Source of the DNA: Octopus bimaculoides
Lineage: Eukaryota
Direction: 5' to 3'
Length of the DNA: 44,741 nucleotides
Assembly (NCBI RefSeq): GCF_001194135.2
Contig: NC_068981.1
Span: 9,216,576 to 9,261,316, forward strand
Part shown: in pieces, positions 1 to 44,741 of the stretch
Layout: each line of letters begins with the position of its first letter
How positions within the stretch are numbered: position 1 is the first letter of the stretch
Program-made: the position numbers and the translations under genes
Notes under the pieces: model-generated
Seen by the model: only the letters and a program-made list of their open reading frames with translations
Told to the model about the DNA's origin: nothing
The model's database searches: none

Positions 1-67
1 GTTACGTGTAAGGATGTGCGTGTGTGGAGGGGAGAAGTGAGATTGCAAGTAATAACTCGCTGCATAA

Positions 68-132
68 ACAACAGCAGTAAAAGTAACAACAACACAAACA
101 ACAACAACAACAACAGCAGCAGCAGCAGCAGC
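68..132 (+). repeat. (CAA)n/(CAG)n trinucleotide microsatellite
   Basis: Direct reading. Confidence 0.9.
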
Positions 133-258
133 AAAGGTAAGAGCAGCAGGTACGACTTCGCAGGTGAAGGTCGACAGAGTGATTAAACAGATCGATACGA
201 TATCTGAATCTATGAAGCGAGGTTGTAGATATGTAAACCGCCGATCATTTTCGTGACT

Positions 259-500
259 CTGTGTGTGTGTGTGTGCGCGCGCGCTAATTTTTTTTTCTTT
301 ATTTTGTTAATATATGAAGTTGTGTCTGTCCTCCTCACCATTTACATGCAAACGTGCTTGCATGTATGTGTTTATGTGCATGGACTTATGCGTGTATGCT
401 TATATGAGTGTTTGCGTATATATGTACGCACACATACATTTGTATGCATGCGTGTATGTATTTACACATGTATACATGTGCGCATGCATGGATCTTATTG
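259..500. repeat. (TG)n(CG)n run and TG/TA-rich low-complexity tract
   Basis: Direct reading. Confidence 0.85.
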
Positions 501-544
501 AATATGTGGATCTTATTACACTCTAAACTTTATGAATGTTTTAC

Positions 545-1060
545 ATATTTTGACAGTGCCTCTGACTGTTTATGGCTGTAATTTTCTGATCAGACGCCTT
601 CTCTGTGGTTTTGTCAAACTCAGCTTCTCAAGATTGGTACTAAGTCACCAATAATTATTGGCAGAAATCTAAACTTATGATCCAGATGGAGTAACTACAA
701 TTTCTCATCAGTTCGTCGTAGATGTTCTCTTTTTCATTTATTTTTAACCCTCGGTTCACAAATGCTGGACAACTGATCTCAACTGTTGTGCATAGTTTCC
801 AACCTCTGTCTCAGATCATTATGTCTGGTCTGTTCTGCTTATATTTTATTGAAGTCTTGACAGATATATTATACCTGTTTTCTTTCATATTAGATCCTGT
901 CCTCCACATCACTGTAGCTTCTTATATTTGTCTCCTCGGGATTATCTTACCTACGGATTTCATTATGTAATGTTCTAATCACATCATGTCCCGTAAGTAG
1001 GTAATACTGCGATGATATTAATGGGTAGCTACTTATGATGTTGGTGACATCCTAAATATT
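545..1060 (-). mobile_element. Degenerate 3' end of an RLE non-LTR retrotransposon (R4/Dong-like)
   Basis: Minus-strand translation QNRPDIMI*DRGWKLCTTVEISCPA...EKENIY is the restriction-like endonuclease motif. Confidence 0.7.
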
Positions 1061-1205
1061 AATTCTACAGAGACTGCAGCGTTTATAGTATCAAAGTGAT
1101 TTACTTACATTCCTATGCATGTCGTACATCAGATATTTTGTTGTTATTTCCTGCTCTTGTATTGCAAAAGTATATCTTCCCAAGTGAGAGCAATATCCTG
1201 GTTGT

Positions 1206-1295
1206 ATGCATGTATGTATGTATGTATGTACGTACGTACGTACGTACGTACGTATGTATGTATGTATGTATATATGTATGTATGTATGTATGTAT
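1206..1295. repeat. (TATG)n/(TACG)n tetranucleotide microsatellite
   Basis: Direct reading. Confidence 0.9.
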
Positions 1296-1539
1296 CTTCT
1301 ATTTTTTAATTATTATAAATCTTCCACTGAGGAGGGAGCCGGTATCCAACAAAGATACAAGGCTCCATCTTTGGGATGTAGTCAACACAGACACATTCAC
1401 ATTTGGAACTTGAGAAAAGTCTCGCATATTTTTACTGTTCCACTCTCAGATTACACTTATAATGCACGAATTAGCTGATCAATTTCTCTTTCTGAAAACA
1501 ACAGTTTATCCAGATTCTCCTTTAAGCATTTACTAACAA

Positions 1540-2765
1540 AACCTTGCGCTCCAATTATTATTGGTATGAAAATGAATTCACAATCTAGATATAGAAGCTG
1601 GAGGTTTCGAAACAGTTATCCATAGATATCCTCTTTTTCTTTGATTTTCAAAGAAATATTTATATCTGCAGGGCAGCTAACCTCTATGATGGCACATACC
1701 TTTGCCCCTCTGTCCCAATCGACAATATCCGGCCTGTTATGTTTACTTCTGACAGAAGTTTTGATGGGAATATTCCACCAGTATTCCTTGAGTCGGTGTT
1801 TATGAATGTATTCCATAACAGAGGAATTTTCTAAGTTTAATTTCAGGACAGTCTTTTTGTGGGTGGCATTGTAAATTGTTTTAGCAACAATATCGTGCCG
1901 CATAGGGAGGTAAGTACCTTGACGATATTATCGGACAGCTGCTAATCACATACATGATGTCTTCCACAGAAACACGACATGGCCTACACAAGCTGTTGCA
2001 CCTTGGGATTACAAGAGCGTCACTGTCTCTCTTGTTCACCAGGTACTTTGTGGCAATCTCCTGTTCCTGCATTGCAAACGCATAGCCCTCAAAGTGTGAT
2101 CTGATGTAGTGATCTTTTGTCCAAAAGAGGCTGCGCTTCGTGTCAATTCTACTGTCTTCTTCAAGCTTCCGGGCAACATATCTATGCATGGTCTTTTTTT
2201 TTTGTATGCTGAGTGCTTTCCATCCAAGTCTTCTCTGAAGAGAGCCCAGCTGTTTGGGGACTGTATAGGAGACCATAAGGAAGAGAGTGCTTCTTGAAGA
2301 GCTCACTGCCAACTCGTACACTGTTGCTGTTGTGGCGGACGCCCCCAGGGGAGAAGTGGGCTGGTCCACTACTAATAAATAGTAGACAGATTCAGTAAGT
2401 AGTGTCAGTCATCGAGGTATGCAGTTGGGTCTAGTCACGCAGACGACCAAATACGTCGTCATAATGCAGGACATATCAATGCTCCCTTTACTTTCCAGCA
2501 CTGCATTTATATATTTATTTTTGCTGGTGTTGTTTAGCAGGTGCTGCCTCAGTGATACCATACAACATTCGAAGGCCGTCTGTACTGATCTCAGGCCTCT
2601 ACCACCTTCATTTATTCTTAGGTTGAGCCTGTCAACATCACTGTCTCTCTGGAAGTTCCCAGTTGTTGTCAAGATTTTGCAGGTTTTGATATCTATGGAG
2701 TGGATTTCCTCTACAGACCAATCAAGTATTCCAAATGTTGGGATCAGCACTGGTACTGCAAATGC

Positions 2766-2770
<5 letters not shown>
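1540..2770 (-). mobile_element. Degenerate R4/Dong-like RLE LINE, 3' part
   Basis: DRLNLRINEGGRGL, EGYAFAMQEQEIAT, CCHC-like C..C...EDIMYVISSC and KHNRPDIV..IIEVSCP. Frameshifted. Confidence 0.8.
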
Positions 2771-2796
<26 letters not shown>

Positions 2797-3606
2797 NNNN
2801 NNNNNNNNNNNNNNNNNNNNNNNNNNNNNNNNNNNNNNNNNNNNNNNNNNNNNNNNNNNNNNNNNNNNNNNNNNNNNNNNNNNNNNNNNNNNNNNNNNNN
2901 NNNNNNNNNNNNNNNNNNNNNNNNNNNNNNNNNNNNNNNNNNNNNNNNNNNNNNNNNNNNNNNNNNNNNNNNNNNNNNNNNNNNNNNNNNNNNNNNNNNN
3001 NNNNNNNNNNNNNNNNNNNNNNNNNNNNNNNNNNNNNNNNNNNNNNNNNNNNNNNNNNNNNNNNNNNNNNNNNNNNNNNNNNNNNNNNNNNNNNNNNNNN
3101 NNNNNNNNNNNNNNNNNNNNNNNNNNNNNNNNNNNNNNNNNNNNNNNNNNNNNNNNNNNNNNNNNNNNNNNNNNNNNNNNNNNNNNNNNNNNNNNNNNNN
3201 NNNNNNNNNNNNNNNNNNNNNNNNNNNNNNNNNNNNNNNNNNNNNNNNNNNNNNNNNNNNNNNNNNNNNNNNNNNNNNNNNNNNNNNNNNNNNNNNNNNN
3301 NNNNNNNNNNNNNNNNNNNNNNNNNNNNNNNNNNNNNNNNNNNNNNNNNNNNNNNNNNNNNNNNNNNNNNNNNNNNNNNNNNNNNNNNNNNNNNNNNNNN
3401 NNNNNNNNNNNNNNNNNNNNNNNNNNNNNNNNNNNNNNNNNNNNNNNNNNNNNNNNNNNNNNNNNNNNNNNNNNNNNNNNNNNNNNNNNNNNNNNNNNNN
3501 NNNNNNNNNNNNNNNNNNNNNNNNNNNNNNNNNNNNNNNNNNNNNNNNNNNNNNNNNNNNNNNNNNNNNNNNNNNNNNNNNNNNNNNNNNNNNNNNNNNN
3601 NNNNNN
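2797..3606. other. Assembly gap flanked by (GT)n and (AC)n microsatellites
   Basis: Run of N. This is the largest gap in the window. Confidence 0.99.
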
Positions 3607-3647
<41 letters not shown>

Positions 3648-3744
3648 TGCTCAGTTATAATAAAAACAATTTTACATTCATCGGACAGGTTACTCTATAC
3701 TCTTGTAGAGTACAAATTTATTCGTCTTAAGCAAGAATATTATT

Positions 3745-5650
3745 GACAGTGACTTCGAAGTGTCGGCCATCTAAGCCATCGTCTGACTGCGATGCAATGA
3801 AGTTAATTTTGATTCTTTACAGTTTCTGTGGGGCTAAAATCTTCCTTGGGTGTATAGGGTTGAGTGGGGTGGTAATTAGGTTTTAGGGTGGGTTGTTATG
3901 GAGAGGTGTTTTGAAGAAGTTTTTGTTGATTAAATTTGTGGTTATGTTATTGTTTAGAATTTATTCGTGTATTTAGAGCTTTGTGAGAATATTTAGGTAT
4001 GTTCCTTTTGGTAGGTATTATATGAATTTTCAGTAGTTTTAGTTATTTTTTTGGTTTTGTTGGATTTGACCCCTTGCTTTGACAATGTAATGGTCAAAAA
4101 TTCGGAGTTTAGTCCAGTATTTGAAATCTTAGTAACTGAGAGAGTCAAGTGTTTGGTAATAGAATCTTGGTAAAAGAATGTTAGCAGTCGGTATTGTTGC
4201 AGTCATTTAGGGTGTTTCCCTTATTTATTTGGAAGGTAAGGGTAGTTAGTTAGCTATGTCATGATGTTGTTAATATAGAAATGTGTTTATCTTGTGCTTT
4301 GATGTTCATAAAAGGATTTGGATAGGTGTGAAGGCTGTTGGCCTGTACGTTTCTCTTTAGGGATTTATTGCTCCATAAGCAATTTGATTAATATGAAGAA
4401 ATTTTAACCTGTGCTATGGAGGTAGAATATGTGCGCCATGTGTTTCAATCCTGTTTCAAACGTGAGTATTTTATAAAATATTATCTTAAGCCTCTGCATA
4501 TATGCGAAAGTGGGGATTTATAAAAGGTGTATATATACTCATGTATAAAAAAGGAAATGAAAATAAAATTTAATTTAAAAAGAATTTATTTCAAAATTTG
4601 AAATTTAAAATTAAAAAAGAAATGGTTATTCTAAGTTGCTTGCATGCAAGCATTTATTTTTATGAGTGTTTATGTAGGTAACCCTAATTATAAAATCTTT
4701 TGTGAAGATTTTGGTTGGAGATAAGGAAACTTTTGGATAACTTCCATAGTAGTTGTTTAGTGTAAAGCCGTAAAAGTGTTTTTTATGTATATTATGGGGG
4801 TACTTCATGGTGTAAGTGGAGGGAGGAGAACTGGTAAATATTTACATGTTTATCCGTCAAAAAAATATTAGTGTGAAATGTTTTAGCGTTTTTAAGAGTT
4901 TGTGCTTGCATGAATGGATATTAGTTCAGAGTTTCGGTTCAGAACTTGGTTCTTCAATGTGAGAATGTGGTAAGATTCTTCAATGTGAGAATGTAGAAGT
5001 TGGTAGGTTCGTCATTACCTTTGTATGGTTGTGTGTGTGATATTTTCCAAATGATGCTAAATGGAGTATTTTTTTTATTTTAATGTCCATATATGTTTGG
5101 ATAGTGACGTATAATTTTACTTGTTTGGGTTGCGTAATGTGTGTGTATGTTGATTGTAGCGTGTCTTGAACTGCTTTGCTGTCTATTCTATACATAATTA
5201 GATATAGTTGCTGGTGCTGTGCTCGCAGTTACCGTTGCGCTGTACGTGATATTTTTTGAAAGACAGTTTCCTTCAAGAGGGCAGAATTAAGGTGCTCTAT
5301 AATTACAATTGTTATTATGTGAGTGGTTCACGTTTTCACTTTTAGACAATGTTTGGTGATTGTAATTGACTACAGGCTTTTGAAAGTTGTAGGCAGCGGG
5401 GTTTGAGAATTTAACGTTGTGTTTGTTGATTATTTGAAGTTTTTTGTGGTTGGGGTGGAAGATTTTCCTCTTTATCTTCAAATCTCAGAGAAATGTTCTT
5501 TGCTAGGCTTTTGCTTATGTTTTTGGAGTATTTAGATTGCTTTATGTACCAACCGAACTTTTTCGTTATCTTTCTCCTTGTGCTTATAGATGCTGGATTC
5601 CAGGTCGAAGGTAACATCTACGAAGTTTACTGACTGTAGTTGTGTTTCTA
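3745..5650 (-). mobile_element. Degenerate Penelope-like element: GIY-YIG endonuclease, long 3' tail and terminal hammerhead-like motif
   Basis: Frameshifted minus-strand translation CNYR..CPLEGNCLSKNITYSATV...KQFKTRYNQH...TSLSKHIWTLK..PFSIIWKI is a PLE GIY-YIG. KIFHPNHKKLQIINKHNVKFS lies upstream. Confidence 0.8.
3747..3789 (-). ncRNA. Degenerate type I hammerhead ribozyme motif
   Basis: CAGT / CAGACGA / T-GGC..GCC / GACA / palindromic ACTTCGAAGT / C / ACTG. Two core positions are mutated. Confidence 0.6.
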
Positions 5651-5739
5651 TTGTAATAGAGAAGTGCAGGTTTTTAAAGTAGTGATGCAGTTCCTTCTTA
5701 AATTTGTCAGCTTTTTGTGTATATGTACGTGACGTGACT

Positions 5740-6325
5740 CTATCTTTCTGTCTATCTATCTATCTTCTTACCTATCTCCCCCTCTAGTTCTGCTTCCTTC
5801 TGTTGTCCTTGCTTCTCCCCTTCACTGCTATACATATATCTCTCTCTCTTACTCTTCCTCCCTATCTCTCGTCGCTCACCTTTGTTCCACTTCCTCCCTT
5901 TCCCTCTCTCTACCACTCCTCGTTGATCACATGTGACCTGCGGTCACCTCTTCTTTTCTCCCTTCAACCAGCATAAAGGCAAGATGAAACTACTATCTCT
6001 CTCCGTTCAGCTTCGTCACATCACAGCGTTCAATATCTCATCGCGTTTGACCCTACAGCCTTTAATGTTGTTTTCACTGTTTAATTTTTCCTTTCTTGTT
6101 TTTTGTTTGCTACCTTGGAACCCTCTGTTTAGCAGGTTAATCCACTAAGCAGGAAGAGCTATTCTAAGAGCGCGTTGTGCCTCATCTTCGAAACGCCTAG
6201 TTTAGAATAGAGGCAGCTGATGAAGGAAAAGTTCCATAAGTGGCTCGTCTGTTTTCCTATGTGTTCGTTCTGTTGTCTGTAAAAAAGTCCGTTTTTGTAC
6301 TTTATGTTCCCGTTCCTTTTCTGAC
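5740..6325 (+). mobile_element. Pyrimidine-rich, probable PLE-derived 3' remnant with hammerhead-like fragments
   Basis: CT-rich tract followed by CGAAAC (6189) and CTGATGA (6217) with flanking stems. No recognisable ORF. Confidence 0.4.
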
Positions 6326-6420
6326 NNNNNNNNNNATATATATATATATATATATAGTGTACTGTTCCTTGATGGTAAGATCCACAAAAAAGTCCTCCGC
6401 CTGGTGAGAGATAAATGTTA

Positions 6421-6600
6421 TTTAATAAACACAAAATAGGTTTTTATGTGCTGCGATTAGTTTCATGTATTCAGTGCATGCCAGACAGTATTTTTTAGCA
6501 CGTCTGGTGGACACCAGACATGTTAAAAAATACTGTCTGGCATGCTTTCATCGCGTGAAACTAATAGCAGCGCATAAAAATATATATTGTGTTTATTAAA
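6421..6600. repeat. About 180-bp imperfect palindrome (foldback/MITE-like)
   Basis: tttaataaacacaa...ttgtgtttattaaa outer arms, with gcatgccagacagtatttttta/taaaaaatactgtctggcatgc inside. Centre near 6510. Confidence 0.85.
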
Positions 6601-6609
6601 TTATATATA

Positions 6610-6680
6610 ATTCCCAAAACCAAAATCCACTCACAAAGCTTTTGGTCGGACCGAGGCTATAGCAGAAGACACCTACCCAC
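6610..6680 (-). mobile_element. tRNA-derived SINE fragment
   Basis: Similar to the body of the SINE copy at 42690-42990. Confidence 0.55.
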
Positions 6681-7624
6681 GTATATACAACCAATGAACA
6701 TAAATATATAATCATTCATTATTACTCGAGTTTACAAAAGTAAAACAGTTAAGAGATGAAACTAGTTTCACAGAAGTAAACAATTTTAAATCAGGTTTTG
6801 TCTCATGTGGAATAGCAAATATTCTGATTTCAAACAATGCCTCACAAATATAGTATGCTGAATTCAGAGAGGTTACCAAAGTGTAGGACTGCCATCATAT
6901 TACATTCAGTTCGCGATTCCTAAAAATGAATGGACAAGTTAAGAATGAAATGAAAGCTATGTACGCAACTCCTTATAAATTGTCGTTTGGGGACAAATTT
7001 GTCTACATCATGTCAGCTATTGTACCCCCATGCATAAAAGACATCTAAAGTTCGGGATGTACCGCTAAGTGCCAAAGGCTACAAAAAAGTGTTATGACCA
7101 ATACGCAGGAAAAGCACCTGCACCGTTTGAACCTGGGGACCAGGTACGAATACATATAAATGAAAAGCTTGGATACCATCAACACTCAGAGATAAAAGTG
7201 ATAAACTGAGATTGTGTTTGGTTAAGACAACAACCGAGAAGAAATACAAAAGAAATTGATGAGACATTGAACCATGCAAAGAGATTGAGAGTCAATTCAG
7301 AGAACTTTACATTTGTCCGATGAAACCAACTATTTCTAGCAATAAAATGTTCCTCCTCTCTTTGCGGCCGATGCGAAACAACCTCTGCTGTGTGGATCTA
7401 GTGGCGCTAAGATCGCACTATGAAACCCGTAGTTCCCCACCTTTATTTTTTTCTCTCTTCTCCCTTATCTCATCAACCCAAGCGCGTTATATTTCTCTCC
7501 CCATCAAAACCATGACAATCGCATCTGAAGGGATTGATATCAGATCAGTATCTACAAAGTTGGGCCGTTGGCGACTAAACCGAGAACCCTTCAGATTATT
7601 ATCTGTAAGGAAGGTGTTTCTGTT

Positions 7625-8870
7625 AGGAAATATGAAGATTTTCCAGGGAGATGCGCTATCTCCGTTACTCTTCATCATTGTGTTAATCCTTCTGTCAAGT
7701 ACACTGAAAAAAATCCAGGTCTGGCTCTGAGTTTACCAAAACCCTGGTGAAAAATCAATCACCTGCTGTGTATGGATAACCTCAAGCTATATACAAAAAG
7801 TAAAAAAGACCTGGATTTCCGAATCCAAACAGTAAAAGTATTCAGCAAAGATACTGGAATGCGGTTTGAGGTAAATAAATTCACAGTGTTGATCATGAAG
7901 GATTAACACACAAAATAATCACAAGACAATATCATTGGACCTCTATTGAATAATGGGGGGATAGAAGTATCTTGGGGTGCTTCAAGAGGATAGGATAATA
8001 GAAGGAGAAAATGAATAAGAAAGTCACTAAAGAGTACAAGAGAAGCCTTAAAGAGGGTACAATTTTAAATGGAAGGAATATCGTTAAATAATAAATACAT
8101 GGTCTATGCCAGCATTAAGATGTTCTGCTGAAATAGGAAAAAGGTTCGAAATTTAGGTAGAAATTTAGGGTAGCTGCATGAATTGCACAATGCACCCCAC
8201 CCTAAAAGTAACACCGACAGACTCTACCTACCAAGAAAGGAAGGAGGCAGAAAGATACCATTAATACTACCATTTTAGGGTTGAAAAATGATGATGTACG
8301 TAGTGAAGAAAGACTATTATCAGCAGCTAGAAATGTCCAAAAAATATTATCGACTCAGTAGGAGAATTAAAGAACAAAAAGAAAAATAAAAGAGCAAGCA
8401 GAGGGAAAGAAAGAGAATGACATGGCCGATTCATGCAACAAACCAAGAATTGGAAGTAAACTGGCTGACCGACAGGAGCCTGAAGGGAGAAACTAAAGTG
8501 CTAATTATAACCGATCAAGAAAAAAACATTAGGACAAAAACTGACAAACCTCAGAGAACAAACGCAGAATCTGTAGGAAAGGAGACGAAAGTATTAACCA
8601 TTTTTTGAGTGAATGCACTAAGCTAGCACGAAAACAGTATAAACGCAAATCTGACTGTATATAAAAGAATGCATTGGGACGTTAGCCGAGTATGTGGGTT
8701 CGAAATGACAGAAAAACAGTATGAACATGAAGCAGAGGCTGTAGCAGAGAACAGGAATTATGGGATTTTACGGGTCTTTCCCCATAAAGACTGATCATTC
8801 CACTGAAGCAAGGAGGCCAAATATGATTATAAAAGACAAAAAGAAACAAATGTAGTTGATAACATTAATA
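7625..8870 (+). mobile_element. Degenerate R4/Dong-like LINE (RT to RLE)
   Basis: IFQGDALSPLLFII, INHLLCMDNLKLY, DRLYLPRKEGG, C..C...ESINH.LSEC and a degenerate RP(D/N)..I motif. Confidence 0.8.
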
Positions 8871-8879
8871 GCTAGGTCA

Positions 8880-10380
8880 CATTCGCCAGCAGACTTCGTA
8901 AAGCTTGTGTTGTGGAGGGAATTGGTAAATTCCAGGATTTTCCTACTAAAATATATATCGTGATGCATTTGTCTACAGCCAGCTTGAGTTGCCTATCAGC
9001 AATCCATTTCTGCATTGTTTCCAGGTCAGTTTGCAGGAAAGATCTATAGCGTAGAGGACATGTTTTTGTTTTTTGTTTTTCTTTTTGTTTTTTATCTCAA
9101 GGTACAGCTTAATGTTGTCTGCATATTTTAACATAATAACATGCTTCGAGTTGGCTTCTATTTTGTTAATATATGCTACAAGCAATAGGGAACCAAGAAC
9201 ATATCCCTATGGGACATCAAATGTTGGTTCACAAGGTGCAGAACGTTAACCTAGTGCTGTGACTACCTCATTTGAACAAAGAATCATGGACGAGTTATAA
9301 AGATTACCTCTCACTTCCATTGCAGAGTGTTTCGACATAAATCGTTTGTGTGGCACAGAATTAGACTTTGACGAAGTCGAGATAGATAACATCTACCCAT
9401 GAACAAGATTACAAGAATTCTAGAGGTTCAAAGTATTTTTCTGACACAAGATTCCATTAATTTGGTGAGACAGTTTGTGAGACTGATTGGACAGTAATTG
9501 AGAGGTGATGTGTCGTCATATTTCTTGAGCATGGAATAACATTGGCAGTATTCCAGTTCTGGAGTAACACAGTTACCTTAAGACAGAACAGGGAGTTGAG
9601 TGAAAGTTGGTACAGTAGAAAGAGGCCTCCACATTTAACAAGCAGATAAATAACACCAAGACCAGGGGAAGTATAGTTGCACTTACGCTTGAAGTGAAAT
9701 CGCAGTATTGCAAGAGAAAATCGATATAGTTTATGTAATTTGGTGTCAGTCGCAGTAAAGATGATACGATTGACCTATGTAGGGATTGCAGAGAGAACTG
9801 ACTGGAGAGTGTTTTGAACACACATATCTCCAGGACAATTTACTATCCAGGTTGGTTGCTATGTTCAAGTACTGCTTTTGTTAGTCACCTGCTTGATATG
9901 GTTGATTGCTCTGTTGCACCTCCTGTTTATTTTCTATTCGATTTAATTAGTATTCACGTTCAGCATCTCATTGTGCTTTTCTGACAAGTCTCAATGTTGC
10001 AGTCTCTCAAATTGTGCTTTGCAGGATTCTAACGCCTTTATATGGTACTGATACTTCACATGTGGCCCAGATTAAATTGAAGATGTATTCAAGGCTAGTA
10101 TTGACATTTCGAGAACCATAAAATACCGGCCAGTTTGGCTGCAGTAACTCAGTACAAAAAGAGTTACAGTCAGCATTGTTACGATCAAATTAAACAATTT
10201 GGAGAAGGTCTTTTCTTTTCTCTCGGTCCAAAAGTGACAAATTGGCAATGATTCTAGTGAGATGAGAGCTGGCTAAAAGTGCCTCAGTCGTGAAACTGAT
10301 AAGTTTCTGGAGTAATGGTCAACAACAGATCCAAAGTGTTGTGATTTCTTGTGGAGGATGTGACCACTTGGGACCAGTTT
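8880..10380 (-). mobile_element. Degenerate CR1-like LINE RT region
   Basis: PISLTNCLTKLME, VDVIYLDFVK, VP*GYVLGSLLLVAYIN and YADNIKLY on the minus strand. Confidence 0.7.
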
Positions 10381-10435
10381 GACTCCGGTCAAGGAAATCA
10401 TTTGCACTTTGTAGGGTTTGAGGGGTTTTCTGATC

Positions 10436-11620
10436 ATCATCATCATCATTTAACGTTCATTGTCCATGCTGGCATGGGTTGTACGGTTTGACTAGAGCTG
10501 GCAGGCGAGGGAGCTGCACTAGACTCCAGTCTGATTTGGAATGGTTTCTCACAGTTGAATGCCCTTCCTAATGCCAACCATTTTAGTGTGTGTTGAGTGC
10601 TTTTACGTGATCCCGCACGGGTGCCGCCACGAGTGCTTTTTACGTGATATTAGTACAGGATTCTTGCAGGTCAATCCTTACCACCAGGGAGACCGGTCTT
10701 AACACTTCTGCTGCAGAGCACGGGTCTTCCTGAGTACAAGCAAAGCGCCAGACATCTTGGTCCTTTGTCATCTCGCCTGAAAGGTTCTGCGTCTTGAGGT
10801 CGCCATTCAGTACTTCATCCTAGGTCTTCCTGGGTCTCCCACTTCCACGTGTTCCATCTACTTTGAGAGATTGGCACTTCCTTATGGAGCTGTCGGCATC
10901 CATCCACATCACATGACCGAACCAGCATAGTCTTCTCTCTTGCTCACAACAAACAATTCCTCTTATGCCTAACTTCTCTCTCAAAACATTAACACTGTCA
11001 AACATGTACACTTACATTACACATCCAACAGAGCATATTGACCTCAGCTTCATTCCAACCTCACCTTCACATGTCCTCTGCATTCAGGATCCACATCTCA
11101 CTACCATGTAGAATTGCTGTTCCTATACATGCATCATACAATCTTCCATTCACTCAGAGAGAGAAACCTTTCGTAGCCAACAACGGTAACAGCTCTCTGA
11201 ATTTCCTCCATCCTATTCTTATTCTAGCTATTACACTCTCTATGCATCCTCCCCGCTACTAATTTGGTACCCTGGGTAGCAGAAATTATTTACTACCTCT
11301 AATGAGTGACCAAGGCATTTGAGAGAATCAATTTTCTGAGTCTCTAGAATTTTTATGGATCCTGTGCATTTTCCACATACAAACACCACCTTCTCTGATA
11401 ACCTTCTGATTAATCCACTGTACCTCTTGTGTGCCCAAAGCTTACACTGGTTACACTACATGGAGTTCCTGCCAACACCTTTCCTACAAATCAAACAGTG
11501 TCACATTCAAATCACCAGCATGAAAAGACAAGTAGCTGTTTTCTTAGATACAACTCTGAGAAAGTCAAAAAGCAGTCTTGATGGGGTAACTTGTGGGATG
11601 ATAAACAACTCCAAGTAAAA
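10436..11620 (-). mobile_element. RTE LINE 3' portion with (GAT)n tail
   Basis: RRLCWFGHVMWM..C..LKVDGTRGSGRPRKT, followed by the family 3' UTR and a CAT repeat. Confidence 0.85.
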
Positions 11621-13739
11621 GGGTTGATATGCTTAGATGAATGTTGCAGAAATATACCTTTTACTACAACTGTTCTATATCATTGCAAGGAGTTGCTGAA
11701 AGACTTGTCCAAGCACAAACCATCACACACCCCCCAACAATGATTAAGTGGTCTCTGTGAAACAAGATGTAACTAGCCATGCTAAAAACACCATCTCAGA
11801 GTAAAGAAAGTACCCATATTTCCATGACTGTAATGAAACTGGAGTCAATACTTTCAAAGTAAAAGCCTAAAAGGTGGCCACTGTTTCGTATTCTGTAGGC
11901 ATTTCAAAACAGTAATTTTGATCTGAACTTAAGCCTATGGGGTGTATTGTTCTTGTTTAGTTTCCCAAGGTTTTATGCATTGCTATCCAATGCTGGTTTT
12001 CAAACCACCTTCTATCTCTTTATCACATATCACTAGACTCAATAAATTTTCATATCTATCCATTACTGCATAAACTCTCTGTAAATTACAATTAAAATGA
12101 AAAAAAAAAGAAAAGTAATAAAATTGATACCATGAAAAAAACCCAAAGAAATAAAAAAAAAAGATGTCAGTTTTAAATTTCTTTTATTTTCAAAACCAAA
12201 CAAAAAACATTTGGAATATGATCATTTGTTATATTTAATAATATATCACACTCGTCAATGTTCTGGTGTAAGATAAAAAAAAAAAAAAGTGGGGGGGGAT
12301 CATGATAATTTATGATGGCAATAAAGTGGCCAACAAAGAAATTTAGTGCTGAACCAGAAATATGTAAAAGAAAACCAGAGATATATTTTTTTGACCAAAC
12401 TGTTCTATATCCATAGATCATGCTAGCAGGAATAGAATGGTGCTTTTACAAAGTTGTTTCCTGTTGGAGTGATTAGTTTAACAGCTGGATGTAATATCAT
12501 GGTTAACCCCACTATTTATAGCAAAGTACAACTCAAGTCTTCTGGTGTTAGTAAGATCAACTGAAGGAAACAGAATTATGACCACAACACAACAGCTGTC
12601 GCAATGAGGTTCAAACATGACAACGGAGTTTAAAGCCTGGCACCTTCACCTCACATAAAAGACTAATAATGGTTTAATATCTAACTGTTTGTGATTGACA
12701 GTTTTCATAATTAGTGGGAATGCTTAACGATAAAAACAACAATCAATAATATTAAATTAATCAATATGATTATTAAGTAGAAACTTGCAAAGGTTTGTAA
12801 TAAACTCAAGAGAAACTAATATTGCAATAACTTAATATCTCAAATACTTCAGAATCATTTTTTTATTCAGATAAATTTAAAATTTGTCTACTGACAACAG
12901 GCCACTACAAAATTAAATTTTAGTACTTCATTTTTTTTTTTTTTTTTTAATGTTAGCAGTAAGGTTCAAGTGTTGGCCTAGCAACTTCAAGGTCATAAGT
13001 TCATATTTTACAACTTTCATTGTCTTATATGTTTGAGCAAAGCACTGAGATCTATTTGCTCCAGCTGAGTGGAAAGTGGTAGGAAATATACCCAATTCCA
13101 AAAGTAATTGCCCCAATAAATTGATGTACAATAATTTTTTTTTTTTAATCAATCACATTGGATTTCTTGAAATATCTAAATTTGTCAGTGAATGTGAAGT
13201 AACCTTCTAAGCTAAGCAAAGCTCAAATTATCTAAAACTATTTTTTCCATGTTATGCTAACAATTCTACATTTAACAAACCTATTTCAATAATTAAAACA
13301 ATTTCTTTAAACAGTTTTTTTTATTTATTCTTAACGAAAATTTGTGAACAAACAGCAGTATTACTACAAGCATTTAAATTACTTTTAGCCTTTTTCATTC
13401 CATAATCAAGTAAAATTCTATTTTTAATTTGAAAATACTAAGTTATTTCTTTTAGATGAAGTTAGCTTTTGATGTCTCCCTTAGCTTAAGATGTCCCCCT
13501 TTGATTTTCAGACCATCCTTAAACAGAACCCTTAATTTGTAGGAGTGGAGTTATTTAAATGAAGCCAACTTATTTTTTGGAATTTATTTTATAAATTTTC
13601 AGGAGATTGATTTTTTTTAACCAAGGATAAACTAAGAAATTTCATTTGGCACTTTACTATTTCTGTAAAACCCACCCCATCTCTATTAACCAATATTCAC
13701 CCCTCACACTGGAATAGGCCTTAAGTGTGCTTAAGAAGG

Positions 13740-14020
13740 GAAACTTCAGTTATCTTTTAATAGTTATTTTACTGATCTCAGAGGAGTGAAAGGCAAACCT
13801 GACCCAGCAAGATTTGAACTCGGAATGTAGAAAGACAAAACTAAATACCATTAGGCAGTTACTATCACAAAAACTACCAAATCTGCTACTGCACCTTTAT
13901 ATTATCACATGAAATTCTAACTTTCGAATGAGGCCACAGGTTTATAAGAAACAAGAACATTGCTAGAATTTAGTTTAGAGGGACAAAGGTAGCCTCGGCA
14001 GGATTTGAAACTGGAACATA
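13740..14020 (-). mobile_element. SINE fragments
   Basis: Reverse complement of the GAGTTCAAAT...GGTC...CCTTTCA core also seen at 30705-30865. Confidence 0.5.
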
Positions 14021-14616
14021 GAGATATATAACTGAGGCAGTCTAATCCAGTTTAATACTGACAGCAATACTCAAGAATTCCTCTTACAATTAATTGCTAC
14101 ATGCACTGAGTGTCCTGATACAATATTACATCCTCAAAGTAACTTCTTCGACAATAGCTACCACTAATATTAATATTCTCAATAAAGAATAAAAACTATA
14201 CAGCGTACCGAGTTCCTCACATCAACCCAATGAGTACCAACTACTCAAAACAAACTTTCTAATACAACTCCTCATATCTACACAGTACTCAGCTACTGTT
14301 CCCATTACAAGAAAGAGCTACTCACACAAACAACCCGAATATAAAGCATCAACCGACCTCAACATTGAAAAGCAACTATTTTATAGAGATTATAAATTAC
14401 TCACAGCAAACACCAGTAACATTTCAATAAAGCCGCTACTTACAACAACGACATTATGTGATTGTTAACACAGCACTGTTATTTTAATCTAAAGATATCT
14501 GCTTAGTAAATTTACAATCCACAAATAAAATGAAGCTTAGTGCTTACCAGATCAAATCAGCTGAATAAAGATGCTAGAATTTAGGTAAAGCAGTTCTCCA
14601 TTTAGATCAATGAACA

Positions 14617-14622
14617 TTTATT
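14617..14622 (-). promoter_or_regulatory. Candidate AIRIM polyadenylation signal (AATAAA)
   Basis: AATAAA on the minus strand about 280 nt after the stop. The region is AT-rich, so a chance match is possible. Confidence 0.35.
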
Positions 14623-14904
14623 GATTCTTTAACTGCTGCCTCAATACCAAATAACTATTCAAATTGTTAAATATAACAAGATTTAGACAGAAATAAAATA
14701 TCTTCCAAAAGTCACCATTTCTCAAGTTCCTCTTTGACTTTCATCGAAAACTTCTCAATCTTTGGTGTCTTTTGAAACACACTTGGATTTTCCCTGAGAG
14801 CAATGACATGTTTAACCCAATTAATTACAAATAAGTTTTGTTTTCTTTTAGTATTGATCCGGAGAATGTACCCAATGAGATCCTGCTTGATTCCCAAACC
14901 TTAA

Positions 14905-14945
14905 TTACGGTTCGTTCATGAAATCCTCCAAGTAAAGAAGTCTTT
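14905..14945 (-). CDS. AIRIM: AIRIM terminal coding exon (ERLLYLEDFMNEP*)
   Basis: Acceptor ttctttgtttttcag|, phase 1 compatible with exon 3. Aligns with the recalled human C-terminus DILLNVSFFLEE. The total CDS is 603 nt, or 200 aa. Confidence 0.75.
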
Positions 14946-15299
14946 CTGAAAAACAAAGAAACAAACAATAAAATTTACAGAAAATTCAACAATAAAACAA
15001 AGAAACAAACAATAAAAAGTCAATGTGAAAGAAAGAACAGTGAGTAAGGGTTTGTGTGCTGACAAATGTCTTGGTTAAATGTTTAGGAACAAACTGACAT
15101 TTGTGAAAAAGATGCAATCAGGATATTCTAATATTTTTTAAACAGGTAACAAATCATGATGGTACAAAAGAATATTTATCGTAAAACCCATCAGAAATAC
15201 AGAAAAAGAAAGATCTTTAAATAATCCAATCTCAGTAGATTCTTGATCATTTGATTGAGTTGAGACCAAACACAAACAAAATCAGTTTTTCACAATAAA

Positions 15300-15750
15300 T
15301 GCTAATTGTGAAGTTTCTGACAAAAGACTATTGTTAAATGCCACCATTCTCTCTCTTGCTACCCAGAACCATCTCACTTGTTAGCCAACAGCCATATTAT
15401 AGTGGCCATTCCCTCGTTAGACCACCAAATTCTCTTTCTCTCTCTATTCAGTTCCTACAGCCTACTCAAATACTTCATCTCTCTTCTCCTCCTCTGTCAA
15501 TGTTATCATCAATACTATCCTGCTGCTAGCATCCCTCTAGCCCCTTCCCAATTTCTGTACCCCTACCCCATCAATCTTTATAAGAATTACTTACCTAATT
15601 ACCTCTGTCCCACTTCCCCTATCCCAGCTTCCACACACTCTTGCAACCCCCCTCCACTTACTACTACTCCTACCTGAGGTGTCACCTGGACACTTCATCA
15701 CCACTCTCTCTCTCTCTCTTTGGAGATATCACCAAATCATTCTCTCTCTC
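15300..15750 (+). mobile_element. Pyrimidine-rich repeat, probable PLE 3' remnant
   Basis: Same compositional style as 5740-6325, 34260-34960 and 36190-36850. Confidence 0.3.
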
Positions 15751-16289
15751 CTTAATATGAACAGCCATGCAGCTGCTCAACAATCTGTTCGAAAATATAA
15801 GGACACAGATCGTGTCATATAGCCAGCTGGAGACAATGTCTCCTGGGGCTAAATTACAGCAACATTAGTCCTAAACCAGGACTGCCATGTTATGTTATGT
15901 TGGCGATCTTTACTATAAAAAAAGTTATTTAGATCTAAAATTGATTGGTGGCGTTACTTACTCTCCTATAACGTTGCTACAAATTTTGATGTAAACTTTT
16001 TCTACTGGAGCAAATCTCCATTGTTTTTTTCCCGTCAAAATGTAGCTAGGGACCAGTCCTCTTCAAAAATGTTAACAGTTTTTAATTTGGTTAAGAACTG
16101 AATTATTGACAAGCTCTGAAAGATGCTGCATGTGAGTAAATTGCGACCTTAAGAATATTATTCAACCACTACCGTAGTTGAATGATTCTCCATGATTAAA
16201 AGAAGTGTGTTTAAAAGAAATAAAAACAGGTTCCACACAACAGATTAAGTGTCAATAATTCCCTGGATTTGATAATCCACTCAGATGAA

Positions 16290-16550
16290 ATAGAAAACTT
16301 GTACCAATAAAGTGAAAGACCACACACTAGACTTTAGCAGATACCTCACTATTAAATTAATGAACCCATCAATTATTAGATATAGGTAAGATCGGCAAAA
16401 GATTACAGTAGTTCCTCTAATTCAACACCAAATGCAACTTGGCCTCTGGATGAATACAAGGGAGGTAATTGAGTGGTTAAACTGCAGAAATAAAATTCAA
16501 ATGAAGCTCGTTCTTCAGTTGGATATGGTTACAGCTCAATCACACTTCCC
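16290..16550 (+). mobile_element. Ancient Penelope-like RT fragment
   Basis: Broken translation KDHTLDF...KLMNPS..IGKIGK...WMNTREVIEWL...VLQLDM resembles the PLE RT segment KDHK.NF..RLINP.K..IGKISK..W.NT..VI.WF...F.QFDI. Confidence 0.55.
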
Positions 16551-17249
16551 CTATTAAAGGTAGCCATTAGGTTATGCTAGAATGATTACCTATATGGATG
16601 ACAGTGATATGCAGATAATCCTATACGTGTAGTTAGTTGTGACATCCCTTTACAGTTCATAAAAATGTTATGACTCCAGTGGGAGGGAACAAATGATTCA
16701 GTAGAAGTCACAAACCTGCTCAGACTTTATAACCTTCACAACAATAGATTAGTCTATAGATTGTTCATGAATGGTTTCTATTGAAATGATCAGACTTGTA
16801 ACTGGTCCGTACATTTACGTCCACACATAACACTAACCCATAGAATATCAACTGTATTAAGGACCTTTACATATTCTTATGATGTCTAGGATTTTCGAGG
16901 GTTTGCAATCTCTATTCCCATAAAATGGTTATTATAACTTTTTTTCTCTGCATGCAAAACTAAATTTCCTGTAAAAATTCCAATGGATTATTGCAATCTT
17001 ATACCAACACTGTTTGTATTTATTCTGACATTCCAATACAAGGTGAGCTGTGGTCTCTTCCGAATCATCGCACATTCTACAGTTGGTGAACAGCTCTGCC
17101 TATCTATCATCCTCTCTTGATCCAATCAATCTACCCTTATACTGCCATGATGATGACGATAGTGATAAATGTGATATTACATGCTTGAGATTCATGAAAT
17201 TTCCTGTTGCTGAAGTCCATAGCTCATCCAAAAACAAAAAACTAATGCA

Positions 17250-17700
17250 TCATCATCGTCATCATTCAACATCCGCTTTCCATGCTGGCATGAGTTACAT
17301 GGTTTGACTGGAACTGGTAAGCTGGAGAGCTGCACCAGGTTTCCGTCTGATTTGGCATCGTTTCTAGGGCCAGATGCCCTTCTTAACACCAACCACTCCA
17401 AGAGTGTAATAGGTGCTTTTTACATGCCACTGCCACAGGTGCCAGTTACACGACACCGGCATTGGCCATGACCATGAATTTGTCATTGCCCCAAACAGAA
17501 AAAAAAGAAAGCTACAGTATTCCAGTCTAGTACAAGTAGTGAAATGCCAGCAGAAAGTGTGGCCTCGCGTTGGATAGATAACAAGCAGTAAACAACTTAG
17601 GACAATTGTCCCAGTCTGTAACAATAAGGTGGAGGCTAAGATTCTGGCCATGCCCACCAATGCAACCCAAGATTTTATCAGGATCTTATTTTACTTGGAA
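17250..17700 (-). mobile_element. RTE 3' UTR/tail copy
   Basis: CAT-repeat tail followed by the family sequence ...ccgctttccatgctggcatg...gatgcccttc. Confidence 0.75.
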
Positions 17701-18059
17701 AGATGGGTGACCAAAAGATGGATCCCAACATGGACCAGGCTGGTGTGGTAGCAATGAGGGAGAACAAAGATTATAGCACTCAAGTTCAATCTGCAGCAGA
17801 ATAGAATGGATTTGTCTCTGAAGTTCCAGATGTTGGTGGCATCTGAGAATTTATCTGGCATCCCGGATCACTTTCAGTTTCAAGAGATTAAGCAAAATGA
17901 ATGATAGTAGAAGGGAGAAAACCACAGGTGCTAACCTATGTGACAAACCAGACCACCTGAAGGCTTTCTGACCTATGGAACAGCAAAGAGCAGAGTGCAT
18001 CAGACCATCGTCAATACCAACAATCACACGTCTACAACCAAAGAAGGAGAAGCAGTGAC

Positions 18060-18605
18060 AGTAAGAGAAAATGCCGTCAGAGTGTAAGTATCTTGAGAGA
18101 AAAGCTGAACATTAGAAGCATCAGTTGTGGCATGCAAGAGAGACGATTGCGCTGGTATGGACATGTGGTGAGAATGGAGGAGGATAGCTGCGTGAAAAAG
18201 TGCCACACCCTAACAGTTGAGGGAACCCGTGGAAGAGGTAGGCCCAGGAAGACCTGGGCTGAGGTGGTGAGGCAAGACCTTCGTACATTGGGCCTCACCG
18301 AGGCGATGACTACTGACCGAGACCTTTGGAAATGTGCTGTGCGTGAGAAGACCCGGCAAGNNNNNNNNNNGGCACATAAAAGACACCATTTCGAGCGTGG
18401 CCGTTTTCGTGCGGGTGACACGTAAAAGCACCCACTACACTCTCTGAGTGGTTGGCGTTAGGAAGGGCATCCAGCTGTAGAAACTCTGCCAAATCAGACT
18501 GGAGCCTGGTGTTGCCATCCGGTTTCACCAGTCCTCAGTCAAATCGTCCAACCCATGCTAGCATGGAAAGCGGACGTTAAACGATGATGATGATGATGAT
18601 GATGC
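18060..18605 (+). mobile_element. Young RTE LINE 3' end
   Basis: Intact ORF end (RRLRWYGHV..VEGTRGRGRPRKTW..DRDLWK), 3' UTR and (GAT)n tail. Confidence 0.9.
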
Positions 18606-18869
18606 ATACACAGAAGGGGGCCAAGAGCACATCCCCCACTGCTGACCACAACCACAAATAATAAGTATCAATGAAACAAAAGCCAGCAGTCTTTTCACAA
18701 TCTCCAAACACTTGGATTTTTCTAAAATAGAAAAACCTGGTCCTAAACTGACAATTTTTATCTAAGTGGTTTGTAAATTATTTCCTCGTATTGACCTTGG
18801 TGTCTGGCTGAAAACATAAGAGGATGAAAAAAAAGAATTATTGAACAACTACCAATAATAGTATCTAAC

Positions 18870-18985
18870 CTTGGATTTTATTGATGACTTTAGTGTCATC
18901 AAGTAACCAGGATTTGAGAAGTTGCTGCAGGATTGACACATCACCATATTTCATTTCATCAAGTAAATATTTCTTGAGGTGTAGC
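18870..18985 (-). CDS. AIRIM: AIRIM coding exon 3 (LHLKKYLLDEMKYGDVSILQQLLKSWLLDDTKVINKIQ)
   Basis: Follows the U12 branch site TTCCTTAAC (19003-18995). KYLLDEMKYGD..L.K.W aligns to recalled human KYLLSSIQWGD..LPKAW. Donor CAAG|GTTAGA. The exact 5' boundary is uncertain by a few nt (see findings). Confidence 0.8.
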
Positions 18986-19092
18986 TTAAAATTAGTTAAG
19001 GAAGCAAATTAATAAAGATGCAACTCATTAGTTTAGCTTGCCTGAAATAATCATTTATAAACATACTTTGTTTATACACAACTTCCCCCACT

Positions 19093-19093
19093 C

Positions 19094-19152
<59 letters not shown>

Positions 19153-19195
19153 CATACACACACACATACATACATGCACACACATATATATTACT
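19093..19195. repeat. (TA)n/(CA)n microsatellite inside the U12 intron
   Basis: Direct reading. Confidence 0.9.
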
Positions 19196-19594
19196 TATAA
19201 ATAAATACATCACCAACCAAAATAATAAAAATTGAAATAAATGGTTTCAGACTTCACAAAAGTGAATCCCCTCTTCATGAACTGGCAAAGGCCTATGGAT
19301 AAGGAGAACACCAGTTCAAATACAGCTGTAGGGAACCAGAAAATTACACCAGTACTAAGAAAAATAGAAACATTGAATATGTTCATCTTTTTCACATCTG
19401 TTTCTCCATGCTAACTTGGGAATGGTTATTAAGACATTCTTTTAGTACTGGGTGCCCTTCCTATCACTAACTCTTAGTGTTTTTCAAATAAGGGGCCACA
19501 TATTTCACATGTCTATGAAAGCAAAGTCAGAGGATAATTTGTTGTCAGGAAAATTACAACAAACTACAGTACATGCAGTTCAGTAGTTTTCTTT

Positions 19595-19822
19595 TTTTTT
19601 TTGTGCTGGTCACATAAAAAGCACCCATGCTGGTGTCATGTACAAAGCACTTGTCCTGGTGCCATGTAAAACACACCCAGTACACTTTGTAAAATGGTTG
19701 GTGTTAGGAAGGACATCCAGCCATAAAAAAAACCATGCCAAATCAGACAGCTGGAGTCTGATACAGCTCCTTTGAAACCATTCAACCCATGCCAGCATGG
19801 AAAACAGACGTTAAATGATGAG
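19595..19822 (+). mobile_element. RTE 3' UTR/tail copy
   Basis: aaaagcaccc...ggaaggacatccagc...acgttaaatgatga. Confidence 0.75.
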
Positions 19823-19999
19823 GTTTGGACAAAAGAAAGGGCTGAAACAGGTTTCTTGCTATAGAGGAACTACATGGTTAGAGTGGGTAGGAGTGATCAA
19901 GCATAAGCTGAGTGGGAGTGGTGACAGAAGAACAGGGGATGTGAGAGGGTAGAGGTTGCAAGATTATATGAGGAGAGACTGAGGGATGGTAAGAGATGG

Positions 20000-20760
20000 A
20001 AAGAGGGTGAAGGAGCTGGGGTTCAAATATAATGAATGAAGAATAAAGGTTGAGGACTGGCTGATGATAAATGCACTTCTCTCCATCACAATTTTCCCTG
20101 ACTCGCTGTCTTGCAAATCAAAACACATCAAGCTGTTGGTTCTCACACCACAGAACATTGGCAAACTTCTTCCTTTCTGCTTCACCCCTAGCTAAGTATA
20201 CCTATCCCTTAGATTCTATTCTCACTACCCAAAATAGTTCCCTGTTCCAGTCCTTCCAGGCCCGCTTCTTTGCTCTAATGGCTCTGTCAACTACACAGTT
20301 CCACTACCATGTCACTCCAAGTCTGGTTGGGACTTTGCAACCAGCCACAAATTTGGTCTGTAGCTCTCAATGAGTTGTCTCGTAGGAACTTCCAGTTATC
20401 CGCTATGTTACCTGTCTGTAACTCTTCCTCCTTCTCATTAAATGCTTCAGTTAGGATGTCTCTAAATCTCTGGCTATTCAAAAGAGCCTTAAGCTTCCAG
20501 GTCCTTTTCCAAATTGGCTTGCTTCTTGAAATCCTTCATGCCTGTGGTCTGAAACCACTGACTAATCTATGCTGAGGGATACATTCTTCACCTGGGAAAG
20601 TCTCTGCATTTATGAGCAACCATGAATCTTTCTTTCCGATGAGAATGTAGTCAATCTGGCTAGTATGGTCACCAGATTTATAGGTTATCAGGTGACTGAC
20701 TGGTTTCCTGAAATTATATATATAGCCTCCAGAACCTCAATTTCACCAAGACGGGTGGAT
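20000..20760 (-). mobile_element. Degenerate RTE fragment (endonuclease C-terminus/linker)
   Basis: SQIDYILI..DRKRFMVAHKCRDFPGEECIPQHRLV. Confidence 0.7.
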
Positions 20761-21172
20761 GTATCACTGCTCATCTCTCTATTATGACATGGAGGGCTAG
20801 ATAAATAAGAGGGGACTAAGAATTGAAACACACATACACACGTTTGTATCAGTTTAACCTCATCACTTGAGCTTAAGTCAATCTATTGCAAGTAATCAAA
20901 GCAAATGACATGTTCCTCATTCCTGCAAAGACTGACCTACAGGTGGCCAGGTTATTCATTACACATCAATTTCACCAATCTGGGAGATAATTCTATAGAG
21001 TTCAGAACCAATGGAATATATTTCACTAGCTTATCACTCAATCAGTCATCATAATTGCTTTCCATGTGGACAGGAGTAGACACTAATATTCAATAAATAT
21101 TCACTTGATTTATTCCTTAAAAAAAAAAATGAAGTGATCAATAATGTAAAGAATGAAATCAACAAAGGATAT

Positions 21173-21334
21173 TGTACAAAAACCTGTCTTTCTGTATCAT
21201 CTAACCATTCCAACATGGTAGCCAGAGTTGGGGACATAGCTCTGCTCTCAGTCAAATAAACCATGTCGGGTTTTTGTTCAAAAGCATTGATTCTTGCTTG
21301 ATTCACTTTATCATAAGATTTTTGAAATTCACAT
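21173..21334 (-). CDS. AIRIM: AIRIM coding exon 2 (ICEFQKSYDKVNQARINAFEQKPDMVYLTESRAMSPTLATMLEWLDDTERQVFVQ)
   Basis: Acceptor ttttcatttttag| at 21335/21334, phase compatible with exon 1. SPTLATMLEWLDDTER matches recalled human SPSVADMLEWLQDIER. Ends at the U12 donor CA|ATATCCTTTG. Confidence 0.88.
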
Positions 21335-21489
21335 CTAAAAATGAAAAGACAGAGATATTACTTCAATAAAATAGAATACAGTTAATAACTTTATCATATC
21401 GATATCTGCCAATTCTGATAGAAACATTAATAAAAAAAAATATGTACAATAAAGACTGTAAACAAACAGGAAACAACTTCTATCTCATT

Positions 21490-22379
21490 CCAGGGTGAAA
21501 AACTAGAGGTAGTCGATAGCTTCTGCTATCTGGGCGACCAAGTTAGTAGTGGGGGTGGGTGCGCTGAAAGTGTAGCTGCTAGAATAAGAATAGCCTGGGC
21601 AAAGTTTAGAGAGCTCTTACCCCTGCTGGCGACAAAGGGACTCTCACTCAGAGTAAAAGGCAGACTGTATGACGCATGCGTACGAAGAGCCATGCTACAT
21701 GGCAGTGAAACATGGGCTGTAACTGCTGAGGACATACGTAAGCTCGCAAGGAATGAAGCCAGTATACTCCATTGGATGTGTAATGTCANNNNNNNNNNNN
21801 NNNNNNNNNNNNNNNNNNNNNNNNNNNNNNNNNNNNNNNNNNNNNNNNNNNNNNNNNNNNNNNNNNNNNNNNNNNNNNNNNNNNNNNNNNNNNNNNNNNN
21901 NNNNNNNNNNNNNNNNNNNNNNNNNNNNNNNNNNNNNNNNNNNNNNNNNNNNNNNNNNNNNNNNNNNNNNNNNNNNNNNNNNNNNNNNNNNNNNNNNNNN
22001 NNNNNNNNNNNNNNNNNNNNNNNNNNNNNNNNNNNNNNNNNNNNNNNNNNNNNNNNNNNNNNNNNNNNNNNNNNNNNNNNNNNNNNNNNNNNNNNNNNNN
22101 NNNNNNNNNNNNNNCCGGCAAGCCAAGTAAGATCGTTGCCAGTGCCCCTGGACTGGTTCTTGTGCGGGTGGCACATGAGATGCACCATTTCGAGCGTGGC
22201 CGTTTTCGTGCGGGTGACACGTAAAAGCACCCACTACACTCTGAGTGGTTGGCGTTAGGAAGGGCATCCAGCTGTAGAAACTCTGCCAAATTAGATTGGA
22301 GCCTGGTGTTGCCATCCGGTTTCACCAGTCCTCAGTCAAATCGTCCAACCCATGCTAGCATGGAAAGCGGACGTTAAAC

Positions 22380-22410
<31 letters not shown>
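21490..22410 (+). mobile_element. Young 5'-truncated RTE LINE (internal gap)
   Basis: EVVDSFCYLGD..RIRIAWAKFREL..GRLYDACVR.AMLHGSETW is open in frame. The 3' UTR is nearly identical to the copy at 18370-18605. Confidence 0.9.
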
Positions 22411-22509
22411 TACAAACCCAAAAGATAAAAATTATATTTCAAGATCAGAACTAATGACATAACATGACATACAGATTTCACTAACACTCTCCAATTCCAT
22501 ACGTCCACC

Positions 22510-23300
22510 TCTATCATCATCATCATCATTTTCGTCCACTTTCTAGGTTGTCATGGGTTAGATGAATCCTCATAATCAGAGTCAGCTGCTATTTGAGTCA
22601 CCACCTTTCTAGATGAGTCAGGAACCACATTTTCCTTATACATTGTTTTCTTCACAGGGTTTGTATGGCTGGATGTTCTTCCTAACACTAACCACTGTAC
22701 AACTGGGTATATTTTACCATGGTATTAACACTAGAGAGATTGTCTTGTCCTCAGCAAAACTAAAAGATTTTCTCTATTCTATACTGTGCCTATTTGTTTA
22801 CCAACCACCTTACAGAGTTCACTACTGAGTACAGTTTGTCTCAGCACCAACACTAAAGAGATTACTTTCTACACAGTCAGAGTATCTCAACTTTATGTTG
22901 TCTGTCTGTTCAAGGTAATCTAACATTCCTGTAATTTGAGGGTATGCCCTGACACATCTTCACTACAACCATATGTCTCCCCTGCAGCAAGAAACCTGTG
23001 CCTGTCCCTCTATGCGACTTCGACCTGTCATCATGTGACATCTGTCAACCTCTCTCAATACTACTTCTCCCACCCTCAGCTGAAGGGTCTCGTGAGTCAC
23101 TTGGTTAACCTCACTAGTGCTGGCAGTACATAAAACGTAACCAGTACTTTCTGTAAAATGACTGGCATTAGGAAGGACATCCAGCTGCAGAAACCAAGCC
23201 AAAGCAGACATTTGAGCATTGTGCAATCCTCTATCTCACCATCTGCTGTCGAACTGTTCAACCCATGCCAGCATGGATAACAGACGTTAATTGATGATGA
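22510..23300. mobile_element. Older RTE 3' UTR copies (one minus at about 22510-22740, one plus at about 23100-23300)
   Basis: Family motifs and CAT/GAT tails. Confidence 0.6.
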
Positions 23301-23461
23301 TAATTATACATGCACACGTATTTATACATGCACCTATATCTACACACAGAGTAAATAAGATGGAAAAGGAAAAAATATTTCCAAAGGTAGGGGAGCGAGT
23401 AAATGATGGTCATCCATGTACAAATCTTGTATTAGAGTCAATGAGAAATTGAAATCCTTAC

Positions 23462-23745
23462 ATTGTGGCTTGAACTGCACACAGTTTTTGTTCTATCTTC
23501 TCCACAATCACATAAAGTAACTTGGATTTTACTTCATTCAGACTAGCAGGGAGCTCTAAAGATTCCACATTTGCTTCATAACAACACTGGTATTGTTCAC
23601 ATAAGTTAAAAAGTTCCTTAAGTTGCACTTCTTGCTGACGAGCACATTCCTGCCACACAGATGCACAATGTTGTACTGCAAGAAATGCATGACGAAGCTT
23701 GCATTTCAAGACTTCGGTTTTTTGAACTTGGACAATGTTTGGCAT
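23462..23745 (-). CDS. AIRIM: C1orf109/AIRIM orthologue, coding exon 1 (MPNIVQVQKTEVLKCKLRHAFLAVQHCASVWQ...LCAVQAT)
   Basis: ATG at 23745, preceded by a strong acceptor (ttttcttttgcag|, exon begins 23756). Donor AT|GTAAGG at 23462/23461, phase 2. Resembles the recalled human C1orf109 N-terminus (LKKCFPVVEEQQGLWQ). Confidence 0.85.
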
Positions 23746-23995
23746 ATTTCATTCTACTGCAAAAGAAAAAAGAAAATAACTTGTTTACAAAAAAAATTAA
23801 GTTTCTATAATGTTCTAAATGTTTAATATAAAGTCACCAGAGAAATTATTTTGAATAATATTTTTAAAATAATTTATAAATATCATTTACAACCCAGAAA
23901 GAGATGGATAAGGTTTGCTTGCATATTAAAATAGGAAAATAAAAAACAAATGTTTCCTTTTTTTTCTATTCTACCAATTTATGTTATTGAATTAG

Positions 23996-24098
23996 ATGAT
24001 ATACCTTGGAAAACAGGTGTTGTCCTATAAAATGATATTCTTGGGCAAACTGGTGTTCTCCTTGAATGATATTCCTGGGCAAATTGGTATTCTACTCA
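23996..24098 (+). repeat. Degenerate tandem repeat, 3 units of about 35 bp
   Basis: atgatat..ttgg(g)caaa.tggtgtt.tcct repeated three times. Confidence 0.7.
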
Positions 24099-27010
24099 AA
24101 AATTTAGGACTCCCTAAAACATTCATAGTGTTACTGCAAGTGATTGCAAAGGTGAGACAATGGAACAGCTTGGGACTTTCCTGAGCATCATTTTATATTT
24201 CAGCAAAATAGGGCATAAAACAAAGTCAAAAACCTCTTTTATCAGGGGTCCAATACTCTCCAAAGGCTCAAAAGCCACAAGTTGAAAAACATAATTTACT
24301 GACAGATTAGATATTTCAGTGCCTTATTTTGTTCAGCATTCTGAATGCACAAAACAAGTGCAGCATTAAGATGTGATGGAGCAAATAAGTCACCACTGGG
24401 TATCTCAGGTAATGTATCTGCGTCTAAGCCAGATGGCAAAGTGTTGATCTCTTCCCCATTATACCCTACACAATCTCATAGGTTTCACAACTAAAGAGGT
24501 ATTTACCCTGGGTAGGATTTATTTAACTAAGTTCATCTAATAGCAACCAACATGACATGCATCCAGTCAACATTAATAATTGAAAAAGACTCTGGATTCA
24601 AGAAGCTTACCACTACAACACCTTATTCCCCAACACACATCAGTTCCAACCTTGAGGGCAATGAAGATGCAAAGCTCATCCAGGTAACCAAGCCACAGGC
24701 AAAGTGTTGACGGAACCTACAGAAAATCAGGAACTCACAGAAAGCAGGTAGTGCCTTCATTGATCGGACAAATGCAAAGAGTTGAAAACATATTTGGGAA
24801 GTGAATTGTTCCAAATTTTTTTCTTGTTCCGGAACAATAAGTCCCAGCCCCCTTCACATATGTTCCCAGTTCAAAAGAAGGTGATGTCACCTACAAAAGA
24901 GGAGCAAGCATGAATGGAAGAAAAGAAGCAAGAGAGAGGAGCATTTCCCAGAACCCCAAATCATTTGGGGGAATATTGTCTGTGCAAAGGATACTAAAAT
25001 GTATTTTGTCTTACTGAAGCTTGAGAGGGTGGATAGCAGTTTTAGCTCCTCAGCTTCATAATCACCTACTGTGGAATGCTTTGTGGAGTCTCAAAAATTT
25101 TAAGAGGGGAACACAGTTACCCTATGCATATGGTATGATTGGGGGGGGGGCAGTGCATACCTCGAATTTCATCATTTACTGATTCCCTTTTTCAATTTTT
25201 CTTCATAATTTCCAGAGTTAACCTATGTGAATTAACGTCCATTTTGACCCAACATTTTACCTCTCAATGAAGTCCTTCCTCAATCCTTTATATGCAATGA
25301 GCTCTGCTCTCTCAAAATTCCACTTTATACCAACTCCACCCTAACTTATTTGCATCCATCTTCATCTGGTCACCCCCACAGCAATTCCAGACCAGTCTAA
25401 CTTTTCCTGCCAGTCACTAACCTTTAATTCAACTTAAATGTTTAGCATCAATAGTTATTCCAGTTTCATTCTCTAGGGAGGTCTATAAAGCTATGAACAT
25501 ACTTCTTCTTGTTCAAATGAATAAAGATTGCTCTAACCAAACACATTCCCAGATGTTGGGTACTTGCTACAGTAAATTTCGATCAAAATTTACCCTTGCT
25601 ACTTATCTTGTTCCTGTTATCATTCCGGAATTAGTAATGAATGCCAAAATAACTCATCTGGAATCTATTGCAACACACAAGGAACTGAAGAGATTCCGTA
25701 ATTAAATAGTAAATAGAGTACATAAAATATTCTATTTTCTATCGGAAACACTTTGCCAATTTATCTATAAACATGAAAACCCATTGTTATTCTAATGATC
25801 TCTTATAATCATCCTTATTACATTAGCTTAAGAACTACAGAAACAAAATTACAAAGTGAATAGTAAGTTCAACATCAATATATTGTAGAGAAAAGTCGTA
25901 AAATTATTGAGTATTAATTAAAAGCAACTTCAACAGAGAACTGAGTTAACTTTTTGCAAGAACAAGAATCTTGCATGAATAAAACTGGTTTTACTGAGAA
26001 GTGATTCGTTAAGAGACAGTTATTAAACAACTACAAAATCTTCATTAATAATAAAACTAATATAAATACTTTCTAAAAAATATTTTTATCTTTACGAATG
26101 AAATTCTTGTGAAACAAGACCACGTTTTTATTGTGAATGTCCACAAGATTCATCACAATTTATTATTTTGCCTTCCTTTAATTAATCTGACAACTGTTAA
26201 AACTAAATAAAAATATAATTTTACAATAATTATAGATTAAAGATTATGAGCAAAGAATTACAAATCTGTGGTGAAAAAACAAACCGTTTATAATGATTTA
26301 TAATTGATATTAAATGGTTTACATGTTTAGTATTAAACACAAATCTCAGGCAACAACTCTACAATAATCTACTTGGGATTCTTGTGGAAACTTAATATGT
26401 TTGGATTATTAAAGATTATATAAATTAATGAAGCTGGAAAGAGAGAGAGAGATGCAATTAGATATGTTTATAAAAGATGGTTTGACACCGTCCACATGGG
26501 TCAATTCGTAACCAAAAATAAAGCAGACAAGAATGGAAGTGTTAAGTCCTTCCTTTAGAATACAAATCAAGTTCTTTGTTTAATGTAACAAACATTAAAA
26601 AGTTCAAAGCAACAACATGAAGTGTTTACCTTTCAACGATGTGGCTAAAGTTTTCCCAATGTTGTTCAGACAGCAAGTGGCAGCAGAATAAAAGAATAAC
26701 AGAATGTTCCCTACTTAAAAACAGTTACACCGATAACTCGGGCAGATTTCCTCCTTGCTAGCATTTTTAAACATTCTGAGGGAATGTAAGAATTCTAAAT
26801 GAAACGTCATCGAAAAGTTCCTAATAGTTTTTTTTTCCTCTTAAAAGGGTTGATTTATTATAACTTTTATTAAAACTAATGAATGGTTTCATAAAATATT
26901 ATAACCGAGAAACATTTCCGAAACTCGGCCGATGAAACCTCTAGTTACCTCCCTTTACATTCCGAGTTCAAATCCTGCTGGAGTAGAGTTGGTCTTTCGT
27001 CCTTCTAGGG

Positions 27011-27440
27011 CAGTGTTTCTCAACCTTTTTTTACAATTGCCTAACCCTTAAAATAAATTACATGTCTCAAAGAACCCCTGCACAAAAATTAATTATATAC
27101 CATATCTTTCTCGCACTTTTTCATCGTAGTTCACGTGGTAATATATATATATATATATTACGGAGATATACTTGCATAGCAAGTGACCTGATCTGAGATC
27201 GTGCGCTGGAATGAAAACAATTGCAGCGTGGAAGGTGTTTATAAGCCATTTAAGAAACACACAAAAACCGTTAGATTCACTTCAACATTTAAATTTAATT
27301 TGCCAAAATATTTTCGTCGCTTTGAGACCGCGACCTGTTCACTGACCATGAAATTAGCATTAGCTTATCTCACGCTTTCTCGTGGAATCCCTAGAAATCT
27401 TTTGCGGAACCCTAGGATTCAGGGGAACTCAGGTTGAGAA
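27011..27440 (+). mobile_element. hAT-type MITE interrupted by a PLE-derived insert; right TIR truncated
   Basis: Left TIR cagtgtttctcaacct (27011-27026), partial right TIR aggttgagaa (27431-27440). Confidence 0.6.
27302..27346 (-). ncRNA. Minimal type I hammerhead ribozyme-like motif with a G3-C8 core swap
   Basis: GTCA / GTGAACA / G / GTCGC-ggtctcaaa-GCGAC / GAAA / palindromic AATATT / T / TGGC. Confidence 0.55.
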
Positions 27441-27444
27441 TTTT

Positions 27445-27816
27445 CCATGGGTCAAGTAGCCCATTCCACTCAAAAGGTCCCTGAATATGGGTTGTTTAAA
27501 GATGTCGAACGAAACACTCATGTTTCCAAAGGTGAATTATCTAAGCCCCAAGGAAGTCCTCTCGGCACATGGCTATGATGCTCCCCCACTACTTCTGCTT
27601 GTACTCAGAGATGCACATATCGTCAGCTACTAAGGGACAAGCTCAACTGGTTAAGATCAAGCAACTGACAAGCAAATCTGTGGTATTGATCAGAACATTT
27701 GCTGTAGCCCATCTTTTATACCAAGAAAATTGAGCAGAATATTTGCTATAGCCCATCTTTTATACCAAGACTATTGAGCAGAATATTGACTGTAACCCAT
27801 CTTTTATACCAAGACC
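27445..27816. mobile_element. Unclassified interspersed repeat (copy 1), ending in three tandem 44-bp units
   Basis: Closely similar to 43700-43985. Confidence 0.75.
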
Positions 27817-27819
27817 TAT

Positions 27820-28400
27820 TATTAGTATTATTATTATTATTATTATTATATATTTGGCTTTTGCTTTGTATTTGTATAAGTTGACTCCAAGTCTCACCCA
27901 GAGACCTCAAGAGATAACAAGTTAGAAGTTCATGTTGGTGTTATGCTTAGGGTGTTATATATTTGGTTTTGCACATAGTATTGTTCTAGAGAATGTTTAA
28001 GAAAATTATAAGTTTGTTTTAAAATTTGAGATTACATAGACAGTATTTTATGCAGGATATGGGCAGTTTCCATGAGCACTATCTTTTGAATTTCTGCCAT
28101 TTTGAGGTTTCCTGGTATCTGAGCTAGGTAGCAATCAGCCCCTTTTGCTATCATTCTTAGGGAACCTATGACAACAGGTATTGTTTTAGTCTTGAGGTTC
28201 CACACTTTGCCAATTTCTATTTCAAAATCTTTATACTTGTTCAGTTTTTTTTAGGTTTTGACAGATACATTTATGTCGATCGGGACAGTCATATCAATAA
28301 TAAGGAGGCATGATTTTTAACTGAATTTTTCAATTTAATGTCTGGCCTATTCGCATCTATCTTTCTGTCAGTTTGAATGGTGAAATTCCATATAAATGGA
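27820..28400 (-). mobile_element. R4/Dong-like LINE 3' end with (TAA)n tail
   Basis: WNFTIQTDRKIDANRPDI (RLE motif). ATT repeat at 27818-27850. Confidence 0.8.
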
Positions 28401-30704
28401 AGAGATAAGACTGTAAGGAAGGAATATGTGTAAGATGTGGGCGGATTCAATGGCTGGAATCTGCCGAAAGTTTTCTTGTTTTGGAATTCAGAAAAGTATG
28501 TACAAATAACTTCTTTTGCACACACACATGGTAAAACTTCAGTATGAATTATAAAATTACAGCTCAACATTAATTGAAATGACCTTTTATATATATTTTG
28601 TAATACTTATTTGTGTTGAGTGAATTTAGAAACTTTATCCCACACACCCCCATTTACTTTTTTCCAAAATTTCTTCAGGTTCCTGTTTTCAAAATAGGAG
28701 ATTAGGATTTTGCCCCCAAAAACACGTTTTCAAAATGTTAATAACCCTAACCCTCTCCAGCCCAAATTTTTTATTTTTAACTTTTTCGAAGTTTTTTTTT
28801 CAATCCACATAGAAAAATAGAGATTATGAATTTTAAGAAATTTTTTTTTCTAATTTTTCTTAAAGAAACATTCAAATCCCCTTTCCCAACCTCCACTCAT
28901 TACCTCCAAATGTTTTACTTTTAGCTTTTTTGAAAGCAGGTAAGTTTTGCCCAGAAATAATGTCGTTTAGCTGTTGTTTCTAGCATGTCGGGATTTCTGG
29001 TGGTGGTCTGATATTTTTGACGTCTGCTATTTCAGTAGAATTCTACGCATGCGTGAAACATCAATCGAAAGTTAAACATTTGATTGTTTATTTTTTTGAA
29101 AGCTGAGGTGATGAATGGATGAAGGGGGGGGGCGGAAGGGGCATTGAGTGTTTCTCACAGAAGAATTAAAAGTTTAAAAAATTCCCAGATTCGTAATCTC
29201 TGTATTNNNNNNNNNNNNNNNNNNNNNNNNNNNNNNNNNNNNNNNNNNNNNNNNNNNNNNNNNNNNNNNNNNNNNNNNNNNNNNNNNNNNNNNNNNNNNN
29301 NNNNNNNNNNNNNNNNNNNNNNNNNNNNNNNNNNNNNNNNNNNNNNNNNNNNNNNNNNNNNNNNNNNNNNNNNNNNNNNNNNNNNNNNNNNNNNNNNNNN
29401 NNNNNNNNNNNNNNNNNNNNNNNNNNNNNNNNNNNNNNNNNNNNNNNNNNNNNNNNNNNNNNNNNNNNNNNNNNNNNNNNNNNNNNNNNNNNNNNNNNNN
29501 NNNNNNNNNNNNNNNNNNNNNNNNNNNNNNNNNNNNNNNNNNNNNNNNNNNNNNNNNNNNNNNNNNNNNNNNNNNNNNNNNNNNNNNNNNNNNNNNNNNN
29601 NNNNNNNNNNNNNNNNNNNNNNNNNNNNNNNNNNNNNNNNNNNNNNNNNNNNNNNNNNNNNNNNNNNNNNNNNNNNNNNAAATATTTCCCAGGATGTAAA
29701 CCATTGTGAATGATTAAATAAATTGTCGGTAAACAGTTATAGAAACAGTTTAGCGCCAACAATGGAAGAAGTTACAAAAACTTGTCTAAGAGTGAACTTT
29801 AAATGGGACATGCTTCAAGAGAAATTACTTCGAGAATAGATTTATTGTAACAAGTTTATCACAGTTTGAAATCTGTCGTCCTTTTTGTTTTTCTTTCTTT
29901 CTTTATTAAAATTTGTTGATAAAGAATGAAGATATGAAAAACCAAAGTGGCTAAGATTAATAAACACATTTCGTAATAATGTGGTGCCAGGTTCGATATT
30001 CGATCCCGTTGCGCGACACTCGAGATGGACTGGCTGAACCTTTTGAGAGGAATTCAGAAGTCGGAAACTGTGCGGATACCCATTGCACACGTATGTGTGT
30101 CTGTTGTTGTATAGCATGGAATTATATAAACATCGGCAAAAAAAGCGCGTTACAAGAATGATTCCAGACTCCCTCGTCATTGTTGCCGTCAGGAATATTG
30201 TCAACCAGTAATTTTGAAAACTGCAAGCCACGACTCTATTCTCCAATAATTGAGACACAGAGCATCAAAAATTATCAAGATATTTTCTTAGCAACCTCAG
30301 CCACAATCGGGTCAAAGTTGAGGAAAATGTTTTTGAAAAAAAAAAAGAACCTGTCCCCTATATTTCAAAGAATCTCCGTTGGCGATCTGCAAAGACAGAT
30401 ACCCCCAATAGAATCTATTTTCTCTGGTTCCCAGTTGAAATCTCGTCGCAAAGATTAATGAAATAGAAGTTTAGGCGACTGCTATTATAAATGCGACCTT
30501 AGCTAATAAATTGCCAACGTATTTCTTGAAATAAATAAATAAAAAATAATAAAGTGCCTCGCGTTACGGAAATGTTTTCCTTAAATCTTACTGTTACATC
30601 AAATGTATTTTCCTATTAACTTTTAATATTTTATAGATTTCAGGTGTCAGTAGACAAAATAGGTTTCATTTAACGAAATTTCACGTAAAGCAATTATTAA
30701 TCAG

Positions 30705-30865
30705 GGACGTTCTGAGTTCAAATTTCGCCGAGGTTCACTTTACCTTTCATCCGTTCGGGGTCGATTAAATTAAGTACCAGTTGAGTACTAATGTCAATGT
30801 AATCGACTTACCCTACCCCCGAAATTGCTGACCTTGAACTAAAATTTGAAAGAAATATTATGAGG
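30705..30865 (+). mobile_element. SINE body (Meta-domain-like core)
   Basis: gagttcaaat..gagg..cacttt.cctttcatcc.ttcggggtcgat.aa.taagtaccag. Other copies lie at about 26955-27005 and 44120-44260. Confidence 0.65.
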
Positions 30866-30987
30866 GACGTAACACGGGGGGAAGAGGTGTATGTTTTTGC
30901 ATTTGACATCATTCTGACATTCTGGAACCAAAACTAGTGCAATTCCGAACACAGCGATAGGAATGACATGTGACGAAATGGTGAGCG

Positions 30988-30997
30988 CTGATTGGTC
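30988..30997 (-). promoter_or_regulatory. CCAAT box (NF-Y site), inverted relative to CDCA8
   Basis: CTGATTGGTC is the reverse complement of GACCAATCAG, a full NF-Y consensus, about 40 bp upstream of the CHR. Confidence 0.65.
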
Positions 30998-31027
30998 GAG
31001 AGGCTGACATCGCTGAACCTCTTCTTC

Positions 31028-31042
31028 GGCGGCCAGTTTAAA
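31028..31042 (+). promoter_or_regulatory. CDE/CHR-like tandem element (GGCGG-ccag-TTTAAA)
   Basis: CDE GGCGG, 4-nt spacer, CHR variant TTTAAA: the canonical spacing, upstream of a G2/M gene. Confidence 0.6.
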
Positions 31043-31120
31043 AAATTTCCAACTGATTTGCTTTTTATTAATTTTCTTCTCTTTTAAATTCTTTAGATTT
31101 TTCTGTTGGTTAACTTCCAG
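31043..31120 (+). other. Probable non-coding first exon of CDCA8
   Basis: Directly follows the promoter motifs and ends at the donor-like CAG|GTAAAT (31120/31121). The start position is a guess. Confidence 0.45.
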
Positions 31121-31382
31121 GTAAATATTTTCCCTTTTCACCATATTTACACGAACGTTTTAATATCTTATAATAACGAACCACTACAGTCTAAATAGAT
31201 TATTATTGTTGTTATTGTGTCTCATTGACGATTTCTGAGATTCCATCATTGAATTTCCTCCAAAGATTTTTTAATTAATGCTCGTTAATTAGTCTCCGTT
31301 TACAGCTGCTAATTTATACATGACAATGTGTGAATTCATCACCTATAAAACAACGATTTATTGATTTATTAGGCTCAAAAAA

Positions 31383-31515
31383 ATGCCCCGTAAAAGGCAG
31401 ACAAAGAAAGTGCGACGTGAACCGGTTCTTCCCAATGGAGACGAAGGAAAAGATTTAACGAAAGAAGAACAACAAGCGAAGCTACAAGTCTTCCTCGACG
31501 ATTTTGACCGTAAAT
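31383..31515 (+). CDS. CDCA8: Borealin (CDCA8) coding exon 1 (MPRKRQTKKVRREPVLPNGDEGKDLTKEEQQAKLQVFLDDFDRK)
   Basis: ATG in AAAATG context. KLQVFLDDFDRK matches the Borealin N-terminal motif (recalled human KLASFLKDFDRE). Donor T|GTAAGT, phase 1. Confidence 0.88.
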
Positions 31516-32050
31516 GTAAGTAGCTTATATGCCGATCGTTTCTATAGTTCCCTTCTCTAAGCCATCTATGATTGTTGTAAGGTTCGCGCCTGCCAACCTG
31601 TGAGGTTGATGGACACAGTCTTAGATGGGATGGTCATGGTTGAGATGTCTGCTAGATCAGCTTTCACTTGATGCTTAAACAACTGACATATCTATAGATT
31701 GTGACCCCCGACTTTGTTTCTTCGTAACACTTGTTAAAATGTTTTTTTTATACTACCTTCTTGCTGAAATATCTTTCTCAGGTTGTAAATTACGATTAAT
31801 TTGATGTTTCAAACAGAAATCTGAGAAAAAGAAACAAAAATCTTCAATTAACAGAAATTGGGAAAATCAAACCTGGAAGGACCGTCCGAAATTCAACCCC
31901 GCCCCCAATTTCCTCTGTCCCTCTAAATTTTGTCACTGTATATATAACCTACTCTTTAGAAAACTTATTTCTGCTGCATGTGAGAAAACAGTATCGACAA
32001 CATTATCTAAAACTCATTCATTTAAAAAAAATTATTTGAATTTATTTTGT

Positions 32051-32090
32051 AACTGAGTTCTAGAAGCTCTGTAGCTTCTAGAACTCAGTT
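32051..32090. repeat. Perfect 18-bp hairpin with a 4-nt loop
   Basis: aactgagttctagaagct-ctgt-agcttctagaactcagtt. Confidence 0.95.
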
Positions 32091-33078
32091 TTGCTGGTCT
32101 TGCCAAGTATCTCATATCGCCAGACATCTTGATCCATTGTTATTGCCTCCATGAAGCCCAACAACCTGGAATTGGTCCTCACCACTTAATCCCATGTCTT
32201 TCTGGGTCTCCCTCTTCCACAGGCATCATCCACTTTCAGTGATCAGCACTTCTTTATACCTCTGTCTTCAATCATATGCATCACATGTCCAAACCAACAT
32301 AGTCTTCTTCTCTTGCATGCTACATTTGATTCCTCTTATGCCCAACTTTCTCTCAATACATATTTGCACTTTGTCGTACATGCACACTGATGTTGCACAT
32401 CCAACAGAGCACAATCCCTTCATTTCCCTCCAGTCTATGCATGTCGTCTGCATTCAGAGCCCATGTCTCACTACCATGGAGTATAGCCGTTTATACGAAA
32501 AGCATCATATAATCTACCTTTTACTTAAAGATAGAGTCCTTTTGTTGCCAACAGAGGTAACGGCTCTCTGAACTTCCTCCATCCTCTTCTTATTCTGGAA
32601 ACAATATTTTCAGAGCATCCTCCACCATGGCTAATTTGGTCACCTAGGTAACAGAAAAACTATCTACAACCTCAAGAGAGCCTCCTGGGCTTTTGAGAGA
32701 GTCTAATTCCTGTGTATCCTTAGTGCTTATTGTTCCTGCACATCTGTCACATACAAAGGTGACTTTATCTGTTAATCTACCTGAGATCCACTGCACCTTT
32801 TATATGTCCATAGCTTACACTGGGTGCAGCAAAAAGAATTACTTCCAACTCCTTTTCTACATATTGAGCAAGGTCATTTACCTGATGGAAAGAGACACTT
32901 ATCTGCTTTTTTTGCTAACAACTTTGGTCTTTGCTAGGTTAACTTTAAGACCTTTTGATTCCAGGTTTTGCTTCCACACCTGGAATTTCTTCTCCAATTC
33001 TGCAATAAAAGTAATGTCATCAGCATATAGTAGTTCCCACAGGCACCCAGTTTTGAATTCATCTGTTATGGCGTGGAG
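32090..33078 (-). mobile_element. Degenerate RTE RT-to-3' fragment, left arm of an inverted pair
   Basis: LWELLYADD...WKQNLESKGLKVNLAKTK, with the downstream RT C-terminus. Confidence 0.85.
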
Positions 33079-33109
33079 ACGCACACATAACATACATCTT
33101 CACTAGGGC

Positions 33110-34255
33110 TCAATTCTTAGCCCACCCTTATTCATCATAGTCCTCCACGCCATAACAGAGGAATTCAAAACTGGGTGCCTGTGGAAACTGCTATATGCTG
33201 ATGACCTTGCTCTTATTGCAGAATTGGGGAAGAAATTCCAAGTATGGAAACAAAACCTGGAATCAAAGGGCTTTTAAGTTAACCTAGCTATGACCAAAGT
33301 TGTAGTTAATAAGAAAGAAGATAAAACTCTCTTTCAATCAGGTAAATGGCCCCTGGTCAATATGTAGGAAAGGAGTTGAAAGAAATTCCATTCACTGCAC
33401 CCAGTGTAAACTATGGATACATAAGAGGTGCAGTGGAATCACAGGTAGATTTTTTTGTATGTGACAGATGTGCAGGAACAATAAGCACTAAGGATGCACA
33501 GGACTTAGACTCTCTCAAAAGCCCAGGAGACTCTCTTGAGGTTGTAGATAGTTTTTCTGTTACCTAGGTGACCAAATTAGCCATGGTGGAGGATGCTCTG
33601 AAAATATTATTTCCAGAATAAGAAGAGGATGGAGGAAGTTCAGAGAGCCGTTACTTCTGTTGGCAACAAAAGGACTCTCTCTTTAAGTAAAAGGTAGATT
33701 ATATGATGCTTTTCGTATAAACGGCTATACTCGATGGTAGTGAGACATGGGCTCTGAATGCAGACGACATGCATAGACTGGAGGGAAATGAAGGGATTGT
33801 GCTCTGTTGGATGTGCAACATCAGTGTGCATGTACGACAAAGTGCAAATGTGTATTGAGAGAAAAGTTGAGCATAAGAGGAATCAAATGTAGCATCCAAG
33901 AGAAGAAGACTACGTTGGTTTGGACATGTGATGCATATGATTGAAGACAGAGGTATAAAGAAGNNNNNNNNNNNNNNNNNNNNNNNNNNNNNNNNNNNNN
34001 NNNNNNNNNNNNNNNNNNNNNNNNNNNNNNNNNNNNNNNNNNNNNNNNNNNNTATGAATGAGGACAGCTGTATAAAGAAGTGCTGATCACTGAAAGTGGA
34101 TGATACCCTGCAGAAGCGGGAGACCCGGGATGAAGTGGTGGGGACCGATTTCAAGATGTTGAGCCTTATGGCGGAAACGACAATGGACTGAGATGTCTGG
34201 TGATGTGAAGTTTTTGAGAAGACCTGTCCATGTCAGTGGAACTGAGTTCTAGAAG
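33110..34255 (+). mobile_element. Degenerate RTE RT-to-3' fragment, right arm of an inverted pair
   Basis: GSILSPPLFIIVL...LLYADDLALIAE. Near-identical to the reverse complement of the left arm over about 33450-33963. Confidence 0.85.
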
Positions 34256-34259
34256 TGTT

Positions 34260-34922
34260 GTGTGTCCCATCCACACTCAACAAGAAGACTTATCACACAC
34301 TCTACCACAACAAACCAAATTATGTCTCTACATCTTTTCTCTTCCTCACATTTCCACTTCATGCACTATGCTTACCTCCCACTCTCCAATCCTGTCCTCT
34401 TGGCCCCCCTGTGCCACTGTATCATTGTTCTCCACTAACCCCCGACCTGTGTGTTTCACCTGCATGCCCTGTCTCAATGTATTATTGCTCTCTGCTAGCC
34501 TCCGACCTGTGTGTACCATCCACACAGAAACAAGAAACCTTTTCGCTCACCCTACCCCAACAAACCAATCTACATCTCTTCCTCACATTTCTTCCTTCAT
34601 ACACTATGCCTACCTCTCACTCCCCAGTCCTGTCCTCACGGCCCTGTTCCTCTATCATTGCTATCCAGCAGGCCCCCTCCCCGACTCTATATACCCAGGC
34701 TTTTGTTACTCACTCCCCCTCCCTCTGCACTCTTTAATCACATTGCCTTCACAATATCCTGTCACTTACATTATGGCATTCAAACCTCAAGGGTAGGCCC
34801 TGGCACTTGCCACCATCTATATCTCTCTCTGCCTTTACTCAACCATCCCATTTATATTCTGATCCCCATCACTTGTGAGTATGTCTGGCATTTTGCCACC
34901 ATCTCTATCCTGCTGTCTCCCT

Positions 34923-34960
<38 letters not shown>
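34260..34960 (+). repeat. CT-rich repeat with an internal duplication of about 250 bp (probable PLE remnant)
   Basis: ccacac..aacaaga..c.acc.caacaaaccaa..tctacatct...ttcctcacattt occurs at about 34270 and about 34520. Confidence 0.4.
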
Positions 34961-35254
34961 CNNNNNNNNNNNNNNNNNNNNNNNNNNNNNNNNNNNNNNN
35001 NNNNNNNNNNNNNNNNNNNNNNNNNNNNNNNNNNNNNNNNNNNNNNNNNNNNNNNNNNNNNNNNNNNNNNNNNNNNNNNNNNNNNNNNNNNNNNNNNNNN
35101 NNNNNNNNNNNNNNNNNNNNNNNNNNNNNNNNNNNNNNNNNNNNNNNNNNNNNNNNNNNNNNNNNNNNNNNNNNNNNNNNNNNNNNNNNNNNNNNNNNNN
35201 NNNNNNNNNNNNNNNNNNNNNNNNNNNNNNNNNNNNNNNNNNNAAATTTTTTTT

Positions 35255-35570
35255 GTCTTGCAAGTACTTGGTGACACTGTCAGTGCAGGTGTCGCTTAAA
35301 AGCACCCAATCCACACTGTAAAGTGTTTGGAAGGGCATCCAGCTGTAAAAACCTTGCCAAAACTAACCTTGCCTGTGCTCGTTCCACGAAAAAAGCACCA
35401 AGTCCATTCTGCTGCTGAGTGGTTGGTGTTAGGAAGAGCATCCAGCTGTAAAAATCCTGCCAAAGCAGTTACAGAAGTCTGGTGCAGGCTTCTGCCTGGC
35501 TGGCTCTTGTGAAACTGTCCCACCCATGCTAGCATGGAAGGCAGATGTTAAATGATGATAATAATAATAT
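35255..35570 (+). mobile_element. RTE 3' UTR/tail copy with a duplicated segment
   Basis: ggaag(g/a)gcatccagctgtaaaa occurs twice, followed by a GAT/AAT tail. Confidence 0.7.
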
Positions 35571-36189
35571 GAGGAAACAAAGCCAAATTGTGTGAATTAT
35601 CCAAAACTCCTCTCCCCACGTTCAGAGAAATTTATTTTTACAAATTCTGATGTAATTGGAATTTACATCATCTGAAGCATATATGCAGAAAATTTCATTT
35701 AAAACCAATCATTTTTCAGGAAGTTATGAGGAAACAATGGTGAGGGCACACACTTGTGTAGTTGCTTTTCTGGGTAAATTTATAGGAACACCCCCCCCCC
35801 CTCTTGATTTCTGTGGGGAAGTTTTTTTTTTTTTTTTCTTTTCTTCTTCTGAACATGCCACAAAGGAATTTTTCCCCACTGAAATTAGGAATCATATTTG
35901 TTAACACAAAAAAAGTGGTAAAGAAAACTCTGAGGTTGGGAGTTGAAGGTCATCTTTTAACATTCAACTTTCATTCTGGTAGGGGTTGTGAGGGTTGGCA
36001 AGATCTGACTGATCTGAACACTGCATTGGGCTTTGATGTCTGCTCTGACATGGTTTCTATGGCCAACTACTTAACAAAGTGTACAGGATGCTCTTTTCAT
36101 GGCACCAGCATTAGTGAGGTTGCCATACAACTTGCAAGACATAACATTGTCTTCGATTGAGCGAGTTTACAGTAGAGCTTTATACTAGA

Positions 36190-36850
36190 GATGGGAAGGG
36201 GTAAGAAAAAAGCAGGTTCATTGAAGAGAAGATACATGGCTTCTGAGAAATGGGAGAGTGGATGGGGTGAAAGTGGAAAGAGAGGTAAACAATAGGGGTG
36301 ATGGTGTGTCAGGGTTGACCCTCATATTACAGGGCAAGTAGAAGTGAGTGGGTAGCAGTTACAAGAGTGTATGGGGATTATGAGTGATGGGGTGAGTATG
36401 TAGAAAAAGATGGGTTGAGGAGTGGCTGATGACTGTGGTGATTGGCTTGGTTTGAGAGGTAAAAGTAGAGAATGGTGGGCAAGGATGGATACTTGAAATG
36501 GGAGGAAGCTTGAGGATTAGGTAATGACTGTCAGTGCAGAAGTGGTTGAAGAGAAGCATAAAGTTGACATGAGTGTTTAAGAGAGAAGCAGGCATTGTGT
36601 ATTGAGAGAATGATGTAGAATGGTTGAGAAGGAGAGGAGTTAATTTGGTAGGACAGGTGAGAGAACAATGCAAAATGTGAGTGGAGGGAGACAATGTTAA
36701 GAGAGGTGAGAAAGTTAACTGGTATCACCAAACAACATGATGAAATATGCAGTTCTGAAGGTAATGGAGATGTCAGTGATAAAATAAAGATGGATGGTAG
36801 GGAAGGCTTGAAGGGGGAAATTGTGTATGTGTGTGTGTATTTATACACAT
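36190..36850 (-). repeat. Purine-rich tract (CT-rich on the minus strand), probable PLE remnant
   Basis: Composition only. Confidence 0.3.
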
Positions 36851-37298
36851 TGAGTTTTCAGAAACCCAGTTTCACTAAAATGGGTAGATCTTGAACTCCC
36901 TGTATCTCAGGTCAGTTTGATCATTTGTCAAATCTTCTGTAAGGTCCCAATTCCTGAGTTAATTACGTGACTCAACTTTGGACATTAAGTTCAATGTTGG
37001 ACTTTTTTTCTTTGTTTTAATTCACTAATTTTCCACATCAACTTAATTATCATAACTTTGGCAAGTACAGTGGTGCCTAAGTATCATGTGTCTTCCATAC
37101 TTTGTGAAATGATTAAAATATTAGTTAATGAGCTAATGATTTTGTTTTGTTGTTTTTTTCAACATGTATTGATTTCCAATTAGTTGTTTGAGGACCAGTA
37201 TATTAAATATGTTAACAACACTTGTTTAATATTTTTCCTTCAATTCATTTATATTCATTAATATAGAATTTTATTAACTTTACATAAATGAATTTCAG

Positions 37299-37393
37299 TT
37301 GAAGAGAAAAAACAAGAATTTGATGATAAAATTAGTCTAACATTAAAGAAGATCGACACTTACTGCCATATAGGGATCCAGCAAATACCTAAG
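37299..37393 (+). CDS. CDCA8: Borealin coding exon 2 (FEEKKQEFDDKISLTLKKIDTYCHIGIQQIPK)
   Basis: tttcag| acceptor and AAG|GTGAGA donor, phase compatible. Aligns to recalled human [32 protein letters not shown]. Confidence 0.85.
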
Positions 37394-38119
37394 GTGAGAA
37401 ATTCTTTTATCAATTTTAGAAGTAATTAATAAATAATCAGAATTTTACTACTTGAACAAAAACATTAATAGTCAAAGTTTAGTTGTCAGTAATATATGTG
37501 TGTGTGTGTAAACAATTACAGGTATATCAAGTGCCATATAACAAATTCTGGATTTAATGGAATCATCTCTGCCTCTAGAGGATATGTCATAATTACCATT
37601 GAGGAGGAGGGATAATCTCAAGTATCAAGGATGACCTGCCATTAAGGAAAGGGGCAGACTTATTGTCTGGAAATAAGAGGGCAGTCATGGGCATGTGTTT
37701 CTGGCTCATTAGCAAATATCTAATCTAAGCAAGGGACTTAGACTCATATAAAAAAAAGAATAGAATGCATTTATGTCCTAAGTAATTTACATAATTTATG
37801 TCCTTAGGTAATTTACATAATTTAAACAAAGATGAGCTGAGAGTGGGTCAGTGGCAGAGACAAATACTGGTGTATTAAATACGATACAACATAAATTCTT
37901 GATTTATGAAAATTATTTCTGGCAAGGGATAGTTTAGTGGTTGGGGGGGGGGGGTCAATGTAATGTATGGATGGAAGGAACAATATTGAGAGATGAAGAA
38001 TAGTTAACAAGTGAAATAGTTCTGGATAGCAAGAAGAAAAATAAAGTGATATCAACAGAGAGATAATGGGTGGAGGGGAGGGGGGCGTGAAGAGAAGAAA
38101 GAGATTGAGTGAGGTGTCC

Positions 38120-38630
38120 ATTTATGCACTGGTTTGGTCATATGATGCAGATGGATGCCAACAGCTCCATAAAGAAGTGCTCTCAGAGTAGATGGAACTT
38201 GCGGAAGAGGGAGACTCAGGAAGACATTGGATGAGGTACCGAAGGATGACCTCAGGACACTGAACTTTTCAGATGACATGACAAAAGACCAAGGGACCTG
38301 GCACCTTGCTGTACTCAAGAAGACCTGTCTCCCACGGCAGAAGTGTTAAGGCCCCCCCACCCCTGGTGAAGAGGAAGATTGACCTCTAAGAGTTTTGTGC
38401 TGGTGACACATATAAAGCACTCATTTCAGTGCCATGTAAACACACGTGTACCAGTGCAACATAAAAAGCACCCAGAATACGCTGTAAAGTGGCTGGCATT
38501 AGGAAGGTCATCCAGCTGTAGAAGCCATGCCAAATCAGACTGGAACCTTGTGCAGCTCTGGCCAAACAGTCCAACCTATGCCAACATGGAAAACGGATGT
38601 TAACGGTTTATGATGATGATGATGATATAC
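38120..38630 (+). mobile_element. RTE 3' end and tail
   Basis: WFGHMMQMD..L.VDGTCGRGRLRKTLDEV, followed by the family 3' UTR and (GAT)n. Confidence 0.8.
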
Positions 38631-38659
38631 ACACAGTGGATCCAGAGGTCAGTTTTGCC

Positions 38660-39900
38660 AAGGTGGGCAAGTCTACTCAAAAACCACATATCGCCAGTCA
38701 TTCCAGTCCTTTGTCATCTCCTCCATGAGTGTGAGGGTTCTGAGGTCATCCCATGTCTTCCTTGATCTCCCTCTTTTGCAAGCTCCAGCCACATTAAGTC
38801 ACCAGCACTTCTTTTATACAGTTGTCCTCATCCATACCAGGGAAGTCTTTTTTTCTTGCATACTACATCATTCTTCTTATACCCAGTTTTTCATGCACAC
38901 TTATATTGCATATCTCACAGAGCTTGCTCTTCTCAAATCCTCTGCATCCAAGGCCCATATCTCACTACCTGCACCATTACGGTTCTAGCACAAGTATTAT
39001 ACAATCTACTCCAAGACAGAAGACCTTTGTTGTCAATAGCTCCTTGAACCTTCTACAACCCATTCTTACTCTGGTTACTATACTTTCAGAACAATGAACT
39101 ACTACTTCCACTGAGCTCCTACACCTACTTACTGCTCCAGTGCATCTAGTGCATATGAAGCTCACATTTTCAAATAGCCTGCCTACGATTCGACTACAAC
39201 TCTTGCCCATAACCTATATGGAGTTTATATCTACTCCTTTTTAGCATATTGACCAAGGTCATTTCCTTGAAGATACCAGAGGTCTATCTTTCCTCCTTAT
39301 TAAAAAATTTCATCTTTGCTAAGATCTCTTGGGTTCTAGGTTTAGCTACCATTCTCGGAATTTCCTTTCTAATTCCTTTATAGATTCAGCTATGAGAAAA
39401 TCATCAGCGTACAAGAGTTTCCATGGATAGCCAGTCTTAACCCTTTAGCATCCAGCTTACCCTGTCAAATGTTATGATCATTCATTCGCATTGTTTTGAA
39501 TTAATCTTGTATTATCCTATAGCTTTGAGATTTTGATGTGATTGTTCATTCTTAGAATGACATTGTAAAGTAGATGTGAGAGGCCAGATTTAGCTGCTTT
39601 AAATATAAACAGGTAGAAGATTTTGGCCGGACATGGCTGATGTAAATGCTAAAGGGTTAACTTCTCTGTGATGGCCTATAGGACTCTGATGGATTGGAGA
39701 GGAGTGAGAGCTGAGCCTTGATAAACTCCTAGTTTTGCGCTAAATTCATCACTGAAATCCTTGAATCTCATTTTCTGCATCTTTGCATATGACTTGTAGA
39801 GCCAAAGTAGGATTAGGTACATTGAAGGGAGACAGCCTCATTAAAGATGGTAAGTTAGGCTAATTAAGTCATTTGCCTTTTAAATGATTCCTTTTTTACT
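38660..39900 (-). mobile_element. Degenerate RTE RT region carrying a MITE insertion
   Basis: AITEK(L)KTGYPWKLLYADD reads through across the MITE site. Confidence 0.75.
39437..39660. mobile_element. piggyBac-type MITE (TTAA TSD, 11-bp TIR CCCTTTAGCAT)
   Basis: ttaa|ccctttagcat ... atgctaaaggg|ttaa. Removing it restores the RTE coding continuity. Confidence 0.9.
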
Positions 39901-40571
39901 GACAAAGCTGAAAAAACAGTCCCTCATGTGATCTTTGGTTTCTCATTAAATCATTGTAATAGCAAATGATATTTGACATGATCTGTCAACTCACACTTTT
40001 AATAGACATACACATCACACAAAAAACACAAGAGGCTTAATTCTTGTCCTGATCACCCACTTTTTACCTGAAATATAGCTCAGGCTATTTATTGTCCTAA
40101 TGGTAAATTTTGGGAGTTATATTAATATATTTTTTTGGCTAAATGGGAAGTAAAATGAACATAATATCATAAGAAAACTACAATTGATAATAAAAATCCA
40201 GTTTCATTTTTATATTGACATACAAAGTACACTTAGAACATCCCTCAAAACACTAAGGACAAGATTGTTCTTGCCTATATTCATTTCTGGACAGTGGGTG
40301 GTTTTGTTGGTATTTGTATAACTTTTTACACTTGTTGCACCATTATAGTGGCTCACTATAAAGTGAGAGCAGTGTTGAAATTTTAGCTTGTATGGTTATA
40401 AACTAATTCTGTACACTAGACATTTGGCAAGAAAAATTTCAATTTTAAACAAGCTTCTGAGTGTCTCTTTTATAAAACAATTCCTATATTTTCAACATAA
40501 ATATAGCAATAAATAGCTTAACTGTTCTTAAACTGATCATTTTTCTTAATTTATATCTGTATATTTTTCAG

Positions 40572-40605
40572 ACATTACGGAAAATGAAGTTGCAAGATTT
40601 TATTG
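40572..40605 (+). CDS. CDCA8: Borealin coding exon 3 (34 nt; TLRKMKLQDFI)
   Basis: tttttcag| acceptor and G|GTAAGC donor. Aligns to recalled human ALREMNWLDYF. Confidence 0.82.
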
Positions 40606-40654
40606 GTAAGCTTACTTTGTTTGTAAAATAATAATTTATAGATATATACAGATC

Positions 40655-40800
40655 TAGGCATGGCTTTGTGGTTAATAAGTTTGCTTTGGTTGTAGCCCCA
40701 TGGTTCCAAGTCCAATTTTACCGCACAACACTTTGGGTAAATATCTCGACAAGAGTAAAGGTTCCTCTCAATGCTATGTTGTCTCTGCTTGTTCATCAAC
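40655..40800 (+). mobile_element. tRNA-derived SINE, degenerate
   Basis: ggcatggct.tgtgg.taa.aagtttgct...ggttcc..gtcc head. Confidence 0.6.
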
Positions 40801-41371
40801 CACTTTACAGAGGGTTCTAGGGTGCATTTTATTATGATACCTGCACTATGATGTACTTACTTGTTTGCTCAAGACATAGTTTGAGAGAACAAGTAGTAAG
40901 AACTCAATGACAAAAGAAGTGTGCTAGGTAGGTGACAGCAGGAGCAAGGGTCTGCTGGTAGAAGCAATAGAAGAAATATTGGATACTAGCAGACATGGAC
41001 AATGATCATATTAAGTAAAAGAAGGGTCTAAAGAGATCCAACACATAGGCTTAATGGTGGATGACAAAGTGATAAAGAGGGAAGTAAGGAGAGTGAATAT
41101 GTGTTGGTTCCTTACCAGACTCCACTACATGAGCAGCATGATATGATAGAGAGGAGAGAGACAGGTTCAATGCCATTACTGGTTAATGTGCTACAGGGGA
41201 ATAGAAGAGATCTGGCAAAGTACTGAAGACAAGAGAACCGAAAGAGTACCAAAGAGGCAGCAAATGTAGATGTGTCTTAGCTTCCATCATTACCACTGGT
41301 TCTTAAGGTTCGTTTTGTCATGTTTGCATAGGTAAGTGAGTCTTCTCCAGCATTGCATGTTGTCTTAGTTC

Positions 41372-41655
41372 TTTGTCATTGCCGCTGAGACTCTGGCTTG
41401 TGTACGAACCGCCATGCTACATGGCAGTGAAACTTGAGCCGTGACTGCTGAGGACATGCGTAAGCTTGCAAGAAACGAGTGACACGTAAAAGCACTCACT
41501 ACACTCTCGGAGTGCTTGGTGTTAGGAAGGGCATCCAGCTGTAGAAACTTTGCCAGATCAGATTGAACCTTGTGCAGCCTCTGGCTCACCAGTCCTCAGT
41601 CAAACTGTCCAACCCATGCCAGCATGGAAAGCGGACGTTAAATGATGATGATATA
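41372..41655 (+). mobile_element. Internally deleted RTE copy (AMLHGSET joined directly to the 3' UTR)
   Basis: gcaagaaacga|gtgacacgtaaaagcac junction, followed by a GAT tail. Confidence 0.75.
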
Positions 41656-42114
41656 TATATGCACATACACATACATGTCCTTATCTTACCATACCTTCTG
41701 AACAACCTCATAGGCCTGCCGTACCTCATCTTTAACACCTCCACTCTTGTTCATTACTCACTACATTCATCTTTAGCCCAATCTCTAACCATGTCAATCT
41801 CTTATGAAATTACCTACCCTTTCCTACCCCATCTGACCAACTATCTATACTCCCCGTCTTATACTTTGACAGTATGCTCTGACACCCTGTCACCAACATT
41901 TTTATCTTCTTTCCAGCTACCCTCACATAGTGTAGGATAGTCATATAGCTCTTCTATAGCAAAATGTCTGTGCTTGTCACTTCCATCGTACTTCCAAAAT
42001 GTGGACATAAAAACAAATATTTGTGTTCCTTAAATACTCTAAATTTTATAAAGAACCCTCAATGTATATGTTTTTATTGTAAAATGGAAGTAATGAAATG
42101 GTAATATTTGCATT

Positions 42115-42270
42115 GTGTGTTATCATTTAACATTGATTCTCCATGCTGGCATAGGTTGCATGGTTTGACAGAATCCATACCAGATTCCAACTGTCTGTTT
42201 TGGCATGGTTTCTACAGCTGGATGCCCTTCTTAACGTCAACCACTTTATAGTGTGTACTCGGTGCTTTTT
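42115..42270 (-). mobile_element. RTE 3' UTR/tail copy
   Basis: Family motifs. Confidence 0.7.
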
Positions 42271-42543
42271 GTCTTTTTATATCCTTCTGCACTCATTCAC
42301 TTTACAATAGATACACTTTTACAGCCTACTCCAAAAAGACTGTGGTCAGTTTCAAAATATACTTTTTGCTCTGAGGATGAGCAAACTTTTCCAACGTATT
42401 TAAAACAGCTCCAATGAATCTGAGTAAACATCATCACATGACTAAGTAAATCAGTGTATATACACACAATTCACAGACTATATACAAATAAATACAGTAT
42501 TTAATTCTTGGTAGCTTTCAATTCTTGCTATTTAACATTTCAG

Positions 42544-42628
42544 CTGCTGGTGGGACATTTGAAAGTGCTCTTCAGTACCTCACAATGGAAAAAGAGAACA
42601 CAGTTGATGAAAATGTTGTTGGATCCCT
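42544..42628 (+). CDS. CDCA8: Borealin coding exon 4 (AAGGTFESALQYLTMEKENTVDENVVGS)
   Basis: tttcag| acceptor and CT|GTAAGT donor, phases consistent. AGG...AL resembles recalled human ALGGNKQAL. Confidence 0.78.
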
Positions 42629-42689
42629 GTAAGTATCTTTTACTTGTTTCGGTCATTAAAATGCTGCCATGCTGGAGCATCAATATGAA

Positions 42690-42990
42690 GAACACCTATT
42701 TTTTAAAGCTTGGTACTTATTATATTGGTTTCTTTTGCTGAACTGCTATGTCACAGGGACATAAACACACCAACACCAGTTGCTCAGTGGTGGTGGGGGA
42801 CAAACAAAGGTGTATACACACACACACACACACACACAATGTGCTTCTTTCAGTTTTCAACTACCAAATTCAAGCTTTTGGTTGGCTCAAGGCTATAGTT
42901 AAAGACACTTGCCCAAGTTTCCATGCAGTGGAACTGAACCTGAAACCTTGTGGTTGGGGACCAAACTTCTTACCCTACAGCCATGCCTAT
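42690..42990 (-). mobile_element. tRNA-derived SINE with internal (TG)n
   Basis: A-box-like tggctgtagggt and B-box-like ggttcagttcc on the minus strand. Confidence 0.7.
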
Positions 42991-43407
42991 AGTATTTCAG
43001 ATTATTTTTTTAAATTGCATTTTTCTTGTGTGTTAAAACATTGAAATATCGTTGGAAGACTTGGGGTCCCAGTGATAAATACACAACAAGGGAAACCTCT
43101 TCATTTCCCCCTTTTCCCCTCATTGTTTTATTCACTTTCTTATTTGCTTTAGGTGTGTCTCCTGGTTGTTAGAGTGGGTGCACTGTATCCCCACACATCA
43201 TGAAAGGTGACTGTTAGGGTTGGTGTCAAGTAGAGTATCTTATCTATAAAACACTGCCTTAAAAAATCCTGTCCAACCCATGCTTGCATGGAAAAGCATG
43301 GGTGATGTGTGCACAGCCCTGAGAAAATGTAGAAACATTTGCTGTTAAAGTCTTGTTTCCTTGTCACAAAAATTGTTTTTTTCCTTATATCAAACTTTTC
43401 TTTCCAG

Positions 43408-43462
43408 AAATGCCATTGCTTGTGGTGAGAAAGCTTCCAAAAATCAACTTTATAATGATCCA
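43408..43462 (+). CDS. CDCA8: Probable Borealin coding exon 5 (LNAIACGEKASKNQLYNDP); gene continues beyond the window
   Basis: cttttctttccag| acceptor and CCA|GTAAGT donor. Open and in phase with exon 4. Lies in the divergent linker, so there is no homology support. Confidence 0.65.
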
Positions 43463-43509
43463 GTAAGTATTTTTAATTTCCACCAGTTTTTACTTGGCAA
43501 TGTATTTGA

Positions 43510-43985
43510 ACATGTCATCATTGTTATTGTTATTGAGTGAAAGAGCAGCACCTACCATCAAAGTGATGCTGAGGTACAAATGTACGAAGCCCAGTGTACC
43601 CATCACAACTGTTTGTCTATTAAGGGTACACCAGGCACATGCATCACAACCATATGTGTGCAACATGACCTTGCAGGTGGAACCCAATTAGAATCTTCTT
43701 CGGGTCAAGTAGTTTGTCTTGCTTAACAAATGTCTGCATAAGGGTTGCTTTAGGATGATGAACTAAACACCCATGTTTCCTGAGATGAATTATTCAAACC
43801 CCAAAGAATTCCTCTCAACACATGGCTATGATGCTCCCCCACTACTTCTGCTCGTGATCACAGATGCACATATCGTCAGCCACCAAGGGACATACTCAAC
43901 TGGTTACAGTCAAGCAGCTGACAGGCAAATCTGTGGTATTGAGCAGAATATTTGCTCTCTAGTCCATCTTTTACGGAAAGAGAAA
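43510..43985. mobile_element. Unclassified interspersed repeat (copy 2)
   Basis: Matches 27445-27730. (TTA)-like tail at about 43515. Confidence 0.75.
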
Positions 43986-44514
43986 ACAATGTACATGTTA
44001 ACACTTCCAATCAGTTTAAGATGAGAAGCCATGAGAGCCACTGCCTGGTACACTGCATCAGGCCAACTGTTGTTATTATAAAGAACCATTGCTATGCTTG
44101 ACTGCATTTTCTTTACATTCTGAGGTTGACTTAACCTTTCATCCTTTAAGAGTCAATAAAATAAGTACCAGTTGTACAATGAGGTGGGGGTCACAATGTA
44201 ATTGGCTTACTCTGTCCCCTGAACTTGCTGGCCTTGTGCCAAAATTTGAAACCATTATTTTTACTACAACAAGCAGGCCAGGCGTTCACAGTGCTTTCTT
44301 TTGGCATTGCTTTTGTTGATCAAAACACACATATTATAATATCCTCTGTAGATGCCTCATCAACTTTGCTAGGCCATCTAAATATGGAATGCTATTATGT
44401 GGATCTCTCACTATAGTTTAAGGGTAGGAAGAGCAACCAAAGCAGAATGGATGCCAATTGATAAGGGAAACCATTTGTGCACTACAGGGAAACATATACA
44501 TATATACACACATA

Positions 44515-44741
44515 TCATCATCATCATCATCATCGTTTAACGTCCGCTTTCCATGCTAGCATGGGTTGGACGATTTGACTGAGGACTGGTGAAACCGGAT
44601 GGCAACACCAGGCTCCAGTCTGATTTGGCAGAGTTTCTACAGCTGGATGCCCTTCCTAACGCCAACCACTCAGAGAGTGTAGTGGGTGCTTTTACGTGTC
44701 ACCCGCACGAAAACGGCCACGCTCGAAATGGTGTCTTTTAT
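44515..44741 (-). mobile_element. Young RTE 3' UTR with (GAT)n tail, truncated by the window edge
   Basis: By eye, identical to the reverse complement of 18377-18600. Confidence 0.92.

What the first reader, a model, noticed from the sequence alone, without database searches (positions are those of the whole stretch)
14905..43462. Head-to-head AIRIM (C1orf109)-CDCA8 pair, as in human, retained in an apparent cephalopod genome
Seen in sequence: AIRIM on the minus strand and Borealin on the plus strand diverge from a 7.6-kb interval that contains no other recognisable gene. Established: human C1orf109 and CDCA8 are divergent neighbours on 1p34, and coleoid genomes are heavily rearranged. Inference: this is an ancient bilaterian microsynteny held together by a shared bidirectional promoter, coupling a SPATA5-complex (ribosome maturation/replisome) cofactor to a chromosomal passenger complex subunit. 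The AIRIM coding start is preceded by a splice acceptor, so an unseen 5' UTR exon must exist, plausibly close to the CDCA8 promoter.
Basis: partly seen in the sequence, partly recalled or inferred. Interest (0 to 1): 0.7.

Follow-up and report, generated by a model that had tools for sequence, protein, structure and literature searches.

The report
Octopus AIRIM–Borealin divergent gene pair
In Octopus bimaculoides the ribosome-maturation cofactor gene AIRIM and the mitosis gene Borealin lie back-to-back as in humans, a scallop and a brachiopod; this is a real but fairly ordinary old neighbour pair, and a shared promoter in octopus is still unproven.

Summary
The window is Octopus bimaculoides chromosome CM046601.1 (100% match). 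AIRIM on the minus strand is complete. Four exons (23745..14905) reproduce the database proteins exactly, match Pfam PF15011 over its full length, and align with human AIRIM. Borealin on the plus strand is real but only partly present. Exons 1-5 (31383..43462) encode residues 1-134 of a 320-residue product. Position 43462 is an exon end with a GTAAGT donor, not the gene end. All five N gaps are intronic or intergenic.

The 7,637 bp between the start codons hold no recognisable gene. The same head-to-head pair is found in O. vulgaris, O. sinensis, the scallop Mizuhopecten (3.7 kb apart) and the brachiopod Lingula (945 bp apart). Papers list it as a human head-to-head pair. It is absent within 10 kb in Lottia, a sea urchin, a crinoid and a tick. 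So the pair is old but has often been lost.

A shared promoter in octopus is plausible but not shown. The supporting points are:
- a conserved splice acceptor 11 nt before the AIRIM ATG;
- a cuttlefish cDNA with a 6.7-kb 5'UTR intron;
- one CpG-rich island at 29.8-31.7 kb carrying CCAAT and CDE/CHR-like motifs;
- one strong minus-strand donor, at 30811.

Both genes are already annotated. This is a new member of a known kind.

The parts
23462..23745 (-). AIRIM first coding exon (ATG 23745-23743; donor GTAAGG follows 23462)
   Evidence: PF15011 positions 1-72
23746..23758 (-). 11 nt of 5'UTR preceded by a polypyrimidine tract and CAG splice acceptor (AG at 23758-23757); includes an out-of-frame ATG at -7
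   Evidence: conserved in 4 octopods
21173..21334 (-). AIRIM exon 2; ends at 21184 with the U2 GT donor (196-aa form) or at 21173 with the U12 donor ATATCCTTT (200-aa RefSeq form)
18986..21172 (-). U12-type intron (AT-AA; branch site TTCCTTAAC about 12 nt before the 3' end), overlapping a U2 GT-AG alternative (21183..18985)
   Evidence: human C1orf109 is a listed minor-intron gene
18870..18985 (-). AIRIM exon 3
14905..14945 (-). AIRIM last coding exon, stop TAA at 14907-14905
   Evidence: aligns to the C-terminus of human AIRIM
23746..31382 (.). Interval between the two start codons (7,637 bp): repeat relics, one 473-N gap, no recognisable gene; probably mostly AIRIM 5'UTR intron
29800..31700 (.). 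Block that is not CpG-depleted (o/e 0.8-1.7 against a window median of 0.31), spanning the Borealin 5' end; CpG is strongly depleted from about 1.6 kb upstream of the AIRIM ATG onwards
30991..31042 (+). Candidate Borealin core promoter: CCAAT box (ATTGG 30991-30995) and GGCGGccagTTTAAA (CDE/CHR-like, 31028-31042); the CCAAT box and the GGCGG core are kept in three Octopus species, the spacer and CHR hexamer differ in O. vulgaris and O. sinensis
   Evidence: (unique in window, 0 of 100 shuffles)
30810..30817 (-). Only strong minus-strand splice donor in the interval (GGTAGG|GTAAGT, GT at 30811-30810): candidate end of an AIRIM non-coding first exon; inference only
31383..31515 (+). Borealin coding exon 1
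   Evidence: 62% identical to Lingula exon 1
37299..37393 (+). Borealin exon 2
40572..40605 (+). Borealin exon 3 (TLRKMKLQDFI)
42544..42628 (+). Borealin exon 4
43408..43462 (+). Borealin exon 5, followed by donor GTAAGT; the gene continues beyond this point and probably beyond the window

Best explanation
These are the octopus orthologues of AIRIM (C1orf109, cofactor of the SPATA5/AFG2 ATPase complex) and Borealin (CDCA8, chromosomal passenger complex). They lie in a divergent 5'-5' arrangement inherited from an early bilaterian ancestor.

In compact genomes the two start codons are under 1 kb (Lingula) to 3.7 kb (scallop) apart. In Octopus, lineage-specific repeat insertions have stretched this to 5.3-7.6 kb.

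The most likely layout in octopus is as follows. The Borealin promoter lies at about 31.0 kb, with a CCAAT box and a CDE/CHR-like element. AIRIM starts with a short non-coding exon transcribed the other way from the same CpG-rich island, with a candidate donor at 30811. That exon is spliced over a roughly 7-kb 5'UTR intron to the acceptor 11 nt before the AIRIM ATG.

Shown: gene identities, exon structures, orientation, and conservation in other phyla. Inferred: the position of the AIRIM TSS, promoter sharing, and any selective constraint.

My separate estimates: identity and orientation 0.97; common ancestry of the arrangement 0.8; shared promoter region in octopus 0.45.
For: Identity:
- AIRIM.
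- Borealin.
- Window equals O. bimaculoides.

Same pair, same orientation:
- O. vulgaris, and O. sinensis and O. bimaculoides.
- Mizuhopecten and Lingula, both checked independently by tblastn.
- Human: adjacency and head-to-head status.

Upstream exon:
- A conserved acceptor precedes the ATG.
- Sepiid cDNAs show a non-coding exon 1 and a 6.7-kb 5'UTR intron at the homologous position.

Promoter region:
- CpG profile.
- A unique CDE/CHR-like match.
- High conservation of 29.7-31.4 kb among three Octopus species.
- A single strong AIRIM-sense donor, at 30811, in all three species.
- NF-Y is reported to activate human CDCA8.
Against: - No octopus transcript, CAGE or chromatin data could be reached, so the AIRIM TSS is not located.
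- The candidate donor lies inside a SINE-like element and may be fortuitous.
- The three Octopus species are too close (about 90% identity throughout) for conservation to single out an exon.
- The O. vulgaris Borealin model starts its CDS about 1.2 kb further upstream, which would put the motif block inside an intron if that model is right.
- In Sepia no Borealin exon lies within 3 kb upstream of AIRIM exon 1.
- The pair is broken in four of the eight non-octopus lineages sampled.
Confidence: 0.6

Rival explanations
1. Linked but separately promoted. The two genes are ancestral neighbours, but in octopus AIRIM has its own promoter somewhere inside the 7.6-kb interval. One candidate is the conserved, CpG-normal block at about 26.3-27.1 kb. 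Under this reading nothing is shared with Borealin.
For: - A second stretch that is not CpG-depleted lies at 26.7-27.5 kb. Part of it is conserved in O. vulgaris.
- RefSeq lists three transcripts for one protein isoform, which hints at alternative 5' ends.
- Sepia shows no Borealin exon near the AIRIM first exon.
Against: - No strong AIRIM-sense donor exists there. The only one in the interval is at 30811.
- Part of that block (27148-28678) is an O. bimaculoides-specific insertion.
- The Sepia 5'UTR intron length (6.7 kb), applied to octopus, lands at about 30.5 kb.
Confidence: 0.3
2. Neutral retention. The adjacency is ancestral but persists only because no breakpoint happened to fall in a short interval. 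There is no regulatory constraint and no functional coupling.
For: - The pair is lost in Lottia, sea urchin, crinoid and tick.
- In the sea urchin AIRIM has acquired another head-to-head partner, a Ribosomal_S17 gene 167 bp away. AIRIM therefore works without Borealin next to it.
- Lingula and scallop are slow-evolving genomes.
Against: - The pair is retained with the same orientation in the heavily rearranged octopus genome, even though the interval grew to 7.6 kb and so became a larger target.
- 5'-5' pairs are the class enriched among conserved metazoan pairs.
Confidence: 0.35
3. Independent (convergent) juxtaposition of the two genes in lophotrochozoans and vertebrates.
For: Absence in the two echinoderms and the tick leaves a phylogenetic gap between lophotrochozoans and vertebrates.
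Against: A specific pair out of about 20,000 genes, in the same 5'-5' orientation, arising twice is very unlikely. Three lophotrochozoan classes or phyla share it.
Confidence: 0.03

Closest known systems
Human C1orf109(AIRIM)-CDCA8 head-to-head pair at 1p34.3
   Same: Same two orthologous genes, adjacent and divergent. Human sources. A CCAAT box lies in the octopus Borealin upstream region, and NF-Y is reported to drive human CDCA8. The U12-type intron of AIRIM is shared.
   Different: The human TSSs are within 1 kb by the definition used. In octopus the coding starts are 7.6 kb apart and the TSSs are unknown.
Conserved ancestral microsyntenic pairs (CAMPs) of Irimia et al. 2012, such as HSPD1-HSPE1
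   Same: A pair of unrelated genes kept adjacent across phyla, in the 5'-5' orientation that dominates that class.
   Different: I could not confirm that this pair is in their list, because the supplements are not held. It is lost in Lottia, a species that keeps most CAMPs. Nothing was tested outside Bilateria.

Membership tests
AIRIM / C1orf109 (Pfam PF15011 CA109-like) | Full-length match to the family profile above the curated cut-off | tested here: met
   61.6 bits against a cut-off of 27, profile positions 1-161 of 161
AIRIM / C1orf109 (Pfam PF15011 CA109-like) | End-to-end similarity to experimentally characterised human AIRIM, with no other family competing | tested here: met
   9gwj_A E 1.4e-12 over residues 12-200 of 202. 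All 39 hits among 1.84 billion representatives are proteins of 95-292 aa, most about 200 aa; those named or looked up are C1orf109/AIRIM homologues or PF15011 matches.
AIRIM / C1orf109 (Pfam PF15011 CA109-like) | Conserved U12-type intron after the MLEWL motif | tested here: met
   /ATATCCTTT in Octopus; /GTATCCTT in six other bilaterians at the same codon position; human gene listed as a minor-intron gene
Borealin / CDCA8 | N-terminal helix domain (PF10444) that joins INCENP and Survivin | tested here: met
   36.4 bits against a cut-off of 24.4, positions 1-56 of 57; gapless alignment to human Borealin residues 8-81
Borealin / CDCA8 | C-terminal Borealin domain (PF10512) | not testable with these tools
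   It lies outside the window. The precomputed annotation of the same gene in the same assembly lists PF10512.
Bidirectional-promoter (head-to-head) gene pair | Divergent orientation with no gene between | tested here: met
Bidirectional-promoter (head-to-head) gene pair | Transcription start sites less than 1 kb apart | not testable with these tools
   No TSS or transcript data for octopus. Only indirect support.
Ancient metazoan microsyntenic pair | Same adjacency and orientation in several phyla | tested here: inconclusive
   Present in Mollusca (Cephalopoda, Bivalvia), Brachiopoda and human. Absent in Lottia, two echinoderms and a tick. Non-bilaterians not sampled.

The most novel reading that the evidence does not exclude
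The AIRIM and Borealin start sites have stayed within a few hundred bp of each other for more than 500 million years. In octopus a roughly 7-kb 5'UTR intron absorbed all the repeat insertions, so that one cell-cycle-type (CCAAT plus CDE/CHR) promoter region still drives both a ribosome/replisome-quality-control cofactor and a mitotic passenger-complex subunit.
Probability: 0.35. Interest if true: 0.5.

Novelty: new member of a known kind. Interest (0 to 1): 0.3.

Why it matters
If the promoter is truly shared, this pair would be a clean case in which a regulatory constraint keeps two unrelated proliferation genes together, even in a genome known for large-scale rearrangement. It would also show how a long 5'UTR intron can buffer repeat insertion without separating the start sites.

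As it stands, the finding adds one documented example to the known class of conserved 5'-5' gene pairs. It also corrects the gene extents in this window. It has no bearing on gene discovery, because both genes are already annotated in RefSeq.

Tried and rejected
- A word-indexed search with AIRIM exon 1 alone found nothing, although an identical protein is in the database.
P0001 was used instead.
- A 27-sequence invertebrate profile returned only 7 proteins. Species names were then recovered through cluster look-ups.
- I first read 42544-42628 as the C-terminal Borealin domain and tried to fit a 320-aa exon chain inside the window. The scallop exon 3 and a motif search showed that it is exon 4, directly after exon 3. 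That earlier reading is rejected.
- The Logan contigs of P0124 turned out to be genomic, not transcripts, so they say nothing about the UTR.
- The Sepia UTR exon has no detectable similarity in the window.
- The supplements of Irimia et al. 2012 and the paper by Dai et al. 2015 are not held.
- The promoter motifs in the scallop and Lingula intergenic regions were too loosely arranged to claim cross-phylum conservation.
Full report
**Source and gaps.** The window matches locus L003 of Octopus bimaculoides assembly GCA_001194135.2, chromosome CM046601.1, at 100% identity, including the positions of its N runs. The gap-free assemblies of O. vulgaris (L001) and O. sinensis (L002) align collinearly at 84-96%.

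- The gaps at 18361-18370 and 21789-22114 lie inside repeat-rich stretches (18074-18600 and 21450-22407). These stretches have no counterpart in the other two species, whose flanks abut directly. They are O. bimaculoides-specific insertions in AIRIM introns 3 and 1.
- The gap at 29207-29679 is intergenic and corresponds to 547 bp in O. vulgaris.
- The gap at 33964-34052 is in Borealin intron 1, and its flanks abut in O. vulgaris.
- The gap at 34962-35243 is also in intron 1, but beyond the loci I could fetch, so its continuity is untested.
- No gap touches coding sequence.

**AIRIM.** On the minus strand I built a four-exon model by eye from ORFs and splice sites.
- It scores 61.6 bits on Pfam PF15011 (cut-off 27) over the whole profile.
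- It aligns with human AIRIM (PDB 9gwj_A) from residue 12 to 200 at E 1.4e-12.
- It is 100% identical to an annotated 196-aa O. vulgaris protein. The same 90% cluster holds the RefSeq O. bimaculoides and O. sinensis protein named 'ribosome biogenesis protein C1orf109 isoform X1'.
- All four database isoforms are reproduced exactly from window coordinates.
- A full HMMER search of 1.84 billion representatives found 39 relatives, most of them about 200 aa (a few fragments and one 292-aa sequence). Those I could name or place are C1orf109/AIRIM homologues, so orthology is not in doubt.

**Borealin.** On the plus strand, the exons are 31383-31515, 37299-37393, 40572-40605, 42544-42628 and 43408-43462.
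- All have canonical CAG acceptors, and all donors begin GTAAG or GTGAG.
- Together they encode 134 residues. These score 36.4 bits on PF10444 (cut-off 24.4) and align without gaps to human Borealin residues 8-81.
- The gene called at this place in the same assembly gives a 320-residue product hitting PF10444 and PF10512.
- The gene therefore runs on past 43462, which is an exon end followed by GTAAGT.
- No Borealin-like sequence is seen in 43463-44741, so the C-terminal half is probably outside the window.

**The interval.**
- The two ATGs are 7,637 bp apart.
- ORFs of 70 aa or more in between have no credible Pfam match.
- Rfam and ARAGORN find nothing.
- No gene is called there in three annotated Octopus genomes.
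- The interval contains repeat relics.

**Conservation of the pair.** I fetched the genomic surroundings of AIRIM orthologues.
- The upstream divergent neighbour is Borealin in O. vulgaris, O. sinensis and O. bimaculoides (5.3-7.6 kb between coding starts as annotated).
- It is also Borealin in the scallop Mizuhopecten yessoensis (3,705 bp) and the brachiopod Lingula anatina (945 bp).
- tblastn confirms Borealin first exons there independently. Lingula is 62% identical to octopus exon 1 at E 1.9e-12.
- For human, two papers list C1orf109 and CDCA8 next to each other in 1p34.3. A pan-cancer study names 'C1orf109-CDCA' among head-to-head pairs, defined by TSSs within 1 kb. The strand assignment beyond this rests on my own knowledge.
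- The neighbour is not Borealin in four lineages. In Lottia it is a PQ-rich 328-aa gene. In Strongylocentrotus it is a Ribosomal_S17 gene 167 bp away. In Antedon it is a 717-aa product with no Pfam hit on record. In Ixodes it is a 163-aa product with no Pfam hit on record. tblastn finds no Borealin exon in these four loci.
- In Sepia pharaonis nothing is annotated within 10 kb upstream, and no Borealin exon is detectable.
- A specific pair in the same orientation in molluscs, a brachiopod and vertebrates is best explained by common ancestry. The frequent losses show that any constraint is weak or lineage-dependent.
- This is the known class of conserved, mostly 5'-5', microsyntenic pairs. I could not check whether this pair is already in that catalogue.

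**Promoter question.** The AIRIM ATG is preceded at -11 by a polypyrimidine tract and CAG, identical in four octopod genomes.
- Sepiid cDNA contigs map to the Sepia pharaonis genome with a non-coding first exon (L007 3048-3178). A 6.7-kb intron follows and ends 17 nt before the ATG.
- In the window, CpG is depleted overall (median o/e 0.31). It is not depleted at 29.8-31.7 kb, and it is strongly depleted from about 1.6 kb upstream of the AIRIM ATG onwards, in O. vulgaris too. This fits an AIRIM transcription unit that begins well upstream of its coding start.
- A CCAAT box at 30991 and GGCGGccagTTTAAA at 31028-31042 resemble the CCAAT plus CDE/CHR layout of G2/M promoters. I recognise that layout from my own knowledge. 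The second pattern is unique in the window and occurred in none of 100 shuffles. The CCAAT box and the GGCGG core are kept in the three Octopus species, while the spacer and CHR hexamer differ.
- NF-Y is reported to activate human CDCA8.
- The only strong AIRIM-sense splice donor in the whole interval is GGTAGG|GTAAGT at 30811. It is conserved in all three species and unique in the window.
- Together these make a first AIRIM exon at about 30.8-31.0 kb plausible, back-to-back with the Borealin promoter. None of this is transcript evidence.
- Three points cut against it. The donor sits in a SINE-like element. The three species are too similar for conservation to be informative. The O. vulgaris Borealin model starts about 1.2 kb further upstream.
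- I put promoter sharing in octopus at about 0.45.

**Verdict.** The deep ancestry is supported but patchy. The shared promoter is a reasonable, untested inference. Both genes are already annotated, and the phenomenon belongs to a known class. Interest is modest.

Noticed in passing
window 18979-21183, minus strand: AIRIM intron 2 is a U12-type intron with AT-AA/AT-AC ends (donor ATATCCTTT, branch site TTCCTTAAC), overlapped by a U2 GT-AG pair 12 nt upstream. The splice choices give the 200-, 196-, 157- (frameshift) and 154-aa (exon 3 skipped) database isoforms. The same intron position has /GTATCCTT in Sepia, Lottia, Lingula, sea urchin, crinoid and tick. Human C1orf109 is a known minor-intron gene, so octopods switched the subtype from GT to AT.
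   Followed up: yes
L012 6430-12886 (Strongylocentrotus purpuratus): In the sea urchin, AIRIM is head-to-head with a Ribosomal_S17-domain gene, with only 167 bp between coding starts. This is a different partner, related to ribosomes.
   Followed up: no
window 23746-23756, minus strand: An out-of-frame ATG lies 7 nt upstream of the AIRIM start in the same exon (tagaATGaaatATG). It opens a 44-codon overlapping ORF and is kept in four octopods. It may affect translation through leaky scanning.
   Followed up: partly
window 17245-17465, 18371-18612, 19599-19821, 22170-22402, 35372-35575, 38129-38635, 41396-41665, 42119-42270, 44512-44740: A short interspersed repeat is present in about ten copies within the window, in introns of both genes. 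Several copies are absent from O. vulgaris and O. sinensis, and the assembly gaps sit beside them.
   Followed up: partly
window 32222-33078 and 33082-33963: An inverted duplication of about 0.86 kb lies in Borealin intron 1, next to the 89-N gap. It is also visible in O. vulgaris and O. sinensis.
   Followed up: no
L001 about 4652 (equivalent to window about 30160): The O. vulgaris Borealin model (342 aa) starts its CDS about 1.2 kb upstream of the ATG used in O. bimaculoides and O. sinensis (320 aa). An in-frame stop before the common ATG rules out a simple extension, so one of the annotations differs in exon structure.
   Followed up: partly
L007 3040-3070 (Sepia pharaonis): A canonical E-box (CACGTG) lies at the start of the cuttlefish AIRIM non-coding exon. 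Octopus has CACATG next to the CCAAT box at about 30965-30975.
   Followed up: no

What the first reader, a model, noticed from the sequence alone, without database searches (positions are those of the whole stretch)
18979..21183. AIRIM minor (U12) intron with a non-canonical in-frame AT-AA end and competing acceptors
Seen in sequence: a consensus U12 donor (GTA CA|ATATCCTTTG, 21172) and a consensus branch site (TTCCTTAAC, 19003-18995), followed by taattttAA G ctAC AC ctc. With this phase-2 donor, the AA end (18986) keeps the frame: CA|G CTA CAC CTC AAG AAA TAT = QLHLKKY. That also gives 9 residues between ER and KYLL, the same as the recalled human protein. The canonical-looking AG (18985) and AC (18981, 18979) ends all frameshift into a stop within about 10 codons. 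In-frame escapes exist: weak U2 donors at 21183 (CAG|GTTTTT) or 21177 (TTT|GTACAA) joined to the AG, with a U2-like branch AACTAAT overlapping the U12 branch, or a donor shifted by 2 nt joined to the AC. Established: AT-AA is a rare U12 class, and U12/U2 twintron-like overlaps are known (Drosophila prospero). Inference: output of this ribosome-maturation factor could be tuned by 3' splice-site choice and NMD, or the intron is in U12-to-U2 transition.
Basis: partly seen in the sequence, partly recalled or inferred. Interest (0 to 1): 0.75.

Follow-up and report, generated by a model that had tools for sequence, protein, structure and literature searches.

The report
Octopus AIRIM minor intron, AT-AA ends
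The second intron of the octopus AIRIM (C1orf109) gene is an ancient minor-spliceosome (U12-type) intron that in octopuses ends in the rare but already known AT-AA pair; it is a real and tidy example, and public gene models already use this junction.

Summary
The window is Octopus bimaculoides, and AIRIM/C1orf109 lies on the minus strand. Intron 2 (21172..18986) starts with a perfect U12 donor, ATATCCTTT. It has a perfect U12 branch site, TTCCTTAAC, 10 nt before an AA end. Only the AT-AA junction (21173|18985) reproduces the RefSeq 200-aa protein of O. bimaculoides and O. sinensis, and only it keeps the spacing seen in 38 of 39 AIRIM homologues. The AA is not an assembly error: three Octopus assemblies and Argonauta all read AAG. 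The intron sits at the same codon and phase as U12 GT-AG introns in human, amphioxus, tick and cuttlefish. A deep-sea snail has GT-AT there, and a scallop has a U2-type intron. The octopod lineage therefore switched an old G-type minor intron to A-type with an AA end. No reads could be laid, so isoform abundance, NMD tuning and a U12-to-U2 transition remain untested. Conservation argues against a transition. It is a new member of a known kind, of modest interest.

The parts
23462..23745 (-). AIRIM exon 1 coding part (ATG at 23745); followed by the U2-type donor AT|GTAAGG
21173..21334 (-). AIRIM exon 2 (162 nt), ends ...GTT TTT GTA CA (phase 2)
21164..21172 (-). U12-type 5' splice site ATATCCTTT (A-type); the only copy in the window; identical in O. 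sinensis, O. vulgaris and Argonauta
21182..21183 (-). Cryptic U2-type donor GT (CAG|GTTTTT), 11 nt upstream of the U12 donor. Used in RefSeq isoform X2 (joined to exon 4) and in the O. vulgaris 196-aa model. Argonauta has AT here.
21176..21177 (-). Second GT (TTT|GTACAA). The Argonauta annotation uses its equivalent; no Octopus model seen here uses it.
18986..21172 (-). Intron 2, 2187 nt, U12-type with AT-AA termini; the interior is repeats and is not conserved
18995..19003 (-). U12 branch-point sequence TTCCTTAAC; the only copy in the window; TTCCTTAA is conserved in all four octopods
18986..18987 (-). Terminal AA of the intron, the productive 3' splice site, 10 nt after branch-site position 8. 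It aligns with the AG of the cuttlefish intron.
18979..18985 (-). Alternative 3' ends inside exon 3: AG ending at 18985, AC at 18981, AC at 18979. All frameshift. The 18979 end matches O. vulgaris isoform CAI9715676.
18870..18985 (-). AIRIM exon 3 (116 nt), G CTA CAC CTC AAG AAA TAT ...; donor G|GTTAGA
14905..14945 (-). AIRIM exon 4 coding part ((E)RLLYLEDFMNEP, stop TAA 14907..14905), with a strong U2 acceptor tttgtttttcag|

Best explanation
Intron 2 of Octopus bimaculoides AIRIM is an ancient bilaterian minor (U12-type) intron. Inferred mechanism, from established U12 biology: U11 and then U6atac recognise ATATCCTTT, U12 pairs with TTCCTTAAC, and the 3' splice site is picked mainly by its short distance from the branch site. 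Here that is the AA 10 nt downstream, so the join is CA|G and the full 200-aa protein is made. In the octopod lineage both terminal G's of an ancestral GT-AG minor intron became A's, giving AT-AA. The other junctions are most likely low-level by-products of an inherently slow and error-prone class of intron, or artefacts of canonical-only annotation pipelines. These are AT-AC 7 nt downstream, GT(21183)-AG, and GT(21183) joined to exon 4. They are probably not a dedicated regulatory switch.

Shown here: the motifs, the frames, the exact match to public proteins, conservation, and orthology. Inferred: that the minor spliceosome does the excision, and that the AT-AA product predominates.
For: 1. 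Perfect U12 donor and branch site, each unique in the window and placed exactly at the homology break.
2. Only 21173|18985 reproduces RefSeq X1 of O. bimaculoides and O. sinensis.
3. 38 of 39 AIRIM homologues have no gap between MLEWL and KKYLL. The GT-AG model is 4 residues short, and Pfam scores 36.5 versus 32.1 bits.
4. Human AIRIM aligns without a gap across the junction.
5. Octopus-Argonauta similarity runs through exon 2 and stops at the last base of ATATCCTTT. It resumes 15 nt before the branch site. The AAG at the 3' end is invariant.
6. Same codon and phase in other species: human TC|GTATCCTTTG with GTCCTTAAC, and amphioxus, tick, cuttlefish and snail U12 signals.
7. Cuttlefish RNA contigs, indexed in 103 blocks of the collection, read ...GCTCA|GCTTTG... 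Exon 3 starts with GCT in all cephalopods, and the branch-to-end spacing is the same 10 nt.
8. AT-AA is the commonest non-canonical minor-intron type (PMC10639083; PMC1557818).
Against: No RNA reads of any octopus could be examined, so the AT-AA junction rests on RefSeq models and comparative evidence. The O. vulgaris annotation carries neither isoform with AT-AA: it has a GT-AG model and an AT-AC frameshift isoform. Its pipeline was EVM plus PASA (PMC10700109). From my own knowledge, PASA accepts only canonical and AT-AC sites. The AT-AC isoform uses the farther AC (18979), which is hard to explain as a simple aligner artefact. No Logan RNA contig of Octopus carrying any of the isoforms was found.
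Confidence: 0.85

Rival explanations
1. Regulated unproductive splicing. Octopods tune AIRIM output through competition between the productive AA end, the frameshifting AG/AC ends (stop codons 81 to 89 nt before the last exon junction, so possible NMD targets) and the upstream U2 donor with exon-3 skipping.
For: Annotated isoforms correspond exactly to AT-AC(18979) in O. vulgaris and to GT(21183)+exon 4 in RefSeq X2. The stop codon positions fit the NMD rule. The human orthologous intron also has two annotated 3' sites 4 nt apart. [quoted passage not shown]
Against: No abundance data. The alternative ends lie in coding sequence, so their conservation says nothing. In Argonauta the second AC is AG and the GT at 21183 is AT. 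U12 3' site choice is known to be error-prone without regulation (PMC3584512).
Confidence: 0.1
2. The intron is really removed by the major spliceosome as GT(21183)-AG(18985) or GT(21177)-AG(18985), or it is in U12-to-U2 transition, and the U12 motifs are relics.
For: Both junctions are in frame. The O. vulgaris main model uses GT(21183)-AG. A scallop has a U2-type intron at this position, so conversion has happened elsewhere.
Against: The products are 4 or 2 residues shorter than the family norm. The donors are weak (GTTTTT, GTACAA). There is no polypyrimidine tract, the acceptor is AAG, and the U2-like branch ACTAAT lies only about 7 nt from the AG. The GT at 21183 is absent in Argonauta, and the GT at 21177 is absent in cuttlefish. 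The U12 signals are under clear constraint across octopods. RefSeq joins the 21183 donor to exon 4, not to exon 3.
Confidence: 0.04
3. Assembly or consensus error: the true end is AC and this is an ordinary AT-AC intron.
For: The window is a draft assembly with 2000 N's.
Against: O. bimaculoides, O. sinensis, O. vulgaris and Argonauta hians assemblies all read AAG at this spot. The cuttlefish AG aligns to the same column.
Confidence: 0.01

Closest known systems
Human AIRIM/C1orf109 minor intron (chr1:37683438-37686272, listed as U12 GT-AG)
   Same: Same gene. Same codon (7th after the conserved ER) and phase 2. U12 donor GTATCCTTTG, branch site GTCCTTAAC, short branch-to-3' distance, and two annotated 3' sites 4 nt apart. 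The gene is listed as a minor-intron gene in PMC6865273.
   Different: The human intron is G-type (GT-AG); the octopus intron is A-type with an AA end.
AT-AA / 'A-type' (AT-AN) U12 introns, e.g. human RASGRP4 and MSH3 (Sheth 2006; de Wolf 2021; Larue and Roy 2023)
   Same: ATATCC donor, canonical U12 branch site, and a 3' terminal A in place of C. This is the commonest non-canonical minor class.
   Different: Here the state can be polarised. Five G-type relatives at the same position indicate a GT-AG to AT-AA change in octopods, not a one-base change from AT-AC.
U12 subtype switching and U12-to-U2 conversion (Burge 1998; Lin 2010, PMC2831892)
   Same: Orthologous introns differ in subtype across lineages: GT-AG, GT-AT, AT-AA. 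One lineage (scallop) has a U2-type intron at the same position.
   Different: The literature discusses mainly AT-AC to GT-AG. This case runs from G-type to A-type and changed both ends.
U2/U12 twintrons (Drosophila prospero; dURP/CG3294 in PMC2831892)
   Same: A U2-type donor lies 11 nt upstream of the U12 donor and is used in an annotated isoform.
   Different: The U2 donor is not conserved (Argonauta has ATT). It pairs with the exon-4 acceptor and gives a frameshifted, truncated product. There is no evidence of two functional, regulated isoforms.

Membership tests
U12-type (minor) intron | 5' splice site [A/G]TATCCTT at the first intron bases | tested here: met
   ATATCCTTT at 21172..21164, 9/9 match, unique in the window
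U12-type (minor) intron | Branch-point sequence TCCTTRAY close to the 3' end (about 10-20 nt, optimum 11-13 per PMC3584512) | tested here: met
   TTCCTTAAC at 19003..18995. Its position-8 A is 10 nt from the AA end (11 nt from the first A)
U12-type (minor) intron | No distinct polypyrimidine tract before the 3' splice site | tested here: met
   CTAATTTTAA lies between branch site and end, read directly. Compare the exon-4 acceptor tttgtttctttgtttttcag
U12-type (minor) intron | Orthologous introns in other species are U12-type at the same position and phase | tested here: met
   Human; amphioxus, tick, cuttlefish, snail, Argonauta and two other Octopus species
U12-type (minor) intron | Excision depends on U11/U12/U4atac/U6atac | not testable with these tools
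   Needs a minigene or snRNA knock-down
AT-AA subclass | The mRNA junction implies an intron that starts with AT and ends with AA | tested here: inconclusive
   Exons joined at 21173|18985 give exactly RefSeq X1, and cuttlefish RNA shows the homologous exon join. No octopus reads could be laid
AT-AA subclass | The genomic AA is real | tested here: met
   AAG is invariant in four independent octopod assemblies
U2/U12 twintron (prospero-like) | Conserved U2 and U12 site pairs in one intron, both giving functional mRNAs | tested here: not met
   The GT at 21183 is absent in Argonauta. Its annotated use skips exon 3 and frameshifts. The GT-AG product to exon 3 is 4 aa short of the family norm
Alternative splicing coupled to NMD | Premature stop more than about 50 nt upstream of the last exon junction | tested here: met
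   81 to 89 nt for the AG and AC ends
Alternative splicing coupled to NMD | Appreciable, regulated use of the unproductive junctions, which are stabilised when NMD is blocked | not testable with these tools

The most novel reading that the evidence does not exclude
Octopods converted an ancient G-type minor intron of an essential ribosome-maturation factor into an A-type AT-AA intron. They now set AIRIM output by competition between the AA end (productive), AC/AG ends a few nt downstream (frameshift, NMD) and a cryptic U2 donor that skips exon 3. This would make AIRIM dosage a read-out of minor-spliceosome activity.
Probability: 0.1. Interest if true: 0.5.

Novelty: new member of a known kind. 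Interest (0 to 1): 0.25.

Why it matters
The main value is for annotation and for minor-intron evolution. It is a clean, well-polarised case in which a GT-AG minor intron became AT-AA, with both terminal bases changed. A GT-AT state in a snail and a U2 conversion in a scallop occur at the same position. It also shows how canonical-only pipelines mis-model such introns: the O. vulgaris models are 4 aa short or frameshifted, and the Argonauta model has shifted GT-AG sites. It does not open a new mechanism. AT-AA minor introns, subtype switches and sloppy U12 3' site choice are all documented, and RefSeq already carries the correct junction.

Tried and rejected
I did not try to feed read laying with run ids seen elsewhere.
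- The first protein search, with the 92-aa exon 2+3 peptide, found nothing because of the word index. The full-length query worked.
It had no record for the mammal-like P0030.
- My first guess that exon 3 was terminal (KIQG*) was wrong; exon 4 was found from the homologues. An off-by-4 error in the exon 3 end was corrected.
- Exact look-ups of Met-started partial ORFs for six isoforms, meant to catch Octopus RNA contigs in Logan, found none in the collection.
- Logan contigs L005/L006 proved to be genome-colinear sequence of another octopod, not spliced RNA.
- The profile search with 39 homologues returned only 5 named proteins.
- The two Dietrich and Padgett papers on U12 3' site rules are not held, so I cite them only through reviews.
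- Assembly error was rejected. A U2 GT-AG main product was rejected on spacing and conservation.

Full report
**What is there**

On the minus strand the window carries AIRIM/C1orf109. The exon 2+3 peptide hits Pfam PF15011 (CA109-like, 36.5 bits). It aligns to human AIRIM in PDB 9gwj without a gap across the junction. The window is 100% identical to Octopus bimaculoides GCA_001194135.2 (L002).

The gene model rebuilt from window coordinates is:
- exon 1: 23745..23462
- exon 2: 21334..21173
- exon 3: 18985..18870
- exon 4: 14945..14905 (stop TAA)

Its translation equals the 200-aa RefSeq protein XP_014777345 (O. bimaculoides X1), which is identical to XP_029639338 of O. sinensis.

**Check of the observation**

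Exon 2 ends GTA CA and is followed by ATATCCTTTG (21172 onward). TTCCTTAAC lies at 19003..18995 and is followed by TAATTTTAA|GCTACACCTC. Each 9-mer occurs once in the window, where about 0.6 is expected on both strands. Each lies exactly at the break in protein homology, so chance placement is negligible.

- The AA end (18986) is in frame.
- The AG end (18985) and the AC ends (18981, 18979) frameshift to stops 7 to 11 codons on. Those stops end 81 to 89 nt before the exon 3/4 junction.
- GT(21183)-AG and GT(21177)-AG are in frame but lose 4 and 2 residues.

**Which junction makes the protein**

The answer therefore rests on four indirect lines.

1. RefSeq X1 in two Octopus species is exactly the AT-AA join. 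From my own knowledge, Gnomon places non-consensus sites only where alignments support them. I could not inspect that evidence.
2. In an alignment of 39 AIRIM homologues from across animals, 38 have no gap between MLEWL and KKYLL. The nine-residue spacing is therefore the family norm. The GT-AG alternative scores lower on Pfam, 32.1 versus 36.5 bits.
3. The four octopod assemblies (O. bimaculoides, O. sinensis, O. vulgaris, Argonauta hians) all read ...AAG CTACA... at the 3' end and GTACA ATATCCTTT at the 5' end. Colinear Octopus-Argonauta similarity stops at the last base of ATATCCTTT and resumes 15 nt before the branch site. The rest of the intron matches only dispersed repeats. This excludes an assembly error and shows constraint on the U12 signals.
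4. In the cuttlefish Sepia the orthologous intron is CA|GTATCCTTTG ... TTCCTTAGCTTTCTCTAG|GCT (L012). Assembled RNA contigs of a cuttlefish, indexed in 103 blocks of the collection, read ...TATGCTCA GCTTTG.... Exon 3 starts with GCT in all cephalopods, and the branch-to-end spacing is the same 10 nt. The cuttlefish AG column is therefore the octopod AA column.

**Orthology and history**

The same codon (the seventh after the conserved ER) and the same phase 2 carry an intron in all the species examined.

| Species | Donor | Branch site and 3' end | Type |
|---|---|---|---|
| Human | TC\|GTATCCTTTG | GTCCTTAAC | U12 GT-AG |
| Branchiostoma | CT\|GTATCCTTTC | TTCCTCAAC ... CAG\| | U12 GT-AG |
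| Ixodes (78 nt) | CA\|GTATCCTTTT | TCCCTCAAC ... CAG\| | U12 GT-AG |
| Sepia | CA\|GTATCCTTTG | TTCCTTAGC ... TAG\| | U12 GT-AG |
| Gigantopelta | CA\|GTATCCTTAT | TTCTTTAAC ... CTAT\|G | U12 GT-AT (by the RefSeq protein) |
| Mizuhopecten | AG\|GTAATA | ... GTAG\| | U2-type |

The human entry comes from the datasets of PMC8280824, and the gene is listed as a minor-intron gene in PMC6865273. Parsimony makes GT-AG the ancestral state and AT-AA a derived state of the octopod lineage, with both terminal bases changed. Subtype switches and U12-to-U2 conversions are documented phenomena (PMC2831892; PMC3584512). AT-AA is the commonest non-canonical minor-intron type (PMC10639083; PMC1557818).

**The competing sites**

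All four publicly annotated proteins can be rebuilt exactly from window coordinates:

| Protein | Length | Junction |
|---|---|---|
| RefSeq X1 | 200 aa | 21173\|18985 (AT-AA) |
| O. vulgaris CAI9715675 | 196 aa | 21184\|18984 (GT-AG) |
| O. vulgaris CAI9715676 | 157 aa | 21173\|18978 (AT-AC, frameshift) |
| RefSeq X2 | 154 aa | 21184\|14945 (upstream GT donor joined to exon 4, exon 3 skipped, frameshift with the stop in the last exon) |

The O. vulgaris annotation came from EVM plus PASA updates (PMC10700109). From my own knowledge, that pipeline accepts GT/GC-AG and AT-AC but not AT-AA. This would explain why it lacks the AT-AA form.

Its AT-AC isoform uses the farther AC, which a simple forced alignment would not prefer, so a real minor AT-AC product is possible (notebook). 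The Argonauta model uses TTT|GTACAA ... AAAG|GCC, a canonical pair that is in frame. Octopus has no AG at that place, so that model is best read as a prediction artefact.

The GT at 21183 is the Val codon GTT. Argonauta has ATT there. The human intron also has two annotated 3' sites 4 nt apart. Reviews describe U12 3' site choice as error-prone and alternative splicing around minor introns as rare. [quoted passage not shown]

**Mechanism proposed**

The minor spliceosome recognises the donor and the branch site. The 3' site is taken at the AA 10 nt from the branch site, slightly shorter than the reported optimum of 11 to 13 nt. The alternatives lie at 11 nt (AG, a combination said to be disfavoured with an AT start) and at 15 and 17 nt (the two ACs). 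The other products are most likely low-level slippage, cryptic U2 use or annotation artefacts.

That the minor spliceosome does the work, and that AT-AA predominates, are inferences. The motifs, frames, conservation and orthology are shown.

**Verdict**

The AT-AA reading is well supported and is already embodied in RefSeq. Regulation by site competition or NMD is possible but untested. A U12-to-U2 transition is unlikely given the conservation. This is a new member of a known kind, useful as an annotation lesson and as a polarised G-type to A-type switch, but not surprising to a specialist.

Noticed in passing
human chr1:37683438-37686272 (from the datasets of PMC8280824): The orthologous human AIRIM minor intron has two annotated 3' splice sites 4 nt apart: CAG| in XM models and AAAG| in NM_017850. 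The same intron therefore shows 3' site slippage in human.
   Followed up: partly
L014 (Gigantopelta aegis), intron ending ...TTCTTTAACTCTTGACTAT|GTATCAC: The RefSeq protein of this snail implies GT-AT termini for the orthologous U12 intron, a second non-canonical 3' end at the same position in molluscs.
   Followed up: partly
L013 (Mizuhopecten yessoensis), AG|GTAATAATG ... GATGTAG|GTAC: The scallop has a U2-type GT-AG intron at the same codon and phase, which suggests a U12-to-U2 conversion in that lineage.
   Followed up: partly
window 19695-19815: A short dispersed, SINE-like repeat inside intron 2. It has ten or more copies, in both orientations, in the 30-kb Argonauta AIRIM locus L004.
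   Followed up: no
window 19094-19190: A (TA)32 plus (ATAC)n microsatellite about 90 nt upstream of the U12 branch site.
   Followed up: no
window 18093-18425 (+ strand), in AIRIM intron 3: An ORF with a retrotransposon reverse-transcriptase tail motif (RLRWYGHVVRM...GRPRKTW), interrupted by a 10-N assembly gap at 18361-18370. Similar fragments flank the 21789-22114 gap in intron 1.
   Followed up: no
window 2797-3606, 6326-6335, 18361-18370, 21789-22114, 29207-29679, 33964-34052, 34962-35243: Seven runs of N (2000 bases in all), so this is a scaffolded draft. None touches the splice sites discussed.
   Followed up: yes
L005, L006 (Logan contigs of SRR11869384 / SRR11869391): Contigs that carry AIRIM exon 1 with read-through into intron 1 (protein P0006, V7A). 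They are colinear with the genome at 81-84% identity, so they are another octopod's genomic or unspliced sequence, not mRNA.
   Followed up: partly
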